IMG/VR virus record: IMGVR_UViG_3300045988_112440 | Strand: one strand, 5' to 3' | Origin: a virus | DNA length: 64,000 nucleotides | In this document: piece by piece, positions 1-64,000 of the stretch | Layout: each line of letters opens with the position of its first letter | Numbering within the stretch: position 1 is the stretch's first letter | Notes under the pieces: model-generated | Database searches by the model: none | Seen by the model: the letters and a program-made list of their open reading frames with translations, nothing else | Told to the model about the DNA's origin: nothing | Made by a program: the position numbers and the translations under genes

Positions 1-512
1 GCTGCTAAATTCTCTCTAAACTCATCCATTTGATCACGAGCAATACTTTCTAATGGTGTACCAACTATTTCAGCCCAGAAGGTATCATCGCCATGTAAAT
101 CTTCTGGATATTGATAAAAATTTTTGTTAGTCATTCCACATGCTCGTAATATTGCAGCTGGTGTCCAAAAGAACTCCATCCAACTACTGCCGTCACATTC
201 TTTAAGTAAGTGGTAAGCAATCTGGTTCTGCAAACGCAAAGAGAATTTCCCTTTATTTCTTGTCGGCAGAGGAGGAAGCACCTCATTGTCTGGACGAATC
301 TTTACAATAATAAAGCGCTTTCCTTCCTTTTTAAATTCAACAAAACGATTCAAATCTTCAAGGAAATGTTTTTTACTATTCCCACCCAACGGTTTTCCGT
401 TTTTATTAAGGATGTTGAGATAAGTAGATAGCTCCAAGAAGTTTGAGAACTTTTGTCCATCACTTAATTTGTTTACCATATCCTGCGTAACATTATAATT
501 ATTTTGCTCCAT
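1..512 (-). CDS. hypothetical protein, N-terminal ~170 codons (ORF runs past window start)
   Basis: Not in ORF track (no in-window stop). Reverse-strand ATG at 512-510 lies 4 nt after GGAGG (complement of 517-521). Frame is open to position 1 (MEQNNYNVTQDMVNKLSDGQKF...). Confidence 0.6.
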   Translation of the reverse strand, partial: MEQNNYNVTQDMVNKLSDGQKFSNFLELSTYLNILNKNGKPLGGNSKKHFLEDLNRFVEFKKEGKRFIIVKIRPDNEVLPPLPTRNKGKFSLRLQNQIAYHLLKECDGSSWMEFFWTPAAILRACGMTNKNFYQYPEDLHGDDTFWAEIVGTPLESIARDQMDEFRENLA

Positions 513-619
513 ATTGCCTCCAGTTCTAATTTAGTTGTACTGACGAGTCTGTATTATATATATGTATGAAGATACATAGTCGTCAGTACAAGTACAACTA
601 TCACAAAATATCTAATAAT

Positions 620-677
620 GGTTTACTCGACTTGAAGCTATGACGCGTAAGCGGCATAGATTCAATTTGAGTAAACC
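620..677. other. 58-nt nested hairpin (9+5+5+3 bp) capped by GTAA
   Basis: GGTTTACTC/GAGTAAACC, TTGAA/TTCAA, CTATG/CATAG and CGC-GTAA-GCG read directly. More hairpins follow to about 740. Confidence 0.5.
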
Positions 678-772
678 TACGAGCGTCCGCAGACGCGAGA
701 TCCCTCTCCACCGTCGTAACGGTCCCTGTCCGGGAGGACTACTATAAACATCCTCTTGCTATCTTCTTTACA

Positions 773-794
773 GTATCCTGTATTGTATAGCTAT
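773..794 (+). promoter_or_regulatory. ACAGGATAC-core motif, forward-type copy (GTATCCTGTATTGTATAGCTAT)
   Basis: Inverted partner at 831-852, centres 58 bp apart. Read on the minus strand it points toward the minus-strand gene. Confidence 0.6.
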
Positions 795-830
795 CTACAC
801 TCATTATACCATGAGATTGCCAAAAGTTCA

Positions 831-852
831 ATAGCTACATAATACAGGATGC
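831..852 (+). promoter_or_regulatory. ACAGGATAC-core motif, reverse-type copy (ATAGCTACATAATACAGGATGC variant)
   Basis: Reverse complement matches 773-794 at about 19 of 22 positions. Confidence 0.55.
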
Positions 853-1608
853 GAGTATTTCTAGTGCCTATTATAATAAGGTATATTTTGGAGAGTATTG
901 TTCTCTATAAATGACATTTAGATACTTTGTGTGTTCTGTGTAAGCTGCCAGAGGCTACAATTATGCTTATTAAATGTGTCTGGAGTCTCTAAGGGTGCTG
1001 CTCAGATGCCAGATCAGTCTATTTATGGCGATAGGGGAGTATGGATGAGCATAAATAGGTACTTTATACTCCGAAGAATGGTCATTTTCGGTACATTTTG
1101 GGTACACATCGGGAAAACCTGCATGAATCCTAGCTTTTTCGGATTTTATTGAGCTAAAAAGGAACAAAATAAGTGGTAAAAAGATACAAATAAAAAGAAA
1201 AACTAGCCAAAATATAACGAAAATACGTTAAATTCTAGCTAGTTACCGAATGAGCTACCGATTGAAAAATAGCGATTTTAAGCCATTTTTATGTATTTTG
1301 AGTGGAAAAATGAGTGATTTGTGAGTATGTGCAGGAGAGGGTATAGGGGTGTATTTTAGGATGATTTTGTCAGGGAAATGTACCCGGGTAGGAACAGGTT
1401 AAATAGTTAGATTGAGTTGATAGGATAGATAGAGGTTGTTGTGATTGAAAGAGAATGGTATTTTTGTGGAAATTGTTGTGCAGAATGTATAGAGAGCAAG
1501 AGAAGATGAAATTCATAATTGGTAATTATGAACAAGAAAGATGTACTGGGATCTCAGCCTGCTGCCTGGAATGTCTCAAAAATGAAAAGTATCCCCCATG
1601 GGGAAAAG

Positions 1609-1640
1609 CCGCTTTTGTGCAAAAAGCGGTATTTGCTTTA
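1609..1640 (+). terminator. hairpin plus T-rich tail (terminator-like)
   Basis: CCGCTTTT-gtgca-AAAAGCGG followed by TATTTGCTTTA. A second hairpin AAAGTGCC/GGCACTTT sits at 1648-1669. Confidence 0.4.
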
Positions 1641-1765
1641 ATTGAATAAAGTGCCTGTTTTGGCACTTTCCAGGCCGGGAATTATTCCTACTTTTCCGGT
1701 ATGTTTATAGCATTGATTTTTGCCAGGAATTGAATTTGCAAATTAGTTGCATTTTCGTCGTGTTC

Positions 1766-1826
1766 GATATCAAAATGATATCAAATGTTGCGTGTGCAAC
1801 ATTTTGTAAAGTATTTTTACTTTACA
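1766..1826. repeat. three abutting perfect hairpins
   Basis: GATATCA-aaa-TGATATC (1766-1782), AAATGTTGC-gtgt-GCAACATTT (1783-1804), TGTAAAGTA-tttt-TACTTTACA (1805-1826). Confidence 0.8.
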
Positions 1827-1870
1827 TCAATTATGCTATTCTCTATATCTTGTATTCAATTCACAAAAAA

Positions 1871-1963
1871 CCACAATATCTAGTATCTATCTATATTGTT
1901 CAATATCGCACTATCCACAATATCTAGTATTCAACCATTCGTTCAAACCACAATATATAGTAT
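1871..1963 (+). repeat. three 16-bp direct repeats (iteron-like)
   Basis: CCACAATATCTAGTAT at 1871 and 1915, CCACAATATATAGTAT at 1948. Spacings are 44 and 33 bp, multiples of 11. Confidence 0.8.
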
Positions 1964-2200
1964 TGCCGGGTACTGTTGTACCTATTAGAGTTTTGCCTGC
2001 CTAGGCGCACGCACGCGCGTGAACACGTTTCCGCGTGTTTCTTAAAATTCTTTAACTATTCGATCACAGCCTTGCCAAAATATAATTTTTAACGATATAT
2101 CGCTATTTTATAAAATCCTGGAATTCTTGCGTGTTTTGTCCATGCGTTTGCAACAAAAGTATATGTTCAACCATGGTAGAACGTGGTAAAGTATAGCCAC

Positions 2201-2299
2201 CGGAAGGCCGGAAGGCTTGAAGGGACGCACGGTCGGAAGGTGCGGAAAAGTTCCCCGATAAATCGTTTAAAAGCAAGCGGTCGTTCCCCGAACGGAAGG
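2201..2299 (+). repeat. CGGAAGG x4 in a purine-rich tract
   Basis: Exact CGGAAGG at 2201, 2209, 2234 and 2293. CGGAA-type variants continue to about 2530. Confidence 0.7.
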
Positions 2300-2975
2300 A
2301 GATGCAAAAGCAAATAGTACGGAACGGCGCTCATGCAAAATACCACGCCTAACAGGCGGGAGAGAGGATAGAACGGTTTTAGACGTGCACACAAAATAGC
2401 CCTTCAATCAATCGAACGGCTAAACAAATGGCACGGCGGGCAAGGCGGTCGGAATCCGTACTTGTTCAAATGGTTCACCTTGCAAAACAGGCCGGAACCG
2501 ATTCCAGATTGACAAAATGCGCTGGAAGGATAAAAACAATATAACCGTTTTGAAAGAATCCAAAACGCAAGTTTTGGCAACGTTTCAAACGCAAGCTATC
2601 AGTTTGTTACTTTTAGGCGGTACAATGCAATCTTGTATGATTGAGAAAACAGAATATTTTTGCAAAGATATGCAATTAGACGGCGCTGGACCTCAAAAGT
2701 TTGGCGCTTTTTGTTTGGACTTCAAAAGTTTGGACTTGTCGCAGATAATAGCAAAAATAGACAGTTTTCCGTGACAATTGAATAATAGCAAGCATGGTTG
2801 AAGGGCTGTTTTTGGCAGACAGAGGGTAAACCATGCTTTACAGTATACATATTTGCCCATCGTGGGCGAACCATAGGCTACAGGCAGAACCTGGAATTTT
2901 GTCTGTAGCACTTGGCTTGCTCATAATAGCAAGAAGTCCATACACACATTATAACACATAAAGGAGAAAAATACT

Positions 2976-3785
2976 ATGTCTACTACTACCATTCTGTCCG
3001 CTATCAACTTCAACGCTACCGCAGCCGCAGAGAAGAACCGCACCACCGGTGCAGCCGTTGCCCTTTTCAAGAAGGGCGGCAAGGAAGTCAACACCTCTGA
3101 GAAGGCCCTGGGCAGAGACTGCCTGAAGGGTATCACAGCAGAGCAGTACGAGACCTATTGCAAGGCCGTCCGTGCTGTCTATCTGGATGCTGATTTGCTG
3201 GCACGCTATGCCGCAGACGCGGACTCTGTTCAGAAGATTAAGACCTTCTACTTCAACGATCTGGCAAACCTTACCACCGCTATCATGGGCGATACCTTCA
3301 AAGTCAATGATGTCTTTGCAACCTTCACTGTTGAGCAGTTCATTGAGCAGAGCGTGGGCAAGGTGCGTGCATTCACCGCTACCACAGCAGGCCACGGCTA
3401 CGACACGGAAGCAGAATCTCAGACTAAGTTTGTCAAGTGGGTCGAAGCATGGTTTAGCGCCAACGCAAGCGGTGTTGCTATGCTCTCTATGGCAGAGCGT
3501 GACCGCCGTGCAAGTGTCCGCAAGCTGTCCTCTAAGGTTGTGCGCCTTACTAAGAGTGTCGAGAATGCAGAAGAAGTACTGTCCAGTGCTAAGAAGGAGC
3601 TGGACTCTCTCAAGAACAAGAAGGACACCAACGCAAAAACTCTGGAAAAGAAGATGAAGGCTGTTCAGGGCATGGAAAAGGATCTGGCAGACGTTAAGAA
3701 GAGCCTGGAATCTGCTCAGACTAAACTGGCAGACCTTCAGAGCAAGGACTTCACCAACGACTTCAGCGCAGAAGAAACCCTGTAA
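2976..3785 (+). CDS. abundant-looking protein with coiled-coil K/E-rich C-terminus, function unknown
   Basis: ORF track. SD AAAGGAG about 8 nt upstream. Strong CTG/AAG/AAC/ACC/TTC codon bias, unlike its neighbours. Confidence 0.85.
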   Translation: MSTTTILSAINFNATAAAEKNRTTGAAVALFKKGGKEVNTSEKALGRDCLKGITAEQYETYCKAVRAVYLDADLLARYAADADSVQKIKTFYFNDLANLTTAIMGDTFKVNDVFATFTVEQFIEQSVGKVRAFTATTAGHGYDTEAESQTKFVKWVEAWFSANASGVAMLSMAERDRRASVRKLSSKVVRLTKSVENAEEVLSSAKKELDSLKNKKDTNAKTLEKKMKAVQGMEKDLADVKKSLESAQTKLADLQSKDFTNDFSAEETL

Positions 3786-3830
3786 TTAAACCACGCAACC
3801 ATCGTGAACACGCAAGAGCTCTACATAAAT

Positions 3831-3875
3831 GCTAGGCGATTAGTGGTACTAGGGAAGACGTAACCACTACCAACA
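3831..3875 (+). repeat. conserved hairpin element, copy 1
   Basis: GCTAGGCGATTAGTGGTACTAGGGAAGACGTAACCACTACCAACA. About 37 of 45 positions identical to 9097-9140, with a compensatory stem change. Confidence 0.6.
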
Positions 3876-3916
3876 CGGCAGTAATGCCGTCACTATCAAT
3901 CGAAAGAAGGGATACT

Positions 3917-4495
3917 ATGCAAAAGTTTCTGTGTAAGAACCATGCAGACCGTCAGATTAAGTTTGACGGTCATTCTGTGCCGTCTGGTGCATACTATGGT
4001 CAAACCGCAGAGGGATTGCGTTTTATCGCAATCGTCAGAGTGAATCAGATCGGTATGGTTTGGCGTTCTGGTAAAGGTTTGGTTCCGTGGGAGAAGTCTT
4101 ATAATCAGACTGTCGTTGACTTCATTAGAAGTGAACCTATCGGCGTAAATCCTGAGACTGTGCATTTTGATATGGCAGTGAAATCAGAACGCAAGAAGGC
4201 TGGACGTTATGCAGCACGTTTTGCTGGCACTGGGTCTGCTAGTGCAAATCGCAAGAGCAAGAAGGCAGCGAAACACACTAAGGCTTTCCGTACTCGCAAT
4301 GACTCCTTTACAGAAGAGTACAATAATGCCTCTAGCCTGATTTATGGGAAGACTGTCGAGATGAACGGACGACCTCAAAAGGTCTATGGTAAGATTGCAG
4401 AGTACATGGACGGCAGCGGGGTTGGAAAAATCCGTGGTGATATGCGTCCTCTTGAGCCTGTTTTTCCTGTACCTTCTGGCAGAAAGGCAAGGTGA
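3917..4495 (+). CDS. hypothetical basic protein
   Basis: ORF track 3884-4495, trimmed to ATG 3917 (SD GAAGGGA upstream). ATG 3884 has no SD. Confidence 0.6.
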   Translation: MQKFLCKNHADRQIKFDGHSVPSGAYYGQTAEGLRFIAIVRVNQIGMVWRSGKGLVPWEKSYNQTVVDFIRSEPIGVNPETVHFDMAVKSERKKAGRYAARFAGTGSASANRKSKKAAKHTKAFRTRNDSFTEEYNNASSLIYGKTVEMNGRPQKVYGKIAEYMDGSGVGKIRGDMRPLEPVFPVPSGRKAR

Positions 4496-4498
4496 ATC

Positions 4499-4801
4499 AT
4501 GTCAGCAACTGTTTTGAGTGGTCAGAACTTGCGCAAGAGTGAAAAATTTGCTATAATTGCATCAAAAGGTGGTGCGACTATGGCAAGTAAGTACGACAAC
4601 ATGAGCAAAGAAGAGCTTGTTGCCGCTATGAAAGCGCGAAATAAATCTTATAAGTGGCAAAAGGCTTGTGTTCTTACTCCGGCAGAGGGTGAAAAGTTGG
4701 AAACTGAAATTCTTCCTCTTTATGGATGTATAAACGTGTCTCAGCTTGTTAAAAAAATTGTCAATGGTGAATTGATTGTTTCCTCGTCAGAATCCAACTA
4801 A
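4499..4801 (+). CDS. hypothetical protein
   Basis: ORF track. ATG follows AAGGTGA. Same frame as the upstream ORF across a single TGA. Confidence 0.6.
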   Translation: MSATVLSGQNLRKSEKFAIIASKGGATMASKYDNMSKEELVAAMKARNKSYKWQKACVLTPAEGEKLETEILPLYGCINVSQLVKKIVNGELIVSSSESN

Positions 4802-4823
4802 TAAACCCCATAACCCTGGCAAC

Positions 4824-4859
4824 AACGTCTTGTGAATTTATCGCAAGGCGTTTTCTTTA
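4824..4859 (+). terminator. intrinsic terminator-like hairpin
   Basis: AACGTCTTG/CAAGGCGTT (9 bp, one G-U pair) followed by TTTTCTTT. Confidence 0.55.
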
Positions 4860-4929
4860 TGCCTTGTTTTGTATAATTATGCAAATAATTTGCAGAATAT
4901 GTAAAATGAAAACAAAAAAGGAGAACACA

Positions 4930-5106
4930 ATGAAAGAATACGCAATCTTTGTTGCCTGTGAAGAGGATAAGGACCCCAATTTTGGTGGCCGTTACGTCCT
5001 CTACACGGAAGAGGAAGTGAATACCCTGGGTGGTCTGGACGCTGTTCTTGCCAAATTGAAGGCAGAAGGCGAGATCATCACCGGTATTCAGACTGGTGAA
5101 CAGTGA
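4930..5106 (+). CDS. hypothetical protein
   Basis: ORF track 4864-5106, trimmed to ATG 4930 after SD AAAGGAGAA. Confidence 0.7.
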   Translation: MKEYAIFVACEEDKDPNFGGRYVLYTEEEVNTLGGLDAVLAKLKAEGEIITGIQTGEQ

Positions 5107-5149
5107 AATCAAACACGTCAGAAAATCACATAAAAGAGGACTTTTAACA

Positions 5150-5407
5150 ATGAAAAACGATATCAATTTCGTTTCTATGATTCATCTGGCAGATACAGAT
5201 GGAAATCGGTTTGTAGCAATCTATAAGCCGATGTCAGAAGAAGAGCGTCAAGCGTTGCTTGAACGTTATTGGCAAGAGAATCGTTGGGGCACACGATTTG
5301 GAGCCCCTGATATTCTCGATGTGTTTCCGCTTGATGACTCATGTTTTCCGAATCAGTGGTTTGAAAACATGAGTGAATGCGAAAGAAACTCAAAATGCAG
5401 CTACTGA
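5150..5407 (+). CDS. hypothetical protein
   Basis: ORF track 5096-5407, trimmed to ATG 5150 after SD AAGAGGA. Confidence 0.7.
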   Translation: MKNDINFVSMIHLADTDGNRFVAIYKPMSEEERQALLERYWQENRWGTRFGAPDILDVFPLDDSCFPNQWFENMSECERNSKCSY

Positions 5408-5538
5408 ATGAAAAATGCCGTGAAGTTAGTGGGCACGGGGAAGAAAGATCCCACTACCAGCCCAATAGGGTACGCAATAGCGTTGTAAAAAATGAATTTG
5501 CAAAGCCTGGTTTATCCTGGCAGAAAGGAAGTCTTGTT

Positions 5539-5661
5539 ATGAAATCGCTTCTCATGTTCTTTGGCTATTCTGCTTATCATGCAGAGTGCGTTGCACCTAT
5601 GATGTGGGCCTTTGTGATTTGTGCCATCGCTATTGGCGTGGCAGAGTGGAAAGGGTGGTGA
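5539..5661 (+). CDS. small hydrophobic protein (40 aa)
   Basis: Within ORF 5377-5661. ATG 5539 follows SD AAAGGAAG. Hydrophobic sequence MKSLLMFFGYSAYH... Confidence 0.5.
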   Translation: MKSLLMFFGYSAYHAECVAPMMWAFVICAIAIGVAEWKGW

Positions 5662-5665
5662 ACTA

Positions 5666-5875
5666 ATGTTTCGTAATGTAAAGAGCTTACGATTCATTGG
5701 AACGGATGACTTTCACCGTGAAGTATTTATCGATAAGTTCGGCACAGTATGGAAATACACAGAACCCGGTGAAATGCCGCAAGAACGGCATGACAAACTT
5801 TACACTTCATCCAGCAACAGCATGGATGGAGAACCAGAAGAACCGATGGCAGATGACCTCGATTACAAGATCTAA
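5666..5875 (+). CDS. hypothetical protein
   Basis: ORF track 5621-5875, trimmed to ATG 5666 after GGGTGGTGA. Confidence 0.6.
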   Translation: MFRNVKSLRFIGTDDFHREVFIDKFGTVWKYTEPGEMPQERHDKLYTSSSNSMDGEPEEPMADDLDYKI

Positions 5876-5888
5876 AAGGAGAACTGTA

Positions 5889-6185
5889 ATGAACAGAGAA
5901 GATATTGATATCCTGGAAGTGGGCAATGCTTACACGGCACTGTTTTACAAGAAGAATCACTATCAGCCATACATTGTGGCGTGGCATTTTGACCCGGATT
6001 CCTACACATGGGATCAGGGTCATTATTTTTGTGACCTGAAATCCGCAAAGAAATTCTTTGCAGAGCAGGAGCGCAATAATGCAAATTGCAAGTATTGCGA
6101 AAAGCTTGATTGCCCTCACAGGGATTGCGTCAGACGATTACCCTATGAAAATGGTGGAATCCTTGCTTGTGAGAATCTTTGGTAA
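5889..6185 (+). CDS. hypothetical protein (Cys-rich C-terminus)
   Basis: Frame of ORF 5697-6185. ATG 5889 follows SD AAAGGAGAA. Confidence 0.7.
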   Translation: MNREDIDILEVGNAYTALFYKKNHYQPYIVAWHFDPDSYTWDQGHYFCDLKSAKKFFAEQERNNANCKYCEKLDCPHRDCVRRLPYENGGILACENLW

Positions 6186-6200
6186 AGGAGAATGAAAAGC

Positions 6201-6383
6201 ATGAAAAAGTATGTCATGTACGAATCGCTTGGAATGTGGTATATCACCACGGCAGAAAATCACAATCGTTATATTACGGATGCAAACAAAATCATCAAGT
6301 TGAGCCGTGACTTTGAGGAAGCGAAGGCCATTGTTGATTACAATTGGCACGGCTTTGATGATGTTGAGATCATTCAGAAATAA
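6201..6383 (+). CDS. hypothetical protein
   Basis: ORF track 6192-6383. GGAG ends 1 nt before ATG 6192, so ATG 6201 fits the SD spacing better. Confidence 0.6.
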   Translation: MKKYVMYESLGMWYITTAENHNRYITDANKIIKLSRDFEEAKAIVDYNWHGFDDVEIIQK

Positions 6384-6409
6384 AAGATATGTTTTAAGGA
6401 GGGTTTGAT

Positions 6410-6667
6410 ATGACCGCAAGAGAATATTGCAAGAGCCATCCTGTAACTGCTTATGATAGCAGCTATGGCCGTTGTGGTGGTTTTCAGATTCATGGCGACG
6501 TTCAGTATGGCATTGATGATTATATCTATGCTCAGTCTGGCGTACTCATTGAAGATGAAAAGTATCACAGTTACCATCACTTGAAGATTATCTATGCACC
6601 GTCTGGCAGAGCATACGTCAAGTGTTTCGGTAAACGAATCTATCTTGATGAGTGCATGAGAGTGTAA
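6410..6667 (+). CDS. hypothetical protein
   Basis: ORF track. SD TAAGGAGGG upstream. Confidence 0.7.
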   Translation: MTAREYCKSHPVTAYDSSYGRCGGFQIHGDVQYGIDDYIYAQSGVLIEDEKYHSYHHLKIIYAPSGRAYVKCFGKRIYLDECMRV

Positions 6668-6680
6668 AGGAGAACGCAAG

Positions 6681-6821
6681 ATGAAAAAGGGTCAGTGGTT
6701 TATGAACGATGAAACAGGTGTTATCACTAATATTCATCGTGAAGCTGTCGAGTGGTATCGGCAGGGTGCAAACATTTCCATCTGGATCAACGGCGTTATT
6801 GTTTGCCGTTGGGGTCATTGA
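6681..6821 (+). CDS. hypothetical protein (46 aa)
   Basis: Below the track cutoff. ATG 6681 follows AAAGGAGAACGCAAG, the same initiation region as the next gene. Confidence 0.5.
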   Translation: MKKGQWFMNDETGVITNIHREAVEWYRQGANISIWINGVIVCRWGH

Positions 6822-6841
6822 TAAGAAAGGAGAACGCAAGA

Positions 6842-7171
6842 ATGCGTGCTACTGTTGAGGTTTACGAGAATAATGCAGGCGGTATCTTTGTTGCCGTCTT
6901 TGGTAAAAATGGCTTGAAAAAGCTGTTTGTTGTTACTCCTGATAATAATGAAACAAGAATGACGAGGGCATTCTATCAGGAAGCATTGTACGGATTCTCT
7001 GGTGTGGATGACTATAACGCAGCAGATTTTTCTGGTCTGTCTATGGATGATGCTTATATGGATATCTGCAGTGGCAACCTGATTGCAGAATTTTACGACA
7101 ATTGTGTTGTGAATCTGTATCCGGCAGACATGGGATCTGCTGGTATGAAATTATTTGGTTTGAAAGACTGA
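6842..7171 (+). CDS. hypothetical protein
   Basis: Frame of ORF 6752-7171. ATG 6842 follows AAAGGAGAACGCAAGA. Confidence 0.7.
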   Translation: MRATVEVYENNAGGIFVAVFGKNGLKKLFVVTPDNNETRMTRAFYQEALYGFSGVDDYNAADFSGLSMDDAYMDICSGNLIAEFYDNCVVNLYPADMGSAGMKLFGLKD

Positions 7172-7187
7172 AAAGGAGATACATAAA

Positions 7188-7547
7188 ATGAAACTTACTC
7201 AGAATAAGCTGTCCGTCATCCTGGCTACTGTTGTGGCTGGTGTTTCCATTCTGGCAAACTGTATGACTGCAAACGCAGCAGAGCCTATGAAAACTCGCCT
7301 GAATAATCGTTATGTCCTGGCCGGTAGCGTGGATGAAATCGAAGTATTCCGCAACGGAATTAAGACCATCCATGTTATTGATGAGAACGGCGAGGAATGG
7401 CTGTATTCTTATGCAAGCATGGAAGAAACCCCGGCAGATGGTCAGAATGTGACCATGATTATGAACAGCAATGGAACAGAAACCATCTACGATGATACCA
7501 TCGAGGATGTTCTGTGGACACGGCCTGATGAAGTGGATGTTGATTGA
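7188..7547 (+). CDS. secreted or membrane-anchored protein
   Basis: ORF track. SD AAAAGGAGA. N-terminal signal-like segment KLSVILATVVAGVSILANCMTANA. Confidence 0.7.
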   Translation: MKLTQNKLSVILATVVAGVSILANCMTANAAEPMKTRLNNRYVLAGSVDEIEVFRNGIKTIHVIDENGEEWLYSYASMEETPADGQNVTMIMNSNGTETIYDDTIEDVLWTRPDEVDVD

Positions 7548-15972: not shown

Positions 15973-16251
15973 ATGAGTAAATTTAAAAATTTTCAGATTG
16001 GAGTAAAAGAAATTAGCAAAACATGGAATAGCGAAAATGTATTTTTTACGCAAATGCGTGACGGATATAGTGCTTCGTATAGACCAAAATATCCAGAATA
16101 TTGTAATGACGACATGATAATTCAGACATTAGAAGGGACAGGAGCAGTAAACCGTGGAGATTATGAATTGATAATTTTTGATGATGGAAAATTTACAAGC
16201 AAATATTTTAATGATACAGAAGAAATAAAAACGTATTTTGAAAACAGATAA
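15973..16251 (+). CDS. hypothetical protein
   Basis: ORF track. SD AAAGGAGA. Confidence 0.7.
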   Translation: MSKFKNFQIGVKEISKTWNSENVFFTQMRDGYSASYRPKYPEYCNDDMIIQTLEGTGAVNRGDYELIIFDDGKFTSKYFNDTEEIKTYFENR

Positions 16252-16277
16252 AAGAACGGTTTTAGGAGGAAAATAAA

Positions 16278-16481
16278 ATGGATAATAATATGATGGAAAG
16301 AATCAAGTATCTGAAGCGTGAGCTTTTTATGGATGGATTTGATACAATTGAAAACTTTGTTGGTTATAAACTGAACGAAGATGAGGATGATGATGTTATT
16401 GAACGACGAGTGGATATTGCAATCGATTCGATGTCGGAAGATGAGTTGAATATTTGGTTTGAAAAATATGATATTATTTGA
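16278..16481 (+). CDS. hypothetical acidic protein
   Basis: ORF track. SD TAGGAGGA. Confidence 0.7.
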   Translation: MDNNMMERIKYLKRELFMDGFDTIENFVGYKLNEDEDDDVIERRVDIAIDSMSEDELNIWFEKYDII

Positions 16482-16519
16482 ATCTTCGGACGAAAATATC
16501 TTTTATGAGGTGCGAATGT

Positions 16520-16690
16520 ATGAAAATGAATATTGACATTGATATTGAACGTGTTGGAAAGGGTTTATTTAACGTCTATATCAGTGATAATGGAAATTCT
16601 GGTGCGGAATACAAAAATGTAAATTGTGATCAGATTGGTGAGTATGTAGCAGATTTGATTGATTGTTTGGAAGAAAGCTATGAGGCGTAA
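16520..16690 (+). CDS. hypothetical protein
   Basis: ORF 16478-16690, trimmed to ATG 16520, 7 nt after TGAGGTG. Confidence 0.6.
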   Translation: MKMNIDIDIERVGKGLFNVYISDNGNSGAEYKNVNCDQIGEYVADLIDCLEESYEA

Positions 16691-16693
16691 AGT

Positions 16694-17029
16694 ATGAGCT
16701 ATAACGGTGGGCCTTGTTGGTCATGTATTGAGAAGTCTTGTAAAAACTGTCCATGTGCTGTCGCAGAGTCTTTTGATAGTACATATCTTACTGCACAATG
16801 GATGTTAAAACTAAGAGAAAATAAAGATGATTGCGACAAATTTGTTGAACGTCTTTGGAAGGAGAACACGGATTTTGCATGGGTTGAAAACGAACGTGGA
16901 GAATTAGTTCTTGATCAGAAGTGGAGAGGCTTTCCCGTTGGCAATTTTACACAGGATGAATGGTTTCATTGGGTAGATGAGTTCCATAGTAAAGGCGTTG
17001 GCTGGGTTTACGAGAATGTGAGTGTGTAA
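16694..17029 (+). CDS. hypothetical protein (N-terminal Cys cluster)
   Basis: ORF track. CWSCIEKSCKNCPC motif. Confidence 0.7.
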   Translation: MSYNGGPCWSCIEKSCKNCPCAVAESFDSTYLTAQWMLKLRENKDDCDKFVERLWKENTDFAWVENERGELVLDQKWRGFPVGNFTQDEWFHWVDEFHSKGVGWVYENVSV

Positions 17030-17049
17030 AATTTAAGAGGAAAAATATC

Positions 17050-17607
17050 ATGAAAACTTACACAAAAGACGAACTTTATAATCTCCTGAAGAACGGCGCT
17101 ATTCTTGATGAATTGCTTGATATGAGTGATGGGCAAGAGTGTACGATATTTAAAGCGGATTGCTTTCCTGAAGAGGACTGTTATAACAGCGTTATTTATA
17201 TTCCTGATCTCGATATGAATGGTGTTGCCTATGACCATAAAATGACTTTGCAAGAACTTGCAGACGCATATACGAACTTTTACACTGCACAGGATATTAT
17301 TGATATCTGTGAAGGTGATGAAAAGAAGGCAAAACGAGTGTTTTACAATTGTGATTGGCAGCATCCATCCACTGAATTTACAGAGATGGAAGCATTTGAC
17401 GAAGAAGATGATTGCGATGCTCAATATTATTATGCTGAAACTCGTTGGTGTATCGATGACGTTATTGATGCAGCGAAAAGAAAAGGCATTGTATTAAATC
17501 CGCAACAAGCTGAACAGTGGTGGCAGAAGAACGAAAAGTGGTTTAAGGATACTCTTACTGAATATGGTAACGAGATCCTTTTCAATGTGGATTTTAGTGA
17601 GGTATAA
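17050..17607 (+). CDS. hypothetical acidic protein
   Basis: ORF track. SD AAGAGGA. Confidence 0.75.
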   Translation: MKTYTKDELYNLLKNGAILDELLDMSDGQECTIFKADCFPEEDCYNSVIYIPDLDMNGVAYDHKMTLQELADAYTNFYTAQDIIDICEGDEKKAKRVFYNCDWQHPSTEFTEMEAFDEEDDCDAQYYYAETRWCIDDVIDAAKRKGIVLNPQQAEQWWQKNEKWFKDTLTEYGNEILFNVDFSEV

Positions 17608-17622
17608 AAGGAGAGTTTTATT

Positions 17623-17808
17623 ATGAAATATGACACTCAAGCGATGGCCGAGGTCCTTTGTAAAACAGCAGGCGTTGAATATAGCTCTGATTTGGAAAAT
17701 TTGCTGTACCATTTAGATGTTCAAGCACAAAATCCTTACAATGCAGATTTTCGGCGTACAGGTTTGGCTATCATTGCAAAAGTGTGTGAGGAGTTGAAAA
17801 AACGATAA
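17623..17808 (+). CDS. hypothetical protein
   Basis: ORF track. SD AAAGGAGAG. Confidence 0.7.
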   Translation: MKYDTQAMAEVLCKTAGVEYSSDLENLLYHLDVQAQNPYNADFRRTGLAIIAKVCEELKKR

Positions 17809-18002
17809 TGTATTACCATCTTGAATACTCTGTCAGACACTTTATGTACGGCGATACATATAGAGGGCATGAAGTCTATCCCACAAAAGAGCTGCGTGAT
17901 GCAGAACTTGACTGGATGAAAACGTGTTACAGCAAGCCGACAGAGCTTGTCTATGCAACGTATGAAACCGAAACACTTAATGAAGATAAGATAATAATAT
18001 AA
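17808..18002 (+). CDS. hypothetical protein
   Basis: ORF track. TAATG stop-start overlap. Weak SD. Confidence 0.55.
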   Translation: MYYHLEYSVRHFMYGDTYRGHEVYPTKELRDAELDWMKTCYSKPTELVYATYETETLNEDKIII

Positions 18003-18026
18003 TGAGGAATTAAGGGAGTGAGAGTT

Positions 18027-18212
18027 ATGATTATCCAAAATTGCGGATGGGATCATTCAGTGGATGAAGTTAAGGAAGCTCTTGATACACTTTCATATTG
18101 GTTAAGAGAAGGTGTGAGAGTTGGGATTTTTAATAAAGAAACCAACAAATATGAGTTACTAAAACCTTTTGATTCAGAAAAAACTTTTATTTTGGAGGAC
18201 ATTAACTTATGA
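18027..18212 (+). CDS. hypothetical protein
   Basis: ORF 18018-18212, trimmed to ATG 18027 after AAGGGAGTGAGAG. Confidence 0.6.
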   Translation: MIIQNCGWDHSVDEVKEALDTLSYWLREGVRVGIFNKETNKYELLKPFDSEKTFILEDINL

Positions 18213-18520
18213 CGGCACGTGAGATTGCAGAAAATTTCGTCAGTACAATGAACCCGTCAGGTTGGGACGGTGTTGGGAAGAAACCTGATGATTTTAATGA
18301 TAAGCAGCAGGTTACATATTATGTGGGTAAATATCCCGATATCGATGTTGATATCCATTACGAATATGACGACAACAAATGGTGGCACGTTTGCGAAGCA
18401 TACGACAAAGAACTTAATGAAAGACTTTGTGGTGGTGCATGGGGCGATACCGTGAACAATATTGATGATATGATTAGAACTATTAAATGTCTTTTCGATA
18501 TGTTAGGCATTAAACTTTAA
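18209..18520 (+). CDS. hypothetical protein
   Basis: ORF track. SD GGAGGA. ATGA overlap. Confidence 0.7.
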   Translation: MTAREIAENFVSTMNPSGWDGVGKKPDDFNDKQQVTYYVGKYPDIDVDIHYEYDDNKWWHVCEAYDKELNERLCGGAWGDTVNNIDDMIRTIKCLFDMLGIKL

Positions 18521-18539
18521 TAAAATCGAGGTTTTAAAA

Positions 18540-18785
18540 ATGTGGACTTTTAATAGGATTTATCTTCGGGAAAGTTGTATTTTGCTTATTGAGGAGGACG
18601 GAGAAAAGAGTGCAATCACAACAAGTGCATATGACTTAATAAGAGTGTACAATAACGGCGAGAGTGAATGTCCTTGTGATAACGCAAAGGTTATTTATTG
18701 CTCGATTTTTAATGTAAAAATGAAATGTAAAACGTTCAAAGAACTTATGGATATGCTTGAGAAAATTGTAGCTGATTGTTGTTGA
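18540..18785 (+). CDS. hypothetical protein
   Basis: ORF track. SD GAGG. Confidence 0.65.
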   Translation: MWTFNRIYLRESCILLIEEDGEKSAITTSAYDLIRVYNNGESECPCDNAKVIYCSIFNVKMKCKTFKELMDMLEKIVADCC

Positions 18786-18795
18786 GGTTTTAGAT

Positions 18796-19029
18796 ATGAA
18801 AAATAAAGCAGTGGTTGTTGTTTATGACGATACGATGTGTAATGGTCCTTACCGTGTAGAGTACAAAACAATTGAAGATGCGGTAGAGGCTGTTAATAAT
18901 GATTTTGAAAGTCTGATGAAAGAACTGCGAGATGAAGGCTATGAACCTGAATGGATTCGTGATGGCTACCATATGCTTGAGGTTTATGTTCCGAATACGT
19001 CTATTAACGCATGGTGGGATTTTAAGTAA
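18796..19029 (+). CDS. hypothetical protein
   Basis: ORF track. SD TGAGG. Confidence 0.7.
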   Translation: MKNKAVVVVYDDTMCNGPYRVEYKTIEDAVEAVNNDFESLMKELRDEGYEPEWIRDGYHMLEVYVPNTSINAWWDFK

Positions 19030-19041
19030 GGAGAATTAAAA

Positions 19042-19248
19042 GTGGATATCAATGATATTAAGATGTTTGAGCAGATGATGGTTGATAGCGCATTTATTGA
19101 TGCCGTTGATTTTGATTCAAAGGTTGCTGCCCCGGCAGTGGAAGTACGCAAGATGAAAATGAAGGGTGTGTGCTCCTTCAATGAATACATTAACTACTTA
19201 CAGACAATTACAGGCAATGCAAAGTTGTTCTGGAAGTATCAGTTTTGA
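19042..19248 (+). CDS. hypothetical protein (GTG start)
   Basis: ORF track. SD TAAGGAGAA lies 6 nt before the GTG. Confidence 0.6.
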   Translation: MDINDIKMFEQMMVDSAFIDAVDFDSKVAAPAVEVRKMKMKGVCSFNEYINYLQTITGNAKLFWKYQF

Positions 19249-19258
19249 GGTGACGATT

Positions 19259-19522
19259 ATGAGTGAATTTGAAAATCATGTTTTCGATGTTTGGAATCGT
19301 TTTGTAAGAAATATGCCTTGTTGTCCAGAAGATGGTTGTGATCGTTGGTGTGATGGTGAGAATATTCTATGCAAAACATATGAAGATGCACAGAAGGTCG
19401 CTGATTATATTGATGAAAAGGCTGGACGAGCAATATCTGCTACCGGTTTTTATGATCCAGAAGAAGATAAGAGAATGGGATATGTAGATAAGTATACTGG
19501 ATGGTATTATGTCACAATCTGA
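19259..19522 (+). CDS. hypothetical Cys-rich protein
   Basis: Frame of ORF 19166-19522. ATG 19259 follows TTGAGGTGA. Confidence 0.65.
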   Translation: MSEFENHVFDVWNRFVRNMPCCPEDGCDRWCDGENILCKTYEDAQKVADYIDEKAGRAISATGFYDPEEDKRMGYVDKYTGWYYVTI

Positions 19523-19568
19523 TAAAACAGTTCTTCTAAAAAAATGAAATACAAAGGAGTAAAACAAA

Positions 19569-20888
19569 ATGATTACCAATAATCCTATGACCGTAATAAC
19601 CTCAAAGTCCTTTGGTGCACTGAATGTGGATGTGTACCAGAATGACAAGCACCAGTATTACATGACCCGTGAACAGATTGGTGCTGCGCTAGAGTACAAT
19701 AATCCTAATAAGGCAATTCAAAACATCCATGTTAAGAATACGGATCGTCTTGACCCTCTTTCAACATTCCTCAAACTGAGGAAAGTTGAAGGCGGAATCA
19801 CGAAAGAGCGTGAAATTATTTGTTACAGTTTGCGTGGCGTTATGGAGATCTGTCGTCTGTCCCGTCAGCCGAAGGCTGATGCGTTTATGGATTTCTGCTG
19901 GGACATTATGGAATCTTTGATGCGTGGCGATACCGTTTTAGCTACTCCTAAGATGGATGCTGCACTGAGCAAAGAATTCATTGACGTAAGACTTCATGCT
20001 CTGTTTGATAGTATGAAGAATCTTCAGAGTGAACTTGATTCCACTCGCAAAGATCTCAGTGAACAGATTGAGGAAGCTCGCGCCACCAGCAATGAAGCAC
20101 TGAATGTGATTAGCAGCGTATCTCAGTGTGTCCATCAGATTAAGGACAAGCAGATGGATGATGCGATTCGTTCTACCAGAAACTTTACTCCTCGTAAGGA
20201 TGTAACGAGTGACTGGCGTAAGAAGATGTATGAACGCATCAATGTGATTGCGGCAATCAATGAGATGAAGGTTCAGGATGTGTTCCGTGATGTTTACGAA
20301 TACATGAATCGTGTTTATACCTTTGTCATCGAGGAAGAGCGTAAAAAGTATTGTGTAAAAACTGGTCGTACTGGTCACATTCCTACGATTGATGTGGTTG
20401 AAGCAAGTACGATGTACAAGTCTATCTTTGGTGCTCTGGTTGAGGATCTGTATACCGAAGCGGTCAGCAAGAAGAAGGAAGAAGTTACTGAACGGAAAGC
20501 TTTGCCTGAAGCAAAAACTATTGAAGCAGCTCCTGAAGTGGCTGTCTGTGATGCTCCTGTGATTGAGGTGGAAGTTAATGAAGTTGAGTCTGAGCCGGTT
20601 GCGAAAGAAAAGCCCAAGAAGCAGAGCGAAACGGCGAAGATTCTTATTCCGATTCTGTTACCTTTGGCAGAAAAGCTTAATGATAAGCCGCAATACAAGC
20701 ACACTTACACTCTGATTTACGAGCGGATTGGCTATAAGAAAATGAATAATTTATTTATTGCTTATGAAAAAGCTCACGGTAAAGCACCAAATCCGAAGAC
20801 TAAGGTGTTTATTGAAAATGAAAAGAACCTGGCACTGTTTAAGAAAACTGTAAAGCAGTTGATGAAGGAGCAATTTGAAAAGAATTGA
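19569..20888 (+). CDS. Bro-N domain antirepressor-like protein
   Basis: ORF track. N-terminus FGALNVDVYQNDKHQYYMTREQIGAALEY..NKAIQNIH fits the Bro-N pattern. The C-terminal part is unrecognised. Confidence 0.7.
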   Translation: MITNNPMTVITSKSFGALNVDVYQNDKHQYYMTREQIGAALEYNNPNKAIQNIHVKNTDRLDPLSTFLKLRKVEGGITKEREIICYSLRGVMEICRLSRQPKADAFMDFCWDIMESLMRGDTVLATPKMDAALSKEFIDVRLHALFDSMKNLQSELDSTRKDLSEQIEEARATSNEALNVISSVSQCVHQIKDKQMDDAIRSTRNFTPRKDVTSDWRKKMYERINVIAAINEMKVQDVFRDVYEYMNRVYTFVIEEERKKYCVKTGRTGHIPTIDVVEASTMYKSIFGALVEDLYTEAVSKKKEEVTERKALPEAKTIEAAPEVAVCDAPVIEVEVNEVESEPVAKEKPKKQSETAKILIPILLPLAEKLNDKPQYKHTYTLIYERIGYKKMNNLFIAYEKAHGKAPNPKTKVFIENEKNLALFKKTVKQLMKEQFEKN

Positions 20889-20898
20889 GGTACATATT

Positions 20899-21150
20899 AT
20901 GAAGGTTTATGTTCTGCACGAGTGTGTTGATTATAGCGATTTCTACGCAGAAGATTCTGTAATCACGGTTACAACGGATAAGCTCAAGGCGCTTGATAAA
21001 ATGGTTCATTTCTTTAATGACTGTAAAGATAGCAATCAGCCGGTAAGCGATGACGAGACGTGGTGCGTTGCTACTGAAGCATCCGTTGTTAGTGGGGATT
21101 CTGGAAATTATTATCGCCATCACTGGAAAATTGATGAGTTTGAGGTATAA
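20899..21150 (+). CDS. hypothetical protein
   Basis: ORF 20875-21150, trimmed to ATG 20899 after TTGAGGT. Confidence 0.65.
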   Translation: MKVYVLHECVDYSDFYAEDSVITVTTDKLKALDKMVHFFNDCKDSNQPVSDDETWCVATEASVVSGDSGNYYRHHWKIDEFEV

Positions 21151-21154
21151 GAAA

Positions 21155-21379
21155 ATGATGAAATATGGAAACATAACGTGTAAACGATGTGGGGCTACGT
21201 GGTATGGGCCAAAGTGTGGAAAGCTTTATTGTGATAATTGCAGAAGGATTGTGGATAGAGAAAAAGATATTAGATGTAAAAATAAAAAGAAACACAAACC
21301 GACATTTGTTGAAATTACAAGAATGGCAGATGCAGAGGGACTGTCCTATGGCAAGTATTGTTTAAAATATGGAATCTAA
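21155..21379 (+). CDS. zinc-ribbon protein
   Basis: Frame of ORF 21050-21379. ATG 21155 follows GAGGT. CKRCG...CGKLYCDNC motif. Confidence 0.6.
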   Translation: MMKYGNITCKRCGATWYGPKCGKLYCDNCRRIVDREKDIRCKNKKKHKPTFVEITRMADAEGLSYGKYCLKYGI

Positions 21380-21392
21380 AGGAGACGCAAAT

Positions 21393-22238
21393 ATGAACGC
21401 AGTATCTGAAAAGAACGAAAATAACGCAGTTGAGTTTAATCCGCCAAAGGTTGATCCTGCTCCCAAAGTGAAACATAACCAGGCGAAGAACTATAGTATC
21501 AAACGCAAGGAAGCTTGTAATGGAACGGTGCAGCCTATTAAAGATGTAGAGGATATTAAACGAATTTCGGAATATTTTTGGAATCGTGGGATGTACCGTG
21601 ATTGGTGTTTGTTTAATGTTGGTGTATGTACTGGTTTTCGTGCAAGCGATTTGCTTCGTTTTAAGGTTTCAGATGTTACAACGCAGAGGGTAAATGGAAA
21701 GTTGCAAGTAAATGCAAATGCAAAAATACGAATGAAGGAAAAGAAGACTGGAAAATACCGTATTGTTTTTCTTCCAGAATCTGCTTTGGAAGTGATTTCT
21801 ACTTATATCAATAAAGTTAAGCTCCATTATGACGATTGGCTTTTCCCGTCATGTAAAGGCAGCTCTCGCAATTCACTGAGGAGCACAGGTGGGACATCAA
21901 TTAGTAAAAAGACTGGAATTATGTATACACACGAGGCAAATCCAAAGGTATCCGGGGAGCCGCTTGATGTGGATAGTTTTGGACGAATTATGAAAAAGGT
22001 TCAAAAGGATATGGCTCTTCCATATAATCTTGGAACACATAGTTGCCGTAAGACATTCGGCTATCAGTTTATGGTACAGCACCGTGATGATGTTATGGCT
22101 CTGGCCTGGCTTCAGCACGCTTTGAATCATAGTAGTCAGGCAATCACTCTTCATTATATTGGTCTTGATTCAGAAGTGGATGAGAGATATTACTCTGGAA
22201 TCAATTATGGTGTGAATACTCATAGTGAAAACTCTTGA
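21393..22238 (+). CDS. tyrosine recombinase / integrase
   Basis: ORF 21369-22238, trimmed to ATG 21393 after AAAGGAGA. Catalytic-type motifs TGFRASDL, HSCRKTFG and LNHSS..ITLHYIG. Confidence 0.8.
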   Translation: MNAVSEKNENNAVEFNPPKVDPAPKVKHNQAKNYSIKRKEACNGTVQPIKDVEDIKRISEYFWNRGMYRDWCLFNVGVCTGFRASDLLRFKVSDVTTQRVNGKLQVNANAKIRMKEKKTGKYRIVFLPESALEVISTYINKVKLHYDDWLFPSCKGSSRNSLRSTGGTSISKKTGIMYTHEANPKVSGEPLDVDSFGRIMKKVQKDMALPYNLGTHSCRKTFGYQFMVQHRDDVMALAWLQHALNHSSQAITLHYIGLDSEVDERYYSGINYGVNTHSENS

Positions 22239-22246
22239 GGTGTGTT

Positions 22247-22927
22247 ATGGCTGATACTTATATTAAAATCTGGGATACTTATGAGAGCTACTTTGAACCA
22301 CTTAGTGCTGCTGAGGTGGGGCGTCTGGTATTGGCGATGATGAAATATAAATCGTCTGGAACGGAGCCTGAACTCAACGGAAATGAGCGGTATGTGTGGC
22401 CTGCTATTAAGAGAGATTTAATTAAAGATGCCGAATACATCGAAGGTAAGCGCATTTCTGGAAAAGCTGGAGGTGAAAGCAAGCGTAAGCAAAACAAAGC
22501 AAATGCAAGCAAAACAAAGCTAGAAAAAGAAAAAGAGAAAGAAAAAGATAAGATATCGTCTTCGTCTAGTGATAAGACGACAACGACGAAATCTATCGAG
22601 GATGTCTTTCGAGATGATATTGGGAAGCTTGGTGCTACTGGTCAAAAGGCTTTAGCAAAATATGTTGAGCGCATGGGTGACGAACTTGTGCTTGCTGTGA
22701 TTGGTAAGTGTTCTGATCTCGGCGGTAGCACATGGGCTTATGTGCGAAAAGCTCTGGACGAAGCAGAATCTCTTGGTTGTAAAACTGCTGATGATTATCG
22801 CCGGGCTTGTCCGATAGGGAATGGTCGTAATCTTAGAGTGAGTAGGGATACTCAATGCGGAACCGATTGGCTAAAAAACGCAACCTTGGATAAAAATCTT
22901 CGCAGAATGAAAATGATAAAAGAGTGA
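22247..22927 (+). CDS. DnaD / replisome-organiser-like protein
   Basis: ORF 22235-22927, trimmed to ATG 22247. N-terminus YFEPLSAAEVGRLVLAMMKY. K/E linker. C-terminus GGSTWAYVRKALDEAESLG resembles a DnaD C-domain. Confidence 0.55.
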   Translation: MADTYIKIWDTYESYFEPLSAAEVGRLVLAMMKYKSSGTEPELNGNERYVWPAIKRDLIKDAEYIEGKRISGKAGGESKRKQNKANASKTKLEKEKEKEKDKISSSSSDKTTTTKSIEDVFRDDIGKLGATGQKALAKYVERMGDELVLAVIGKCSDLGGSTWAYVRKALDEAESLGCKTADDYRRACPIGNGRNLRVSRDTQCGTDWLKNATLDKNLRRMKMIKE

Positions 22928-22943
22928 TTTTAGGAGCGTGATT

Positions 22944-23132
22944 ATGATGAATGAAGATATCGTTTTGCGAGGTGATGAAGCAAAGCAATTTGTGTATAAT
23001 CTGCATCATCCTAATGTTGCTAAAATAGTGAAAGAGAATAGACGACGTGATAAGGCACTTGACGAAGTGAACTATCAAAAAACAGAGGATGGTTTTACGT
23101 TTGACGTTGATAAAAGTAAATTGGAGGTTTGA
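22944..23132 (+). CDS. hypothetical protein
   Basis: ORF 22938-23132. ATG 22944 follows TAGGAGC. Confidence 0.6.
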   Translation: MMNEDIVLRGDEAKQFVYNLHHPNVAKIVKENRRRDKALDEVNYQKTEDGFTFDVDKSKLEV

Positions 23133-23135
23133 ATT

Positions 23136-23537
23136 ATGGGACTGTTACTTGGTTTGGGTCTGCTTGGCGCAGCGTTTGGTATTGACACAGTAAAGCAAGC
23201 GCCGTTTGATAGAGCGCATCGCCGTCTCGAAAACGAATGGGGCACTTGTACATCAGAGGAGAATAAGCGGTGTAACGCTCTTGAATACGCAGTCAAGAAT
23301 GGTTTGTGTTTCGAGGATGAGAGGGAACCGGTTATTACATGGCAGAAGCTGAGAGATCTTCAGTGGAAGTATCAGTTAGCTGGTATTTCATGGCCGAGAG
23401 AATCTGCAATTCGAGATGTGTGTCGTTTGGCAGCTCGTGACCGTGGATTTGAGTACAAGGGATATCTTCGTAATACATTGACATTTGGCTACATCACTGA
23501 TCCGAAAAACATTTGCAAGCTTGGCATCGTAGATTAA
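23136..23537 (+). CDS. hypothetical protein (hydrophobic N-terminus)
   Basis: ORF track. SD GGAGG. Confidence 0.7.
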   Translation: MGLLLGLGLLGAAFGIDTVKQAPFDRAHRRLENEWGTCTSEENKRCNALEYAVKNGLCFEDEREPVITWQKLRDLQWKYQLAGISWPRESAIRDVCRLAARDRGFEYKGYLRNTLTFGYITDPKNICKLGIVD

Positions 23538-23551
23538 AAGGAGATTTGAAA

Positions 23552-23857
23552 ATGAATAACACTCGTAGAAAAGCTATCAAGCAGACCATTAACCGTTTTG
23601 ATTTTATCCGTGAGAAACTGGATGAGCTTGTGTCAGAGGTCGAATGTGTAAAATCAGATGTCGAGAGCATTCAGTGGGAAGAAGAAGAGTATCGTGATAA
23701 CATGCCGGAGAATCTGCAGGGGAGTGAGCGGTATGATAAAGCAGATAATGCTTGCACGAATCTGTCTGATGCTGTGGATGCTCTGGATGATATGATTGAT
23801 GCTCTGGATTTTAATTTTGGTGATGTGACTACCTATCTGGAGGAAGCGATGGAATGA
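23552..23857 (+). CDS. hypothetical acidic protein
   Basis: ORF 23513-23857, trimmed to ATG 23552 after AAAAGGAGA. Confidence 0.7.
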   Translation: MNNTRRKAIKQTINRFDFIREKLDELVSEVECVKSDVESIQWEEEEYRDNMPENLQGSERYDKADNACTNLSDAVDALDDMIDALDFNFGDVTTYLEEAME

Positions 23858-24042
23858 TTAACGCAACAAACCCATTGAGGAGAAATGCATGGGCTGTGTT
23901 CTTGTACAGAGGCAGACAAGTCTATTCGTATCTTTTGCGTAATAGCAATCTTGGGGACAAGGAACGCATGGTAGAACTGCTGGCACGAAGGTACATGACA
24001 GCGCCTGAAAACATTGTTGTAGACATTGAATTTAGAGATTGA
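23854..24042 (+). CDS. hypothetical protein
   Basis: ORF track. SD GGAGGAAG. ATGA overlap. Confidence 0.6.
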   Translation: MINATNPLRRNAWAVFLYRGRQVYSYLLRNSNLGDKERMVELLARRYMTAPENIVVDIEFRD

Positions 24043-24053
24043 GGTGATAAAGA

Positions 24054-24128
24054 ATGACCGCGTTTATAATGTTTGTTTTGAATGTGGCACTGATAATAAC
24101 GGTGAATAGTAATCCGTTTGTGTTTTGA
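24054..24128 (+). CDS. 24-aa hydrophobic peptide
   Basis: ATG 24054 follows TTGAGGTGA. MTAFIMFVLNVALIITVNSNPFVF. Below the track cutoff. Confidence 0.35.
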   Translation: MTAFIMFVLNVALIITVNSNPFVF

Positions 24129-24143
24129 TTGAGAGGTGTGGAT

Positions 24144-24344
24144 ATGAGTATGTTGCAAGAAGAGTATAATTTGACGGATGAAGGACTTAAACAGTTGCTT
24201 TATGATATTCGACATCCGAGCATGGAAGCTGCTATACGTCGTGAAAAGATGTACAAAACATATTTATCGAATGTAGATGTTGAGTATGATGGTGAATCAG
24301 AAGTGGTTGATTTTAAAGACTTAGATATTCGACTGGAGGTGTAA
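24144..24344 (+). CDS. hypothetical protein
   Basis: ORF 24129-24344, trimmed to ATG 24144 after GAGAGGTG. Confidence 0.65.
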   Translation: MSMLQEEYNLTDEGLKQLLYDIRHPSMEAAIRREKMYKTYLSNVDVEYDGESEVVDFKDLDIRLEV

Positions 24345-24346
24345 CT

Positions 24347-24604
24347 ATGAATATTCTGAGTTTTAATGGAAATGAAAATCCAAAAGGGAGAGATGGTGAT
24401 GTCGTTGTCAAGTTAAGTTATCAGGAACTGTTTAAGTTAAATAATATTTTGTATCACGCTCAAAAAGGCGGTGAGATAAAGGACGTAGTGGACTTTAATA
24501 TTCGAAGGAATTTTTACATGGCGCTTAATTTGGTTCAACATGGTAGTCTGGATTCTATTTCGCTAGAAATCATGTTAAAACTTTATGAAAACAATAAAAC
24601 CTAA
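24347..24604 (+). CDS. hypothetical protein
   Basis: ORF track. SD GGAGGTG. Confidence 0.7.
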   Translation: MNILSFNGNENPKGRDGDVVVKLSYQELFKLNNILYHAQKGGEIKDVVDFNIRRNFYMALNLVQHGSLDSISLEIMLKLYENNKT

Positions 24605-24621
24605 ATTCTGTGGAGTAAAAC

Positions 24622-24885
24622 ATGAAATATACAAAGCGTGAAATCATTAGCGCATATCGAATTCTCACGAAGAATATTCAGCAGAATGATCTCGGCTGGC
24701 GTGGGAAGATGATTTTGAGTGATGTACTTGATGACTATTTCAGTCGTATTGAGGGTGAAAAAGTTGTCGTTGATCCGAAGTATGGAAGTTTTCGTTGTCC
24801 AAAATGCAATACCGTAATTACAAGTGAGTATGACCATTATTGTAGAGATTGTGGTCAGAAGTTTGATTGGAGAGAAATAAGATGA
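24622..24885 (+). CDS. zinc-ribbon protein
   Basis: ORF track. CPKCN...CRDCG motif. Confidence 0.7.
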   Translation: MKYTKREIISAYRILTKNIQQNDLGWRGKMILSDVLDDYFSRIEGEKVVVDPKYGSFRCPKCNTVITSEYDHYCRDCGQKFDWREIR

Positions 24886-25103
24886 AGATTGATTTGACTC
24901 TTAATGAAGCACGAGTGATTCAAGACGCACTTGATGTGACAAGCTTGTGCCGGTCTGGATGCTATATGGGTTATAAGAGCGGAGACAAGGATCTGTGTTT
25001 TAGGCTTGACAAAGATGGTGATTGGCGTTGCAAGCTAATGCGTGAAATTGATTCTATCAATGGCAAGCTTGAAGATGCAATGGATGGAGAGGGCAATGAT
25101 TGA
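24882..25103 (+). CDS. hypothetical protein
   Basis: ORF 24867-25103, trimmed to ATG 24882 after GGAGAG. ATGA overlap. Confidence 0.6.
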   Translation: MKIDLTLNEARVIQDALDVTSLCRSGCYMGYKSGDKDLCFRLDKDGDWRCKLMREIDSINGKLEDAMDGEGND

Positions 25104-25326
25104 AAGAAATAACGAGAAAATCAATACATTGCGCAAAGGTATTAAGCGGTTAACAAACGAGCTTGATGAACAATGGAAAGAGTTAGAACACTTTTCTGGA
25201 GATTTGTATGAAATAAAACTTGCTGAATACATGACAAAATTAGAGACCATCAAAACTCTTGGCGGATTTTATTTTCGTTATGATAACGGAAAGCATACAG
25301 TTTCCATTATGGGGTTTGATGGCTAA
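25096..25326 (+). CDS. hypothetical protein
   Basis: ORF 25042-25326, trimmed to ATG 25096 after GGAGAGGG. Confidence 0.6.
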   Translation: MIERNNEKINTLRKGIKRLTNELDEQWKELEHFSGDLYEIKLAEYMTKLETIKTLGGFYFRYDNGKHTVSIMGFDG

Positions 25327-25458
25327 TGATGTAAAGTATGCAAGAATTGATAAAATCCGGGTTCTTGTGGATATTTAACAAAAGGATGTGTAGACCGATG
25401 ATATAACTATTGATGACGTAGGATTATTAGTAAAATTTTGGAAAATAAAATTGTTGGA

Positions 25459-25487
25459 TTGAAAATTACATTCATGTGGTGTATGAT
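25459..25487 (+). promoter_or_regulatory. sigma-70-like promoter
   Basis: TTGAAA (25459-25464), 17 bp spacer, TATGAT (25482-25487). First promoter-like signal after a 215-bp gap. Confidence 0.5.
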
Positions 25488-25541
25488 TTAAGCAACCTCA
25501 GCACAAGATGTTTAAGCTAAAAGAAATGTGAGGTTAATATA

Positions 25542-25697
25542 ATGTGGATTATGATAATATCGTTTATTGCATTTTACTTTGTACTGCTTGTTCCTTTTGG
25601 GATTTTTGTAATGGGACTACTGAAAGTGGCGTCTATTGCTGATGATCAGAGTGAGCGGCTGGAAATGGAACAGGGAAGGGATGGTCAAAATGTATGA
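25542..25697 (+). CDS. small membrane protein (51 aa)
   Basis: Below the track cutoff. ATG 25542 lies 8 nt after GAGG. MWIMIISFIAFYFVLLVPFGIFVMGLL... Confidence 0.5.
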   Translation: MWIMIISFIAFYFVLLVPFGIFVMGLLKVASIADDQSERLEMEQGRDGQNV

Positions 25698-25884
25698 TTT
25701 GAAATCGTGCCCATGTTGTGGTGGTCCAGCAACGCTTTTTAAATTGAGAGCGCAAGTCATATGTGATTATTGTGGACTGAGAACAAAAGCGTATTATGAT
25801 AATCTTGTTAATTGTGGAATGCCAGATAATAATATGCTTTTGGATGCAGTAAATGCTTGGAATAAACGAGTTGATAAAAGTTAA
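25690..25884 (+). CDS. lar: Lar-family restriction alleviation-like zinc protein
   Basis: ORF 25636-25884, trimmed to ATG 25690. LKSCPCCGG...CDYCG...AVNAWNKR matches my recollection of the Lar pattern (CPFCGG, C..CG, WN.R). Confidence 0.6.
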   Translation: MYDLKSCPCCGGPATLFKLRAQVICDYCGLRTKAYYDNLVNCGMPDNNMLLDAVNAWNKRVDKS

Positions 25885-25902
25885 GATTTAGGAGGAATGA
25901 AT

Positions 25903-26067
25903 ATGAACAGATATGATCTTTCCGCTTATGCGATTGCAGTGTCAAACTTTTTGAAAGATAATGCTTCTGCTGGCAATGAACGATTTCCAATTACGGTCAA
26001 TGAATGGGAACTCGCAGCGCAACTGGATAAGCTGGCAAAAGAACTGCGTGTCCCAGATAAAAACTGA
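25903..26067 (+). CDS. hypothetical protein (54 aa)
   Basis: Below the track cutoff. ATG 25903 follows TAGGAGGA. Confidence 0.55.
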   Translation: MNRYDLSAYAIAVSNFLKDNASAGNERFPITVNEWELAAQLDKLAKELRVPDKN

Positions 26068-26086
26068 GTTTTAATGGAGATACATT

Positions 26087-26284
26087 ATGAAAAAGTTCGT
26101 TGTTCTTTTTGAAGGTTGGAATGATAAGCACGACCGTGAATGTATGTGCTATGTTGTTGATGCAGATGATGGCTTTGAAAGTATTTTGAGCGTTGAAGAA
26201 CGGGCGGAAAAGATGGCTCGAAGCAAACATCCTAATCTGAAAAATTTTAAGACGCTTTACATCAAAGAACTGCTTAACAGATAA
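26087..26284 (+). CDS. hypothetical protein
   Basis: ORF track. SD GGAGA. Confidence 0.7.
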   Translation: MKKFVVLFEGWNDKHDRECMCYVVDADDGFESILSVEERAEKMARSKHPNLKNFKTLYIKELLNR

Positions 26285-26310
26285 GAACTAAGATTTAGGA
26301 GGAAATAGTT

Positions 26311-27087
26311 ATGCCGAGAAGGAAAACAGTAGAAGCACTGCAATTAACGCCGAAAGAAATAGCTCGTAAGTCGCCTACTTTTATGGAGCTTCCTGAGATG
26401 GTAAGCCGTGCTGGTGAGCCTACATACTATTATGATGTGGGAGATGCTGTAGAGATTGGTCATCTTAGCGGATGCAAGATTGATGAAGTCTGCGACGGTG
26501 GTTTATATTACGGTGTTTCTTACGATGATGGATATAGGTACGAAACGTGGTTTAACATTCGTAAAGCAGGTATTGAGAAGAAATCTCAACTGACAGAGAA
26601 TGATGACATTAAGATTTCCTACTCAAATGTGACCATCGAATCCTTGCTCCACAGGTATTACTTCTTTGGCATCAACTGCAATCCGAGTTATCAACGTGGA
26701 TCTGTGTGGACAGATGATGACCGTAAACTGCTTCTTGAAACAATTTTTATGGGTGGTGAAATTGGTCGATTCGTTTTAAAAAATATTGATATGGACGAAT
26801 GGAATGAAAATCAGAATTACCTTTATGAAATCATTGATGGAAAGCAGAGGCTTCTGACGCTGACTGCATTCTACGAAGATCGTTTCCGTTACAAAGGATA
26901 TCTGTATAGTGAACTCTCTAAAAAGGACAAGAGAACATTTGATGAGGCCGTTGTTGCTATTGCAGATTTGCGGAATCTTTCTAAGAAAGATATGTTGCGT
27001 GTATTCTTGTTACTGAATCGTGGCGGCAAGGTTGTTACCAACGACGTACTTAATCATGCAAAAGAGTTACTAGATGAAATGGAGTGA
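26311..27087 (+). CDS. DUF262 / ParB-like nuclease-domain protein
   Basis: ORF track. PSYQRGSVWTDDDRKLLLETIF...IIDGKQRLLTL is the DUF262 signature. There is a ~110-aa N-terminal extension and no DUF1524/HNH half. Confidence 0.7.
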   Translation: MPRRKTVEALQLTPKEIARKSPTFMELPEMVSRAGEPTYYYDVGDAVEIGHLSGCKIDEVCDGGLYYGVSYDDGYRYETWFNIRKAGIEKKSQLTENDDIKISYSNVTIESLLHRYYFFGINCNPSYQRGSVWTDDDRKLLLETIFMGGEIGRFVLKNIDMDEWNENQNYLYEIIDGKQRLLTLTAFYEDRFRYKGYLYSELSKKDKRTFDEAVVAIADLRNLSKKDMLRVFLLLNRGGKVVTNDVLNHAKELLDEME

Positions 27088-27091
27088 GTAA

Positions 27092-27427
27092 ATGATTTAT
27101 ACCGTAACAATGATTGACTCGTTTAAGAACGAGCAGAATGCGAAATTCAGTTCGCCAGTGTCAAATACCAAAGGAATCTATTGGATGCCGGATGATAGTT
27201 GGATCGCTGGATTCTTTACAGATTTGGCAGAGGCTATTCGAGTTGTTAAAGAAAACGTGACTGACATCTTTGAACATTGTTACAACTACGCAGTCGTTGA
27301 AGGATACGAGGAAGGTCTGTATCCAAGACCAGAATTGACGAGGTGGTTTAAATATGATGCTGAGAGTGACACAGCATTCGAGATTGAACCGCCGTTGCAT
27401 AATAAGGTGGCCGGATATGCGTTTTGA
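27092..27427 (+). CDS. hypothetical protein
   Basis: ORF track. SD GGAGTGA. Confidence 0.7.
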   Translation: MIYTVTMIDSFKNEQNAKFSSPVSNTKGIYWMPDDSWIAGFFTDLAEAIRVVKENVTDIFEHCYNYAVVEGYEEGLYPRPELTRWFKYDAESDTAFEIEPPLHNKVAGYAF

Positions 27428-27444
27428 AGAAGGAGAATAAGACT

Positions 27445-27600
27445 ATGAGTAGTGTACTTATTGATCGGAACGCAGCTAAGAAGGTAGAATCCATCTTCGA
27501 GCATCCTGATAAGGTCTATTCGGTGTATTTGAAAGCTGGCGGAGATGTCGTTTGGCTGCAAGGTGAAATTGAGTTGTATGAATTTTTGCGTAGCTTGTAA
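27445..27600 (+). CDS. hypothetical protein (51 aa)
   Basis: Below the track cutoff. ATG 27445 follows GAAGGAGAA. Confidence 0.55.
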   Translation: MSSVLIDRNAAKKVESIFEHPDKVYSVYLKAGGDVVWLQGEIELYEFLRSL

Positions 27601-27626
27601 AACTAAGTTTTAATATAGGTGATTTT

Positions 27627-28379
27627 ATGACAAGAAATGAATTGCTTGGAGCATTATGCTTTCCAGAATATAATTTTCTTCGGGAGAATGAGCATCTTGG
27701 CAAGCATATGATGTTCGTAACGGTCGGTGGCAGTCATGCTTATGGAACAAATGTTGAGGGTTCAGATCTCGACATCCGAGGGGTGGCATTAAATTCAAGA
27801 GAAGACCTTCTTGGTCTTGGTGAGTTTGAACATTATGTGGATACTCAAACTGATACTACAATCTACAGCTTTAATAAGGCTGTGAAGCTAATGTGCAGTG
27901 GAAATCCTAATATGCTGGAGCAGCTAGGGAACGCCGATGAACTCGTTATTAGCTATAATCCAATGACAAAGTTACTTATGGATAATAAAAAGCTGTTCCT
28001 GTCGAGGCGTGTAATCTATTCGTTTGGCGGTTTTGCAGGTAAGCTGATTCAGAAGGCTGATACGCTGGACAAAGATCCAATTTATCATGGCTCAAAGAAA
28101 ATGCACAAGACGGTAATGAATGTAGTTCGTGTATACCTGATGCTCTTTGACATCTTAGAAAAAGGTGAAATTAAAACCTATCGAGACAACGATCATAACT
28201 TCCTGACGCAGCTTCGCAACGGTGAATATGATTACAAAGAGATTCGTCAGCAACTGATTCCGGCCTATGAAAGCAGATTGTCAGTGGACAAGAGTGAGAC
28301 TTACCTGCCGGACAATGTTGATTGGAAGCGGGTCAACGAGCTTGTGATGACTGTAAATGAGGAGTCTTTAAAGATTTGA
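27627..28379 (+). CDS. predicted nucleotidyltransferase
   Basis: ORF track. GGSHAYGTNVEGSDLDIRGV is a GS..YG...SD.D nucleotidyltransferase motif. Confidence 0.65.
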   Translation: MTRNELLGALCFPEYNFLRENEHLGKHMMFVTVGGSHAYGTNVEGSDLDIRGVALNSREDLLGLGEFEHYVDTQTDTTIYSFNKAVKLMCSGNPNMLEQLGNADELVISYNPMTKLLMDNKKLFLSRRVIYSFGGFAGKLIQKADTLDKDPIYHGSKKMHKTVMNVVRVYLMLFDILEKGEIKTYRDNDHNFLTQLRNGEYDYKEIRQQLIPAYESRLSVDKSETYLPDNVDWKRVNELVMTVNEESLKI

Positions 28380-28406
28380 TAAAACCAATATTTTAGGAGT
28401 GATATT

Positions 28407-28586
28407 ATGAAAACTTTTGATGTTTTAAAAGTTGGACAGACTATTGTAGCCGAAGACGGGGACACAATGAAAGTTATTGATTATGATTTTTATGGGACAG
28501 GGCAGAATATCATGTGCTTTATGTCGGATCGTTGTGTATATCCATCAACTGAGTTTAATGCAGGCGATTGGGAGATTGAAAGTTGA
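28407..28586 (+). CDS. hypothetical protein (59 aa)
   Basis: Below the track cutoff. ATG 28407 follows TAGGAGTGA. Confidence 0.55.
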   Translation: MKTFDVLKVGQTIVAEDGDTMKVIDYDFYGTGQNIMCFMSDRCVYPSTEFNAGDWEIES

Positions 28587-28613
28587 AAGGAGGTTTTATT
28601 TATCACTAATAAG

Positions 28614-29228
28614 TTGTTAACAAATCGTGAGCAAAGCGTTGCTATTGTGTGTATAATGTGCCTGCTGGCAGGGAATTTAGTAATAAAAGCGTTACCGAAT
28701 ACTGAAGTTGGAGGCACATATACATATTATAATGATCAATCGGTTCATAATGTTACACAGGCAACAAAAGAAGATGAGAACGATGAACCTACAATTTTTG
28801 TAAAGAAAATCGTTGAAACGAAGGTGGTGAACTTTAGCCAGGGTAAACATGAACTCACTGATGATGAGCGTGCTCTTGCAGAGCAGATTGTTGCTTGTGA
28901 AGCAGGTGCTGACAGTTTGGAAGGCCAGATGGCCGTTGCTCAATGTCTTTATGATTCCGCTGTACTTGATGATTTAACCATCCAGCAGGTCTTTAAGAAG
29001 TATGGTTATAGTTCCTTATATAATAGGAAGGTTACAGCAGAGAATGAGCTGGCTGTCTCTATGGTGTTTGATTATGGTGCTAAAATTTCAGACAAACCTA
29101 TCCAATGGTTTGTAACCCCGACTGCAGCTCCCGGCAGTTGGCACGAGCGTGGAGCAACCTTTGCTGGACAATTTGGCGCACATAGGTTCTATTATGATTC
29201 GAAGTTGGTTGTGGATGATGCTGAGTGA
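28614..29228 (+). CDS. SleB/CwlJ-type cell wall hydrolase with N-terminal membrane anchor
   Basis: ORF track (TTG start, 20 nt after AAAGGAGG, so the start is uncertain). LAEQIVACEAGADSLEGQMAVAQCLYD motif. Confidence 0.65.
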   Translation: MLTNREQSVAIVCIMCLLAGNLVIKALPNTEVGGTYTYYNDQSVHNVTQATKEDENDEPTIFVKKIVETKVVNFSQGKHELTDDERALAEQIVACEAGADSLEGQMAVAQCLYDSAVLDDLTIQQVFKKYGYSSLYNRKVTAENELAVSMVFDYGAKISDKPIQWFVTPTAAPGSWHERGATFAGQFGAHRFYYDSKLVVDDAE

Positions 29229-29281
29229 ATGGCGTCATCTAAAATTTTGATAAATAATACAACAAAAAGATGTGTAATATA

Positions 29282-29309
29282 TTGACTAAAACAAAAGGCT
29301 GTGTATAAT
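29282..29309 (+). promoter_or_regulatory. sigma-70-like promoter
   Basis: TTGACT (29282-29287), 16 bp spacer, TATAAT (29304-29309). Flanked by the tandem word AACAAAA(A/G)G(A/C)TGTGTA. Confidence 0.55.
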
Positions 29310-29314
29310 ATATC

Positions 29315-29680
29315 TTGAAAGTTGTTTGTGTGAGCGGAAGGCGGTTATTCTTGATGAGCGATAGAAAGGTTTTGAAAGTTATACGGGTTGATGATTTTTT
29401 AAAGTACATAAGAAAAAAGCGAGTGTGGGTCTGCTTTGTTTGTAATGGTGTGGATATTCACATGATCTGCAAAAAGATTGACGACATTGGCGTAGAGACG
29501 GGTGGGATTGTTAATGGCGTGGGGTTCTTCGGAAATGAGAGTCACATCGAGTTGCGACAAAAATGCCATGAAGTAAGGAGAATTGAACTTAGGTCTGGCT
29601 GTGCAGAGAAAGCGTATGAGATGATCTTCGATAATACTAGTGTGTTCGTATCAGAGAATCCTGAGTTGTACGGGCACTAA
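29315..29680 (+). CDS. hypothetical protein
   Basis: ORF track. No clear SD (TTG 29315 or ATG 29354), so the start is uncertain. Confidence 0.45.
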   Translation: MKVVCVSGRRLFLMSDRKVLKVIRVDDFLKYIRKKRVWVCFVCNGVDIHMICKKIDDIGVETGGIVNGVGFFGNESHIELRQKCHEVRRIELRSGCAEKAYEMIFDNTSVFVSENPELYGH

Positions 29681-29699
29681 AAATATTTTCAAAAACCTC

Positions 29700-29736
29700 T
29701 TGACTTCTGTGATTGTATCCTGTATAATGTAGCTAT
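29700..29736 (+). promoter_or_regulatory. consensus sigma-70 promoter carrying a forward-type motif copy
   Basis: TTGACT (29700-29705), 17 bp spacer, TATAAT (29723-29728). Motif GTATCCTGTATAATGTAGCTAT at 29715-29736. Confidence 0.7.
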
Positions 29737-29771
29737 GGAACGGAGCTACATCATTGTAGAGGAGAATGACT

Positions 29772-30191
29772 ATGGATAACAATATTGACCCAAAGGTCGG
29801 AGAGGTTTGGTTGGTTGATCTATCCAATGCGACAGGTCATCAGCAGCGCGGCATTCGACCGTTCGTTGTGACAAGTAACAACAAGCGTAACTTCTTCAGC
29901 CCAACAATCAAAGGGAATCCGTTATCTTCAAGAATATATAAGCGTTCTCCGGTTCATGTTCTACTCTCAAAGGAAGACTGCGAGTTCCTAGAGGTTGATA
30001 GTATCGTTCTCTGCGAAGAGACTGATACACTTAACAAAGGACAGTTCATCAAGAAACTTGGTGTCTTGTCGGAGCGTCAGATGAATATGATTGCAATGGC
30101 AAGATGCAAAGATGAACCATTTTTGCTCGCAGCATTTCTGAGCGGTGTACAACATACTATGGAATTTCAGAATTTTGCCGCATTTGCTTGA
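29772..30191 (+). CDS. MazF/PemK-family endoribonuclease toxin-like protein
   Basis: ORF 29766-30191, trimmed to ATG 29772 (6 nt after GGAGA). GEVWLVDLSNATGHQQRGIRPFVVTSNN...DSIVLCEETDTLNK aligns with the MazF fold pattern. Extra ~30-aa C-terminal tail. Confidence 0.7.
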   Translation: MDNNIDPKVGEVWLVDLSNATGHQQRGIRPFVVTSNNKRNFFSPTIKGNPLSSRIYKRSPVHVLLSKEDCEFLEVDSIVLCEETDTLNKGQFIKKLGVLSERQMNMIAMARCKDEPFLLAAFLSGVQHTMEFQNFAAFA

Positions 30192-30242
30192 TTTGTTCTC
30201 AGGTTTAATGGTACACTACATAATAAGAAGGAGTGTGCCACT

Positions 30243-31169
30243 ATGCTTACTGAAGAAAAAATCAAATCTTTTGCCGAAAAGTATTCTGATAGAAGCGGTG
30301 AGTTTGTTATATCGACGCTTAACCATGTTATGGATTACGAGGCCGAGCGTGGATATGAGTTGTTTGACTTCACAAAAGATGATTTTGTAAGGATGTTTGC
30401 TAAATACAATTGGGTGAACTCAAGTCGGTCGTTCAGAAATGTAAAGTCGATAATTACAGGGTACATCAAAAGTGATGATCGAGCGAGTATGTATGACTTA
30501 GCTGAATTCTCGGAGAGCGATGTGAGTTCAGACAATATGTACGAGGACAAGTATTTTGCATCAGTTGATGAGTTTGTTGATTTCTTGGACAAGTATGAAG
30601 AACCATATCAGATTCGTATGAACGTGATTGCCGTACTGTACTGGATTGGACTTACTTCTGAAGAGGTTTCTAATCTGACAATCAACAATGTTGATTTTGA
30701 ATCATGTACTGTTCTGAATAGGACCGGTGTTGACGCAAGACTGATGAATATCATTAAGCAGTGTTATGAAATGAAACAATACGATGCTCCAAATATGGGA
30801 GGATACAGAACGTTTTATGTCATAAATGGTGATTACATCCTTCGCAAAACAGAGGATAGAACTGGTGCAGACAGTGATTCAAGAATGTCTACAAACACAA
30901 TTCATAGTTATTTCACGCGCTTGAATGATATTCTCGAAAGAAGATATCATTCAAAGGCTTTAGACCGAAGACATCTGACTAGAAACGGCGAGTATGTCAA
31001 GGTTTATAACTACTGTAAAACTCATCCAGAATTTAATCTTGCAGAACTTAGTTTCGGAAATGGTAAAGATCCTCTTGCGGACATTATCGGAAGAAAGTGC
31101 AGCAAGGTTGCCTACATTAGTTTCCGGCAAGGATACAAGGGCTGGATCGAATACTTCCACAAAAATTAA
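30243..31169 (+). CDS. hypothetical protein, weak tyrosine-recombinase-like layout (degenerate)
   Basis: ORF track. SD GAAGGAG. WIGLTSEEVSNL sits where recombinases have TG.R.SE (Arg replaced by Thr). The functional call is weak. Confidence 0.35.
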   Translation: MLTEEKIKSFAEKYSDRSGEFVISTLNHVMDYEAERGYELFDFTKDDFVRMFAKYNWVNSSRSFRNVKSIITGYIKSDDRASMYDLAEFSESDVSSDNMYEDKYFASVDEFVDFLDKYEEPYQIRMNVIAVLYWIGLTSEEVSNLTINNVDFESCTVLNRTGVDARLMNIIKQCYEMKQYDAPNMGGYRTFYVINGDYILRKTEDRTGADSDSRMSTNTIHSYFTRLNDILERRYHSKALDRRHLTRNGEYVKVYNYCKTHPEFNLAELSFGNGKDPLADIIGRKCSKVAYISFRQGYKGWIEYFHKN

Positions 31170-31174
31170 AAACA

Positions 31175-31197
31175 GGGGGCTTCGGCCCCTTGATTTT
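31175..31197 (+). terminator. intrinsic terminator
   Basis: GGGGC-TTCG-GCCCC followed by TTGATTTT, 6 nt after the stop codon. Confidence 0.75.
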
Positions 31198-31205
31198 AAC
31201 ATTGT

Positions 31206-31225
31206 AACTATATAACACAGGATAC
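31206..31225 (+). promoter_or_regulatory. ACAGGATAC-core motif, reverse-type copy
   Basis: AACTATATAACACAGGATAC. Ends 21 nt before ATG 31247. Confidence 0.6.
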
Positions 31226-31246
31226 TTATTAGAAAGGGAAATGTAG

Positions 31247-33460
31247 ATGAGAACGCTTTTGCTGTTCCGTGGAGCACCAGGTTGTGGGAAGTCCACCTAT
31301 ATTAAAGAGCATAATCTTGAACAGTACGTATTGAGTGCTGATACACTTCGCCTTATGTGCCAGAGCGCACAGGAAACACCTGCCGGGCAGATGGAGATTT
31401 CTCCGCAGAATGATGATGTTGTATGGGAGATGCTTTTCAAACTGCTTGAGGTGCGTATGAGTCATGGCGAGTTTACCGTGATTGATGCAACGAATTCCAA
31501 GACGGTCGAAATGAATCGTTATAAGAATCTGGCAAAACAGTATCGTTATCGGATGTATGTTATTGACATGACTGACCTTCCGATTGAGGAATGCAAACGA
31601 AGAAACGCTCAGAGAGAATGGCTGAAGCGAGTTCCTGAAGCGGCCATTGATAAGATGTACGCTCGGTTTGCTACTCAAAAAGTTCCTTCTGGCGTGACAG
31701 TTCTTCCTTCTACTACAGATGTGATGTCCGATTTGAATTACTGTCCGAATGACTTCAACCAGTGGAAGAAGATCCATGTCATCGGTGATGTTCATGGCTG
31801 TTATACTTGTTTAAGTGAATACCTTGGCGAGATGAAGGACGACGAACTTTATATTTTCGTTGGTGATTATCTCAATCGTGGCATCGAAAACGTTGAGGTA
31901 TTCAAGTTCTTGTGTGATGTTGTAAATAACAACCGCAAGAATGTGATCCTTTTGGAAGGGAATCACGAGCGTTGGCTGAACAAGTGGGGGCATGATGAAC
32001 CGGTTCAGAGTGAAGAGTTTGCAAACTACACTCGTCCGCAGCTTTTTAAAGCTGGTATTGATAAGAACACTGCTCGTAAGATCTATTCCAGAGTCGGCCA
32101 GTGTGCCTACTTTGAGTATGATGGTAAGCGGTATTTCGTGAGCCACGGTGGTTTGAGTTATCTGCCTTATTTTCTTCCTTTCGTATCTGCTGACCAGATG
32201 ATCAAAGGTGTAGGTCGCTATCCTGATATGCTAACCGTGGCTGAGTCTTGGGAAAAATCGATGCCTGATAGCTATATTCAGATATTCGGTCATCGAAATG
32301 TGCAGGATGTTCCTATTGATATGGGGCATCGGTGCTACAACCTCGAAGGAAAAATCGAGTTTGGTGGATATCTCCGTTGCGTGGAACTTGAACACGGTCA
32401 GCCCGTCAAGTGTGTAGAAACCAAGAATGATGTATTCCGAAAAGAGGAACCAAAGACCGAATCTGCCGTTGAAATGAAAACTGAGTTCGATAACGCAGAA
32501 CTTGTTAGTAAGATGCGTCAAAGCAAATATGTGTTTGAGAAGCGATTCGGAGATATTTCTTCTTTCAACTTCTCTCGTGAAGCATTTTATAAGAAGCATT
32601 GGGATGAGGTTTCTACCAAAGCAAGGGGATTGTTCATTAACACAAAGACGAATAAGATTGTAGCTCGAAGCTATGATAAGTTCTTTGCGGTTGATGAGCG
32701 GAATGAAACGAGAATTGGAAACCTACAGAACACTTTGAAGTTCCCGGTGACTGCGTATCTAAAAGAGAACGGATTTCTTGGTATCATTTCGTATGATGCA
32801 GAACAGGATGGCCTGTTCATTGCAAGTAAATCCACTCCTGAAGGGCCTTTTGCAGATATGTTCCGAAAGATTCTCATGGATACGACTTCTGATGAAGATC
32901 GTAAGAATCTGAAAGAAGTTGCAAAAGAGAATGGCTCCATCATCTTCGAGGTGATTGATCCTGTGAATGATGCTCATATCATTGAATACAAGAAACCACA
33001 CATTGTTTTGCTGGATATTATTGCGAATGATATGAACTTCAGTGTGATGGATTACGATGATCTGAAGCGTGTTGCTGAAAAGTGTCATTTGCAGATTAAG
33101 GAGAAGGTTAAGACTTTTGAGAACTGGAGTAAATTTTATCCTTGGTACGAGGAAGTCATGAACGAGAACTATCTGCATCATGGCTTTGAACACGTTGAAG
33201 GCTTTGTTTTGCGAGACAGCAACAATTTTATGTTTAAGATGAAGCTTCCTTATTATAAGCACTGGAAGTTCTTGCGTGGTGTCATGCAGAGTGTCCAGAA
33301 GCGTGGTTATTACGAAAACACTGCCAAGCTATTTACTGCTGAGGATAACCTGTTCTATGGTTGGATGCGTGAGCAACGAGAGAAAGACCAGGAGTCTTTT
33401 TGCAAGAAGGGTATTATTCAGCTGCGGAATGAGTTCTACGCAAGTCAGCAGAAGAGCTGA
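31247..33460 (+). CDS. trifunctional polynucleotide kinase / metallophosphatase / ligase (Pnkp-like RNA repair enzyme)
   Basis: ORF track. P-loop GAPGCGKST. Phosphoesterase motifs GDVHGC, GDYLNRG and GNHE. Ligase-type motifs KENG, EGFVLRD and FKMKL. Confidence 0.8.
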   Translation: MRTLLLFRGAPGCGKSTYIKEHNLEQYVLSADTLRLMCQSAQETPAGQMEISPQNDDVVWEMLFKLLEVRMSHGEFTVIDATNSKTVEMNRYKNLAKQYRYRMYVIDMTDLPIEECKRRNAQREWLKRVPEAAIDKMYARFATQKVPSGVTVLPSTTDVMSDLNYCPNDFNQWKKIHVIGDVHGCYTCLSEYLGEMKDDELYIFVGDYLNRGIENVEVFKFLCDVVNNNRKNVILLEGNHERWLNKWGHDEPVQSEEFANYTRPQLFKAGIDKNTARKIYSRVGQCAYFEYDGKRYFVSHGGLSYLPYFLPFVSADQMIKGVGRYPDMLTVAESWEKSMPDSYIQIFGHRNVQDVPIDMGHRCYNLEGKIEFGGYLRCVELEHGQPVKCVETKNDVFRKEEPKTESAVEMKTEFDNAELVSKMRQSKYVFEKRFGDISSFNFSREAFYKKHWDEVSTKARGLFINTKTNKIVARSYDKFFAVDERNETRIGNLQNTLKFPVTAYLKENGFLGIISYDAEQDGLFIASKSTPEGPFADMFRKILMDTTSDEDRKNLKEVAKENGSIIFEVIDPVNDAHIIEYKKPHIVLLDIIANDMNFSVMDYDDLKRVAEKCHLQIKEKVKTFENWSKFYPWYEEVMNENYLHHGFEHVEGFVLRDSNNFMFKMKLPYYKHWKFLRGVMQSVQKRGYYENTAKLFTAEDNLFYGWMREQREKDQESFCKKGIIQLRNEFYASQQKS

Positions 33461-33467
33461 ATTAAAA

Positions 33468-33497
33468 TAGACATTTTATCGTGATTTTCGTTAGAAT
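33468..33497 (+). promoter_or_regulatory. candidate promoter of the tRNA array
   Basis: TAGACA (33468-33473), 18 bp spacer, TAGAAT (33492-33497). TATCGTGAT direct repeat nearby. Confidence 0.4.
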
Positions 33498-33575
33498 AAT
33501 TAACGAAGTATCGTGATGTTTCTTCCTCCAAAAATGCTCTGCGCGGGGCTGACAGCCGGGAAAGACCGGCAATAT

Positions 33576-33660
33576 GGGGATATGGTGAAATTGGCAGCCA
33601 CGCTTGATTCAAACTCAAGTGTCGAAAGACGTATCGGTTCAAATCCGATTATCCCTACCA
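33576..33660 (+). tRNA. tRNA-Leu(CAA): tRNA-Leu (anticodon CAA), type II, CCA encoded
   Basis: Hand-folded. Acceptor GGGGATA/TATCCCT. Anticodon stem CTTGA/TCAAG with loop TTCAAAC. Long variable arm. T arm ATCGG-TTCAAAT-CCGAT. Confidence 0.85.
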
Positions 33661-33857
33661 TGAAGATCAGTTGTTCTGGCTAGATCGGGGATTGGCCGTT
33701 CATTGGCAAACGACAGGTATCATACCGGTAAAGGATGCCGAGCCAAATAGGAAGGGGAATAAGGTGCAAGCCGAGTAGCTGTCGGACGAATACCCTTCAG
33801 GTAGCCAGTAAACCGGAATGTAAAACAAATGTTGGCTGTTTCTGATCTTCTATATAA
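33661..33857 (+). ncRNA. 197-nt structured spacer (unclassified candidate ncRNA)
   Basis: Nested helices: 33662-33670/33842-33850 (9 bp), 33676-33682/33802-33808 (7 bp), and two internal arms. Confidence 0.35.
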
Positions 33858-33940
33858 GCTACCGTGGTGGAATGGCAGACACCGGAGACTTAAAATCTCC
33901 TGTCGGAAACGACGTGCCCGTTCAAGTCGGGTCGGTAGCA
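33858..33940 (+). tRNA. tRNA-Leu(UAA): tRNA-Leu (anticodon UAA), type II
   Basis: Acceptor GCTACCG/CGGTAGC. Anticodon stem GGAGA/TCTCC with loop CTTAAAA. Long variable arm. No CCA encoded. Confidence 0.85.
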
Positions 33941-33947
33941 TTGATAT

Positions 33948-34023
33948 CCGGGTGTAGCTCAGTTGGAAGAGCGCGTGCTTTGGGAGCATGAGGCCGCAGG
34001 ATCGTGACCTGTCACTCGGACCA
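33948..34023 (+). tRNA. tRNA-Pro(UGG): tRNA-Pro (anticodon UGG)
   Basis: Acceptor CCGGGTG/CACTCGG (C1-G72). D arm GCTC..GAGC. Anticodon loop TTTGGGA. CCA encoded. Confidence 0.85.
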
Positions 34024-34056
34024 ACCCGAAAGGGCATGTAGAATTTTTCATTCACA

Positions 34057-34110
34057 TTATTCCCAGCTCTCTGGAAACGGAGCAGTGTGACGTAGTAAGC
34101 TGGGCATATG
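34057..34110 (+). ncRNA. covarying spacer element, copy a
   Basis: ATTATT CCCAGCT [CTCTG-GAAA-CGGAG] CAGTGTGACGTAGTA AGCTGGG. Confidence 0.5.
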
Positions 34111-34112
34111 CT

Positions 34113-34183
34113 GCGCCATCGCCAAGCGGTAAGGCAGAGGACTTTGACTCCTCCATCACAGGTTCGACCCCTGTTGGCGCAAT
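34113..34183 (+). tRNA. tRNA-Gln(UUG): tRNA-Gln (anticodon UUG)
   Basis: Acceptor TGCGCCA/TGGCGCA (U1-A72). Anticodon stem GAGGA/TCCTC with loop CTTTGAC. T arm ACAGG-TTCGACC-CCTGT. Confidence 0.8.
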
Positions 34184-34187
34184 TTAT

Positions 34188-34269
34188 GCGGATATGGTGG
34201 AATGGCAGACACGCCAGACTTAGGATCTGGTGCTTCGGCGTGTGGGTTCGATGCCCACTATCCGCACCA
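34188..34269 (+). tRNA. tRNA-Leu(UAG): tRNA-Leu (anticodon UAG), type II, CCA encoded
   Basis: Acceptor GCGGATA/TATCCGC. Anticodon stem CCAGA/TCTGG with loop CTTAGGA. Variable arm TGCTTCGGCGT. Confidence 0.85.
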
Positions 34270-34319
34270 CGATCATAGAATGGTTGCGTACCGTTTGTTG
34301 ATCTCCTTTGACTGCCACT

Positions 34320-34375
34320 ATTATTCCCAGCTCACCAGTGATGGTGCAGTAGTGCTTTGTAAGCTGGGTGATTAT
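34320..34375 (+). ncRNA. covarying spacer element, copy b
   Basis: ATTATT CCCAGCT [CACCA-GTGA-TGGTG] CAGTAGTGCTTTGTA AGCTGGG. Confidence 0.5.
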
Positions 34376-34450
34376 GCAGCGGTCGTACAATGGTTAGTAT
34401 ATCAGCCTTCCAAGCTGAGGATGAGGTTTCGACTACCTTTCGCTGCTCCA
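34376..34450 (+). tRNA. tRNA-Gly(UCC): tRNA-Gly (anticodon UCC)
   Basis: Acceptor GCAGCGG/TCGCTGC. Anticodon stem TCAGC/GCTGA with loop CTTCCAA. Discriminator U. CCA encoded. Confidence 0.85.
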
Positions 34451-34545
34451 ATCTCGTATGGGTAGGATTTTTAGCGGTCAAATCCGGCTGCGCCTGTGCG
34501 AGATACCACCCCGAAAGGGGAGAGATATAGGAAATGTGCATCACT

Positions 34546-34600
34546 GTTATTCCTTCCTCGTCTATATGATATAGATGCAATAGTGTTTATAAGGAAGGTT
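34546..34600 (+). ncRNA. covarying spacer element, copy c
   Basis: GTTATT CCTTCCT cg[TCTATA-TGA-TATAGA] TGCAATAGTGTTTATA AGGAAGG. A further hairpin TCCCAGT/ACTGGGA follows at 34600-34633. Confidence 0.45.
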
Positions 34601-34637
34601 CCCAGTTGAATAGTTGCAGCTGTTTGACTGGGAATAT

Positions 34638-34714
34638 GGGATAGTAGCTCAGTTGGTCAGAGCTGGCGGCTCATAACCGCTTGGTCGCGAGTTCAAATCT
34701 TGCCTGTCCCACCA
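34638..34714 (+). tRNA. tRNA-Met(CAU): tRNA with CAU anticodon (elongator Met or Ile2), CCA encoded
   Basis: Acceptor GGGATAG/CTGTCCC (G1-C72, so not initiator-like). Anticodon loop CTCATAA. T arm GCGAG-TTCAAAT-CTTGC. Confidence 0.8.
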
Positions 34715-34808
34715 GCCCAATAGGGTATACATAAAATTTTTGTTTTATAAGCGATGAAATAATATGACGTTGATACGTCTATTATTTTTTCGCTCATTTT
34801 CGGAGATT

Positions 34809-34829
34809 TAGCTATGTAACACAGGATAC
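34809..34829 (+). promoter_or_regulatory. ACAGGATAC-core motif, reverse-type copy
   Basis: TAGCTATGTAACACAGGATAC. Ends 17 nt before GTG 34847. Confidence 0.6.
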
Positions 34830-34846
34830 TAAAAGGAGGTGGTTTG

Positions 34847-36386
34847 GTGAAACATTATGGAAGTATTTGCGAGATTGATGGTTCTAAGATTGAGCCTGTC
34901 TCGTGTATCACTGGTGGTTCACCTTGTTAGCCAAGACCTTTCTATTGCCGGTAAGCGGGCAGGTTTGGCTGGAGAACGGTCTGGTCTATTTATGGAAATG
35001 ATTCGTGTGATAAAGGAAATGAGGGATGCCACCAATGGAGAATGTCCAAAATTTGCAATCTGGGAAAATGTTAGAGGAGCACTTTCCTCAAACAACGGAG
35101 AAGACTTCCGATGCGTCTTGGAAGAATTTGCACACATCGTCGAAGCAGACGCTACAATTCCTAAACCTTCGGGAAAAGGCGGAAAATGGTCTAAATCCGG
35201 CGCAATTTCCGGTAATGGATGGTCTTTGGCATGGAGACTCTTTGATGCTCAATATTGGGGAGTGCCCCAACGTCGTCAAAGAATCGCGCTTGTCATGGAT
35301 TTTAGAGGACAACGTGCCGCAGAAATACTATTTGAGCGCACGGGCGTGCCAGGGAATCCTGACGAGAGCATCCCGACGTGGCAAAGCTTTGCCAGAATTA
35401 CTGAAGAATGCACTGCTAAAGATGATCGAGTGGTGGGAGAAAAAAGCTTTTGTATTGTCGGAAACATGATTGACAGAGAAACCAATATGAACGGGACTGG
35501 TGTAAAAGAAGATACTGCTTTTACTATAAACACTATTGACCGTAATGCTGTTGCCTATACTTTAAAGATTCGTTCAGGATGCGAAGGTGGTGGCAAAGGC
35601 GCACTGGTACAGACCGAGAAGAGTGCAACGCTTTCTACATTGCAAGATCAAACGCTAATCTGCTTGGCAGACAACACCTCTTTACATAATTTAAAACAAA
35701 AGATTTGTGTCTTGAATGATCAGGGCGGTAGTGTAATGAATGTTTCTTACGATATTGTAGGAACAATAAGAGCACAAGAGCATGGTCATCAACCAATTGT
35801 ATTTGAGAGCCATAGTCAAGATGCTCGATACACCCAGCAAGGTAATACAAGTCCGGCTTGTACGGCTCAATGGGGAACTGGTGGCAATAATATGCCGCTT
35901 GTTGCCGAAAAGAAAGCCTTTGCAATGCAACGCATTGGTGAATACAAGGAAAGTGAACAAGCTAGTACGATGAAATCTCGTGACTACAAGGATGCTACTG
36001 ACTTGATTGCAGAGAAGGAAACGAAGAATCTGCAATGGATTGTTCGTCGCCTGACTCCTGTTGAGTGTGAACGGTTACAGGGTTTTCCTGATGGATGGAC
36101 CGATATTGGCGAGTGGTTTGATGAGAATGGTAAAAAGCACAAACCTGCCGATTCTCCTCGTTACAAAGCACTCGGTAATTCAATCGCTTTGCCTCAGTGG
36201 TATTGGATTTTCCAGAAAATGAAACCGTATATCGGTGAAAATCCCACGCTTGGCAGTCTTTTCGATGGAATTGGTGGCTTTCCGCTTGTCTTTGAAAGTA
36301 TGTATGGTGATGGTGCTGCTATCTGGGGATCAGAGATTGAACCGTTCTGCGTTGCAGTAACGAAGAAGCATTTCCCAGAAGACTAA
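34847..36386 (+). pseudogene. C5 cytosine DNA methyltransferase, circularly permuted motif order, frame broken at the PCQ motif
   Basis: GTG 34847 (7 nt after AGGAGG) encodes MKHYGSICEIDGSKIEPVSCITGGSPC, then TAG at 34928. The +1 frame (track ORF 34857-36386) continues QDLSIAGKRAG, ENV, QRRQR, GNSI and ends with LFDGIGGF...SEIEP. Confidence 0.7.
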
Positions 36387-36423
36387 ATCTCATAAAAGGC
36401 TAATTCAAATAAGAGGTGACACG

Positions 36424-36630
36424 ATGAACAGCAAAATTCCTGTCAATGCAACCATCGATCCTGGCTCTTTGAGTATTCCGGCAAGTCCTATCTTCCAAAA
36501 GGAAAAGAATACATATCTTTGTCCGTTTTGTGTGACGAAGCTGGAGAAGTTCGAGCGTGAATGTTCTGATTGTCATCGCAAGATGGATTGGAGTAGGTTT
36601 ACTGAAAAGAAGGAGGAGATGTTCACTTGA
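36424..36630 (+). CDS. zinc-ribbon protein
   Basis: ORF track. SD AAGAGGTGA. CPFC...CSDC motif. Confidence 0.7.
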   Translation: MNSKIPVNATIDPGSLSIPASPIFQKEKNTYLCPFCVTKLEKFERECSDCHRKMDWSRFTEKKEEMFT

Positions 36631-36905
36631 ATATAGATTTCTTCCAACGGCGCAAGACTCAGCTTGAGGATACTCTTCTTTTGAAAAATCAGGCGGTCGA
36701 TATGCTTGATTATCTAAAGACGCATTGTATCAATAGCGACCAGTATTGTACCATTCGGGATTACATTGAAGAAGCTGCTAAGATTCTGGAGAGTGACCTC
36801 GAATACGCAAACAACAAGTTGCAATCCGCATTCAGACCTAAGTATGGTCGGAACAACAGACTGACTCGTGTTCAATCTAAAATGTTCCGTGATAGAGAAT
36901 ATTAA
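36627..36905 (+). CDS. hypothetical protein (TTG start)
   Basis: ORF track. TTG lies 8 nt after GGAGGAG. Confidence 0.55.
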   Translation: MNIDFFQRRKTQLEDTLLLKNQAVDMLDYLKTHCINSDQYCTIRDYIEEAAKILESDLEYANNKLQSAFRPKYGRNNRLTRVQSKMFRDREY

Positions 36906-36923
36906 AAATGGGGTGATGCCGCT

Positions 36924-37142
36924 ATGGTGATAAGTAAACATGTATGTAACTGGTGTGGCAAGGAATATTCCAAGAATCCTTGTGGAGATACAATCTCTAT
37001 GTATCACGAATTTGGTTATGAAAGCCCGACATGGGATGGTGCGAAGCTACAGTTCTCTTTGTGCCAGGAGTGCTCCGATAAGTTTGCAGGAGTACTCCGA
37101 GCGATGTTTACATACGATCCCATTGAAGATTCTCAGTGTTAA
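36924..37142 (+). CDS. Cys-rich small protein
   Basis: ORF track. SD GGGGTGA. CNWCG...CQEC motif. Confidence 0.65.
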   Translation: MVISKHVCNWCGKEYSKNPCGDTISMYHEFGYESPTWDGAKLQFSLCQECSDKFAGVLRAMFTYDPIEDSQC

Positions 37143-37288
37143 CGACCCGAAGGGTTGTTAAATATAAGCCATCAATAAACCAGACGGAGGATAATACATA
37201 AAATGAATAGTGCATGAATTGATTCAAGACAATAAAAAGAGACATAAGTGATTACAGATGAAACAAAATTACATAAAGGAGACTTGAT

Positions 37289-38389
37289 ATGGCAGATAGA
37301 ATTTTTAATCTTCCTCAGACCCGTGGTTCTTTTGAGATGGCTGGTAAGGTCACCGGCACCCAGCGTAGTAACTTCTACAACGAGAAGGAGACTAAGAGTG
37401 GTGCTATGCGCCGTGTCCTGAGCTTTGGCGTTCAGACCTCTAACGAAAACACTTTTTATGTTGATCTGGCTGGTATGCCTCGTGATAAGGTTTACTTCTT
37501 CCGCCGTGCCGATAAGGACAAGGGTATCGAGAAGGATAAGAAGGAAGTCGCTTGGAAGGATCGTCTGACTTATGTTGCACCGGAAGGCTATGACATGATT
37601 GGTGTTAAGGTCGGTGTCACCAAGAAGACGAATGAGTCTGGTAAGGTCGTCAATGATAACAAGACTCTGACCGACTTCGATGCAGCTAAGGAAATCTCCG
37701 AGAACCTGCATGACGGTGACAATGTGTATGTCCGTGGCAATATCGAGTACAGCACTTACAACGGTAAGCACCAGATTCGCTTTGTTCCTACTCAGGTGTC
37801 TCTGAGTTCCAAGGAAATCGACTTCGATGCAGAGGGTTTCGAGGAGCTGGCTCTGTTTACTCAGACCGTTGTGTACACTGGTTGCCGCAAGAGCGATGAG
37901 GGCGATGAAGTAATTGTCGATGCCAAGATTGTGAATTACAACACCATCGAGGACGCTGAGTTCTTCATTGACTATAAAGCAAACGCTCAGAATAAGGTTC
38001 TGGCCGATTCTATTCGTAAGCGTCTGAAGCCTTATACTAGCTTCGAGTGTTTTGGTCCCATCGTCAATCAGCAGAAGGTTGATGAAGTTGAGACTGAGAA
38101 TATCTGGGGCGGTCCCAACAAAATGAAGCGTCAGGGAACTCAGGCAGTTCGCAAGCTGTATATCGAGGGTGTTAATCCTGATTCCTTTGATCCGAATCCC
38201 GGCGACAAGGATGCAGAGCCCACTTACACTGAGGACAATATCTCCGAGGCACGGGCAAAGATTGCTGCCAACACTCAGGCTAAGAAGGACTTTGACGGCA
38301 AGGCTGCTGAGAACGACACTTCTTGGTGGGGTGGTTCTAATAAGTCTACTGTAACTCCTGAAGATGAGGAAGATATCAACTGGGGCTAA
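37289..38389 (+). CDS. single-stranded DNA-binding-like protein
   Basis: ORF track. SD AAAGGAGA. High-expression codon bias. OB-fold-like N-terminal half and acidic C-terminus PEDEEDINWG. First gene of the replication module. The functional call is an inference. Confidence 0.55.
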   Translation: MADRIFNLPQTRGSFEMAGKVTGTQRSNFYNEKETKSGAMRRVLSFGVQTSNENTFYVDLAGMPRDKVYFFRRADKDKGIEKDKKEVAWKDRLTYVAPEGYDMIGVKVGVTKKTNESGKVVNDNKTLTDFDAAKEISENLHDGDNVYVRGNIEYSTYNGKHQIRFVPTQVSLSSKEIDFDAEGFEELALFTQTVVYTGCRKSDEGDEVIVDAKIVNYNTIEDAEFFIDYKANAQNKVLADSIRKRLKPYTSFECFGPIVNQQKVDEVETENIWGGPNKMKRQGTQAVRKLYIEGVNPDSFDPNPGDKDAEPTYTEDNISEARAKIAANTQAKKDFDGKAAENDTSWWGGSNKSTVTPEDEEDINWG

Positions 38390-38404
38390 AAATTTTTTGC
38401 TTTT

Positions 38405-38424
38405 AACTAAGTGACACAGGATAC
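38405..38424 (+). promoter_or_regulatory. ACAGGATAC-core motif, reverse-type copy
   Basis: AACTAAGTGACACAGGATAC. Ends 36 nt before ATG 38461. Confidence 0.55.
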
Positions 38425-38460
38425 CAATAAAAGAAAAGATTTAGAGAGGAATTTACATAT

Positions 38461-39621
38461 ATGGCTATTGTTTGTGATGCATCTGCTATTCGTAAGAAGC
38501 TTCGTATGCTTGTGTATGGCGAGCAGGGAACTGGTAAGTCTCGATTTGCTATGCAGTTCTGCTACATGAAGACTCCTGAAGGTCGTCCGTTCCGTGTTCT
38601 GTATCTGGATACTGAGTCTGGTTCTATCGACGATTATCGTGAGGAACTGATGGAGAATGGGCTCGACCCGATGAATCTCCGTATCGTTTACACTCAGTCT
38701 CTCGCAGAGGTACAGGATTTCATTCATACCGTTGCTGACAACGAGGACTTCGAAGATGAGGATGGTAATGTTTGGCTGGACGCTGACGGTAAGCCTTTCC
38801 GTGCCGATGCTATCGTTGTTGACTCCGCAACCATTCTTAATCTGACTACGAAACAGGGCTTGACCAATTTCTCGCAGAAGCGTGCAAAAGTTAAGGCTGC
38901 AGCACAGGGTCTGACCGGTGATGAGAAGTCGGTGAAGATTGAGGGTGCTGGTATGGAGTTGAAGGATTATCAGCAGCTGAACTTTAAGGGTCAGTCCCTG
39001 ATTCTTGATCTGAATGCAACTGGCGTGAGCTACATCGTTATTTGCCGTGAGAAGGATGAGACTGAAACCAAGCTGGTGAATGGTTCTTCTGTGAGCGTTT
39101 CTACTGGCCGCAAGATTCCTGATGGCTTCAAGGGCCAGGAGTACAATGTCGGCACCGAGTTCCGTATGTACCATCCCGGCGATGATAAGTCTATCAACTT
39201 TGCTTATTTTGATAAGGATCGTACAGGTGTTCATAATGGCGGTGAGGTTGTCGAAGACCTGACTCTGCTTGAGTATCAGGAGTATCTTGACCGCTCTGCA
39301 AAGAACCGTGAGGTCATTATCAAGAATGGTCTGAATGATGCAGTTAAGACCGAGATGAAGCTTCGTGCTCGTGAACTTGGTCTTGATGACAATGACATCA
39401 GTGATGATGCTCCTGCAGAGAACGCCTCCGAATCCAAGGCGCCTTCTCTGGACGACATCAAGGCAAAGCTGAACGATCTGATTGCTTCCGCTTCTCCTGT
39501 GAAGAAGAGTGCAGCACAGAAGGCAGTTAAGGCGGCTGGTCTGTCTACCGCATTCCGTTCTATGACTGATATCGAGGAACTGAAGAAGGTTGCCGCAATC
39601 ATGGAGAAGGAACTGGCTTAA
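38461..39621 (+). CDS. RecA-superfamily ATPase (Sak4/AAA_24-like) with long C-terminal tail
   Basis: ORF track. Walker A YGEQGTGKS near the N-terminus, then LYLDTESG. Confidence 0.65.
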   Translation: MAIVCDASAIRKKLRMLVYGEQGTGKSRFAMQFCYMKTPEGRPFRVLYLDTESGSIDDYREELMENGLDPMNLRIVYTQSLAEVQDFIHTVADNEDFEDEDGNVWLDADGKPFRADAIVVDSATILNLTTKQGLTNFSQKRAKVKAAAQGLTGDEKSVKIEGAGMELKDYQQLNFKGQSLILDLNATGVSYIVICREKDETETKLVNGSSVSVSTGRKIPDGFKGQEYNVGTEFRMYHPGDDKSINFAYFDKDRTGVHNGGEVVEDLTLLEYQEYLDRSAKNREVIIKNGLNDAVKTEMKLRARELGLDDNDISDDAPAENASESKAPSLDDIKAKLNDLIASASPVKKSAAQKAVKAAGLSTAFRSMTDIEELKKVAAIMEKELA

Positions 39622-40313
39622 TGGAACTTACCCGTAAATGCAAGATTTGCGGGAAGAACATTTTCATCGAGCGAGACCGTAGCACTTTTTTTTACGACAA
39701 GACTGGTTTTTACCACAAGGATTGTTTTGTAGAAAAAAAGAAAAATCAAAAACGCCCTTGGACAGATGACCTGCTAAGGGCATTTTTTGACAAAATGAAA
39801 GATACTACGGATAAAAAAGTCGATGATCTTCTTTCCAAAAAGAGAGAGCAAGACCACAATCGTGAGCTTGCGCATATCAAACAGGAAGAAAAAAAGATTC
39901 TTTTCGACCATATTCGAGATACATACGCCCCAGCGGTTGTTCCTGGCAGCTTCTACTCGAAACTTACGCAGTTAATTTCCGGTAATTATTACAAATATAG
40001 AGGTTCTATTCCTCCGCTAGAACTTTACGATATGTGGGTTCTAGCAAAACCCCGACTAGATAAAATAATTGCCGAGAAAGAAGCAAAGGGCTGTGATATG
40101 AGTCAGCGATGGAATTACGACTTGGCTGTTTTATTGGCTCAATACCCTAGTTATCTCGAACGAAAAGAAAGACTTGCTTCGATTCGCAGTGAAAGCGAAG
40201 ACAAAACGAAGGAAAATCTGACTGAAACGGTACTGAAACGGATGAAAACAGCACCGAAACAGAGTAAAAACGAGAATGAAATTGATATAAATGCAATTCT
40301 CGATGAGATATAA
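39621..40313 (+). CDS. hypothetical protein (N-terminal CxxC pair)
   Basis: ORF track. TAATG overlap with the upstream stop. Confidence 0.65.
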   Translation: MELTRKCKICGKNIFIERDRSTFFYDKTGFYHKDCFVEKKKNQKRPWTDDLLRAFFDKMKDTTDKKVDDLLSKKREQDHNRELAHIKQEEKKILFDHIRDTYAPAVVPGSFYSKLTQLISGNYYKYRGSIPPLELYDMWVLAKPRLDKIIAEKEAKGCDMSQRWNYDLAVLLAQYPSYLERKERLASIRSESEDKTKENLTETVLKRMKTAPKQSKNENEIDINAILDEI

Positions 40314-40330
40314 AAGAGGGAGGTGGATGA

Positions 40331-41854
40331 GTGGAACTCATTTCAAATATCCCGAACGAAATTTTATTTGTTGGCGCAATTTACAAGCATCCTGACTATT
40401 TGGTCGAGTATGGGCATTATGTCAAGAGCAAGTACGATTTTGCCGATGAAGCAACAAAATTTTTCTACGATGCAGCGTTGATTATTTACGAAACTAGGAC
40501 TCAAGAATTTAATAAAACGTCTGTTTTAACGTTTATGGCTGAAGACGAGTCCAGATTGTCCCAGTATAAGCGGCTGAAGGGCTGGTCAACCATCGAATAC
40601 TACATGAGCCTTGCGAATGACGATGATATCAAGGGATACTTCAATATCCTGAAGAAATATTCGCTACTTCGTGAGTACCAGAGAAACGGATTTAACATTG
40701 AAGGAATCTTGAAGCATCGACAGTTTGAAATGTTTGGTGCTCAGGACATTTACAAATTGATTCGTGGCAAGGCCGACAAGATCAACACGGTTATCATTAC
40801 AAACGATGATGCTGAGATTTTGAATAATGGTCTGTTGCCAATGGTCAATGAACGTCTGAGTGTTCCTGATATGGGCTTGCCGTTCCAGTATCCTATCATG
40901 AATGATTTGTTCCGAGGATTGAAGCTGGGCACTGTGATGTTCAATGGTATGCCATCTAACGCTGGTAAGACTAGATACATGATGGCAATTGTTGCCTACG
41001 TCACATTGGTTCAAAAGCAGAAAGCTCTTCTGTTGCTGAACGAGATGGATCTTGAGTCCGTCCGGTATTGCTTACTGGTCACTGCCATCAATAATCCTGA
41101 GTTTCAAGAGCTGCATGGTCATCGCTTCCACAAGGATGAGCGAGAAATCACACTTGGAATGTACCGTGATGCAAATGGAAACTTCATCTTCCGAAAGCAA
41201 AACGAAGACGGAGAATACATAGAAAGTATTGACGAGTTCACCGCTCGTGTCTACGAGGAAAGCGAAGAGTATCGCAATGTGCTTGATGTTTGCCAGTGGA
41301 TTGAGAGCGAATCACAAGGCTTGATTATCGCAAAAGATGTTTCTGCTGATTATAGTGATAAGTCCCTACGATTTGAAATCCAGAAGGCAGCTCTTACTCA
41401 GGGAGTTAAGTATGTGTTCTACGATACTCTAAAGAACGACATTGCATCTATTGGTGAATGGGCAGCGTTTAAAGTCACAGCCACAGAGCTTGAAGAGATT
41501 GCGAAAAACCTGAAGATCTTTATCTATGGTAGTATCCAGTTGGCCGAAAACGCTCATGAGTATTTTCCTGATGAGCTGAATTCAAACAACATTGCTGAGT
41601 CAAAAATGATTAAGCATGTTGCTTGGACGATGGTTTTGTTCAAGGAGATTCCAAAAGATAAGTTCGCGAAGTATCAATACATCTCTTATGACCCTGAGTG
41701 GGGCGGTGACTGTGCCCATCGGCTGAATCCAGATAAGCGGTATTACGTTGGAAATATCGATAAGAACCGTTTTGGTGAGAAAAAGAAAATCATGTTTGAA
41801 GTGAATTTGAACCAGAATGTCTGGAAAGAGGTCGGTGTCTGCACCAGAAAGTAA
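40331..41854 (+). CDS. dnaB: DnaB-type replicative helicase
   Basis: ORF track (GTG start, 7 nt after GAGGGAGG). Walker A GMPSNAGKTRYM. DnaB-like N-terminal domain and RecA-fold C-terminal domain. Confidence 0.75.
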   Translation: MELISNIPNEILFVGAIYKHPDYLVEYGHYVKSKYDFADEATKFFYDAALIIYETRTQEFNKTSVLTFMAEDESRLSQYKRLKGWSTIEYYMSLANDDDIKGYFNILKKYSLLREYQRNGFNIEGILKHRQFEMFGAQDIYKLIRGKADKINTVIITNDDAEILNNGLLPMVNERLSVPDMGLPFQYPIMNDLFRGLKLGTVMFNGMPSNAGKTRYMMAIVAYVTLVQKQKALLLLNEMDLESVRYCLLVTAINNPEFQELHGHRFHKDEREITLGMYRDANGNFIFRKQNEDGEYIESIDEFTARVYEESEEYRNVLDVCQWIESESQGLIIAKDVSADYSDKSLRFEIQKAALTQGVKYVFYDTLKNDIASIGEWAAFKVTATELEEIAKNLKIFIYGSIQLAENAHEYFPDELNSNNIAESKMIKHVAWTMVLFKEIPKDKFAKYQYISYDPEWGGDCAHRLNPDKRYYVGNIDKNRFGEKKKIMFEVNLNQNVWKEVGVCTRK

Positions 41855-41863
41855 GGAACTACA

Positions 41864-42886
41864 ATGGTAAATATCGCAGATCTGAAAAATTACATTCTTG
41901 AAGAACAACAGATTAAGCCGATTCTGGAGGAACTTGGGTGTCATCACATCAGTCACAAGACTGGTTATTACCAGTGTGCAAATCCAGATGGTGACAATAG
42001 AACGGCACTTTGTATCTACGAGAATGAAAATCTTACTGCGGTAGATTACACACGAGATATTGCCAATGGAAAGACCAGTTATGATTTGATTTCTGTCGTT
42101 CAGTTCTTTCTGGAACTGTCTTTTCCAAAAGCCATTAAGCAAATCTGCGAATGGGTTGGTCTTGACTACTATCACAACTTCGAGGAAGACCTTCCTAAAA
42201 GTATGTTGATTCTAAAAGAACTTATCGCCATGCAAAATGAAGGTGAAGAACACGAGGATGACCGTCCGATAGTCCCCATCTCCGAAGCCATCCTCGGTTA
42301 TTACAAACCTTATGTGAACCAGATTTTTGCTGACGATGGGATATCTTATGAGACGCAGCAGGAGTTTGAGATTGGCTTTGATGAACTGACAAATAGAATC
42401 ACGATTCCAATCAGAGATGAAATTGGCACTCTGGTTGGTGTAAAGGGAAGATACTTTGGTAAACCGCCTGAAGGTGAATTAAAGTATCTGTATCTTGAGC
42501 CGTGTGCCAGAAACCGTATTCTGTATGGCCTGTATAAGACAGAGCCGTACATTAAGAATAAAGGTCTGGTATATGTGGGTGAAGCTGAAAAGTCTGTTAT
42601 GCAGATGTGGAACATGGATGTCTGCAACTGCGTAGCGACTGGCGGCAAGAAGGTTTCACAGAATCAAATTGAAATTTTGACACGTCTTTGCGTTGATATT
42701 TGTTTCGTCTTTGATAAAGACGTTCAGCTTAGTGAGCTTATGGTTCTCGCCAATCGATTCGTCGATGGCGTAAGTGTGTATGCTGTAGTAGATGATAAAG
42801 GGATTCTGGATGAAAAGGAAGCCCCAACTGATAATCCTGAAAAATTTAAGGCATTGATTGAGAATTGTGTTAGGAGAATTAAATGA
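41864..42886 (+). CDS. dnaG: DNA primase (zinc-binding plus Toprim domains)
   Basis: ORF track. CHHISHKTGYYQCANPDG zinc motif. Toprim-like VYVGEAEKSV and VFDKD. Confidence 0.75.
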   Translation: MVNIADLKNYILEEQQIKPILEELGCHHISHKTGYYQCANPDGDNRTALCIYENENLTAVDYTRDIANGKTSYDLISVVQFFLELSFPKAIKQICEWVGLDYYHNFEEDLPKSMLILKELIAMQNEGEEHEDDRPIVPISEAILGYYKPYVNQIFADDGISYETQQEFEIGFDELTNRITIPIRDEIGTLVGVKGRYFGKPPEGELKYLYLEPCARNRILYGLYKTEPYIKNKGLVYVGEAEKSVMQMWNMDVCNCVATGGKKVSQNQIEILTRLCVDICFVFDKDVQLSELMVLANRFVDGVSVYAVVDDKGILDEKEAPTDNPEKFKALIENCVRRIK

Positions 42887-44625
42887 ATGTAAAACTCTGG
42901 AAGGGGAGTAGGAATGACCTATCCGACCCGATTGGAACGATTATGGAGAACAGAGGGGTCAAGGATTATAAGACCTACATGAATCTGGATGACTCTTGCT
43001 TGAATTCTCCGTGGGAATTGGACAATATCGAGTATGCTGTCATGATGTTGAATAAACACCTTTGGAAAAAGTCTATCATCTCTATCCTTGTAGACTGTGA
43101 TGTGGACGGTTTTACAAGTGCTTCGATGATGTTTCAGTATTTGAAAGCGATTGGTTATTTTGGAAAAATCAATGTTCTGCATCATAGTGGCAAGGAACAT
43201 GGACTCTCTAAAGAAATTGAGGTTCCACCCGAAACTACCTTACTGATTATTCCTGATGCTGGCAGCAACGATGTTGAGCAATGCAAGGAACTTCGTGAAA
43301 AGGGTATTGATATTTTGATTCTTGACCATCACATCTGCGACAGAGAGAATCCTTACGCAGTAATCGTCAATAACCAGAATGGTACATATCCTAATAAGGA
43401 ACTGTCTGGTGCTGGCGTGGTATATAAGTTCCTTCAGGCTGTTGATGAGGATAATTGGACTGATGTTGCAGACCGGTATCTTGATCTGGTAGCAGTCGGA
43501 AATATCGGTGATGTCATGGATATGCACTCGCATGAGACAAAGCGCCTTTGCACGAAAGGTCTGGCACGAATTGTGAATCCGATGATTTGTGCTTTGGTTG
43601 AAGCGAATAGCTTCAACATCAAGGGTGACCCGACTATCAATGATGTTCAGTTCTACATCGTTCCGATGATGAACGCACTGATTCGCGTTGGCTCATCCGA
43701 GCAAAAGAAGCGGATGTTCCGTGCGATGGTCGGTGAAGAGCAGACTTTCCAGTACACTCCGATTCGTGGCAAGAATGCCGGTGTTACGATTGACGAGACT
43801 CTGGCGCAGCATGTGGCTCGCGAGTGCTCCTCTTGTAAGTATCAACAAAACAAGACCAAGGACAAGGCTGTCGCGGAACTTCAAAACTGGATTTCTAAGT
43901 ATGGAGCGGATAGAAGTAAAGTTTTATTTTGTAATTCCACTGGCATTCTGGACAGTAATTTGACTGGCGTTGTAGCAATCAAGCTGGCTGAAATGTATGG
44001 TAAACCTTGCGTACTACTTCGAGAGATGGCCTGCCCTGAAGAACCAGACGAAAATCAAGAGTATTTTGGTGGTTCAATGAGAAATCCTGATGGTTCTCCG
44101 ATTGAAAGTCTAAAGGAGTTTTTGATGAGTACCGGAGATTTTGAGTCGGTTCTTGGTCATGATAATGCCGCTGGCGTAAAAATCAAGAAAAAAAACGTAC
44201 CAAAGGCTATTGCGGATTGCGATGAACTGCTTAAAGATGTCACGATGAGTAAAGCAATCGTGGTTGATTTTGATTTTGACTATAGTAGGTTGACCGTTGC
44301 GTTGCCGAAGACCATGTATGAAATGCATAAAATCTGGGCACAGGGAATCTCCGAACCGTATTTCTACATTAAAAACATTCCGCTGATTCATAGTGGATGT
44401 GCTCCGATGGGCAAGAACGGTAATATGTGGAAGTATTCTGATGAAGAAAAAGGCATTGATTTTGTGTGCTTTGCTGATAATGGCCGGATGATTGGCTGGA
44501 TCAACAATGACTTCTATGGTGGTCAGGAAGAGAAATATATCAATGCTGTATGCCGGTTATCTATAAATCAGTATGGAAATAAAGTGACTCCGCAGGCACA
44601 GATTGTTGATTTTGAGGTGATTTGA
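42883..44625 (+). CDS. recJ: RecJ-like DHH-family ssDNA exonuclease
   Basis: ORF track. DHH motifs VDCDVDGFTS, PDAGSND, LDHH and GAGVVYKF. Confidence 0.75.
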   Translation: MNVKLWKGSRNDLSDPIGTIMENRGVKDYKTYMNLDDSCLNSPWELDNIEYAVMMLNKHLWKKSIISILVDCDVDGFTSASMMFQYLKAIGYFGKINVLHHSGKEHGLSKEIEVPPETTLLIIPDAGSNDVEQCKELREKGIDILILDHHICDRENPYAVIVNNQNGTYPNKELSGAGVVYKFLQAVDEDNWTDVADRYLDLVAVGNIGDVMDMHSHETKRLCTKGLARIVNPMICALVEANSFNIKGDPTINDVQFYIVPMMNALIRVGSSEQKKRMFRAMVGEEQTFQYTPIRGKNAGVTIDETLAQHVARECSSCKYQQNKTKDKAVAELQNWISKYGADRSKVLFCNSTGILDSNLTGVVAIKLAEMYGKPCVLLREMACPEEPDENQEYFGGSMRNPDGSPIESLKEFLMSTGDFESVLGHDNAAGVKIKKKNVPKAIADCDELLKDVTMSKAIVVDFDFDYSRLTVALPKTMYEMHKIWAQGISEPYFYIKNIPLIHSGCAPMGKNGNMWKYSDEEKGIDFVCFADNGRMIGWINNDFYGGQEEKYINAVCRLSINQYGNKVTPQAQIVDFEVI

Positions 44626-44626
44626 T

Positions 44627-44968
44627 ATGGGAAATTGGAAACGTGCTATCGCCATCGACTTTGATGGCACTCTCTGTGAGAATAATTATCCTGATATCGG
44701 TGAGCCAAACTGGAATGTCATTTATCAAGCAATTCAGGAACAGAAGCACGGTGCTGGTTTGATTCTCTGGACTTGCCGTGAAGGAAAGCTTTTGTATGAT
44801 GCAATGGAGGCTTGCTTTGATTGGGGTATTCAGTTTGACGCCATCAACGAGAGTCTTCCTGAGTGGAAAGAGCATTTTGGCACTGCTCCTAGAAAGGTTG
44901 GAGCTGATGAATATTGGGACGATAAGGCTGTAAAAGTAAAGAATGGAGAGTTGGTTGACAATGAATAA
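44627..44968 (+). CDS. HAD-superfamily hydrolase-like protein
   Basis: ORF track. IAIDFDGTL motif I. Confidence 0.6.
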   Translation: MGNWKRAIAIDFDGTLCENNYPDIGEPNWNVIYQAIQEQKHGAGLILWTCREGKLLYDAMEACFDWGIQFDAINESLPEWKEHFGTAPRKVGADEYWDDKAVKVKNGELVDNE

Positions 44969-45266
44969 AGTGGATAATTACGATTTGTCATTAAATTTGC
45001 TTGACAAAGCACATCAATCACTTGCACATACTATTGCAGATTTAGAACTACTTCGGGAAGGCACAGCATTTAATCAGATTTTAAATGATGGTGCTCATAT
45101 TATTGAACCGGATGAATTGACTCATATTCTTGATAAATTTGCAGAGCAGCATCCAAATTGGGAGATTTGTATCGAAACTGACCACGGATCGGTTAGTGAG
45201 AAATTTAAGATGGATCATGTTTTCTATGAAGGTATGGGAGATATGATTGTTCTTGATTTTGAATGA
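44961..45266 (+). CDS. hypothetical protein
   Basis: ORF 44943-45266, trimmed to ATG 44961. Ends at a TGA that is in frame with the next ORF. Confidence 0.55.
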   Translation: MNKVDNYDLSLNLLDKAHQSLAHTIADLELLREGTAFNQILNDGAHIIEPDELTHILDKFAEQHPNWEICIETDHGSVSEKFKMDHVFYEGMGDMIVLDFE

Positions 45267-45269
45267 AAA

Positions 45270-45518
45270 ATGGAAAAACGACGATATAGATATTACAAAA
45301 TTGATTACCGTACATATAATTATACGCTCAAGAAATATCACAACTTACACAGAGAAATCTACGCTGAAAATGCAAGAGATGCAGTTCAAATGCTAAAAAG
45401 TAAAGAGTGTAATCGTGAGTTTGAGGTTGTTAAAGTCTACTTTGTTGATATTTTCGGTGATAGAAACGATAGATTTTATCCACGAACTTATGTGATTGAT
45501 AAAGAAGATTTTGAGTGA
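45270..45518 (+). CDS. hypothetical protein (possibly a read-through extension of 44961-45266)
   Basis: ORF track. No SD in the 25 nt upstream. Same frame as the upstream ORF, separated only by TGA AAA. Confidence 0.45.
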   Translation: MEKRRYRYYKIDYRTYNYTLKKYHNLHREIYAENARDAVQMLKSKECNREFEVVKVYFVDIFGDRNDRFYPRTYVIDKEDFE

Positions 45519-45527
45519 GGTGAGTAT

Positions 45528-46289
45528 ATGGTTTACATTACAGGCGATATTCATGGTGATTTTAATCGTTTTTTAGAATTGGAAAAGTTTTGCCATGAAC
45601 ACAATCTTGGAAAGAATGACTGGATTGTCTGCCTTGGCGATGTCGGTTTGAACTATTACGGCAAGGACGACCCTCGCGAATGGAGTATTAAGACTATCGC
45701 CGCAGATATTCCTGCAAATCTGTTTTGTATTTATGGCAACCACGAACGCCGCCCTTCTCGTAAGGATGGTTATAGGACAAAGGAAATCAGTGGAGATATT
45801 TGCGGCAAAGTGTGGCATGACCCACATTATCCCAATCAGTATTTCGCTATCGATGGCGAAGTTTACCAGATTCTTGCTGATAGGAAAATTCTGAACTGTC
45901 TTGTTTGTGGCGGAGCTTATTCCGTAGATAAATGTTATCGGTTGGAGCGTGGATGGAACTGGTGGCCGGATGAACAGCCTAATGAGAAGACTAAGAAAAA
46001 GATCTGGAATATTACACATGACCCTCAAATCGATGGTATTGATGTTATGCTCACGCATACTTGTCCATTCCGGTTCATTCCAACTGAATTGTTTATCGGT
46101 GGTATTGATCAAAGCACAGTAGACCAGTCAACTGAAATATTCTTTGATAATATATACGAATGTTATCCTAACGATTGTAAACCATTCTGGTACTTCGGCC
46201 ATTTCCATGGTAACAAGTACACCGATGACTATGTGATGCTTTTCGACGATATTATTAAGTTTGGAGATAAGGTGAAGAGTGATGGTTAA
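45528..46289 (+). CDS. calcineurin-like metallophosphoesterase
   Basis: ORF track. GDIHGD, GDVGLNYYG and GNHE motifs. Confidence 0.75.
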   Translation: MVYITGDIHGDFNRFLELEKFCHEHNLGKNDWIVCLGDVGLNYYGKDDPREWSIKTIAADIPANLFCIYGNHERRPSRKDGYRTKEISGDICGKVWHDPHYPNQYFAIDGEVYQILADRKILNCLVCGGAYSVDKCYRLERGWNWWPDEQPNEKTKKKIWNITHDPQIDGIDVMLTHTCPFRFIPTELFIGGIDQSTVDQSTEIFFDNIYECYPNDCKPFWYFGHFHGNKYTDDYVMLFDDIIKFGDKVKSDG

Positions 46290-46605
46290 AGATAAAAATT
46301 TACGAGTGCTTGATTATATTGATGGCAAGGAAATACTCATTCAGATGGGAGAGGAAGGTTCGGAACTGTCGAAAGCTGCGATAAAGTTTTATCGTGCAAT
46401 CGACATGAAGAACCCAACGCCCGTAAGCATTAACGAGGCTTATGAAAACCTCGTAGAAGAATTCGGGGATGTGCTGAACTGTATTTACGCATACTATGAT
46501 GATGACGAGGATTGCATCTTGGCGTTTACATCGAAAGCGAATGAGATTGCTAACGAGAAGCGCAAGCGCTGGATTAAGCGTCTGAAGGAACGCGACCAGC
46601 TTTAA
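46282..46605 (+). CDS. mazG: MazG-like nucleotide pyrophosphohydrolase
   Basis: ORF 46279-46605. EEGSELSKA...EEFGDVLNC EExxE/D pattern. Confidence 0.65.
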   Translation: MVKDKNLRVLDYIDGKEILIQMGEEGSELSKAAIKFYRAIDMKNPTPVSINEAYENLVEEFGDVLNCIYAYYDDDEDCILAFTSKANEIANEKRKRWIKRLKERDQL

Positions 46606-46622
46606 TGGTGAAAGGAGAATAG

Positions 46623-49600
46623 ATGTCAGATAATTTTGTAAATCTTCATGTACATACAGCGCAGGGTTCGTTACTTGACTCTATTCTTACCGTCAAGGAA
46701 CTTGTAGACTTTGCCAAAGAGAATGGTCAGAAGGCTATTGCTGTTACGGACCATGGCAAGATGCACTCTTTTGTTGACCAAGTTAAAGCTTGTAAAGCAG
46801 AAGGTATTAAGCCTATCATCGGCTGTGAAGTTTATGAAGTAGATAATCAGGCAGAGAAAGCTGACACAAAAGACTATAAACAACCTCGTTACCATCTTAT
46901 TTTACTAGCGAAGAACGAGACCGGTTTAAAAAATCTATTTAAGGTTGTTTCAAATGCTTGCGTTGATGGCATGTATAAAAAGCCTCGAACTTCTTTGAAC
47001 ATCATTGAACAAAACGGGTGGGGTAAAGGTATCATCTGTCTTACGGCCTGTCAAGTTGGTCGAATGAGTAGATTGCTTGTTGATGGAAACGAGACCGAGG
47101 CATGGCAGTTATGGAACAAACTGAAATGGATCTTTGATGACGTGTTTATGGAAGTTCAGTCTCATGATACGCCAGATCAGGCTGAAGCTAATGCCAAAAT
47201 TGCAGCTTTTATCAAAAAGTACAATCTTCCGTATACTATTACAACAGATGCTCATATGCTTTCCAAGGAAGATGTTGAGGCACATTCAGTTTTTGTAGAA
47301 ATTGGAGAAGGACGAGAAGTTGGAGAAAGTTATGTTGACTGTTATCTTCAGACCGAAGACGATGTGCTGAGAACACTTTCAAAGCAGTTTGATGAAGACT
47401 TCATCCGAGAAGGCTGCTCAATGTCTGTGAAAATTGCAGATATGGTTGACGATATTGATATTGGTCTTGGTCAGCCAAACCAGATGCCAGAAGTGAAAAT
47501 TGAAGGTAAATTTGATTCGCATCTGGATTACCTGTGCTACCTTGTTTATTCTACTTTCGATGAAAAATTCGGATGGATGAGTAAAGAAGAACAGCAAACC
47601 CGGCGAGACAGAATTGAGATGGAGCTTGACGTTTTGGAATATGTTGACTACATCGACTATTTCATCATGCTGTATATGCTTTGTAAGGTGGCTGATGAAC
47701 GAGGTATCCCTCGTGGCTATTCTCGTGGTTCTGGTGCAAACTGTCTATGTCTATTTATGCTAAACGTTACGCAGATTGATTCTGTTCGTTGGGATCTTGA
47801 CTTCTCTCGTTTTGCAAATAAGGGTCGTAAGAGTCTCGCGGACTTCGACTTTGATATTAGCCGTCGTCGTCGCAAAGAACTTGTTTCTATTGCAGAAGAG
47901 CTTTTTGGAAAAGAGAGTGTAGCACCAATCGCAACTTTTAATTCTCTGTCTACCAAGGTTGCCATTAAGGATATTGGCAAGGTACTGAACGAAGATCCAG
48001 AAAGCCCATATTATATGCAGATTCCGTATGAATTGCGAAATGAAGTTGCTAAGTTGATTCCGACCGTGAAAACATTGGATGATCTCGGAGAAGAAGTTGA
48101 GAAGGAAGTTCTATTGAAGGACATTCTTGGAAAGAGCGAGCAGCTTTCTAATGTATATGATAAGTTCCCTCTGTGGTTTAAGTACGTTATGCGGCTTGAA
48201 GGTTTACCGAAGAGTATGGGTCGCCATGCTGCAGGAACTTTGATTACACCTAAGCCTGTTATTGAATATTGCCCTCTCTGTATGGATAGAGAAGGCAATC
48301 AGATGTGTCAGCTTGAAATGCACAATGCTATGGATGACCTGTCTCTAGTTAAGATGGATTTTCTTGGTCTTGAAAATTTGGACACGATTGATGACACATT
48401 AAAGATGGCCCATCTTACTTGGAAAGATGTTGATATCAACCATCTTGATTTGAATGACAAGGCAGTCTATGACGCTGTTTATAAATCTGGACACACAATT
48501 GGTATTTTTCAGATGGAGTCTGCTGAAGCTCGAAAGATGTGTGTTGAAGCAAAATGTGACAACGCCGAGGATATCATTGTTGTGAATGCAGCAAACCGCC
48601 CTGGCACTAAGGATAGCTTCCCGACGTACTGTTCCAATAAGCTTCATCCAGAGACTATCAAACTACTTCATCCTGATATCAAACAGCTTTTTGCCAAGAC
48701 TCAGTACATTCTTCTTTATCAGGAACAGGCTCTGGCAGTATTTCGTTATGCAGGATTCCCTGAAACTGAGGTTGACAATGCTCGTCGTGCCATTGGTAAG
48801 AAAAAGAAAGATGTTATGGCATCCTTGGAGGTCCAGTTTAGAGATGGTCTTCACAAGAAAGGATGGAACGATTATCAGATTTCTGAGATGTGGGCATTGA
48901 TCTTGAAACAGGCTTCTTATTCCTTCAACCGGGGCCACGCAGTTGCTTATGGGCTTCTTTCTTACCTGACAGCATACCTGAAGACTCATTATACTGAGTA
49001 TTTCATGGCTGCGTGTATGATTACTAAAGAAGATGATTCTGGCAAAATGGGTGTGTTTATCAATGAATGTGACCGGCTACATATTCGGGTTCTTCCTCCA
49101 AGTGTTAACAAGTCTGATATGGAATTTAAGGCCGATGCGGAGAAACACACAATTCTGTTTGGTTTGAAAGCCATTAAGGGAATGGGTGAGAGTGTCGCAG
49201 CAGGAGTGATTGCAGACCGTCCATATTCTGGATTGGCAGACTTTGTTCAGAGAGCAAACGGTGGCAAGATTGGCACTTCAAACGTTGTCAAGTTGATTAA
49301 GGCGGGAGCTATTCCAACAAAGGACAAGAGAAAAATCTTAATCACTTTTGCAAATATGGTTTTTGAGAACGAGTATAAAGAGAAGGGTTTTCATGAGATG
49401 GCATCTCTTCCCAAAATCTCTGTTCTTAAAGACGAATATGGGATTGACACAAATTATATTAAAGATAAGCCTACTAGACTTGCTTTATATAATAAGGCAA
49501 GAAGGGTGCGCTGGGAGGCAGATACAGAGAACCGCAAAAAGGAAAAAGACAAGAGACGAAAAGATTTCATGCAAGCGTTTGCCGAGAAATATATGCAAGA

Positions 49601-49967
49601 CGAGCACATGTGGGAATTTGAAACCCTTTCAATGTTCTTGACTAGCAATCCCATTAAGGATGCTTGTACCTATATTGATGCTGGTCTTGATACTGTAGAG
49701 GATGGCGGTAAGGCAACTGCTATTTGTGTCATCGTAGACATCCAAAAAAAGAAGGATAAACGTGGTAACCAGTTTGCATACTTACATGTTTATACGACAT
49801 GTGGTATTGTTGAAATGATTTGTTGGGCATCTCAGTATGCACGATATTCAAGTCTGATTTCAAAGGGCAGCGATCTTGCAATCCTTTGCAAGAGAAAAGA
49901 AAATTCGTACATTGTTGAGAAGATGAAGCCTTATAAGCAGTGGCTGCAAGATAGAGAGATAGCGTAA
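46623..49967 (+). CDS. dnaE: DNA polymerase III alpha subunit (DnaE-type, PHP domain)
   Basis: ORF track, 1114 aa uninterrupted. FVNLHVHTAQGSLLDS PHP motif, then FDFDIS, GRHAAG and NRPG. Confidence 0.9.
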   Translation: MSDNFVNLHVHTAQGSLLDSILTVKELVDFAKENGQKAIAVTDHGKMHSFVDQVKACKAEGIKPIIGCEVYEVDNQAEKADTKDYKQPRYHLILLAKNETGLKNLFKVVSNACVDGMYKKPRTSLNIIEQNGWGKGIICLTACQVGRMSRLLVDGNETEAWQLWNKLKWIFDDVFMEVQSHDTPDQAEANAKIAAFIKKYNLPYTITTDAHMLSKEDVEAHSVFVEIGEGREVGESYVDCYLQTEDDVLRTLSKQFDEDFIREGCSMSVKIADMVDDIDIGLGQPNQMPEVKIEGKFDSHLDYLCYLVYSTFDEKFGWMSKEEQQTRRDRIEMELDVLEYVDYIDYFIMLYMLCKVADERGIPRGYSRGSGANCLCLFMLNVTQIDSVRWDLDFSRFANKGRKSLADFDFDISRRRRKELVSIAEELFGKESVAPIATFNSLSTKVAIKDIGKVLNEDPESPYYMQIPYELRNEVAKLIPTVKTLDDLGEEVEKEVLLKDILGKSEQLSNVYDKFPLWFKYVMRLEGLPKSMGRHAAGTLITPKPVIEYCPLCMDREGNQMCQLEMHNAMDDLSLVKMDFLGLENLDTIDDTLKMAHLTWKDVDINHLDLNDKAVYDAVYKSGHTIGIFQMESAEARKMCVEAKCDNAEDIIVVNAANRPGTKDSFPTYCSNKLHPETIKLLHPDIKQLFAKTQYILLYQEQALAVFRYAGFPETEVDNARRAIGKKKKDVMASLEVQFRDGLHKKGWNDYQISEMWALILKQASYSFNRGHAVAYGLLSYLTAYLKTHYTEYFMAACMITKEDDSGKMGVFINECDRLHIRVLPPSVNKSDMEFKADAEKHTILFGLKAIKGMGESVAAGVIADRPYSGLADFVQRANGGKIGTSNVVKLIKAGAIPTKDKRKILITFANMVFENEYKEKGFHEMASLPKISVLKDEYGIDTNYIKDKPTRLALYNKARRVRWEADTENRKKEKDKRRKDFMQAFAEKYMQDEHMWEFETLSMFLTSNPIKDACTYIDAGLDTVEDGGKATAICVIVDIQKKKDKRGNQFAYLHVYTTCGIVEMICWASQYARYSSLISKGSDLAILCKRKENSYIVEKMKPYKQWLQDREIA

Positions 49968-49979
49968 GAGGGTTGTAAA

Positions 49980-52310
49980 GTGGCAGATAAGAAATTTAAT
50001 GAAAATATGATTCGTTGCTACATCAGGATAAAACGAGTCTTTTATCCGAAAGATGGGAGGGAAGTGGAGCCCGGCGGCTTCGCCACTTTCTCTGCCGAGG
50101 TGGTAAAAGTCAAGCAGGGACATCCTATCATGAGCCGATACAGCGACCTCCGGCTAAAAGGCAACGTTCCTAGCCTCGATATGAATAAAACTTATTCGTT
50201 CTGTGGTGAATATGTTCATCATGAAAAGTTTGGTGATCAGTATAAAATTATCTACATGAATGAGTTTCAAGAGATTACTGACCCGGAAGAACAAAAAAGC
50301 TTTCTCCGTTTTATCTTGACCGACCATCAGTTTGAGATGCTTTATGAAGCATTCAAGAATCCGTATGAAATCATCAAGAACGGTGATGTCAAGTCTCTTT
50401 GTACTGTTAGCGGCATTACGGAAGGTCGAGCACAAAAGATTATTGACTCCTTTGAAAACAACATTGATAACAGTGAAGCGTACACAAAACTGATTGAGTA
50501 CGGTTTGACTCCCAGTGCTATTGAAAAGCTTGTTCGTCAGTATCACGGTGCAGACATTCTGGTAAAAAAGATTGAAGAGAATCCTTACGTCTTGATTGAT
50601 GATGTGTATGGCATCGGCTGGAAAAAAGCTGACGCTCTTGCTTTAAATATGGGCTTAAAGCACAATTCGCAATTCAGAATCGAAGCCTACGTCATGCATT
50701 TTCTTGCCGCTCGTGCCGAAGAAGGTAACTCTATTATCTCGGCAAACCAGACAATCAATAGCTGTATTAAGGAACTTGATTTGAACGAGGGTGATCAAGA
50801 AGTTATCAAAATGGCACTTTTCCATCTGCATGATGTCCGTGAAACGCTTTGGTGGAGTGATGACCGTCAGGAATTTGCTTTAACTAGAGTGTGAAATCTG
50901 GAAGATAGTATTGCGAATGAAATCAAGCGTCTGGCGGATGCTCCTGTTGATCCGATTGGTCAAAATATGGATGCAGCAATCAATGAGGCCGAAAATGCGC
51001 TTGGCATCGAGTATACCGAAGAACAGAGAGATGCCATTAAAAAGGTATGCTCTAGCAACGTCTGTATTTTAACAGGCTACGGCGGAACTGGCAAAAGTAC
51101 CGTTGTCGCTGGTGTCTTAAAAGTTCTTCGTGGTAAGTCTTTTGCACAGACTGCACTCTCTGGCCGTGCTGCCGCTCGTATGCAGGAGATTACTGGTCAG
51201 GATGGAAAGACGATTCATCGTCTCCTTGGATATGACATCGAGAACGGTGGGTTTGTTCACGATAAGGACAATCCTCTGGATGAGGACATCATCATTCTGG
51301 ATGAGACCTCCATGGTTGGTGCTCAATTGTTTTACGATTTGATTCAGGCAATCGAAACCGGCAAGCGATTCATCATGATTGGTGATGACGGTCAGCTTGA
51401 GAGTATCGGTATGTGTAACATCTTCAAGGATATGCTTGCATCTAAGGTTGTTCCTGTGGCTCGTTTGACTAAGATCCATCGTCAGGCAGCCAAGTCTGCA
51501 ATTATCACGGAGAGCATTAAGGTTCGTAACGCTACGCAATTGGTGCCTTATGGCTGGGCTGGCAATGAGATTCGTGGTGAACTTCGTGATTTGGAGCTTG
51601 ATATCTATAAAGACGCAAGTGAGTCATTCAACCACATTATCAATCAGTACCGTACCTTATATAATAAGGTAGGGAATGATAGTGCGAAGATTCAGATTGT
51701 GCTTCCACAGAAGCTGCGTGGTAGTATCTGTACCTATGAAGTCAATAATGCTATTCAGGAAATTGTGAATCCGAGTCGTGGTCAAGCAGAAGCAAAGGTC
51801 ACAATCTATGGTGATGGCAAGGATAGAGCGTACACTCTGCGTGAGGGTGATCAGGTCATTATCAACAAGAACAACTATGAGCTTCACACATACAATCTCA
51901 AGACAAAGAAAAAAGAAGAGAAGTGTCCGGTGTTCAACGGAAACCGTGGCATTATCCGAAAGATTGAGAATAGTTTTATCCTGGTTGATTTTGACCAGTG
52001 GGGAACGATCTTCATTCCACATTACTTTGGTGGGAATAACGTCTGGGCAACACTTGAACTTGCTTATGCTTTAAGTTGTCATAAGTTGCAGGGCAGTGAG
52101 GCTCCGTATGTGATTGTTGGCATGGACAACTCTGCGTACCTGATGCTGACGAGAGAATGGCTCTATACGGCCATCACTCGTGCCAAGAAGTATTGTGTGA
52201 TTTGCGCCGAAACTCATGCTCTTGATCGGGCTGTAAAGACTTCGAGAGTTCCATATAAGCGGACGTTCTTGAAGGAATTTTTACGGAAAGAATTTTCAGA
52301 AAAGCATTGA
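49980..52310 (+). CDS. RecD2-like SF1 helicase with one in-frame TGA (50892-50894)
   Basis: Track ORFs 49980-50894 and 50967-52310 share a frame. 24 sense codons bridge them and ATG 50967 has no SD. Walker A GYGGTGKST, Walker B IIILDETSM. Confidence 0.7.
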
Positions 52311-52343
52311 CAATCATATTGGTGTCCTGTATAATGTAGCTAT
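52307..52343 (+). promoter_or_regulatory. consensus sigma-70 promoter carrying a forward-type motif copy
   Basis: TTGACA (52307-52312, overlaps the helicase stop), 17 bp spacer, TATAAT (52330-52335). Motif GTGTCCTGTATAATGTAGCTAT at 52322-52343. Confidence 0.7.
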
Positions 52344-52381
52344 AAGAAGTCTCTATCCCAGAGGCTTAAAATTCTCTCTTT

Positions 52382-52401
52382 AACTATATAATACAGGATA
52401 C
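52382..52401 (+). promoter_or_regulatory. ACAGGATAC-core motif, reverse-type copy
   Basis: AACTATATAATACAGGATAC. Centre is 58 bp from the 52322-52343 copy. Confidence 0.6.
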
Positions 52402-52404
52402 GGG

Positions 52405-52441
52405 AAAGAAATGGCTTGCTCGTAACGACAAGCCTTTCTTT
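52405..52441 (+). terminator. strong ~17-bp hairpin (attenuator/terminator or processing site)
   Basis: AAAGAAA.GGCTTG.TCG-taa-CGA.CAAGCC.TTTCTTT with two bulges. The 3' arm is T-rich but no free U-tract follows. Confidence 0.45.
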
Positions 52442-52450
52442 ATTGGCTAT

Positions 52451-52470
52451 AACTATATAATACAGGATAC
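52451..52470 (+). promoter_or_regulatory. ACAGGATAC-core motif, reverse-type copy
   Basis: Same 20-mer as 52382-52401, 69 bp downstream. Ends 13 nt before ATG 52484. Confidence 0.6.
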
Positions 52471-52483
52471 GCAAGGAGGCTTT

Positions 52484-53815
52484 ATGACAGATAAAGAGCT
52501 CATAGGTAAGCTTGATGCGATGGTTAAGGCATTGCAGAAAGCAAAGAAGAAGACGGACAAAACCCGCATTTTGCTGGATGCACGAAAGGATTTTGGCGAC
52601 GAAGATAATGAGCTGATGTTTTTCTTCAGATTTTTGCTTGACCCAGCAATTGTGACTGGACTGTCTGACGCAAAGATCAACAAGAAGGTGGCGGCAAAGC
52701 CTGATTTGGATTTTGAGCATTACAGTTGTGGATGTCTTTATCTAATGGGTAAAGGTCACAACACTGGCTCTGATGCATCCATCGCAACAATCCAAAATTA
52801 CTTACATAAAAACCATGAGTACGAAGAGTTCCTGAAGCGACTGTTCACTAAGAACCTGCCGATTGGAGTTGAAGCAGCTACCATCAATAAGGTGTACGGC
52901 GAAGAGATTATTCCTGTCTGGGAGGTTCAGCAGGGATATCCGATTGACAAGGTAAAGCTGAAAGATGGTATTTGGTTTAGTTTGAGCCAGAAGATGAATG
53001 GCAACCGGGGCACTATGCATAGAGGTGAAATTATTTCTCGTCAAGCACAGAAGTTTAAGGGACTCGACCATATAAAGAATGACCTGCTTTCTCTATACGA
53101 TGGAGACGCCTCCAGGCGAGATGCGTGGGTGTTTGATGGCGAACTTATCTATAAGAATCCAGAAGGAATGTCAGATGGAGAGGCTTTTCGTTATGGCACT
53201 GGCCTACTTAATTCTGACAACAAGGACAAGGCAGGAATCAAATTTGTGATTTTTGATGTGATTCCTGTTGTAGAGTTCGACCGTGGAAAGTGTACTATCC
53301 CATATAAAATTCGCCGTATTTGGTTAAATTGTCTTCGTGCAGAGATTACTCGCAAGCACCTTGAAAATATTGAGATTGTTCCCATGGTCTATGAAGGAAA
53401 AGACCAAAGCGTGATTCCAAAGTGGCTTGATTATGCTGTCGAGCACGATTGGGAAGGTCTTATGTTGAACACGGACGTCCCTTATCGCCGGGCTCGTCAC
53501 AACGGATGTCTCAAAATAAAGCGATTCTACACTGTTGATCTACGAATCACAGCGATTGAGGAAGGTCAGAACCGTCTGGCTGGTACGATGGGCGCTCTTG
53601 TTGTTGACTACAAGGGCAACGAGCTTCGTGTCGGATCTGGTTTTGATGATGTTACGAGAGTTGCTGTGTGGGCGAATCCAGATGACTACATTGGCAAAAT
53701 TGTTGAGTGTAAATACAAAGAGGTCACGATGGACAAAAAGACTGGCCTTGAGTCTCTGCAGTTCCCGACGTTTGTACGATTCCGAAACGACAAGAACGAA
53801 GTGAGTTACGGATAA
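52484..53815 (+). CDS. ATP-dependent DNA ligase
   Basis: ORF track. SD AAGGAGG. Adenylation motif SQKMNGNRG (KxxG), then EGLMLN and LKIK. Confidence 0.75.
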   Translation: MTDKELIGKLDAMVKALQKAKKKTDKTRILLDARKDFGDEDNELMFFFRFLLDPAIVTGLSDAKINKKVAAKPDLDFEHYSCGCLYLMGKGHNTGSDASIATIQNYLHKNHEYEEFLKRLFTKNLPIGVEAATINKVYGEEIIPVWEVQQGYPIDKVKLKDGIWFSLSQKMNGNRGTMHRGEIISRQAQKFKGLDHIKNDLLSLYDGDASRRDAWVFDGELIYKNPEGMSDGEAFRYGTGLLNSDNKDKAGIKFVIFDVIPVVEFDRGKCTIPYKIRRIWLNCLRAEITRKHLENIEIVPMVYEGKDQSVIPKWLDYAVEHDWEGLMLNTDVPYRRARHNGCLKIKRFYTVDLRITAIEEGQNRLAGTMGALVVDYKGNELRVGSGFDDVTRVAVWANPDDYIGKIVECKYKEVTMDKKTGLESLQFPTFVRFRNDKNEVSYG

Positions 53816-53825
53816 GGAGAAGGTT

Positions 53826-54098
53826 ATGAATCTTTCCAAGAAGTCCATTAAACACATTCTTCGGATTCTTGACAATAAATGTATCGAAGTTCCTACAAAG
53901 ACATCCGCTTATAACAGTAGTGGATGTAGAATTTTGACTCGTGATTTTGAGCCAAAGAAGTCACACGGAACGAATGGTTGGCAACGAATCGTCTATGTAC
54001 CGTCCGAAGGATATTTCTACGGAATTTATAACGGAAAATCGGAAGAAGATTGGGATATTTCAGATATCTGGTCTCCTGCCCAGCTTTCTGATTTGTGA
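53826..54098 (+). CDS. hypothetical protein
   Basis: ORF track. SD TAAGGAGAAGG. Confidence 0.7.
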   Translation: MNLSKKSIKHILRILDNKCIEVPTKTSAYNSSGCRILTRDFEPKKSHGTNGWQRIVYVPSEGYFYGIYNGKSEEDWDISDIWSPAQLSDL

Positions 54099-54106
54099 GG
54101 TTTACA

Positions 54107-54331
54107 ATGTTTGTTTTAACACAGAATCAAACCGGAGTTGCTGATACCAGTAAATGTTTTGGAATCCATATTGTAGATGAATCAACAGTAATCAGAGCGT
54201 ATACATTTGATGGAGATGGATGGATGAAACTTGGTAAATATAAAACAGTAGAACGAGCAAAAGAAGTAATTCAAGAAATTAACACTGCTCTTTGTGAGAA
54301 CCGTGTTAGTTTCGATATGCCGGAGGACTAA
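54107..54331 (+). CDS. hypothetical protein, tandem paralogue A
   Basis: ORF 54095-54331, trimmed to ATG 54107 after GTGAGG. Ends ...SFDMPED. Confidence 0.65.
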   Translation: MFVLTQNQTGVADTSKCFGIHIVDESTVIRAYTFDGDGWMKLGKYKTVERAKEVIQEINTALCENRVSFDMPED

Positions 54332-54332
54332 A

Positions 54333-54548
54333 ATGCTACTTTTAACGCAGGGCGGAGAAATTATAAATCTTGAACGCATGGCGATCATTGATGCCGCAAG
54401 CCTTAATGTTTACGCACGACAAGGCATGGGTGAACGTGGAATTATTCTTGGTAGTTATAATTCTGAGAGCAGATGCTACAATGTTATTGCAGAAATTTAT
54501 GACGAATATGCACATGGACAGGATGTGTATTCTATGCCGAAGGATTAA
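54333..54548 (+). CDS. hypothetical protein, tandem paralogue B
   Basis: Frame of ORF 54294-54548. ATG 54333 follows GGAGGA. Ends ...YSMPKD. Confidence 0.65.
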   Translation: MLLLTQGGEIINLERMAIIDAASLNVYARQGMGERGIILGSYNSESRCYNVIAEIYDEYAHGQDVYSMPKD

Positions 54549-54550
54549 CT

Positions 54551-54790
54551 ATGAACGACTTCCGAAAACTAGCCATTCCAAAGAAAGAACGACTTGAAGT
54601 TCAACTTACGGATGGCACAGAAAAACACAATATATTGTACATAATTACATCTCTAGCCACTATTAAAGGTGCTGAGATTTTTAAAAATTTTCGTTTGTAT
54701 TCTGTAGGCTCCGCCGGGGAGCTCAACTTACTAGAGAAGCAAGACGGCGATCCCTACTTTGATAAGCTGAAAGGAACAGAATATGAGTAA
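54551..54790 (+). CDS. hypothetical protein
   Basis: ORF track. SD GAAGGA. Confidence 0.65.
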   Translation: MNDFRKLAIPKKERLEVQLTDGTEKHNILYIITSLATIKGAEIFKNFRLYSVGSAGELNLLEKQDGDPYFDKLKGTEYE

Positions 54791-55130
54791 TTCGATGAAT
54801 CGAGAAGACCGGCGCAGAGAGCAGCGTAAGGCACGAATCCTTGCCCGGCGAATCAAAAAGGCCGGTGGTCCCGACTTTCTGGCTGGAATGCCGGTTGAAG
54901 AGTGGGAGCCAAAGATTGGTGATGAGGTTACTATTAAGGTAAAGAGGATTCAGGGCAAGAAGGACTTCTTTAAGATGAGTCCTCAGTATCAGGACTTTAT
55001 CAATAGCCTTGAGGATGGAAAGCCTTACAAGATTACCAGTACCGGTATGAAGGGTCAGGTTTACGGCATTGACGCACATCCTTATTTCCAGATTTGGAAG
55101 GGTGATATGGAACCCTACAAGGAGCCCTAA
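54783..55130 (+). CDS. hypothetical protein (Arg-rich N-terminus)
   Basis: ORF track. SD AAAGGAA. Confidence 0.65.
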   Translation: MSNSMNREDRRREQRKARILARRIKKAGGPDFLAGMPVEEWEPKIGDEVTIKVKRIQGKKDFFKMSPQYQDFINSLEDGKPYKITSTGMKGQVYGIDAHPYFQIWKGDMEPYKEP

Positions 55131-55381
55131 TGAGGATGTACTTCAGAACGGACTATTACAGTTATGTTGCTACAATAGATACTTTTGTTCAACTTAAAAA
55201 GGGTAACGCATACGAAGTGTTCGCAGATTTGGATGAATATTACATTATTATGATGGATGGTATGCCATTTGAAAAAGAACTAGGCATCGTAGTTGTGATT
55301 CCCAAAGAAGACCTTGAAGATGATGTATATGTCGTGACTGGTAAGAGCGAAAAACTTGAGGAAGGAGGTGGGACGATATGA
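55130..55381 (+). CDS. hypothetical protein
   Basis: ORF track. SD AAGGAG. TAATG overlap. Confidence 0.65.
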   Translation: MRMYFRTDYYSYVATIDTFVQLKKGNAYEVFADLDEYYIIMMDGMPFEKELGIVVVIPKEDLEDDVYVVTGKSEKLEEGGGTI

Positions 55382-55581
55382 TTGGTATTGACCATCGTGA
55401 ACAGGGACGTAAAGAACGAGCCCTTGCAGAATATTATAGAACCTTGGCTCGATATCCGACTGAATGTGGAGAGCCGATTACATATCAGTTGTCAGAAGAG
55501 CAGCTTAAACAGATTCTCTGTGGAGAGATTACTGTTGATGAATTGATTGAAAGAGGTGAGGTAAATGAGAGACAGGATTAA
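55378..55581 (+). CDS. hypothetical protein
   Basis: ORF track. SD GAAGGAGGTG. Confidence 0.7.
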   Translation: MIGIDHREQGRKERALAEYYRTLARYPTECGEPITYQLSEEQLKQILCGEITVDELIERGEVNERQD

Positions 55582-55729
55582 GATGTGGATCGCCTTCATT
55601 AAGATTTTTAAGGATTATCTTATTGCGGCCGGAATCATGATTGCGTTGTGGTTGCTGTCTTGCCTTATCAAATATGAGATTTCAGTATCCAGTTTTCCAG
55701 ATTGGTTTAAGTTTGCACTTCTAAAATAA
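55565..55729 (+). CDS. small membrane protein (54 aa)
   Basis: Below the track cutoff. ATG 55565 follows GAGGTGAGG. WIAFIKIF...AAGIMIALWLLSCLI. Confidence 0.5.
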   Translation: MRDRIKMWIAFIKIFKDYLIAAGIMIALWLLSCLIKYEISVSSFPDWFKFALLK

Positions 55730-55740
55730 AGGAGGATTAA

Positions 55741-55965
55741 ATGGTAACAGATATTCTTAATAGAGAGATTCATGTTGGCGACACGGTACTTAGAGCTAGA
55801 ACTCGAAATGGTCGCGGAGTTCTTTGGAGTATTCATAAAGTTATCTCCATTATGAACGTAATGATTAAGATTCAAGACGGAAAGTACACAACGAATGTTG
55901 CACCCAGGAATTGTATCGTAATTGACGAGAGTGACATTCCTGAAAACTGGCAGGACGAATATTAA
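55741..55965 (+). CDS. hypothetical protein
   Basis: ORF track. SD AAAGGAGGA. Confidence 0.7.
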   Translation: MVTDILNREIHVGDTVLRARTRNGRGVLWSIHKVISIMNVMIKIQDGKYTTNVAPRNCIVIDESDIPENWQDEY

Positions 55966-55975
55966 GGAGAGTTGA

Positions 55976-56692
55976 ATGACTGTTGATTTGATCGCATACA
56001 CACAGCGAGTTGTTCCTACAAGTGATAAGAACCCTTTAGATATTGTGGAGGAAGCTGCGAGTATTTGTTATGATTCTTCAATGACTGACGACTACAAAAT
56101 TGCCAAGGGATGTAAAGCCAGTGGTCACTATTCTGTGCTTGAACACATCAACTTTACGTTCTACGTCAAAGATGTAAGTCGAGCACTTCTGGCACAGATT
56201 AGTCGTCATCGACATATTAGCATGAGCTGCCGCAGCCAGCGTTATTGCAGCGAGGATGGATTCAAGTATGTGAACCCGTTTACCGGTGAAGATGCTGATG
56301 TTTTCGATAATATGATGTCGGACATTGATACCGATTATCAGATCCTCAAGAAGTATCACAACGCCAAAAACGAAGACGCCCGTGCAGTTCTGCCAAATGC
56401 TTGCTGTACAGAGTTTTACATTACGATGAACGCTCGTGCTTTGATTGAGATGAGTCATCTTCGACTTTGCTCCAGGGCTCAAAAAGAAATCCGCGAGATG
56501 TTTACAGAAATGAAGAATGAAGTTGCACAGGTTTGCCCTGAAGTAGCAAACTGGATGGTTCCTTCCTGCGAGGCTAATCCGAAGTATCCGTTCTGCCCAG
56601 AGGGTCGTGGTTGCTGTGGTCGTCACCCGAAGCTGGCAGATGTTTATAAGCCTATTGAAAAGAACAAGGAGGTTATTGATGGAAACACTTGA
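55976..56692 (+). CDS. thyX: FAD-dependent thymidylate synthase ThyX
   Basis: ORF track. ThyX signature ISRHRHIS (RHRxxS), plus HYSVLEH. Confidence 0.85.
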   Translation: MTVDLIAYTQRVVPTSDKNPLDIVEEAASICYDSSMTDDYKIAKGCKASGHYSVLEHINFTFYVKDVSRALLAQISRHRHISMSCRSQRYCSEDGFKYVNPFTGEDADVFDNMMSDIDTDYQILKKYHNAKNEDARAVLPNACCTEFYITMNARALIEMSHLRLCSRAQKEIREMFTEMKNEVAQVCPEVANWMVPSCEANPKYPFCPEGRGCCGRHPKLADVYKPIEKNKEVIDGNT

Positions 56693-57164
56693 CAAAATTA
56701 AGAAGAACGTCGATCATCCGTCTCATTACGGCGGTGCAGACAATCCCTATGAGGCCATCAAAGTGCTACGGGAGTGGCGGTTAGACAAGGATGCTTATCT
56801 TTGGAATGTTGGTAAGTATCTAAGCCGGGCAGGTCACAAAGATGGTAATTCTCAGCTTCAAGATTTGACGAAGGCACGTTGGTATTTGGACTATAAAATC
56901 CGGCTTTTAGAGGAACAACAGAAGATTGCTGAAAGTGTCGTAGATATGCTAAAGAAGATTCCTGATAAGGCTAATGATAAGCTGACTACGATGCCAAAGA
57001 AGGACATTAACGATTATTTTTATGATCCAAATCTCGGCGGTGTCTGCCATGATTTGGTTTATCGTCCTGATGATTCATTTAAAGAAAAACTGGCAAAAGC
57101 AGAGCCGATGTGCAACATCGAGACTGCCGTGGTTCCTGATTGCGCCGATGAGGTCAAGTTTTAA
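56679..57164 (+). CDS. DUF3310-like phage protein
   Basis: ORF 56607-57164, trimmed to ATG 56679 after AAGGAGG. HPSHYGG...NPYEAIKV pattern. Confidence 0.6.
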   Translation: METLDKIKKNVDHPSHYGGADNPYEAIKVLREWRLDKDAYLWNVGKYLSRAGHKDGNSQLQDLTKARWYLDYKIRLLEEQQKIAESVVDMLKKIPDKANDKLTTMPKKDINDYFYDPNLGGVCHDLVYRPDDSFKEKLAKAEPMCNIETAVVPDCADEVKF

Positions 57165-57177
57165 GAGGTTTACATAA

Positions 57178-57735
57178 ATGAGATACAACTGGAAGTTACC
57201 TATTATCGTTATTTGTGTCGTGCTGATTTCCATTCTTGGTATGACCTTTATGGTGCAGGGGCCTAAGAACACGGCCATCTCTTATGAAGAGCAGATTCAG
57301 GAAGCTAAGTCTGGCATTGAGATTCAGGAGAAGCGCAGAGCTGATCTGATTCCAAATTTGGTTGAAACCGTCAAGGCTTATGACCAACATGAGTATCAGA
57401 CTTTGATGGATGTTGTGAATGCTCGTGGCGCTTCCGGCCAGACCGCTCAAGAGATCACGACTCAGATTGCAGCTATTGCAGAAGCATATCCTGAACTGAA
57501 GTCTAGCGACAACTACAAGGAGCTTATGAATGAGCTATCCGTCACTGAAAATTTGATTGCAAACTATCGTGGCGATTACAATCGTGTCGTGAAGGAATAT
57601 AAGCAGAGCGTTCGTAAGTTTCCGAACTCCTTTCTGCTGGGTCTGACTGGATATGAGGTTCAGAATTATGAGTATCTGTCCTATGAGGGGAATGAGGCAG
57701 CACCGGCAGTCGGCAACCTTTTTGGAAATCGGTAA
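57178..57735 (+). CDS. lemA: LemA-family membrane protein
   Basis: ORF track. N-terminal TM segment, then EEQIQEAKSGIEIQEKRRADLIPNLVETVK...YPELKS typical of LemA. Confidence 0.75.
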   Translation: MRYNWKLPIIVICVVLISILGMTFMVQGPKNTAISYEEQIQEAKSGIEIQEKRRADLIPNLVETVKAYDQHEYQTLMDVVNARGASGQTAQEITTQIAAIAEAYPELKSSDNYKELMNELSVTENLIANYRGDYNRVVKEYKQSVRKFPNSFLLGLTGYEVQNYEYLSYEGNEAAPAVGNLFGNR

Positions 57736-58459
57736 TGCCGAAATTACTTATCGTGAATTGATCGTCAGTGTTGGTATTGTGTTCATTATGCTGATACTTG
57801 GTAGCGTTATCGCTGGAAATATCACCAGAGATTCGCTTGAGCAGAAGAAAGAATATAATACAGCAATTTCGATTGAGTCCGAAAATATGTTAGATTATGG
57901 AATAAGAACTAACGTAGGCAACGCCTTTTGCCAAGGCGCACTAGAAGCAGTAGATACCGTAAGTGATTCACGTATCGACGGACAGTGGATGTACATCTAT
58001 TGCGAAGAAAAGCATTATACGATGCATACACGAACTGTAACTACTACGGATAGCAAAGGCCATACAAAAACAAGAGTCGAAACGTACTGGACTTGGGATT
58101 ATTACAGTTCAGAAGAACACAATTCTAAGAATATTACGTTTCTTGGCAAAGAATTCAAGTATGGTGACATCAAAATGCCATCAAGCAAGTACCTGACAAC
58201 TGTACAAGTCAGTCCTCATGTGAAATTCGAGTTTTATGTCAAAGAAGTTCATTATGATGGTACGTTGTTTGCAAATTTGAGCGACGAAAGTATACATGAT
58301 GCACAATTCATTAAGGATAAAAACATCGAAGAAGCACGAGATTATATGATTTCTGCAGCTGGTACACGGGTGATTTGGTTTTGGGTATTCTGGGTCGTAT
58401 TGATGGTAGTTGCGGTTGGAGCTTTCTATGTGGCAGAAAATCGTTGGTTGGAAGATTAA
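57668..58459 (+). CDS. membrane protein with N- and C-terminal TM segments
   Basis: ORF 57653-58459. ATG 57668 lies 8 nt after GAGGT. Overlaps the lemA 3' end by 68 nt, so the start is uncertain. Confidence 0.55.
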   Translation: MSICPMRGMRQHRQSATFLEIGNAEITYRELIVSVGIVFIMLILGSVIAGNITRDSLEQKKEYNTAISIESENMLDYGIRTNVGNAFCQGALEAVDTVSDSRIDGQWMYIYCEEKHYTMHTRTVTTTDSKGHTKTRVETYWTWDYYSSEEHNSKNITFLGKEFKYGDIKMPSSKYLTTVQVSPHVKFEFYVKEVHYDGTLFANLSDESIHDAQFIKDKNIEEARDYMISAAGTRVIWFWVFWVVLMVVAVGAFYVAENRWLED

Positions 58460-58470
58460 GGAGTGATTGC

Positions 58471-64000: not shown

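Follow-up and report, generated by a model that had tools for sequence, protein, structure and literature searches.

A gene-free gap kept by a family of gut phages

What does a phage keep in 2.5 kb of DNA that appears to hold no gene? The window, the whole 64-kb stretch of phage DNA analysed here, raises this question at positions 513–2975, the gap between a minus-strand gene (start codon at 512) and the first plus-strand gene. A first-pass annotation, made from the sequence alone, had stated that no open reading frame (ORF) with a Shine-Dalgarno (SD) sequence lies there. We found no credible gene in the gap either; the longest ORF encodes 85 aa (2517–2774) and lacks an SD sequence. The same annotation gave spacings of 0–215 bp between genes elsewhere, which overlooked a 1.4-kb cluster of seven tRNA genes at 33.5–34.7 kb.

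A gap of 1.8–3.0 kb was kept at the same divergent junction in ~60 distinct relatives, including some whose first gene was just 54% identical. In four of them (L106, L113, L114 and L116), the left half of the gap was 78–89% identical, compared to 68–71% for the first gene. These ~135-kb phages were common in human-gut metagenomes, with ~110 stretches in IMG/VR and many ENA and Logan assemblies, and we know of no cultured member of the family. The right arm encodes PolIII alpha, DnaB, primase, NrdD and ligase, and a YonO-like RNA polymerase (PF05183) lies ~6 kb to the left of the gap in relatives. The architecture would resemble that of SPbeta and PMBT24, with a YonO-type single-subunit RNA polymerase on the left and early and replication genes on the right. 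The genes flanking the gap gave no informative domain against Pfam, PHROGs or PDB sequences, and a DNA search of GenBank phages with 400–3100 returned no match. These results indicate that the gap is a real non-coding region kept by the whole family of ~135-kb gut phages. On balance, we favour the reading that the gap serves a gut Firmicutes phage of ~135 kb as its non-coding control centre, whose mosaic comprises at least four modules, among them a switch, an inferred pac region, a structured RNA and a leader.

It is very improbable, in our assessment, that the gap is decayed or unrecognised coding sequence, such as SD-less small proteins, genes in an alternative code or pseudogenes. This explanation draws on the recoding of TAG in related gut phages (PMC10607447), on the 60–152-aa ORFs that gene callers put into the gap of some relatives, and on one RNA allele group with an apparent small hydrophobic ORF just before the first gene. 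However, the ORFs in the same gap of 54 relatives varied in strand, position and length, lacked SD sequences and gave low-complexity junk translations. The called 152-aa ORF sits on the pyrimidine-rich antisense strand and is weak evidence, because such a strand is naturally poor in stop codons. When TAG, TGA or TAA was reassigned, no frame longer than 184 codons opened, and that one ran antisense to the purine tract; there was no suppressor tRNA. No open frame common to the relatives and preceded by a ribosome-binding site was found in the gap under the standard or a recoded code.

A 37-codon ORF (1528–1641, MNKKDVLG...), whose N-terminal 24 codons are conserved across the family, looked promising in three sequences but was rejected on 59 variants: it was frameshifted past codon 24, ranged from 9 to 87 aa and lacked an SD sequence, and 5 of the 59 variants stopped by codon 14. 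Scattered 1-nt indels across the alignment of the RNA described below (RNA-2) also argue against coding, and in several relatives the gap is better conserved than the gene beside it, contrary to what decay would produce. Alignment of relatives, which the first-pass annotation had proposed for telling covariation from decayed ORFs, revealed covariation at 2199–2710 and no intact gene at the locus. Gene callers put spurious ORFs in this gap, and knowledge of its non-coding status improves annotation.

A promoter and inverted 18-mers in the left part of the gap

Just upstream of the SD sequence of the minus-strand gene lies an inverted repeat on the minus strand (532–594) with 23-nt arms that are 87% complementary, which is probably a 5′UTR hairpin or an operator. 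In L048, this repeat was preserved by paired changes (GTTG/CAAC to TTCG/CGAA, read by eye), and 10 pairs with double changes were counted over 513–860, compared to 0–3 in slid controls. A hairpin with 27-nt arms (620–677) lies within a swappable cassette (~596–726). Homology breaks at 595 and 727 in many relatives, and other hairpins occupy the cassette site there, including unrelated long hairpins in L048 and L117. Hairpins had been noted before at 620–740, and the inverted repeats were recovered here at 532–594 and 620–677.

The cassette is followed by a promoter/operator module (771–853), in which a strong leftward sigmaA promoter on the minus strand (TTGAAC at 831–826, 17 nt, TGgTATAAT with the −10 at 808–803) is flanked by two inverted copies of the 18-mer CTAYATAATACAGGATAC, at 773–790 (minus strand) and 835–852 (plus strand). 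The module was near-invariant in 41 distinct relatives, and this strong host-type promoter would drive the leftward gene as a switch. The 18-mer occurred in 10 copies in the window (0.03 expected). Elsewhere in the phage it overlaps or follows promoters, and half of its copies immediately precede ribosome-binding sites instead of covering a −10 element. Judged from this distribution, a phage regulator most likely binds the 18-mer.

SPbeta carries operator elements of the SPBRE/MrpR type, a short sequence repeated in its genome. Like these elements, the 18-mer is short and repeated at early promoters genome-wide, a pattern that points to one master regulator. The two are unrelated in sequence, and the SPBRE/MrpR elements differ further from the 18-mers in that half of the latter directly precede ribosome-binding sites and do not cover a −10 element. 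The published YonO start site of SPbeta lies upstream of yonK, outside the yonR–yonP spacer, and no consensus is known (PMC5467207). A motif pair seen in the first pass was found at 775–794/831–850; its two halves are members of the promoter-linked 18-mer family, a genome-wide link that had been missed.

A conserved DNA core and strand-asymmetric arms

A family-conserved DNA core of ~250 bp spans 1053–1299, in which TCGG/CCGA motifs (11-bp phasing at 1083–1106; TACCGA at 1244 and 1255) flank an A-tract-rich stretch of ~100 bp (1140–1240). In the most distant relatives, L117 and L119, only this core and a short block at 1528–1600 still align within the gap. The core pattern TCGGRAAAAMCYGCATGAA matched 110 stretches in IMG/VR, with one match each and on contigs mostly of 70–150 kb. 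A genome-collection scan with the same pattern gave 75 matches, which is chance level; none had real homology to the core, and no host or prophage copy of it was identified in that scan. RNA covariation in 853–1700 was no higher than in slid controls on either strand, suggesting that this part acts as DNA or as unstructured sequence.

The core overlaps a C-less arm (1248–1557, plus strand) with C at or below 7% over 310 nt and a GC skew of ~+0.8, which is predicted to be unstructured (RNAalifold energy ~0). The C-depleted tract reported earlier at 1291–1500 is part of it and contains 8 C in 210 nt. The C-less property was conserved without sequence conservation in L048, L106, L117 and L119. 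The second family-conserved block (1528–1600, plus strand) holds the pseudo-ORF MNKKDVLG and ends in AAAGTATCCCCC (1586–1597), a motif with no second exact copy in the 64 kb. In L048, L106, L119, L128, L136 and PMBT24, this motif lies 12–45 nt past the C-less tract. Two hairpins follow on the plus strand (1608–1669). The first (1608–1630) resembles an intrinsic terminator, in line with the earlier description of terminator-like hairpins, whereas the other hairpin so described, at 1126–1150, was weak and was not called by the terminator scan.

Further to the right, three abutting perfect palindromes (1766–1782, 1783–1804 and 1805–1826) were read from the sequence, matching the three hairpins of the first pass. 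They run into a G-less arm (1793–1967, plus strand) with G at or below 7% over 175 nt, which contains the plus-strand iterons CACAATATCTAGTAT at 1872, 1916 and 1949 (spacing of 44 and 33 bp). These iterons had also been described as phased; with up to 3 mismatches, 9 matches were counted against 2.6 expected. Relatives with a differing sequence at the G-less arm bear iterons of their own. The G-less arm lies ~200 nt past the motif in L048 and L106, and is only weakly developed in the most distant pair of relatives, L117 and L119. Among 6386 windows of 150 nt, the 12 most positive GC skews all fell at 1281–1401 and the nine most negative at 1771–1851, and for both C and G the minimum fraction over the entire 64 kb falls within the gap.

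A layout shared with mapped pac sites

The succession of a C-less arm, a AAAGTAYCCCCC motif, ~200–250 bp and a G-less arm is common to the window and to mapped pac sites. The record of PMBT24, an Enterocloster phage (proposed Kielvirus), begins at its PhageTerm pac site (PMC11035940). Its flipped strand reads a C-less tract of ~400 nt, AAAGTACCCCCCAT, ~250 nt, the terminus and a G-less tract (0–1% G), all within a gene-poor region of ~3.9 kb in which AAAGTACCCCCCAT is the only match to the motif pattern at that locus. The PMBT24 motif is also written AAAGTACCCCCC. For SPbeta, the pac or opening point is placed between yonR and yonP by Fink & Zahler 1982, as cited in Kohm et al. (bioRxiv 10.1101/2021.11.22.469490). 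In the SPbeta-like phage Goe14 (bioRxiv 10.1101/2021.11.22.469490), the divergent yonR–yonP spacer adjoining yonO contains, in this order, a C-less tract, AAATATACCCCCAT, 209 nt, the opening point and a G-less tract.

In the window, the C-less (1248–1557) and G-less (1793–1967) arms lie around a centre of ~250–300 bp, and a AAAGTAYCCCCC-type motif sits just 3′ of the C-less arm (1586–1597). From the shared layout we infer a pac site at ~1053–1967, and the lack of RNA covariation in 853–1700 fits such a DNA-level role. Because the layout matches the mapped pac of PMBT24 and of SPbeta-like phages, the pac cut is predicted at ~1795–1848, at the junction with the G-less arm; this zone is extrapolated by applying the motif-to-terminus distances of SPbeta (209 nt) and PMBT24 (262 nt) from 1586. 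The pac region would consist of a conserved, bent A-tract core with phased CCGA repeats, the C-less arm, AAAGTATCCCCC, the palindromes and the G-less arm. The small terminase would attach to the arms that carry the repeats, with the first cut made in the predicted zone and headful packaging then proceeding leftward into the late arm. A cut near 1795–1848 with leftward packaging is a concrete, testable prediction. If it is true, C-less/G-less arms would mark pac in SPbeta-like phages, Kielvirus-like phages and this gut family, and a signature of sequence and composition could locate pac sites in uncultured relatives and help to set genome starts.

PMBT24 resembles the window phage in belonging to the phages of gut Firmicutes that carry a YonO-type RNA polymerase and PolIII alpha, in its gene-poor region of several kb, and in one strand that reads a C-less tract, AAAGTAYCCCCC(C)AT, ~250 nt and a G-less tract. 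The terminus at the junction with the G-less tract is measured by PhageTerm in PMBT24, whereas in the window phage it is only predicted. PMBT24 differs in its far more extreme arms (0–1% G, 44–50% C), in the distance of 9.6 kb between its gene-poor region and the divergent RNA polymerase-gene junction, and in having no counterpart of the purine-rich RNA-2. SPbeta likewise has a central divergent spacer between a YonO-led late arm and an early/replication arm, and a conserved ~250-bp fragment rich in inverted repeats, flanked by C-less and G-less arms. Its TAYACCCCCAT-type motif, which is degenerate, lies ~209 nt from the opening point. However, the SPbeta spacer measures ~1 kb compared to 2.5 kb in the window phage, neither the structured RNA nor the 18-mer switch nor the CCGA core has a counterpart in it, and the SPbeta YonO is ~26% identical to the polymerase of the window phage's family. 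The pac of SPP1 (pacL-pacC-pacR), recognised by the small terminase in headful packaging, has repeat-bearing bent arms that flank a cleavage segment. The likeness to this textbook pac type is one of layout only, and to our knowledge strand-asymmetric C-less/G-less arms are not a described feature of SPP1 pac.

Alignable homology to the mapped pac fragments was not found by blastn-short, which gave only 9–13-nt words, and a MAFFT alignment with PMBT24 and Goe14 reached a mean column identity of 52%, as unrelated DNA would give. The sequence common to the window phage and the mapped pac sites amounts to one 12–14-nt motif, and the segment to which the mapped pac fragments correspond does not include the conserved core (1053–1299). 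Contig ends within the gap were considered as termini and rejected, as their scatter fits assembly breaks; in sample 7000000441, for example, two contigs approach from opposite sides and stop at ~1897 and ~1922.

The iterons, A-tracts and palindromes are equally compatible with a replication origin, and an origin in 1053–1967 is possible though rather doubtful; it and a pac site are not mutually exclusive. The phased CCGA repeats or the iterons would recruit an initiator, and the A-rich tract or the palindromes would melt; transcription through the C-less tract (G-rich non-template strand) could form an R-loop that primes bidirectional replication along both arms. The elements that such an origin would use are present: iterons at multiples of 11 bp, phased A-tracts, an 11-bp repeat and three palindromes. 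Every variant of 1600–2200 bears its own iterons, as in origin/initiator specificity modules, and a GC skew of +0.8 over 300 nt is a composition that favours R-loops, as is known from the ColE1 and T4 origins. DnaA boxes were not enriched (one 8/9 match in the gap; 25 in the window compared to 21 expected), no initiator gene was recognised adjoining the gap or in the replication module, and the allele of the adjacent minus-strand gene (379 to 506 aa) does not track iteron or cassette type. Cumulative GC skew reaches its minimum at the gap, which is also the sole point where the coding strand changes; in ~135-kb contigs the gap lies 64–68 kb from the end with both arms reading outward. However, all genes point away from the gap, so the skew switch coincides with the switch in transcription direction and cannot separate replication from transcription. 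The occurrence of the same layout around the mapped pac termini of two relatives also argues against an origin and for the pac reading.

A predicted structured RNA with interchangeable alleles

The right part of the gap contains a plus-strand promoter (2148–2198) with an extended −10 element, TG (2184–2185), one base and TAAAGT (2187–2192), and a start predicted at ~2199. Three differing upstream variants all keep TG-n-TA(A/G)AGT followed by ATAG(G/C)CAC, and two of the three also have TTGCAA or TTGACG at 17-nt spacing. The downstream sequence, RNA-2 (2199–2710, plus strand), covers ~510 purine-rich nucleotides and opens with a GNRA-capped hairpin, GGCC-GGAA-GGCU (2206–2217). The CCGGAAGG repeat that the first-pass annotation placed in a purine tract was found here at 2200–2216. 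An intrinsic terminator, a 10-bp stem followed by a U-run, lies at 2682–2718 on the plus strand and is the only part common to most RNA alleles.

Compensatory changes were present in 21 of the 134 predicted pairs, compared to 12.6 ± 1.7 in shuffles (0 of 500 reached the observed value), a count for which the structure was predicted from the same alignment and to which shared ancestry contributes, because the aligned sequences are close relatives (85–96% identical). Slid controls gave 0–4 compensatory pairs; 99.1% of cells were paired, with many G–U pairs. The z score was −2.66 for the plus strand and −1.30 for the minus strand. At least eight alleles occupy the locus, none of them with an Rfam match, and an allele of unrelated sequence in relatives likewise covaries; apart from the 5′ hairpin and the 3′ terminator, no structure common to the alleles was detected. 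These results directly support a predicted structured non-coding RNA with its own promoter and terminator at 2199–2710. The promoter, the 5′ hairpin and the terminator would delimit a stable RNA of ~510 nt with at least eight interchangeable alleles.

A search of window positions 1–4000 against Rfam 15 gave no match at E ≤ 1, including GOLLD, ROOL, OLE, raiA, group I/II introns, 6S and tmRNA, so that the covariance search suggested in the first pass placed 2199–2710 in no known family. Four relatives gave only two sub-threshold chance matches, and the whole window at gathering score gave only tRNAs. Among the roles that had been put forward for the gap, a long non-coding RNA has gained direct support, and a packaging region is supported by comparison rather than by experiment. 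The division of the gap into at least four separate modules, as opposed to a single element, had escaped the first reading.

RNA-2 shares its strand with the first gene and immediately precedes it, and the allele type of RNA-2 tracks the length class of that gene (285–288 aa for type A, 278 aa for type C and 269 aa for the window type). On another reading, it would act in cis on the first early gene, as a long leader or attenuator, or would be a pre-primer like RNA II of ColE1, in which folding controls priming at an adjacent origin and variants form incompatibility groups; a length of ~0.5 kb, many stem-loops and allelic variation recall RNA II and these groups. We consider this unlikely, as RNA-2 ends in a strong intrinsic terminator with a U-run, promoter-like sites belonging to the first gene itself lie beyond this terminator, and phages with a 97–100% identical first gene carry at least four different RNA alleles. 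The swapping of alleles between phages with near-identical neighbour genes suggests a type-specific interaction, and our best guess is that RNA-2 is a type-specific trans-acting RNA, for example in immunity or as an anti-defence decoy. If so, the candidate functions are superinfection immunity, an anti-defence decoy or a packaging RNA cofactor like phi29 pRNA.

Like GOLLD, ROOL and phi29 pRNA, RNA-2 would be a large, highly structured, phage-encoded non-coding RNA. It resembles phi29 pRNA also in adjoining the DNA end predicted to be packaged first and in its high sequence variability among relatives. Unlike GOLLD and ROOL, it has no Rfam match and does not adjoin tRNA genes, and unlike phi29 pRNA it is ~3 times longer and belongs to a phage with a predicted pac/headful strategy, not protein-primed DNA. 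RNA-2 may represent a new family of large non-coding phage RNAs, and the presence of so many unrelated alleles at a single locus points to diversifying selection acting on an interaction mediated by RNA, a rare and tractable situation. Two features may, tentatively, be new: large (0.45–0.9 kb), strongly promoted, covarying RNAs with at least eight unrelated alleles at a packaging-side locus, and C-less/G-less arms as a pac signature of phages with YonO-type RNA polymerases.

The leader of the first plus-strand gene

The leader of the first plus-strand gene (2721–2975, plus strand) contains three promoter-like sites (2721–2749, 2758–2786 and 2899–2927), each with a −10 element followed by AGCAA. 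It also contains an extremely conserved plus-strand hairpin (2779–2849): in L048 and L051, identity was 98.5% over positions 2783–2851, compared to just ~84% for the adjacent gene. The tandem promoters and the conserved leader hairpin would serve the first early gene. The repeated words reported here by the first-pass annotation were recovered as ATAATAGCAAG at 2782 and 2923, with a further copy at 2745 that carries one mismatch.

A non-coding gap conserved throughout the phage family

The longest open reading frame between the minus-strand gene (start 512) and the first plus-strand gene (2976) was 85 aa and lacked a ribosome-binding site, bearing out the gene desert that the first-pass annotation had placed at 513-2975. 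Its further statement that gaps elsewhere are 0-215 bp did not hold, as a second long protein-gene-free stretch at 33.5-34.7 kb carries a cluster of seven tRNA genes. This cluster (33576-34714; Leu x3, Pro, Gln, Gly, Met) contains no suppressor tRNA and has two 49-nt spacer repeats between tRNAs (34056-34104 and 34320-34368) with the dyad symmetry CCCAGC...GCTGGG. Stop-codon recoding is used by a related gut phage group (PMC10607447); in the gap, recoding opened nothing convincing, and a suppressor tRNA was absent. The non-random structure described in the gap was largely recovered: inverted repeats (532-594, 620-677 and 775-794/831-850), a terminator-like hairpin (1608-1630), three abutting perfect palindromes read from the sequence (1766-1826), iterons at 1872, 1916 and 1949 (spacing 44 and 33 bp), a purine CCGGAAGG repeat (2200-2216) and the word ATAATAGCAAG at 2745, 2782 and 2923. 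The hairpin at 1126-1150 was weak.

Relatives, members of a gut phage family of ~135 kb whose sequences carry L-numbers here, were collected via the first plus-strand gene. The gap measured 2.3-2.9 kb in all 54 of 54 close relatives (49 distinct versions), 2.6-3.0 kb in more distant ones (first gene only 54-58% identical), and 1.8-3.0 kb across about 60 distinct members found by the core motif. The left half of the gap was 78-89% identical in L106, L113, L114 and L116, compared to 68-71% for the first gene. The proposed alignment of relatives, set up to separate covariation from decayed reading frames, revealed no consistent ORF in their gaps and covariation in two RNA alleles; the ORFs present varied from genome to genome, and their translations were junk. 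These results indicate that the gap is non-coding and is a conserved family trait, not gene decay; it is real, functional and composite. One apparently conserved 37-codon ORF (1528-1641) was rejected, since among 59 variants it was frameshifted after codon 24, ranged from 9 to 87 codons and lacked a Shine-Dalgarno sequence; conservation there is therefore that of the nucleotide sequence.

The gap is also a mosaic, with blocks such as 596-726 and ~1600-2225 swapped for unrelated sequence in many relatives, and the downstream early genes show the same mosaicism. The region at 4.1-6 kb of the window is likewise swapped among relatives. A ToxN-family toxin gene (PF13958) and an AcrIC5-like gene occur in the relatives' early region (L110/L111 8966-9448, minus strand; L117 9586-9789), so that the small-gene region right of the gap looks like a mosaic anti-defence island. 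A local triplication in the early region comprises three tandem paralogous small genes of ~75-85 codons that start with ATGTGGGATTTAAT and have similar ribosome-binding sites (repeats at 13094-13146, 13318-13370 and 13557-13609, and at 13300-13325, 13539-13564 and 13768-13793).

Genome organization resembles that of SPbeta

The right arm of the window encodes an RNA ligase/kinase, a methyltransferase, a DnaB-type helicase, primase, RecJ, a PolIII-alpha polymerase, DNA ligase, NrdD and exonuclease V/Dda-type helicases; the PolIII-alpha polymerase is 47% identical to its counterpart in Clostridium innocuum phage Amboise. About 6 kb left of the gap, in the left arm, relatives carry a 929-aa PF05183 protein (L110 1-504, L113 1-1317, L116 1-1594, L119 1-1502). 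This 'RdRP' protein is a YonO-type single-subunit DNA-dependent RNA polymerase, whose closest cultured homologues are in Clostridium phage c-st and Enterocloster phages (PMBT24 and the CB457/CB473 series), and whose more distant ones are in SPbeta-like phages. Its gene heads the leftward arm in relatives and is preceded by Ant-type anti-repressor genes. Arithmetic on match ranges placed the gap 64-68 kb from one end of 127-138-kb IMG/VR contigs, with genes running outward on both sides. The layout is that of SPbeta, with a central spacer from which two arms diverge, the late one led by the polymerase gene and the other carrying early and replication functions.

Beside a conserved core, two skewed arms share their layout with mapped packaging sites

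The only blocks still aligning in the most distant relatives, L117 and L119, were 1053-1299 and a short one at 1528-1600. In the former, TCGG/CCGA motifs phased at 11 bp flank a ~100-bp A-tract-rich stretch. A 19-nt pattern from this block matched 110 stretches, once each, in IMG/VR contigs mostly of 70-150 kb; against bacterial genomes its matches were at chance level, without real homology. A C-less tract of 200-300 nt follows the core in every family member, its composition being kept and its sequence not. In the window, the C-depleted tract noted earlier is present as a C-less arm with C ≤7% over 310 nt (1248-1557), and a G-less arm has G ≤7% over 175 nt (1793-1967). A 150-nt sliding-window scan of the 64 kb (6386 windows) placed all of the 12 most positive GC-skew values at 1281-1401 and the nine most negative at 1771-1851. 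Base-pair covariation in 853-1700 was not above slid controls (recounts after shifting the alignment columns of 3' partners) on either strand, and the C-less tract was predicted to be unstructured, so this part acts either at the DNA level or as sequence without structure.

We compared this layout with mapped pac sites (DNA-packaging start sites). The opening point of SPbeta-like genomes is also where packaging starts; restriction analysis and PhageTerm place it in the yonR-yonP spacer next to yonO, inside a conserved ~250-bp fragment (bioRxiv 10.1101/2021.11.22.469490). In the SPbeta-like phage Goe14, the 250-bp fragment of this spacer is preceded by a C-less and followed by a G-less tract, each of ~200 nt, with the opening point at one junction; in SPbeta, AAATATACCCCCAT lies 209 nt from the opening point. 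The record of Enterocloster phage PMBT24 begins at its PhageTerm pac site (PMC11035940). On the flipped strand it shows a C-less tract of ~400 nt, AAAGTACCCCCCAT (the sole match to the motif pattern in this pac locus), ~250 nt, the terminus and a G-less tract (0-1% G), all within a gene-poor region of ~3.9 kb. The window follows the same order: the C-less arm, AAAGTATCCCCC at 1586 (a single exact copy in 64 kb), ~210 nt with hairpins and the three palindromes, and the G-less iteron arm. The motif lies 12-45 nt past the C-less tract in five other family members, and in L048 and L106 a G-less arm follows it after ~200 nt.

The suggestion of a packaging or terminal region is thus supported by a layout and one motif shared with mapped pac sites, and not by sequence homology, which was sought between the window and the PMBT24 and SPbeta-like pac regions and not found. 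Applying the two measured motif-terminus distances from 1586 predicts a first cut at ~1795-1848, from which packaging would proceed leftward into the polymerase/late arm, as in SPbeta. From the shared architecture and the short motif, we give both pac function and this cut position about an even chance. A replication origin in the same region, which would be compatible with packaging, is a possible reading, to which we give less than an even chance.

On each side, the strand running 5' to 3' toward the predicted cut is G-rich and C-less, and RNA read outward over either arm would be C-rich and G-poor, like Rho-loading sites. The G-rich strands of the PMBT24 arms have G-quadruplex potential.

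In PMBT24 (OQ326496.2, 1-2180 and 98190-99962; L284, L287), the locus is annotated with 31-68-aa 'hypothetical proteins'; since it includes tracts with 0-1% G or C, these gene calls are probably spurious. The palindrome at 1783-1804 (AAATGTTGC-GTGT-GCAACATTT) has its loop reverse-complemented (ACAC) in L048 (4655-4676), a flip of the kind made by hairpin- or cruciform-mediated inversion, which argues that it behaves as a DNA palindrome. The word CTATCCACA, one mismatch away from the DnaA-box consensus, lies inside an iteron of the G-less arm (1911-1919) and also in the PMBT24 arm; the form CACTATCCACA is found in both arms, and CTATCCA in that of Goe14. The word may mark a binding site common to these phages, or have arisen by chance where G is absent.

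A promoter/18-mer module faces the leftward gene

The motif pair at 771-853 consists of two inverted copies of the 18-mer CTAYATAATACAGGATAC, of which the window has 10 copies where 0.03 were expected (773-790, 835-852, 7640-7657, 7703-7720, 29715-29732, 31208-31225, 34812-34829, 52322-52339, 52384-52401 and 52453-52470). The two gap copies enclose a near-consensus promoter on the minus strand (TTGAAC, 17 nt, TGgTATAAT; 831 down to 803) facing the leftward gene, whose ~284-nt leader holds the hairpins at 532-594 and 620-677. The module was almost invariant among 41 distinct relatives. Near 7.6, 29.7 and 52.3 kb, copies in minus orientation overlap the -10 element of TTGACA-17-TATAAT promoters on the plus strand. 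Plus-orientation copies lie 10-25 nt upstream of the ribosome-binding sites of genes starting at ~7742, 31247, 34857 and 52484, which encode RNA ligase, methyltransferase, DNA ligase and one product without assigned function. We infer that the 18-mer is the operator of a regulator; it could also be a phage-polymerase promoter or, where two copies are paired ~60 nt apart, an RNase III-type processing stem.

A large, covariation-supported candidate RNA is replaced by unrelated alleles at a fixed site

The long non-coding RNA suggested for the gap was supported by covarying plus-strand structure in two independent alleles (unrelated-sequence versions at the same locus), with a predicted promoter and terminator. 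For the first, RNA-2 (2199-2710), RNAalifold on 28 distinct sequences gave a consensus of -119 kcal/mol with 134 pairs, 21 of them with compensatory double changes; a helix spanning ~110 nt holds three consecutive covarying pairs. In an independent count 99.1% of cells were paired, and the 21 double-change pairs compared with 12.6 ± 1.7 in shuffles (0/500 reached 21), cells with double changes numbering 111 versus 32. Slid controls, with 3' partners moved 1-3 columns, yielded only 0-4 such pairs. G-U pairs, and pairs that switch between G-C and G-U, are frequent, which identifies the plus strand as the RNA strand and argues against a DNA cruciform. Single-sequence folding agreed (plus strand z = -2.66, 0/100 shuffles as good; minus strand z = -1.30), and one-nucleotide indels in the alignment ruled out coding. 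Three upstream variants that differ in other respects all retain an extended -10 promoter (TG-n-TAAAGT, 2184-2192). The predicted start of the RNA is near 2199, where it would open with a GGCC-GGAA-GGCU hairpin, and its 3' boundary is an intrinsic terminator (2682-2708) with a U-run after it.

Across the family, the locus holds at least eight mutually unrelated sequence clusters that share only the last ~130 nt or less. All allele representatives examined open with a consensus sigmaA promoter, most with a 5' hairpin with a GNRA-type loop, and continue with 0.45-0.9 kb of purine-rich sequence. A second cluster, tested independently (17 sequences), showed plus-strand structure of 110 pairs, 14 with double changes compared to 6.9 ± 1.7 in shuffles (0/500) and 0-4 in slid controls. 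At least four different alleles occur among phages whose first genes are 97-100% identical. Such allelic replacement at a fixed site suggests that the alleles are a specificity determinant. No allele searched matched Rfam, and together they make up a putative new phage RNA family whose members are large and hypervariable. The gap can be read as a variant SPbeta/PMBT24-type central spacer with a putative pac part, to which the switch module at 771-853 and this candidate RNA family are the additions relative to the known systems.

In some variants (the L003, L014, L052 type and likewise the L005, L047 type), the decamer GGTCTAGTCC occurs twice around the -35 element, and its complement GGACTAGACC within the first 30 nt of the RNA. 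This layout, with its sites ~60-20 nt ahead of the RNA start and within the 5' end, may serve autoregulation or act as an operator.

Leader of the first plus-strand gene

The stretch 2721-2975 contains three promoter-like sites, each a -10 element followed by AGCAA. Its hairpin region (2783-2851) was 98.5% identical even where the adjacent gene was ~84% identical, and the word TTATAGCAAG is retained in the most distant relative, L117. What looks like a short ORF for a hydrophobic product (...MLVSFCGLAYMGYAVVLTVYGGCSLLATALVEDILK) sits between RNA and first gene in relatives that carry allele A (in L128, of allele cluster A, ~250 to 60 nt before that gene); the window has none. The first two plus-strand genes are separated by a 45-nt spacer (3829-3873) that recurs at 87-89% identity ~5-7 kb downstream in relatives (L106 13007-13051, L110 13305-13349, L113 12891-12938, L116 14123-14166), and this repeated intergenic element is possibly a promoter or terminator module.

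Follow-up and report, generated by a model that had tools for sequence, protein, structure and literature searches.

The window and its intergenic word

The window (the whole 64,000-nucleotide stretch that was analysed) derives from an uncultured SPbeta-like phage of ~135 kb from a gut Firmicute, with a presumably temperate lifestyle. The order of its YorF-like, Sak4/YorG-like ATPase, DnaB, primase, RecJ and DnaE genes is that of SPbeta yorF-yorL (the genes named in this synteny being yorF-yorG-yorI-yorJ-yorK-yorL), and the genomes of its relatives, ~135 kb long with two divergent arms, display an SPbeta-like backbone. In these relatives, a YonO-type RNA polymerase is encoded just to the left of the region covered by the window (927-aa homologue; BLASTP 7e-23; Pfam RdRP 6e-14). 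No relatives were found in GTDB genomes, and searches for a LexA box and for a Sar-type antirepressor identified none.

The intergenic regions share a 21-bp word, TA(G/A)CTA-N6-ACAGGATAC, of which a PWM scan of both strands of the window retrieved exactly 11 copies, all within 1-2 nt of where the preliminary description of this DNA had located them. The strand of a copy is the strand on which the word reads TAGCTA...ACAGGATAC. The copies and their neighbouring elements are the following:

773..793, minus strand: word copy pointing left, TAGCTATACAATACAGGATAC, at ~+3..+23 of a leftward sigma-A promoter
803..831, minus strand: leftward sigma-A-type promoter, TTGAAC-17-TGgTATAAT
832..852, plus strand: word copy (GGATGC variant) pointing right, directly next to the -35 (831-826) of this promoter
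7640..7660, minus strand: antisense word copy over the spacer, -10 and +1 of a rightward promoter, TTGACA-17-TATTCT (7625-7653)
7700..7720, plus strand: sense word copy paired with that at 7640; a start codon follows after 21 nt, at 7742
29715..29735, minus strand: antisense word copy inside TTGACT-17-TATAAT (29700-29728), the promoter of the mazF-like/mrpR-like operon
29766..30191, plus strand: MazF/PemK-like toxin gene (PF02452, 1.7e-19), first gene of a two-gene cassette bracketed by copies
30243..31169, plus strand: gene of an MrpR/YopR/SroF-family protein of 308 aa with a predicted catalytically dead tyrosine-recombinase fold; proposed binder of the word
31166..31199, plus strand: strong intrinsic-terminator-like hairpin (-18.2 kcal/mol, z -4.9) ending the candidate repressor operon
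31205..31225, plus strand: sense word copy, 21 nt before a Pnkp/RNA-ligase gene (31247)
34750-34794: terminator-like hairpin (-20.5 kcal/mol) upstream of the 34809 copy
34809..34829, plus strand: sense word copy after a tRNA block and hairpin, just before a C5-methyltransferase operon
38404..38424, plus strand: sense word copy separating the YorF-like from the YorG-like gene; the replication operon follows after 36 nt
52322..52342, minus strand: antisense word copy (GGACAC variant) inside a consensus promoter, TTGACA-17-TATAAT (52307-52335)
52381..52401, plus strand: sense word copy, 59 bp from the 52322 copy
52405-52441: terminator-like hairpin (-16.6 kcal/mol) following the 52381 copy
52450..52470, plus strand: sense word copy, 13 nt before an ATP-dependent DNA ligase gene (52484)

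The word is real and far from chance. The 11 copies score 27-34 bits, whereas the next best site reaches 9.0 bits (128 kb, both strands), and this cleanly bimodal distribution indicates that further copies are absent from the window. In the shuffled-sequence control proposed by the preliminary description, Markov shuffles (n=100) scored with the same PWM did not exceed 18.2 bits. Similarly, ACAGGATAC with at most one mismatch occurs 30 times in the window versus 10.0 +/- 3.2 times in shuffles (maximum 17). The copies had been described as lying only between genes, and all 11 are indeed intergenic on a crude ORF map that covers ~89% of the window. Two invariant blocks, TAGCTA and ACAGGATAC, enclose an AT-rich 6-bp centre that is freely variable (variants include TATAAC, AGTGAC, TGAAAC and TACATT) and whose -7 position T is C in most sense copies. 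No internal dyad was found in a single 21-bp copy. After masking the 11 copies, no second word was present in more than four of the 41 intergenic gaps, and the 21-bp word is therefore the sole candidate operator.

Promoters, paired copies and conservation in relatives

Copies overlap or abut sigma-A-type promoters at four junctions, 803-831(-), 7625-7653, 29700-29728 (the candidate repressor operon) and 52307-52335, the last three being the sigma-70-like promoters that the preliminary description had seen over antisense copies. Four of the 11 copies are antisense to genes, all of them in or against such promoters. The promoter at 803..831(-), which relatives also conserve, is placed exactly between the two members of the first pair, the 773..793(-) copy being located 260 nt upstream of a leftward gene of 495 aa (ATG at 512-510). 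The sense copies are found at operon heads, often just behind terminators, and the layout of terminator, 21-bp word and Shine-Dalgarno sequence with gene recurs at 31205 (where the hairpin 31166..31199 is directly upstream of the copy), 34809 and 52450. They display no -35 hexamer, as previously noted, and no sigma-A-like promoter was found within 250-300 bp of the single sense copies at 31205, 34809 and 38404; these three promoterless operons include the whole replication module, and the copies at 31205 and 34809 follow strong terminators. The central hexamer was considered as a sigma-A -10 element and rejected because of its variability and of the predominance of C at -7. A copy directly preceding a gene always points toward that gene.

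The inverted pairs, for which a constant spacing had been reported, are separated by 59, 60 and 59 bp (start to start) in the window and by 58-61 bp in relatives (64 occurrences, 58 distinct pair sequences), tail to tail without exception. Between the 7640 and 7700 copies there are 39 bp with a weak hairpin. Five of the 11 copies are solitary, no partner being located within 80 bp.

The conservation at orthologous junctions on which the preliminary description had made its proposal depend was observed in dozens of related contigs. More than 60 related phage contigs of ~135 kb carry the word at the corresponding junctions, also when flanks or downstream gene have changed, and gene order and orientation are constant across these relatives, with downstream genes differing at some junctions. 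About a third of the relatives' copies are antisense, the strand having been assigned by local GC skew, with some copies mis-sorted; next to these antisense copies, a gene-strand TTGAC(A/T) -35 and an A-rich upstream tract are kept at a fixed distance. The 1.49-kb geometry of one copy in the candidate repressor's promoter and one after its terminator is retained in many relatives, and 37 of 39 carry a sense copy ~30 nt ahead of their yonO homologue. Both in the window and in the relatives, copies occur only in the early arms: the word is absent from the ~8 kb beyond the yonO homologue in the relatives and from the right-terminal ~20 kb, and the loci of 33 relatives around and beyond the right window end contain no copies except the known ligase trio.

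A candidate repressor and the possible readings of the word

By profile comparison, the product of ORF 30243-31169 shows remote yet specific homology to MrpR/YopR/SroF. This master repressor of SPbeta and phi3T has a catalytically dead tyrosine-recombinase fold; as a monomer, it binds long, asymmetric sites (SPBRE, Phi3TRE) that are scattered over early promoters. A profile-profile alignment (hhalign) with YopR and eight phage homologues gave a probability of 96.7% (E 3.6e-10, 237 columns), the Pfam MrpR_N_CB domain scored 21 bits on the protein and 27.7 bits on its homologue P0066, and MrpR_C_cat is precomputed on ~65 of 77 listed homologues (72-98% identity); matches to PF22822/PF22823 were found for the protein family. 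The top six Foldseek PDB matches were SroF-DNA, SroF-Sar, MrpR and YopR structures, with weak E-values (7e-3 to 6e-2) from an AF2 model of moderate quality (pLDDT 68). The catalytic Arg-I is replaced by Thr, PF00589 does not match this protein, and the ordinary recombinase at 21369-22238, used as a negative control, fails to match the MrpR profile. The operon of this candidate (mazF-like and mrpR-like) has one copy inside its promoter and another beyond its terminator.

The word is thus probably the dispersed operator of an MrpR/SroF-family master repressor encoded at 30243-31169, a counterpart of SPBRE and Phi3TRE. This explanation comes from the SPbeta-like context, which was beyond the reach of the preliminary description. 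Of the three readings that description had offered, the operator is the one favoured here. Linked to the word by homology and position, the protein would bind it and thereby repress transcription. The 308-aa protein could clamp as a monomer round a single 21-bp copy, reading the TAGCTA and ACAGGATAC blocks and tolerating the AT-rich 6-bp centre; since nothing in the binding of a monomer to an asymmetric site dictates the orientation, copies would be usable in both directions. Three rightward sigma-A promoters, whose spacer, -10 and +1 are covered by antisense copies, would be silenced, the 29715 copy being presumably an autoregulatory operator in the repressor's own promoter, and the two copies of the first pair flank a leftward sigma-A promoter, one against its -35 and the other at +3. 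At the sense copies, which head the Pnkp/tRNA, methylase, replication, ligase and, in relatives, YonO-RNA-polymerase operons, mostly just behind terminators, the clamp could block initiation or stop read-through polymerase. In this way, the repressor may keep early, replication and RNA-polymerase genes off. At the promoterless sense copies (31205, 34809 and 38404), a pure operator would have to be a roadblock, which does not in itself account for the transcription of these operons during lytic growth.

The three operons lacking a recognisable sigma-A promoter, the replication module among them, are also what favours reading the sense copies as -35-independent promoters for middle genes, used by a YonO-type RNA polymerase or a phage-modified host polymerase, with the inverted copies in sigma-A promoters letting the same enzyme occlude early promoters. 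The recurrent terminator-word-Shine-Dalgarno layout, the orientation of all copies directly before genes and the YonO homologue encoded by relatives agree with such promoters. Contiguous conservation over ~21 bp and a GG near a possible +1 are likewise features of single-subunit polymerase promoters. Should a YonO-type enzyme use the sense copies as promoters, these would provide the first promoter consensus for the YonO polymerase family. Nevertheless, we consider this reading unlikely: it leaves unexplained the copies that point against genes (four of 11, and about a third in relatives), three conserved junction classes lie inside canonical sigma-A promoters of the other strand, and the central hexamer varies too much to serve as a -10 element, TATAAT not being conserved as one. 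Moreover, no sigma factor or other polymerase was detected among the window proteins scanned, and the MrpR-family repressor would be left without an operator, as no other word is repeated. In SPbeta, YonO has a single late promoter and early genes depend on the host polymerase (PMC5467207). The -35-independent promoter suggested in the preliminary description could apply, with low probability, to the sense copies, three of which head operons lacking a sigma-A promoter, but it fails to explain the antisense copies.

The word could instead be an orientation-coded switch. Through copies in one orientation, a host-type early promoter would be silenced by the integrase-fold repressor or by a phage polymerase; in the other, at promoterless heads behind terminators, the word would be a polar roadblock, an insulator or a -35-independent promoter of a YonO-type or modified host polymerase. 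One word would then shut off the early programme and in addition open, or gate, the middle one, a scheme that we regard as rather improbable. A dual use, in which the word is the repressor's operator but sense copies double as the core of a promoter that is weak or needs an activator, each operon firing directly once derepressed, would reconcile the operator evidence with the promoterless operon heads, and SPBRE is itself embedded in TAGACA-17-TATAAT promoters of SPbeta. However, the sense copies lack a -35, their -7 T is usually C, some conserved copies carry TGAAAC or AGTGAC as hexamer, and one 21-bp sequence serving two readers is unparsimonious; this dual use seems quite unlikely.

It is very improbable that the inverted pairs act as dsRNA stems of ~20 bp cut by RNase III in read-through transcripts, as also suggested in the preliminary description. 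The 80-nt pair regions do fold as long stems (-24 and -28 kcal/mol; z -4.5 and -6.4), but this is a trivial outcome of one word in two opposite orientations, the five unpaired copies do not fit, and transcripts initiated at the embedded sigma-A promoter would begin downstream of the left arm. Across the 58 distinct pairs, 139 arm differences are uncompensated (90 mismatches and 49 wobbles) versus 16 shared changes. Finally, recombination sites for inversion or module shuffling by the intact tyrosine recombinase at 21369-22238, which aligns with XerA at RI, HxxR, H and Y, would fit the downstream genes that vary between relatives at some junctions, but are scarcely credible given arms 37-40 bp apart instead of 6-8 bp, the lack of a dyad in the copy, the constant gene order and orientation in more than 60 relatives, and the scrambling of a co-directional genome that inversion between dispersed copies would cause.

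Comparison with known systems

Like the word, T7-type single-subunit promoters are contiguous conserved words of ~20 bp before gene blocks, often after terminators. However, they are strictly co-oriented with genes, whereas a third of the copies here are inverted inside host-type promoters, and no T7-like polymerase was found. The C1 repressor of P1 is a monomer with asymmetric 17-bp operators, more than 10 of them over a ~90-kb genome, in both orientations and some paired. Its protein fold and operator sequence are unrelated to those described here, and P1 is a plasmid prophage of enterobacteria.

Among the MrpR/SroF relatives, SroF of phi3T binds as a monomer to a 26-bp asymmetric box, of which 24 bp are read, at many genome sites (bioRxiv 10.1101/2025.11.27.690993). 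In its structures (9rd5, 9rgl), a monomeric clamp holds a 24-26-bp non-palindromic Phi3TRE box with an AT-rich centre, one of many dispersed boxes, which makes a 21-bp asymmetric word with two invariant blocks around a variable AT-rich centre plausible as a single site. Unlike the word, the phi3T boxes (middle 50 kb only) are co-oriented with genes and often upstream of the -35.

In SPbeta, MrpR binds SPBRE at 10 early promoters (PMC10516654). The SPbeta backbone is syntenic with the window, and the repressors are homologous dead tyrosine-recombinase folds. Both SPBRE and the word are long and asymmetric, in ~10-12 copies, exclusively intergenic and at early operon heads, among them those of the repressor operon itself, of the replication genes and of the yonO polymerase gene (for the word, in relatives). 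The 38404 copy matches the position of the SPBRE at yorE, and the relatives' copy before the yonO homologue parallels the SPBRE at yonP/yonO. Both also overlap sigma-A spacers and -10 elements or abut Shine-Dalgarno sequences, the latter being the case for some SPBRE copies downstream of the promoter, as at yopV, yopM and the second yonX copy. In contrast, SPBRE (tAGACAaatacaAAWAATATGTATA) shows no sequence similarity to TAGCTA-N6-ACAGGATAC, and Phi3TRE is also dissimilar, as expected, since each known repressor has its own box. The repressor operon contains mazF-like and mrpR-like genes here versus yopMNOPQR in SPbeta, and the host is an uncultured gut Firmicute instead of Bacillus. All SPBRE copies are co-oriented with the downstream gene, whereas a third of the copies here are inverted in promoters of the other strand and tail-to-tail pairs occur at three junctions, unlike SPBRE. 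Read as an operator, the word is of a known type, while its use in two orientations and its fixed tail-to-tail pairs of 58-61 bp are without precedent among the SPBRE copies and the phi3T boxes of the middle 50 kb.

The repeated word and its distribution among relatives

Alignment of the 11 sites defines a 21-bp word, TA(G/A)CTA-(T/C)(A/G)T(A/T)A(T/C)-ACAGGATAC, in which a variable AT-rich centre separates two nearly invariant blocks. With at most one mismatch, the ACAGGATAC core occurs 30 times in the window, compared with 10.0 ± 3.2 times in dinucleotide shuffles. A position weight matrix (PWM) built from the word and run on both strands scores the 11 copies at 27-34 bits and the runner-up position at 9.0 bits, while the maximum over 100 shuffles is 18.2 bits. 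Because of this gap, the list of 11 copies is complete and set cleanly apart from the background. Every copy lies between ORFs, which cover ~89% of the window in a crude ORF map. The preliminary description, which had reported 11 copies confined to intergenic positions and had proposed shuffled sequence as a control, is thus borne out on both points. Seven copies are in sense orientation, reading toward the rightward genes, and four are antisense. An Rfam search found tRNAs alone, and none of the copies coincides with an RNA family.

A scan of IMG/VR for the exact pattern retrieved at least 117 matching stretches, and nearly all of the listed matches belong to contigs of 70-141 kb from a single phage family sampled from the human gut. 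PWM scores are again bimodal in 861 kb of relatives' loci. Conservation at orthologous junctions, also suggested earlier as a check, is observed: clustering of the flanks shows that the junction classes bearing the word in the window also bear it in relatives, and that it is retained despite diverged flanks or a replaced downstream gene. Paired copies invariably lie tail to tail, their TAGCTA ends facing each other and their starts 58-61 bp apart, in 64 pair occurrences representing 58 distinct pair sequences; none of the 64 is convergent. The constant spacing first noticed in the window therefore extends to the relatives.

Antisense copies lie in or against sigma-A promoters

At three antisense copies, a gene-strand TTGAC(A/T) lies at a fixed distance, 9-10 nt past the ACAGGATAC end, and the inverted word supplies the spacer, -10 and +1 of a gene-strand promoter. 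All three promoters previously described as sigma-70-like were recovered, and a fourth, conserved promoter lies within the first pair of copies:

7625-7653, plus strand: promoter TTGACA-17-TATTCT over an antisense copy
29700-29728, plus strand: promoter TTGACT-17-TATAAT over the antisense copy at 29715
52307-52335, plus strand: promoter TTGACA-17-TATAAT over an antisense copy
831-803, minus strand: promoter TTGAAC-17-TGgTATAAT between copies 773-793 and 832-852

The -35 and an A-rich tract upstream of it are conserved in relatives at the antisense copies. Copy 773-793, the fourth in antisense orientation, faces a leftward gene starting at 512 and begins ~3 nt past the expected start site of the leftward promoter, whose -35 is touched by the 832-852 copy. 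The leftward gene, which encodes 495 aa, is separated from the leftward copy by a 260-nt region (514-772, minus strand) with two long hairpins, at 532-554/572-594 (23 bp, 87% complementary) and 620-646/651-677 (27 bp, 85% complementary). This region, for which Rfam gave no match, could act as a structured leader or yield a small RNA, controlled by the sandwiched promoter. On the other side of the first pair, ~2.1 kb (853-2975) has little convincing coding potential and differs in content among relatives. It contains three to four direct repeats of CCACAATATCTAGTAT at 31-44-bp spacing (1862-1964) and further inverted repeats, which could be iterons or regulator sites. A strong sigma-A-like promoter that does not carry the word (TTGACT-16-TATAAT, 29282-29309, 11/12) directly precedes the ORF at 29315-29680; some host-type phage promoters have no copy of the putative operator.

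Near the sense copies, neither a -35 nor any other sigma-A promoter was found, in agreement with the earlier remark that the reverse-type copies lack a convincing -35. For the single copies at 31205, 34809 and 38404, no sigma-A-like promoter scoring at least 9/12 lies within 250-300 bp upstream. The central hexamer of the sense copies reads TATAAT, TATAAC, TGTAAC or AGTGAC in the window and also TGAAAC, TACATT or TATGAC in relatives, and most of them have C instead of T at the position equivalent to -7. The hexamer is therefore not under a -10 constraint. Three sense copies lie directly 3' of strong terminator-like hairpins:

31166-31199: terminator-like hairpin, -18.2 kcal/mol
34750-34794: terminator-like hairpin, -20.5 kcal/mol
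52405-52441: terminator-like hairpin, -16.6 kcal/mol

The candidate repressor and the phage that carries it

The antisense copy at 29715 and the sense copy at 31205 enclose 1.49 kb, a spacing kept in many relatives, and this segment contains two genes. The first encodes a MazF/PemK-like toxin (1.7e-19). The 308-aa product of the second (ORF 30243-31169) has a sub-threshold match to Pfam MrpR_N_CB (21 bits; 27.7 bits for its homologue P0066), and ~65 of 77 listed homologues, at 72-98% identity, carry a precomputed MrpR_C_cat match. Comparisons with YopR or the PDB by plain BLASTP or phmmer gave no significant match, the BLASTP alignment with SPbeta YopR being collinear. The family assignment is resolved only by profile-profile comparison and fold search. 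A profile of 22 family members matched one of YopR and eight phage homologues (E3, Perkons, phi3T, Sundance, BcoS-136, PBC2, FADO and c-st) with a probability of 96.7% and an E-value of 3.6e-10 over 237 columns across both domains. The AlphaFold model (pLDDT 68) retrieved as its six best PDB matches phi3T SroF-DNA, SroF-Sar, MrpR and YopR, with XerA and Cre ranking next. Threonine takes the place of the recombinase box-I arginine (GLTSEE, vs GLRISE of Tn1549 Int), and no Phage_integrase match was obtained for this protein even at an E-value of 1.

A tyrosine recombinase of 289 aa (21369-22238) was considered as the binder and rejected, as its catalytic positions align with XerA and it shows no YopR similarity. 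Used as a control, it did not match the MrpR profile (probability 0.4%), which indicates that the MrpR-family assignment is specific. Together with a DUF6291/DnaD-like protein encoded after it, it occupies 21369-22927, in the middle of the long block of small early genes; it is conserved in relatives and may serve integration or resolution. The candidate-repressor cluster is present on hundreds of contigs, and the most divergent homologue found (72% identity) carries the same word. With the 11 copies masked, any other word recurs in at most 4 of the 41 intergenic gaps; therefore, the window offers no other operator candidate for the MrpR-like repressor. The LexA box gave a single chance-level match, inside nrdD.

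Genes identified with Pfam and PHROG comprise a Pnkp/RNA-ligase fusion, seven tRNA genes, a C5-methylase, a Sak4-type ATPase, DnaB, primase, RecJ, DnaE, a split RecD2, an ATP-dependent ligase and NrdD. The order YorF-like, YorG-like, DnaB, primase, RecJ, DnaE is that of SPbeta yorF-yorL. The closest DnaE, from Clostridium phage Amboise, is only 47% identical; a near-identity DNA search retrieved no relative among cultured phages, and two scans of GTDB genomes, one by protein and one by the paired-motif pattern, gave no match. The split RecD2-type helicase consists of an N-terminal OB/HHH part and a helicase core (49980-50894 and 50967-52310). An RNA-repair theme is represented by an RlaP-like nucleotidyltransferase (27627-28379) and the 737-aa kinase-phosphatase-RNA ligase (Pnkp/Rnl) fusion (31247-33460); these and the tRNA genes (33576-34714; Leu x3, Pro, Gln, Gly and Met) adjoin the MazF-like endoribonuclease gene (29766-30191). 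The RNA-ligase/methylase junction varies between genomes, and in one relative (L127, 12936-14225) it holds a gene for a 429-aa TnpB/Cas12f-like protein.

A walk leftward of the window in 39 relatives showed the 495-aa protein followed by a KilAC/ANT protein, small ORFs and a further sense copy, ~30 nt upstream of a gene whose 927-aa product is homologous to YonO, the RNA polymerase of SPbeta (BLASTP 7e-23; Pfam RdRP 6e-14); the ~8 kb beyond it are free of copies. In locus L136 this two-barrel polymerase gene (13365-16148), with its upstream copy, precedes genes for ClpP-like, PhoH-like, CapR-domain and metallophosphoesterase proteins. Around and past the right end, no copy was found in 33 relatives, except the known trio before the ligase gene in one locus. 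These walks therefore indicate ~12 copies per genome, all in two early arms diverging from the first pair. The contigs of most relatives end ~7-10 kb past the window's last gene (L175-L207), which suggests a fixed physical genome end or a prophage boundary; in a 136.8-kb contig the divergent first pair is ~63 kb from the other end. Among ~50 proteins of the window and relatives scanned with Pfam and PHROG there is no sigma factor, and the YonO homologue of relatives is the sole polymerase. The early arms also encode GmrSD_N-like, Bro-N and KilAC/ANT-domain proteins (window 26311-27087 and 19569-20888; L037 1436-2128), of which the ANT and Bro proteins are possible antirepressors of the MrpR-like protein.

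A putative operator and its known counterparts

We consider it likely that the word is the operator of this MrpR-like protein. Overlap with promoters, protein homology and the distribution of the copies are observed here; binding, repression and lysogeny we infer. The protein would occupy each copy as a monomer. On antisense copies it would cover the spacer, -10 and +1 of sigma-A promoters, its own included, giving occlusion and autoregulation, and at the first pair two clamps would flank the leftward promoter. Sense copies would place it ahead of the first ribosome-binding site, with a terminator or promoter on its other side, at the Pnkp/tRNA, methylase, replication, ligase and YonO operons, where it would block initiation or read-through.

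It is improbable that the word is instead a phage-specific promoter, and an orientation-coded switch or promoter role is equally doubtful. A promoter would account for the order terminator, word, gene and for the promoterless operons, but the inverted copies within host-type promoters and the variable centre would stay unaccounted for; the MrpR-like repressor would be left without an operator, and SPbeta YonO has a single late promoter (PMC5467207). A dual role as operator and promoter seems somewhat less probable still. The pair regions do fold, as RNase III stems would, but trivially, because they contain two inverted copies of one word; with 139 uncompensated arm differences vs 16 shared changes, and five copies having no partner within 80 bp, this option of the preliminary description is very improbable. 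Recombination sites are just as implausible, since the geometry is unsuited and gene order is constant across relatives.

If correct, this reading provides a sharply defined putative operator and a likely repressor for a widespread ~135-kb phage family from human-gut samples, as well as a map of putatively regulated operons that includes the YonO-type RNA polymerase and the RNA-repair/tRNA module. The 308-aa protein and a 21-bp oligonucleotide form a ready test pair for DNA reading by this repressor class. The unusual geometry (inverted copies in promoters, 58-61-bp tail-to-tail pairs, and copies behind terminators at promoterless operons) may shed light on the block that a clamp-type repressor imposes on initiation and elongation.

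To our knowledge, the only integrase-fold monomeric repressors with long dispersed operators that have yet been examined by experiment are those of Bacillus phages SPbeta and phi3T; sequence homologues of the repressor occur in other large Firmicute phages. MrpR (YopR/SroF) is the SPbeta master repressor, located by ChAP-seq on 10 early promoters with the SPBRE box; its targets include aimR, yorE, yorM, yosX, yonP and yopM, the last of which opens its own operon (PMC10516654). In NC_001884, we located SPBRE copies with the consensus tAGACAaatacaAAWAATATGTATAtaat. All 12 gene-adjacent copies point toward the downstream gene, one of them directly before yonO; most lie in promoter spacers and some downstream of the promoter, abutting the Shine-Dalgarno sequence. 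The phi3T repressor encircles DNA as a monomer on a 26-bp box, of which it reads 24 bp, with its CB domain over the central 6 bp; such boxes are scattered through the genome, with a different box for each repressor (bioRxiv 10.1101/2025.11.27.690993). An asymmetric 21-bp word whose two invariant blocks enclose a free AT-rich centre would be expected as the target of such a clamp.

The putative operator shows every feature of the SPBRE/Phi3TRE family that can be tested in silico, and the MazF-like toxin beside the candidate repressor echoes the MazEF link of arbitrium phages. Nevertheless, the word differs from these boxes in sequence, in its use in both orientations and in its fixed tail-to-tail pairs, and here the mazF-like/mrpR-like operon is minimal. 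It is a putative operator of an uncultured gut phage lineage, kin to the SPBRE/Phi3TRE type already known.

What the first reader, a model, noticed from the sequence alone, without database searches (positions are those of the whole stretch)
31247..34714. Fused kinase-phosphatase-ligase RNA repair enzyme directly upstream of the tRNA array (candidate anti-anticodon-nuclease module)
The 737-aa protein combines three domains:
- A P-loop polynucleotide kinase (GAPGCGKST).
- A binuclear metallophosphoesterase (GDVHGC, GDYLNRG, GNHE).
- A nucleotidyltransferase ligase domain (KENG, EGFVLRD, FKMKL).
This is the domain order of bacterial Pnkp, which normally partners with Hen1. No Hen1-like methyltransferase gene is adjacent. 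Functionally the protein resembles T4 Pnk plus Rnl1, which heals tRNA cut by PrrC.
Here the gene has its own ACAGGATAC motif copy. It is followed, after a candidate promoter, by seven tRNAs and structured spacers.
Repairing cleaved tRNA while also supplying replacement tRNA would be a two-pronged counter-defence against host tRNA-targeting nucleases. The link between the two parts is an inference from synteny.
Basis: partly seen in the sequence, partly recalled or inferred. Interest (0 to 1): 0.65.

Follow-up and report, generated by a model that had tools for sequence, protein, structure and literature searches.

The report
Phage RNA repair enzyme beside tRNAs
A large gut phage encodes one protein predicted to mend cut RNA (kinase, phosphoesterase and a yeast-tRNA-ligase-like sealing domain) directly upstream of seven tRNA genes, but the enzyme family is widespread and already annotated, and pairing RNA repair with phage tRNAs is an established idea.

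Summary
ORF 31247-33460 encodes a 737-aa protein with an intact P-loop kinase, a binuclear metallophosphoesterase and an ATP-dependent RNA ligase, followed 115 nt later by seven tRNA genes. The interpretation needs correcting. The kinase and phosphoesterase resemble bacterial Pnkp, but the ligase domain is not Pnkp-type. It is closest to the fungal Trl1 ligase domain (Rnl6 clade), so Hen1 is irrelevant. The fusion is a large family (about 4,000 proteins; PHROG 8238), present in many Firmicute phages and apparently also in bacterial chromosomes, with no fixed partner gene. Linkage to tRNAs is invariant only among close relatives (88-99% identity) and absent in most distant ones. It recurs next to the ligase in several separate lineages, including a Fusobacterium phage. 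Ligase and array look like one transcription unit behind a repeated promoter/operator element. The tRNA genes are hypervariable between strains and host homing-endonuclease insertions. The counter-defence role is plausible but inferred. New member of a known kind.

The parts
27627..28379 (+). RlaP-family (RNA-ligase-associated Pol-beta) nucleotidyltransferase, an accessory RNA-repair gene
   Evidence: Pfam PF10127, E 3.8e-19. Present in 28 of 78 close relatives at about -3.4 kb, and within 10 kb of the ligase in 4 of 88 diverse loci. RlaP adds 1-2 nt to RNA 3' ends (PMC12776372).
29700..29728 (+). Consensus sigma-70-like promoter (TTGACT-17-TATAAT) for the PemK/MrpR-like unit, with an inverted copy of the repeated element core in its spacer
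   Evidence: Promoter scan 11/12; motif copy on the minus strand at 29715-29723.
29766..30191 (+). PemK/MazF-type endoribonuclease toxin homologue (context; separate transcription unit)
   Evidence: Pfam PemK_toxin 1.7e-19. Matches S. aureus MazF and B. subtilis EndoA at 1e-14 to 1e-11 with the catalytic Arg kept. Present in 78 of 78 close relatives and upstream of the ligase in the 53% and 62% relatives.
30243..31169 (+). MrpR-like protein with an N-terminal core-binding domain; candidate repressor (context)
   Evidence: Pfam MrpR_N_CB, E 5e-4, below cutoff. The homologue in L085 carries an unmarked precomputed MrpR_N_CB hit. Present in 78 of 78 close relatives. Analogy to SPbeta MrpR/SPBRE.
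31174..31190 (+). Intrinsic-terminator-like hairpin (GGGGGCTTCGGCCCC followed by a T-run) ending the upstream unit
   Evidence: Terminator scan; conserved in relatives.
31205..31225 (+). 21-nt repeated promoter/operator element TAACTATATAACACAGGATAC (a -10-like box plus ACAGGATAC) in front of the ligase gene
   Evidence: 9 copies against 0.34 expected; extended consensus; present upstream of the ligase in 62 of 74 relatives.
31247..31711 (+). Domain 1 (aa 1-155): P-loop 5'-OH polynucleotide kinase, CthPnk-like
   Evidence: AAA_33 2e-23; invariant G9, G14, K15 and D32; Foldseek 4gp7 TM 0.76, rmsd 2.9.
31754..32446 (+). Domain 2 (aa 170-400): binuclear metallophosphoesterase (2',3'-cyclic phosphodiesterase/phosphatase type), lambda-Pase/CthPnkp-like; carries the strain-specific N210
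   Evidence: Metallophos 5e-15; invariant D181, H183, D207, R211, N239, H240, H300 and H349; Foldseek 1g5b TM 0.73 and 4j6o TM 0.65; N210 against D in 75 of 75 relatives.
32486..33460 (+). Domain 3 (aa 414-737): ATP-dependent RNA ligase, Trl1-LIG (Rnl6)-like including the C-terminal helical module; preceded by a disordered linker at aa 401-413
   Evidence: RNA_lig_T4_1 8e-41; invariant K506, N508, G509, E568, E651, G652, K664 and K666; phmmer hits only Trl1 (2e-18) and T4 Rnl1; Foldseek Trl1-LIG TM 0.65-0.69 against T4 Rnl1 0.55; linker from the AF2 model.
33468..33517 (+). Optional 52-nt module with a sigma-70-like site (TAGACA-18-TAGAAT) that also forms a long AU-rich hairpin; absent in part of the clade
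   Evidence: Promoter scan; hairpin; presence or absence among relatives.
33518..33575 (+). Conserved leader immediately before the first tRNA (TTTCTTCCTCC...GCGCGGGGCTGACAGCCGGGAAAGACCGGC)
   Evidence: Conserved in all downstream variants even where the first tRNA allele differs.
33576..33660 (+). tRNA-Leu (CAA)
   Evidence: ARAGORN; Rfam 53 bits.
33858..33940 (+). tRNA-Leu (TAA)
33948..34023 (+). tRNA-Pro (TGG)
34112..34182 (+). tRNA-Gln (TTG)
34188..34269 (+). tRNA-Leu (TAG)
34376..34450 (+). tRNA-Gly (TCC)
34638..34714 (+). tRNA with CAT anticodon (Met, or possibly ATA-reading Ile2; replaced by Ile-TAT in 4 relatives)
34766..34779 (+). Terminator-like hairpin with a T-run inside a larger stable stem, closing the ligase-tRNA unit
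   Evidence: Terminator scan; trailer fold z -4.5.
34809..34829 (+). Next copy of the 21-nt promoter/operator element, starting the following unit (DNA methylase gene)

Best explanation
The gene encodes a self-sufficient, single-chain RNA 'heal-and-seal' enzyme. After a metal-independent ribonuclease cuts an RNA, most plausibly a tRNA anticodon loop, the ends are 2',3'-cyclic phosphate and 5'-OH. The N-terminal P-loop kinase (aa 1-155) phosphorylates the 5'-OH. The central binuclear metallophosphoesterase (aa 170-400) opens and probably removes the cyclic phosphate to expose a 3'-OH. The C-terminal ligase (aa 414-737), joined by a flexible linker, self-adenylylates on K506, activates the 5'-phosphate and seals the break. 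The healing half is of the bacterial Pnkp type and the sealing half is of the fungal Trl1 (Rnl6) type, so no Hen1 activator is expected. In this SPbeta-like gut phage the gene sits behind its own copy of a repeated promoter/operator element and is probably co-transcribed with seven tRNA genes. An RlaP 3'-end-rebuilding nucleotidyltransferase lies 2.9 kb upstream in some strains. The most likely role is to keep translation running during lytic growth when tRNAs are attacked, by repairing broken tRNAs and supplying spare ones. Shown here: domain identities, intact catalytic residues, fold, operon-like layout and distribution. Inferred: all enzymatic activities, the substrate, co-transcription, and the counter-defence role.
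For: Three domains by Pfam, with a full-length match to PHROG 8238 'RNA ligase' at 3e-226. All catalytic residues of the three active sites are invariant in alignments of 14 and 40 diverse members. The AF2 model has pLDDT 90.2 with a single disordered linker at 401-413. Foldseek matches are CthPnk (TM 0.76), lambda-Pase/CthPnkp phosphatase (0.73/0.65) and Trl1-LIG (0.65-0.69), which is better than T4 Rnl1 (0.55). CthPnkp-type phosphoesterases hydrolyse 2',3'-cyclic phosphates. No partner gene is conserved across 89 loci, consistent with a stand-alone enzyme. The layout is terminator, 21-nt promoter element, ligase, tRNAs, terminator, next element. In part of the clade the internal promoter-like module is missing and the first tRNA starts about 70 nt after the stop codon. 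All 73 close relatives keep the ligase-to-array order. Same-strand tRNAs lie within 1 kb of the ligase in separate distant lineages: L088, L213, L229/L232, L237 and Fusobacterium phage FNU2. RlaP is nearby in the window and in four distant lineages. Codons cognate to the phage tRNAs are minor codons in the phage's own genes, which argues against simple codon compensation. The T4 Pnkp/Rnl1-PrrC precedent and the published view of phage tRNAs plus RNA repair as counter-defence support the role.
Against: No activity, substrate or phenotype has been measured for any member, as far as the searchable literature shows. Most distant family members have no tRNA nearby, and many sit among ordinary chromosomal genes in Lachnospiraceae, so the family is not inherently an anti-defence device. 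The host and its tRNA nucleases are unknown. Synteny in the close clade may simply reflect recent common ancestry. In the window an AU-rich hairpin followed by GUUUCUU and a promoter-like site lie between ligase and array, so the array could be transcribed separately. The window's allele has N210 where all 75 relatives have D. The equivalent CthPnkp D236N mutant keeps cyclic phosphodiesterase activity, but its effect on the monoesterase step was not found in the text read.
Confidence: 0.55

Rival explanations
1. The enzyme is a general RNA-maintenance enzyme and its adjacency to the tRNAs is incidental. It repairs any broken RNA, as its chromosomal homologues presumably do. The tRNA array lies next to it because both are accessory cargo in the same early, recombination-prone region. 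The tRNAs serve translation supply, not nuclease evasion.
For: Many homologues lie among housekeeping-type genes with no tRNAs and no conserved partner. Six of nine cultured phage lineages sampled have no tRNA within 6-8 kb of the gene: SPbetaL2, KKP_3916, A9, Iacchus, S-CoN_Ph1 and phiIPLA-C1C. The array is a hotspot for HNH, GIY-YIG and TnpB insertions and for allele replacement, typical of a plastic cargo region. All anticodons read A/G-ending codons, as expected for a 41% GC phage.
Against: Close adjacency recurs in several separate lineages, with different tRNA sets and on either side of the gene. It is seen in 7 of the 12 lineages that have any same-strand tRNA within 8 kb. The cognate codons are not the phage's preferred codons. 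The operon-like boundaries enclose just the ligase and the array.
Confidence: 0.25
2. The ligase is the repair partner of the phage's own MazF-type toxin. [quoted passage not shown] The ligase, switched on from a repressor-controlled promoter, reverses or limits that damage when the lytic programme starts.
For: MazF family enzymes leave the end chemistry this enzyme heals (family knowledge). PemK, the MrpR-like gene and the ligase keep the same order in all 78 close relatives and in the 53% relative. In the 62% relative other genes and tRNAs lie between them. PemK is also near the ligase in L229 and L237. The toxin retains its catalytic Arg. SPbeta-like phages are known to wire host MazF into the lysis-lysogeny decision.
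Against: PemK was detected near the ligase in only 7 of 88 diverse loci. A strong terminator and a separate promoter divide the PemK/MrpR unit from the ligase unit. The phage genes do not avoid the Bacillus/Staphylococcus MazF site UACAU: 38 observed against 26 expected. The PemK-MrpR pairing is explained well enough as a lysogeny module on its own.
Confidence: 0.1
3. The enzyme matures the phage's own tRNAs, for example by joining halves or removing insertions from array transcripts, in a protein-based tRNA splicing pathway like that of its Trl1 relatives.
For: The ligase domain is Trl1-like. It lies directly upstream of the tRNAs. Some relatives have unusually long Gln and Met tRNAs of 87-92 nt.
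Against: All seven window tRNAs are complete and intron-free. The long alleles fold with long variable arms, not anticodon-loop introns. Most family members have no tRNAs nearby. No splicing endonuclease was found among the ORFs scanned.
Confidence: 0.03
4. One reading: a bacterial Pnkp-type enzyme whose ligase would normally depend on Hen1.
For: It has the same kinase-phosphoesterase-ligase order, and the kinase and phosphoesterase domains match CthPnkp by sequence and fold.
Against: TIGR04075 scores 76 bits against a 750 cutoff and covers only model positions 10-323 of 851. The C-terminal 324 aa hit only Trl1 and T4 Rnl1 in the PDB even at E<=10, with no Pnkp ligase. No Pnkp ligase appears in the top 50 fold matches. 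No Hen1 was found.
Confidence: 0.02

Closest known systems
PHROG 8238 / 'RNA ligase' of Staphylococcus phage Twort (ORF008), Brochothrix phage A9 gp147, SPbeta-like Bacillus phages and Fusobacterium phage FNU2
   Same: Same family and same three-domain architecture over the full length: PHROG profile 1-735, E 3e-226, and 36-44% identity over 99% of the length. In FNU2 a tRNA array also follows the gene.
   Different: These members are annotated but, as far as I could find, not characterised biochemically. Most have no adjacent tRNA array. The window protein is only 36-44% identical to any cultured-phage member.
Clostridium thermocellum Pnkp (bacterial Pnkp/Hen1 RNA repair system)
   Same: Same N-terminal P-loop kinase and central binuclear metallophosphoesterase, in the same order, with matching catalytic residues and folds.
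   Different: The ligase domain is of a different clade (Trl1/Rnl6-like, not the Pnkp/Rnl4 type), and there is no Hen1 partner. The protein fails the NCBIfam equivalog by a wide margin.
Fungal and plant tRNA ligase Trl1 (Rnl6 clade ligase domain)
   Same: Both are trifunctional heal-and-seal enzymes on one chain. The ligase domain aligns end to end, including the clade-defining C-terminal module and the ...LRNEF motif. Trl1-LIG gives the best sequence and fold matches in the PDB. Counterparts of three of the four putative 2'-PO4 ligands are invariant: N508, H577 and K674.
   Different: The domain order is reversed (KIN-PASE-LIG against LIG-KIN-CPD). End healing uses a metallophosphoesterase instead of a 2H cyclic phosphodiesterase. 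The RxxR motif reads KxxK here. Whether a 2'-PO4 is required is unknown.
Phage T4 Pnkp plus Rnl1 (repair of PrrC-cleaved tRNA-Lys)
   Same: It encodes the same three chemical steps and the same presumed biological logic, and the ligase nucleotidyltransferase core is homologous.
   Different: T4 uses two separate proteins, and its phosphatase is a DxDxT acylphosphatase (abstract of PMC3592404). The Rnl1-specific C-terminal domain is not matched.
RlaP-associated RNA repair gene neighbourhoods (Burroughs and Aravind 2016; Carruthers et al. 2025 preprint)
   Same: An RlaP gene lies 2.9 kb upstream in the window and near the ligase in four distant lineages. RlaP adds 1-2 nt to RNA 3' ends before ligation.
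   Different: RlaP is optional here (28 of 78 close strains) and is not in the same transcription unit.

Membership tests
Bacterial Pnkp (NCBIfam TIGR04075; Pnkp/Hen1 system) | N-terminal P-loop 5'-OH polynucleotide kinase | tested here: met
   AAA_33 2e-23; CthPnk 4gp7 at E 6e-6 by sequence and TM 0.76 by fold; P-loop and D32 invariant.
Bacterial Pnkp (NCBIfam TIGR04075; Pnkp/Hen1 system) | Central binuclear metallophosphoesterase with the lambda-Pase-type motifs | tested here: met
   Metallophos 5e-15; GDxHG, GDxxDRG, GNHE, H300 and GH349 conserved; 4j6o TM 0.65.
Bacterial Pnkp (NCBIfam TIGR04075; Pnkp/Hen1 system) | C-terminal Pnkp-type (Rnl4 clade) adenylyltransferase domain, and a whole-protein score above the curated cutoff | tested here: not met
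   76 bits against a cutoff of 750, with only model positions 10-323 of 851 matched. No Pnkp ligase chain was hit by the C-terminal 324 aa at E<=10 or in the top 50 fold matches.
Bacterial Pnkp (NCBIfam TIGR04075; Pnkp/Hen1 system) | Adjacent Hen1 methyltransferase partner | tested here: not met
   No Hen1-like domain in the scanned window ORFs and no conserved neighbour in 89 loci.
Trl1-type RNA ligase domain (Rnl6 clade) | Nucleotidyltransferase motifs I, III, IV and V with the lysine nucleophile | tested here: met
   K506-E-N-G, E568, E651-G-F-V and K664-x-K666 are invariant.
Trl1-type RNA ligase domain (Rnl6 clade) | Clade-specific C-terminal helical domain appended to the adenylyltransferase | tested here: met
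   The phmmer alignment to Trl1-LIG runs to query residue 731 and includes LRNEF. Foldseek covers about 360 columns of 372-395-residue targets, with TM 0.65-0.69 and rmsd about 4. The definition is from PMC6379707.
Trl1-type RNA ligase domain (Rnl6 clade) | Putative 2'-PO4 pocket (CthTrl1 Asn150, His227, Arg334, Arg337) | tested here: inconclusive
   The counterparts are N508, H577, K671 and K674. N508, H577 and K674 are invariant, position 671 is K/R/N, and both Arg are replaced by Lys in the window.
Trl1-type RNA ligase domain (Rnl6 clade) | Biochemical requirement for a 3'-OH,2'-PO4 end | not testable with these tools
   This needs ligation assays with 2'-PO4 and 2'-OH substrates.
Full-length fungal/plant Trl1 | LIG-KIN-CPD order with a 2H-type cyclic phosphodiesterase | tested here: not met
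   The order here is kinase, metallophosphoesterase, ligase, with no 2H domain.
T4 Rnl1 (Rnl1 clade) | Rnl1-specific C-terminal tRNA-specificity domain | tested here: not met
   Alignments to T4 Rnl1 stop at query residue 670, which is residues 247-267 of 374. The fold match is weaker: TM 0.55, rmsd 8-10.
T4 Pnkp | DxDxT acylphosphatase-type 3'-phosphatase domain fused to the kinase | tested here: not met
   The phosphatase here is a calcineurin-like metallophosphoesterase.
PHROG 8238 (phage 'RNA ligase', 737-position profile) | Full-length profile match | tested here: met
   E 2.9e-226, residues 1-735 on profile positions 1-734 of 737.
Phage anti-anticodon-nuclease repair (T4 Pnkp/Rnl1 against PrrC paradigm) | Kinase, 3'-end healing and sealing activities all encoded | tested here: met
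   By sequence and fold only.
Phage anti-anticodon-nuclease repair (T4 Pnkp/Rnl1 against PrrC paradigm) | A host tRNA nuclease whose damage is reversed, with a phage phenotype | not testable with these tools
   The host is unknown and there are no experimental data.

The most novel reading that the evidence does not exclude
This large bacterial and phage family may be a prokaryotic Trl1-type (Rnl6) ligase that, like the fungal and plant enzymes, seals 3'-OH,2'-PO4 ends. The invariant N508, H577 and K674 would form the 2'-phosphate pocket, and a CthPnkp-type phosphoesterase can open the cyclic phosphate to a 2'-phosphate. If so, bacteria and their phages would generate 2'-phosphate RNA junctions. 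That would give the widespread 'orphan' bacterial Tpt1/KptA 2'-phosphotransferases a natural substrate. My recollection that these enzymes lack a known substrate is from my own knowledge and was not checked here.
Probability: 0.15. Interest if true: 0.7.

Novelty: new member of a known kind. Interest (0 to 1): 0.4.

Why it matters
The family has about 4,000 members and is found in gut Firmicutes and in well-known Staphylococcus, Bacillus, Lactobacillus and Fusobacterium phages. It is annotated inconsistently as 'RNA ligase', 'polynucleotide kinase', 'protein phosphatase' or 'AAA ATPase', and it appears never to have been assayed. This analysis shows it is a stand-alone enzyme that combines a Pnkp-type healing half with a Trl1-type sealing half. 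That gives it a precise and testable description. It also identifies a natural system for testing the tRNA counter-defence hypothesis in gut phages: ligase, hypervariable tRNA array, optional RlaP and a neighbouring MazF-type toxin. The concept itself is not new.

Tried and rejected
(1) Bacterial Pnkp/Hen1 membership is rejected.
(2) Family-wide conservation of the ligase-tRNA synteny is rejected. It is lineage-restricted but recurrent.
(3) PemK as a family-wide partner is rejected: 7 of 88 loci.
(4) No partner gene is conserved in 89 loci.
(5) Introns in the phage tRNAs are rejected. The long alleles in relatives have long variable arms.
(6) Avoidance of the MazF site UACAU in phage genes was not seen; the site is slightly enriched.
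(7) Classic codon compensation is not supported by the phage's own codon usage, but host usage is unknown.
(8) Rfam found nothing in the spacers apart from the tRNAs.
(9) No Tpt1/KptA, RtcB or Hen1 was found in the ORFs of 120 aa or more in the window. About half of the phage genome lies outside the window.
(10) Recent sharing of tRNA alleles with distant lineages is not seen: 59-89% identity.
(11) Host identification failed. There is no near DNA match in cultured phages and no organism names in the protein clusters.
(12) The Burroughs and Aravind 2016 survey, which probably catalogues this architecture, could not be read.

Full report
OBSERVATION. Pfam assigns a P-loop kinase (AAA_33, aa 4-142, 2e-23), a calcineurin-like metallophosphoesterase (aa 175-353, 5e-15) and an Rnl1-family RNA ligase (RNA_lig_T4_1, aa 458-670, 8e-41). 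Seven tRNA genes follow at 33576-34714 on the same strand: Leu-CAA, Leu-TAA, Pro-TGG, Gln-TTG, Leu-TAG, Gly-TCC and Met-CAT. ARAGORN and Rfam both find them. ACAGGATAC occurs nine times in the window against 0.34 expected, and one copy lies at 31217-31225. A sigma-70-like site lies at 33468-33497. Only 'structured spacers' is overstated: spacer 4 and the trailer fold far better than shuffles (z -5.5 and -4.5), spacer 3 and the leader are marginal, and spacers 1 and 2 are not distinguishable from shuffles.

WHAT THE PROTEIN IS. The NCBIfam equivalog for bacterial Pnkp scores 76 bits against a cutoff of 750 and matches only the kinase-phosphatase part. Searched alone against the PDB at E<=10, the C-terminal 324 residues hit only fungal Trl1 ligase domains (best 2e-18, aligned to within six residues of the C-terminus) and T4 Rnl1 (about 1e-6, nucleotidyltransferase core only). 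No Pnkp ligase domain is hit. An AlphaFold model (pLDDT 90.2) shows two halves joined by a disordered linker at residues 401-413. Foldseek matches the kinase to C. thermocellum Pnk (TM 0.76) and the phosphoesterase to lambda phosphatase and CthPnkp (0.73 and 0.65). It matches the ligase to Trl1-LIG (0.65-0.69, rmsd about 4 A), which is better than T4 Rnl1 (0.55, rmsd 8-10 A). Trl1-LIG founded the 'Rnl6' clade, defined by its C-terminal domain, and the phage protein shares that module. The enzyme is therefore a chimera: a Pnkp-type healing half and a Trl1-type sealing half.

CATALYTIC COMPETENCE. The following residues are invariant in alignments of 14 members (37-62% identity) and 40 members: the P-loop and D32; D181, H183, D207, R211, N239, H240, H300 and H349; and K506, N508, G509, E568, E651, G652, K664 and K666. 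At sequence level the ligase is not dead. R211 and H240 correspond to CthPnkp Arg237 and His264, which the Mn-dependent monoesterase needs, so both the diesterase and monoesterase steps are probably retained. The window allele is unusual at one position. It has N210 in motif II (GDYLNRG), whereas all 75 close relatives have Asp. The exact sequence is on record from five contigs. The equivalent CthPnkp D236N mutant keeps full cyclic-phosphodiesterase efficiency.

DISTRIBUTION. The full-length architecture matches PHROG 8238 (E 3e-226). It is found in 113 cultured phage genomes at 36-44% identity, including SPbeta-like Bacillus phages, Twort-like and other Staphylococcus phages, Brochothrix A9, and Lactobacillus and Fusobacterium phages. 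Annotations vary between 'RNA ligase', 'tRNA ligase', 'polynucleotide kinase' and 'protein phosphatase'. The large protein database holds 3,982 homologues at E<=1e-10. Eighty loci from bacterial genome assemblies (45-51% identity, mostly Lachnospiraceae) often have ordinary chromosomal neighbours, and no neighbour is conserved in more than 16 of 89 loci. I found no paper that characterises the fusion. The 2016 comparative survey most likely to list it could not be read.

SYNTENY WITH tRNAs. All 73 IMG/VR relatives with downstream sequence (88-99% protein identity, phages of about 130 kb) have the array starting 70-120 nt after the stop codon, in the same anticodon order. That similarity is too close to prove selection. 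At greater distance the linkage mostly disappears. There are no tRNAs within 6-8 kb in SPbetaL2, KKP_3916, A9, Iacchus, S-CoN_Ph1, phiIPLA-C1C, the 53%-identity phage L085-87, or most of the 80 genome loci. It does recur, however. A same-strand tRNA lies within 1 kb of the ligase in L088, L213, L229/L232 (Leu-TAG, Pro-TGG, Gln-TTG and Leu-CAA upstream), L237 and Fusobacterium phage FNU2 (five tRNAs 0.9 kb downstream). Including the window clade, that is 7 of the 12 lineages that have any same-strand tRNA within 8 kb. These tRNAs are not recent copies of the window alleles. The association is therefore lineage-restricted but repeatedly found, which is suggestive and not yet a formal statistic.

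TRANSCRIPTION UNIT. A GC-rich terminator (31174-31190) ends the upstream unit. It is followed by a 21-nt element, TA(A/G)CTATAnAAyACAGGATAC, which contains a TATAAT-like box (31205-31225). Nine copies occur in the window, all in intergenic positions, and 62 of 74 relatives keep the element before the ligase. After the array come a terminator (34766-34779) and the next copy of the element (34809-34829). In part of the clade the 52-nt module that carries the internal sigma-70-like site is missing, so the first tRNA starts about 70 nt after the ligase stop codon. This argues for co-transcription. In the window itself that module could act as an attenuator or a second promoter.

The upstream unit has its own consensus promoter (29700-29728) and encodes a MazF/EndoA-type toxin and an MrpR-like protein. 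In SPbeta, MrpR represses lytic promoters through a repeated 15-bp element, and host MazF is part of the lysis-lysogeny switch. By analogy, the 21-nt element may be the operator of the MrpR-like protein and the ligase-tRNA unit a lytic-phase operon. This is inference.

OTHER REPAIR CONTEXT. Window 27627-28379 encodes an RlaP nucleotidyltransferase (E 4e-19). This family adds one or two nucleotides to RNA 3' ends and has been proposed to mend tRNAs from which a nuclease has removed a base. RlaP is present in 28 of 78 close strains and near the ligase in four distant lineages.

THE ARRAY. Between strains whose ligase genes are 93.5% identical at DNA level, six of the seven tRNAs average only 76-83% identity (Met-CAT 90%). 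Each has 15-21 alleles, of differing lengths, while the anticodons, most anticodon-loop positions and the gene order are retained. Relatives carry HNH, GIY-YIG and TnpB-type genes inside the array. This offers a homing and gene-conversion explanation for the mosaicism. The codons cognate to these tRNAs are minor codons in the phage's own genes, which does not fit simple codon compensation. By wobble the set could cover all Leu, Pro, Gly and Gln codons, which is an inference from standard decoding rules.

MECHANISM AND ROLE. The best reading is a stand-alone heal-and-seal RNA repair enzyme, expressed together with spare tRNAs to protect translation during lytic growth. This parallels T4 Pnkp/Rnl1 against PrrC and the published view that phage tRNAs and RNA-repair genes counter host attacks on tRNA. 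My confidence that it is an active trifunctional repair enzyme is about 0.85. My confidence that its role here is counter-defence coupled to the array is about 0.5. The rivals are general RNA maintenance with incidental adjacency (0.25), repair of damage from the phage's own MazF-type toxin (0.1), maturation of phage tRNAs (0.03), and a Hen1-dependent Pnkp (0.02).

NOVELTY. The gene is a new, divergent member of an annotated but apparently uncharacterised family, and the biological idea is already in the literature. The most novel reading still open is that this prokaryotic Trl1-type ligase keeps a 2'-phosphate pocket (N508, H577, K674) and produces 2'-phosphate junctions. No Tpt1 was found in the window, and the conserved monoesterase residues argue mildly against this reading.

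Noticed in passing
window 27627-28379 (+): An RlaP-family (PF10127) RNA-repair nucleotidyltransferase lies 2.9 kb upstream of the ligase. It is present in only 28 of 78 close strains, so it is an accessory cassette.
   Followed up: partly
window 29700-31169 (+): A MazF/PemK-type toxin (29766-30191) and an MrpR-like protein (30243-31169) lie behind a consensus sigma-70 promoter whose spacer holds an inverted copy of the repeated element. This is possibly an autoregulated lysogeny-control unit, as in SPbeta. The upstream orf121 (29315-29680) is conserved in 78 of 78 relatives, has no Pfam match, and could be an antitoxin.
   Followed up: partly
window 773, 7640, 7712, 29715, 31217, 34821, 38416, 52393, 52462 (motif starts): ACAGGATAC is the core of a 21-nt element, TA(A/G)CTATAnAAyACAGGATAC, with a TATAAT-like box. 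There are nine copies, all intergenic. It is a candidate phage promoter/operator class analogous to the SPBRE of SPbeta.
   Followed up: partly
window 33576-34714 and loci L005-L084: The tRNA genes are hypervariable between strains: 15-21 alleles each, and 76-83% mean pairwise identity for six of the seven (Met-CAT 90%), against 93.5% for the adjacent ligase DNA. Anticodons and gene order are constant, and stems mostly change on both strands.
   Followed up: yes
L006 8761-9357, L048 9218-9646, L050 9799-10830, L049 9773-10495 (also L029, L031, L053, L068): Mobile nuclease genes (HNH, GIY-YIG and a TnpB/Cas12f-like ORF) are inserted between tRNA genes of the array in relatives. They are absent from the window.
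   Followed up: yes
L053 9635-9724, L031 10374-10465, L020 9006-9079, L229 and L232: Relatives carry atypical tRNAs. tRNA-Gln(UUG) and tRNA-Met(CAU) alleles of 87-92 nt have long variable arms (the Gln type is also seen in the distant L229 and L232). A 74-nt 'His(ATG)' call has an 8-bp acceptor stem and G at position 33.
   Followed up: partly
window 31874-31876 (codon 210 of the ligase ORF): The motif II residue is Asn in the window (GDYLNRG) but Asp in all 75 close relatives and 13 of 13 distant members. The exact protein is on record from five contigs.
   Followed up: yes
window 34451-34508 (+): The start of spacer 4 folds as a long stem with an internal hairpin and ends in ACCA. It looks like a tRNA acceptor/T-arm minihelix or a truncated tRNA. 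Some relatives have a second tRNA-Gly in this interval.
   Followed up: no
window 34058-34108, 34322-34372, 34597-34635 (+): Three similar hairpins (TTCCCAGCT...AGCTGGGA) end a few bases before tRNA-Gln, tRNA-Gly and tRNA-Met. They may be processing signals.
   Followed up: partly
window 33518-33575 (+): The leader before the first tRNA is conserved across all strain variants, even where the first tRNA allele is replaced. Its function is unknown.
   Followed up: partly
window 34857-36386 (+): This C5 cytosine DNA methylase ORF has its FDGIGG (motif I-like) sequence near the C-terminus, and Pfam matches it in two stretches. It may be a permuted or fused methyltransferase.
   Followed up: no
window 26311-27087 (+) and 45528-46289 (+): A protein with a GmrSD N-terminal domain lies next to RlaP, in a strain-variable region. 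A second, stand-alone metallophosphoesterase lies in the replication module.
   Followed up: no
L167-L246 (genome contigs): Many Lachnospiraceae copies of the fusion sit among housekeeping-type genes, which suggests chromosomal rather than prophage copies. A minus-strand tRNA-Pro(CGG) recurs at variable distance downstream in Acetatifactor-type loci.
   Followed up: partly
window 34638-34714 and L024, L028, L060, L077: The last tRNA (CAT) is replaced in four relatives by an Ile(TAT) tRNA with similar acceptor, D and T arms. The CAT tRNA may therefore be an ATA-reading tRNA-Ile2 rather than tRNA-Met.
   Followed up: partly

Follow-up and report, generated by a model that had tools for sequence, protein, structure and literature searches.

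The tRNA cluster of phage T4 also yields the species 1 and 2 RNAs, structured RNAs that are presumably freed by tRNA-processing enzymes. At MALAT1/mascRNA, a compact higher-order RNA structure precedes by a few nucleotides an RNase P site that a tRNA-like RNA defines. The type III antitoxin RNAs ToxI and CptI are small repeated pseudoknots that act in phage-host conflict and bind RNases of the Kid/MazF fold. Few gut bacteria are as abundant or as strongly associated with health as Faecalibacterium, and to our knowledge almost nothing is known about how tRNAs are made in this genus and in its large uncultured phages. GOLLD and ROOL are large noncoding RNAs (ncRNAs) found within or next to phage tRNA clusters (PMC5737381). 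Finally, the HDV-like theta ribozymes are found where gut Caudoviricetes encode tRNA arrays, with RNA-repair and ligase genes nearby (PMC10879173).

The element described here is found in a phage tRNA array and differs from each of these systems. Compared with the T4 species 1 and 2 RNAs, GOLLD and ROOL, it is roughly ten times smaller, occurs in several paralogous copies per array and is also present in a host tRNA leader. Like the MALAT1 structure, to which we compare it by placement, it sits a few nucleotides before a tRNA-defined RNase P site, but it is bacterial and phage-borne and forms a pseudoknot where MALAT1 has a U-rich triple helix. With the type III antitoxin RNAs it shares a small, pseudoknotted and repeated architecture; however, its copies are not tandem, no ToxN-type gene adjoins them, and its helices covary instead of keeping a fixed sequence. 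The type III layout of tandem direct repeats upstream of a ToxN, CptN or TenpN gene is absent, the copies being separated by tRNAs.

The window, that is, the whole 64-kb stretch of viral DNA that was analysed, holds exactly three copies according to a covariance model built from homologues, all on the + strand and all inside a single tRNA operon; they score 64.4, 70.2 and 47.6 bits, against 10.3 bits for the best match that is not a copy. Each copy reads, from 5' to 3', as the first strand of a pseudoknot helix (PK5', 6 nt), UAUU (loop 1, L1), the first strand of a 7-bp helix (P2-5'), a variable hairpin, CA, the second pseudoknot strand (PK3', 6 nt), a joiner (J) and the second strand of P2 (P2-3'). 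The operon and its copies are laid out as follows.

33468-34790, + strand: transcription unit holding the copies, with seven tRNAs and other structured spacers
33468-33497, + strand: promoter-like site, the sole one on this strand in the array scan
34024-34051, + strand: upstream half of the copy a spacer module, a GAAA hairpin and then a U-rich linker with a pyrimidine at -1
34025-34034, + strand: the GAAA hairpin CCCGAAAGGG, abutting the encoded CCA of tRNA-Pro
34052-34104, + strand: copy a, 53 nt, seen in the sequence and matched by covariance model R1 (64.4 bits, E 1e-13); PK5' 34052-57 (UCACAU), L1 34058-61 (UAUU), P2-5' 34062-68 (CCCAGCU), hairpin 34069-82 with a GAAA loop, CA 34083-84, PK3' 34085-90 (GUGUGA), J 34091-97 (CGUAGUA), P2-3' 34098-104 (AGCUGGG)
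34105-34111, + strand: 7-nt spacer CAUAUGC between copy a and tRNA-Gln(UUG)
34112-34182, + strand: tRNA-Gln(UUG), its 5' end 7 nt past copy a
34270-34315, + strand: upstream half of the copy b spacer module, a hairpin (34271-34303) and then the linker CUCCUUUGACUGC
34271-34303, + strand: that hairpin, a fold prediction, directly 3' of the CCA of tRNA-Leu(UAG)
34316-34368, + strand: copy b (covariance model, 70.2 bits); PK5' 34316-21 (CACUAU), L1 34322-25, P2-5' 34326-32, hairpin 34333-46 with a GUGA loop, CA 34347-48, PK3' 34349-54 (GUAGUG), J 34355-61 (CUUUGUA), P2-3' 34362-68
34369-75, + strand: 7-nt spacer after copy b, followed by tRNA-Gly(UCC)
34542-34598, + strand: copy c (covariance model, 47.6 bits); PK5' 34542-47 (CACUGU), L1 34548-51, P2-5' 34552-58 (CCUUCCU), hairpin 34559-77 (19 nt), CA 34578-79, PK3' 34580-85 (AUAGUG), J 34586-91 (UUUAUA, 6 nt, no C), P2-3' 34592-98 (AGGAAGG)
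34601-34632, + strand: extra hairpin CCCAGU...ACUGGG that separates copy c from tRNA-Met; the 5-nt spacer AAUAU comes after it
34766-34790, + strand: terminator-like hairpin with a T run; the site at 34766-34779 is the sole terminator-like one on this strand in the array scan

The promoter and terminator scan detected no internal + strand signal of either kind in the array, which is predicted to be one operon, and within the element itself it detected neither an intrinsic terminator (GC hairpin plus T run) nor sigma-70 -35/-10 hexamers. The extra hairpin at 34601-34632 is an optional insert, which related phages carry after other copies, giving element-tRNA gaps of 41-49 nt. The linker before copy b differs in length between phages. 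Copy a recurs in identical or near-identical form in at least 17 phage loci, and the type represented by copy c in at least 28.

We conclude that the element is an autonomous RNA domain of 53-58 nt, transcribed within the + strand tRNA precursor. It folds as an H-type pseudoknot into whose helix junction a hairpin is inserted. The pseudoknot helix comprises 5-6 bp, and its loop 1 is the invariant UAUU; P2 continues directly into the variable hairpin, after which come the invariant CA and the 3' strand of the pseudoknot; the joiner measures 6-13 nt and ends in GYA just before P2-3'. All three helices covary, with 97-98.5% of alignment cells paired and two-sided changes in 12 of the 17 pairs, and sliding the partner strand by 1-3 columns reduced pairing to 28-46%. 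Even in alignment A2, made with a model that lacks the pseudoknot, the pseudoknot remained 96.3% paired. More than 100 cells hold G.U pairs against 13 that are unpaired, and this excess of G.U over other mismatches implies that the fold works on the + strand only; the orientation of the element is always that of the tRNAs.

While the helices vary freely, the junction nucleotides do not: across 50 unique copies, drawn from host, phage and ncRNA contexts, U7, A8, U9, U10, U17, C18, A57, A71, A72, G73 and G78 never change. The length of P2 is constant at 7 bp; the helix is closed by a C-G pair in 49/50 copies and is preceded immediately by an invariant U. The first pseudoknot pair is CG in 16 copies, GC in 12, UA in 7, UG in 6 and unpaired in 9. 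On the outer flanks, a pyrimidine directly precedes the pseudoknot helix in 119/120 unique contexts, and the position after P2 is U in 111/120, with no CCA next. The inserted hairpin has 4-14 bp and loops such as GAAA, GUGA, UGA, CA or runs of A. The joiner opens with C in about 90% of copies and with U in copy c (UUUAUA / UUUUAUA) and in the variants whose joiner has 13 nt. To gauge chance pairing, we searched viral contigs with a sequence-only pattern that left both the PK 5' strand and P2 pairing free: 26 of the 35 unique matches had at least 6/7 P2 pairs together with at least 5/6 PK pairs, and the other nine had neither. The chance expectation for at least 5/6 PK pairs is 3%, so the pairing predicted for these copies is beyond chance. 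Minimum free energy z-scores were only modest (-1.2 to -2.2), because the nested-only folding used leaves the pseudoknot out of the model.

A preliminary description of the window had already recognised three copies of about 55 nt, kept as a functional RNA fold by compensatory change; the copies are confirmed, and the covariation among homologues now strongly supports the fold. It had also placed a second hairpin between copy c and its tRNA, as we find, and had noted the change of the outer stem from CCCAGCU/AGCUGGG to CCUUCCU/AGGAAGG in copy c, which amounts to three double compensatory changes. Its structural model was incomplete: the pseudoknot had been missed. What had been taken for a conserved 3' single strand contains six bases whose partners are the 6 nt directly before UAUU (UCACAU/GUGUGA in copy a, CACUAU/GUAGUG in b, CACUGU/AUAGUG in c), and the proposed starts of the copies, which left out this 5' strand, fall 4-5 nt inside the true ones. 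The inner stems of copies a and b do stay paired, but they differ at three of five pairs (two double changes and one G.U-to-G-C change) rather than at four of five. Instead of ending 2-8 nt before their tRNAs, both copies end exactly 7 nt before them; from copy c to the CAU tRNA, tRNA-Met, the distance is 39 nt and not 37. GNRA loops, proposed as a feature of the element, occur in just 30/72 unique copies. The statement that the element is not HDV-like is correct for family membership, but the strand topology of the full fold is HDV-like.

The preliminary description had named a lack of further homologues as grounds for giving up the idea; we found more than 300 copies in total. A clade of 110-150 kb gut phages carries 2-4 copies per tRNA array, and the family is present on more than 100 human-gut metagenome contigs. 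On the Faecalibacterium chromosome there is one copy, in the 5' leader of a monocistronic tRNA-Leu(UAA) gene, at a housekeeping locus (IMPDH, NAPRTase, then promoter, leader, element, tRNA-Leu(UAA) and terminator) where it is flanked by the NAPRTase and HTH genes. In 185,579 species genomes, a strict sequence pattern matched 8 contigs, 7 of them Faecalibacterium, an apparent restriction to one genus that is tied to this strict pattern; Faecalibacterium is probably the host of the phages. Two phages have a copy near the 3' end of an ncRNA of ~430 nt, which shows a weak RAGATH-36 match; the copy lies just before the terminator, and no tRNA follows. Throughout, copies are confined to ncRNA transcription units and to the sense orientation, and a three-part module of variable hairpin, pyrimidine-rich linker and element recurs in the host leader, the phage spacers and the ncRNA context. 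The gap from element to downstream tRNA is 5-9 nt in 86/113 phage copies and at essentially all host loci. Upstream, 34-95 nt separate the end of the preceding tRNA from the start of the pseudoknot in most copies, and in six genomes the element begins 2 nt past the CCA of tRNA-Pro. CCA is encoded in 135/136 unique contexts by tRNAs that have the element next downstream, and it is absent from 63/79 tRNAs that directly precede another tRNA. Loci reached through the neighbouring kinase-phosphatase-Rnl1 (Pnkp-Rnl1) protein were close relatives only (88-99% identity) and so did not extend the diversity of the family.

The element matched no known family. Rfam 15 returned only tRNAs and noise from the array (33400-34850) at E<=10, only tRNAs at gathering score from the window and from 129 kb of related loci (14 loci), and only tRNAs from the host loci; hammerhead, twister, twister-sister, pistol, hatchet, HDV, riboswitches and RAGATH motifs were among the families that gave no match. 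Neither ARAGORN, run with relaxed thresholds and in mitochondrial mode, nor RF00005 called the element a tRNA, and ARAGORN did not call the neighbouring 'X element' one either. In the literature on tRNA, phage, pseudoknot, ribozyme and Faecalibacterium, we found no description of it. The element is a previously undescribed RNA family and, under any reading of its function, a new family for Rfam-type annotation. Small, strongly covarying, invariant at its core and common to the host tRNA-Leu(UAA) leader and the phage tRNA arrays, it offers a concrete and cheap experimental handle.

The roles listed in the preliminary description (processing signal, ribozyme or protein-binding module) still cover the hypotheses that we consider live. 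Tentatively, and with somewhat less than even confidence, we favour the element as a non-catalytic leader/spacer module of stable-RNA precursors that is recognised by a host factor. The invariant junction nucleotides would form the recognition surface for a Faecalibacterium factor, either an RNase active in processing or turnover or else an RNA-binding protein. Folding co-transcriptionally, the element would make a discrete bead beside the tRNA, from which the RNase P cut 5-9 nt downstream would part it; it would then act with the hairpin next to the upstream CCA to set the trimming or stabilisation of the spacer and of the upstream CCA-ending tRNA. Phages would keep the module because the same host machinery matures their tRNAs. 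Judged from sequence, the CCA pattern of the upstream tRNAs argues for a link to 3'-end maturation, the nearly exclusive Faecalibacterium matches of the strict pattern and the housekeeping host locus point to dependence on a host factor, and the single-operon array with its 5-9 nt gap suggests a precursor context. Should this reading hold, the element would show phage tRNAs plugging into host maturation.

Three observations count against it. At the tRNA-Pro/tRNA-Gln junction, the element is missing in 5/76 related arrays, the tRNAs there lying 3-5 nt apart, and it is therefore dispensable at this junction. Its presence in an ncRNA that lacks a downstream tRNA means that a role tied to the RNase P cut of such a tRNA is not general. 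Moreover, adjacent tRNAs are spaced by 3-7 nt, close to the element-tRNA spacing, so that compact packing may alone account for the latter. The tie to the downstream tRNA drawn in the preliminary description is accordingly looser than described, with those five arrays and the two phage ncRNAs as exceptions.

A small self-cleaving ribozyme of a new class, similar to HDV in its topology, is in our view a doubtful reading of the element; the cut would fall at the 5' edge of the pseudoknot helix or close to it. The pseudoknot helix would then be P1, P2 would be P2, and the hairpin would stand in place of P3; the active site could be the invariant UAUU, CA and GYAA junction instead of L3, P1.1 and C75. 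Cleavage would detach tRNA units from one another or free the upstream ncRNA, the element serving as a separator in the stable-RNA operons of a keystone gut bacterium and its phages. It would produce 2',3'-cyclic phosphate and 5'-OH ends, which are exactly the ends that the kinase-phosphatase-Rnl1 ligase encoded beside the array heals. The covariation-supported strand order is indeed that of HDV-like ribozymes (P1-5', P2-5', P3, P1-3', J4/2, P2-3'), and the layout of theta ribozymes in Supplementary Data 1 of PMC10879173 has the same nested double-pseudoknot order, a 7-bp P2 running into the next helix and no P4. The niche in tRNA arrays of gut Caudoviricetes is likewise common to both, and the pseudoknot with its many invariant nucleotides matches what has been termed 'sophisticated RNA' (PMC5737381). 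Further points in favour are the pyrimidine 5' of the pseudoknot helix, a position to which a simple pseudoknot assigns no pairing role, the start 2 nt after the tRNA-Pro CCA in six genomes and the position towards the 3' end of an ncRNA that weakly matches RAGATH-36.

Against a ribozyme stand several departures from the HDV-like core. The G1.U at the cleavage-site end of a ~7-bp P1 is absent, the first pair being variable or unpaired; a P3 of 3 bp is lacking, together with the ~7-nt L3 that would pair through its C's with a GG after P1 (P1.1), since the hairpin in the place of P3 has 4-14 bp and its loop is arbitrary, and PK3' is followed by C or U; and the best candidate for the catalytic C that invariantly opens J4/2, the first base of the joiner, is C in only ~90% of copies. 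An HDV/theta descriptor written in Python, which recovers a published theta control, found no G1-type fit in the array, and the Rfam searches gave no ribozyme match, either in the array (E<=10) or in the 129 kb of related loci (gathering score). The element's edges do not fall at mature tRNA ends, and in most copies a cleavage site would lie 34-95 nt from the tRNA 3' end rather than within +/-5 nt of it. New ribozyme classes are also rare among candidate motifs. In the theta layouts of Supplementary Data 1, J1/2 is a variable linker, whereas in the element it is the invariant UAUU; an extra invariant CA also separates the hairpin of the element from its P1-3' strand. Theta ribozymes directly adjoin tRNA 3' ends, mostly of tRNAs that lack CCA (PMC10879173), unlike the element, which starts 2-90 nt past a CCA-encoding tRNA and ends 5-9 nt before the 5' end of the next tRNA. 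If the element does cleave itself, it would add a ribozyme class and be the second independent case, after theta ribozymes, of phage RNA catalysis around tRNAs.

We think it unlikely that the element works as the active portion of a small RNA, one freed by the flanking tRNA-processing enzymes, with the tRNAs as punctuation, and acting in trans by binding a protein. The released piece would comprise the 5' hairpin, the linker and the pseudoknot and could, for example, be a decoy or inhibitor of an endoribonuclease, like the type III antitoxin pseudoknots; the stable RNAs of the T4 tRNA cluster and the ToxI/CptI antitoxins are precedents. The recurrence of the same three-part module in all contexts, the 2-4 copies per array with optional presence at a given junction, the existence of the element without any tRNA, and a MazF/PemK-fold endoribonuclease gene, the nearest RNase gene, 3.4 kb upstream would all suit such an RNA, as would odd tRNA-like units in the arrays that resemble processing signals rather than decoders. 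Yet tandem repeats are absent, no toxin gene adjoins the host copy, the linker is conserved in neither sequence nor length, and tRNA enzymes do not excise the element in the ncRNA context.

A ligand-sensing pseudoknot, that is, a riboswitch-like aptamer through which the maturation or stability of rare-codon tRNAs would be coupled to a metabolite or an ion, appears improbable. The compact pseudoknot with its invariant junction would fit, and so would the host copy in the leader of a single tRNA-Leu(UAA) gene; the UUA codon is essentially unused in IMPDH, the single GC-rich host gene counted, a rarity that recalls bldA-type control. The several copies within one operon, the position immediately before an operon-final terminator, the absence of alternative pairing or an expression platform in the 5-9 nt before the tRNA and the lack of any riboswitch family match all speak against it. 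It would be the first ligand- or protein-gated switch on tRNA maturation, an outcome less likely than a new ribozyme class.

Very improbable is a pseudo-substrate of RNase P, in which P2 stacked on the pseudoknot helix would mimic an acceptor/T minihelix and be cut between U10 and C11, adding an endonucleolytic entry site in loop 1. According to PMC12710915, bacterial RNase P cleaves H-type pseudoknots in loop 1 with U preferred at -1 and requires a 3' RCCA, and its pseudoknot substrates (the TYMV tRNA-like structure and a biotin-aptamer pseudoknot) have a U-ending loop 1 beside a 7-bp stem. In sequence, the element resembles them in its constant 7-bp, C-G-closed P2 after an invariant U, and its precursor is certainly processed nearby by RNase P; but it has a junction hairpin and no 3' RCCA, a U following P2 instead, and a cut would be mostly redundant with the true RNase P site ~60 nt downstream. 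Lastly, a DNA-level feature (promoter, att site or REP/MITE-like repeat) or chance similarity, suggested by repeats within one locus and the integrases that the phage encodes, is effectively refuted by strand-specific covariation, the three-helix pseudoknot covarying with a G.U excess and folding on the + strand only, besides which the copies lie only in ncRNA units in sense orientation and the rest of the 64 kb has none, the array lacks internal + strand promoter-like sites, and the copy sequences differ, unlike att cores.

Several further structural or functional proposals were examined and set aside. A pairing of loop 1 (UUAU) with the joiner (GUAA) shows no covariation and clashes with P2, and one between the hairpin loop and the joiner, akin to P1.1, shows no covariation either. 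The UAU and UAAG of an 11-nt GAAA-receptor-like core are present, but their helical context is wrong and the GNRA partners are inconsistent. No consistent complementarity to the acceptor of the downstream tRNA was seen, and an antitermination (put/boxA-like) role was discarded as the element directly precedes operon-final terminators. As to the surroundings of the array, a 24-kb piece of the window had no megablast match, and GenBank phages gave matches at the level of the tRNAs only, plus an unannotated faecal contig, MT835676, with two copies. The Pnkp-Rnl1 ligase gene adjoins the tRNA array, and the PemK/MazF-like endoribonuclease gene farther upstream, at 29766-30191, has an upstream ORF of its own.

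The three repeats that the preliminary description had proposed for the tRNA array are present in the window, and in each of them the hexamer that directly precedes the conserved UAUU pairs with six bases from the 3' flank, which had been taken for a conserved single strand and instead contributes one side of a pseudoknot helix (PK). In the window copies, the unit runs PK5' (6 nt), UAUU, P2-5' (7), hairpin, CA, PK3' (6), J (6-7), P2-3' (7), where P2 is the outer stem and J the joiner between PK3' and P2-3'. The element folds as an H-type pseudoknot whose junction carries an inserted hairpin, and its strand order is that of the HDV-like ribozymes. The array comprises the following features:

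33468-33497, + strand: one promoter-like site before the array (promoter/terminator scan)
33576-34714, + strand: seven tRNA genes, in the order Leu-CAA, Leu-UAA, Pro-UGG, Gln-UUG, Leu-UAG, Gly-UCC, Met-CAU
34052-34104, + strand: copy a, full unit including PK5' (PK UCACAU/GUGUGA)
34316-34368, + strand: copy b, full unit including PK5' (PK CACUAU/GUAGUG)
34542-34598, + strand: copy c, full unit including PK5' (PK CACUGU/AUAGUG)
34601-34632, + strand: extra hairpin between copy c and tRNA-Met
34766-34779, + strand: one terminator-like hairpin after the array (promoter/terminator scan)

The extra hairpin had been noticed before, as had the compensation in the outer stem of copy c, where three pairs are replaced on both strands relative to a and b. 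Compensatory change is also seen between the inner stems of a and b, but three pairs differ, two of them by double changes, rather than the four first counted; likewise, a and b lie close to their tRNAs, each at 7 nt (2-8 nt had been claimed), and copy c lies at 39 nt, not 37.

A covariance model built with P2 and the hairpin only matched exactly these three copies in the window (a, b and c at 64.4, 70.2 and 47.6 bits; next match, 10.3 bits), and with this model 211 copies were identified across 100 sources, with 2-4 per array. A sequence-only pattern, constraining neither the PK 5' strand nor P2 pairing, matched at least 119 viral-contig loci, mostly IMG/VR gut phage contigs of 110-150 kb; among the matches listed, 35 were unique, 26 of them with 6/7 or more P2 pairs and 5/6 or more PK pairs, the other 9 with neither, and the chance expectation for at least 5/6 pairs is 3%. 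When 50 unique copies were aligned, 98.5% of cells were paired, with changes on both sides in 5/6 PK, 4/7 P2 and 3/4 hairpin pairs, and sliding the partner by 1-3 columns as a control gave 32-43% pairing. In a second, model-made alignment, from whose model the PK had been left out, the PK helix was 96.3% paired, with 5/6 pairs covarying. This covariation across homologues backs the initial view of a functional fold kept by compensatory change, and because more than 100 G·U cells stand against 13 unpaired ones, only the + strand can adopt the fold, as RNA.

Across the 50 unique copies, in all contexts, U7 A8 U9 U10, U17 C18, A57, A71 A72 G73 and G78 are invariant, and U6, C11, G15, C16, G55, C56 and G68 are conserved at 90% or more. 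The first C of the joiner is not invariant, and J reaches 13 nt. The hairpin varies (4-14 bp, any loop sequence); GNRA loops, first read as a feature of the element, occur in just 30/72 unique copies.

In the phages, the P2-3' end lies 5-9 nt from the tRNA 5' end in 86/113 cases, and in the remainder the element is immediately followed by an additional hairpin or by an unusual unit resembling a tRNA. This gap resembles the 3-7 nt between directly adjacent tRNAs and may merely reflect how tightly the folded units are packed. A pyrimidine precedes the PK helix in 119/120 unique contexts, and a U follows P2 in 111/120. The tRNAs with an element next encode CCA in 135/136 unique contexts (a hairpin usually abuts it), and those with a tRNA directly next lack it in 63/79, the contexts behind both counts being phylogenetically non-independent. 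At the Pro-Gln junction, the element is missing in 5/76 related arrays and begins 2 nt past the CCA in 6 others. Two divergent phages (L008 and L318) have a promoter-driven ~430-nt noncoding RNA that carries the element near its end, with no tRNA; the 3' end reads hairpin, linker, element, 19 nt, terminator, and a compensatory change in the PK distinguishes one copy from the other. The 5' 130 nt of the L008 RNA (5875-6305) match RAGATH-36 below threshold (44.7 bits, E 1.5e-7, gathering score 70).

A stricter pattern, run over one genome per species (185,579 species), matched 8 contigs, 7 from Faecalibacterium, among them isolate F. tardum CLA-AA-H175, and one small contig binned as Collinsella. 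In all 8, a monocistronic tRNA-Leu(UAA) gene carries the element in its leader, in the order TTGACA-17-TATCAT promoter, variable hairpin, pyrimidine-rich linker, element, 5-9 nt, tRNA, terminator. The host locus is chromosomal, with IMPDH RNA, IMPDH and NAPRTase upstream. A metagenome scan gave 120 loci, 119 of them structured and most of host type with covarying hairpins. Since the element is common to both, we infer from sequence that the phages infect Faecalibacterium. GC content is 40.9% in the window against 52-59% in host loci, and the codons TTG, CTA, GGA, CAA and CCA, which the phage's own tRNAs read, are used by the phage Pnkp-Rnl1 ORF and essentially absent from host IMPDH (one gene each). 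The IMPDH RNA motif (RF02994, 117.5 bits) lies at 2056-2163 of the F. tardum locus, upstream of the IMPDH gene; Rfam-type surveys have thus covered the region without reporting the leader pseudoknot.

The element found no match in Rfam 15 at E≤10, nor did any ribozyme or riboswitch family across 129 kb of related loci. This, together with missing HDV-like sequence definers, agrees with the preliminary description, which had not recognised it as a hammerhead, twister, pistol, hatchet or HDV-like ribozyme. Theta ribozymes are located at tRNA 3' ends and follow the layout P1(7), J(2), P2(7), P3(3), U-CC-N4, P3', P1', GG, L4, CUAA, P2' (PMC10879173). The element shares with them strand order, 7-bp P2 and ecological niche, but is without G1·U, P1.1, short P3/L3, invariant C and tRNA 3'-end adjacency. 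Thus, every sequence-level definer of HDV-like or theta membership fails despite the matching topology, and the element is HDV-like in topology, not in membership. A type III antitoxin array was ruled out, the element being neither tandem nor adjoined by a ToxN-type gene. A literature search found neither the element sequence nor such a leader motif described. We regard the structured RNA family as real and well supported, and as apparently new to the literature.

With a bacterium and phages as hosts, the family has its place, on the transcribed strand, in the precursors of stable RNAs; its function we infer by ranking several readings. Our tentative first choice is a non-catalytic leader or spacer module recognised by a Faecalibacterium factor that would control how the spacer and neighbouring tRNA ends are processed or turned over. 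In favour of this module, the junction is invariant while the helices are free, host and phage share the element, it is apparently confined to a single genus, and it is associated with CCA; the module is weakened by the dispensability of the element at one junction and by its occurrence without a tRNA. A self-cleaving ribozyme of a new kind, built on an HDV-type scaffold, is rather less probable: it would suit the topology and niche of the element, the pyrimidine conserved at -1 and the adjoining kinase-phosphatase-Rnl1 ligase plus RlaP, but the HDV core is missing, the C is not invariant and the element edges lie off the mature tRNA ends. Release as a small RNA that binds protein in trans would fit the modular hairpin-linker-element architecture, the varying copy number, the tRNA-free context and the nearby MazF/PemK gene, and we consider it nearly as probable as the ribozyme. 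A ligand sensor seems improbable. RNase P can cleave H-type pseudoknots within loop 1, a reaction that needs a 3' RCCA (PMC12710915); the element has none, and a role as RNase P pseudo-substrate seems about as improbable as the ligand sensor. A DNA-level feature or chance is hardly credible.

Within the window array, the first tRNA has its own small leader hairpin (33555-33575; about 2685-2708 in the related phage locus L001), with a conserved GAAAGA loop, a CAAUAU spacer and a compensatory stem change (CCGG/CCGG in the window, CUCG/CGAG in L001). A 197-nt tRNA-free stretch between tRNA-Leu(CAA) and tRNA-Leu(UAA) (33661-33857), closed by a 9-bp long-range stem (GAAGAUCAG...CUGAUCUUC) and unmatched in Rfam at E≤10, is probably another structured RNA; this spacer measures 79, about 200 or about 950 nt across related phages. 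Immediately after the tRNA-Gly CCA lies a conserved "X element" (34451-34520; L001 3007-3078; many phage loci), with closing stem AUCUCG...CGAGAU, inner stem GGAUUU/AAAUCC (compensatorily GGAUCU/AGAUCC in L001), a small GGC-UGC-GCC hairpin and a 3' ACCA, after which comes the CCCCGAAAGGGG hairpin; it drew no tRNA call from ARAGORN and no Rfam match, and its fold z-score is -2.8. Sister arrays (L005 2626-2694, L021 2140-2208 and relatives; L144 9574-9640) hold odd tRNA-like genes. One type combines ordinary acceptor, D and T arms with an anticodon stem of only 3 bp and loops AGCUAAC (CUA, amber-reading) or GGCUGAA (CUG), and is missed by ARAGORN or called "His-atg" (RF00005, 45-51 bits); a second has a 5-nt "anticodon loop" (30 bits).

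Upstream of the window array lies an RNA-conflict gene cluster (27627-28379, 29766-30191, 31247-33460) that encodes a nucleotidyltransferase of the RlaP family, an endoribonuclease resembling PemK/MazF and, ending 115 nt before the first tRNA, a 737-aa protein in which polynucleotide kinase, metallophosphatase and a T4 Rnl1-type RNA ligase are fused. Immediately 3' of the array, a C5 cytosine methyltransferase gene (34848-36386) is broken inside its catalytic PCQ motif: at the shift site (34923-34932), one frame reads ...ITGGSPC and then TAG, and the +1 frame goes on QDLSIAGKRAGLAGERSGLF. The break amounts to a 4-nt insertion (TGT-TAGC-CAA) that also occurs in 45 related phage loci (TAGC 42, TAGT 3), AGC and AGT both encoding Ser in the +1 frame, and three loci have an uninterrupted CCCTGCCAAGAC. 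Candidate explanations are programmed +1 frameshifting at UGU_UAG or the stable inheritance of a gene in two parts.
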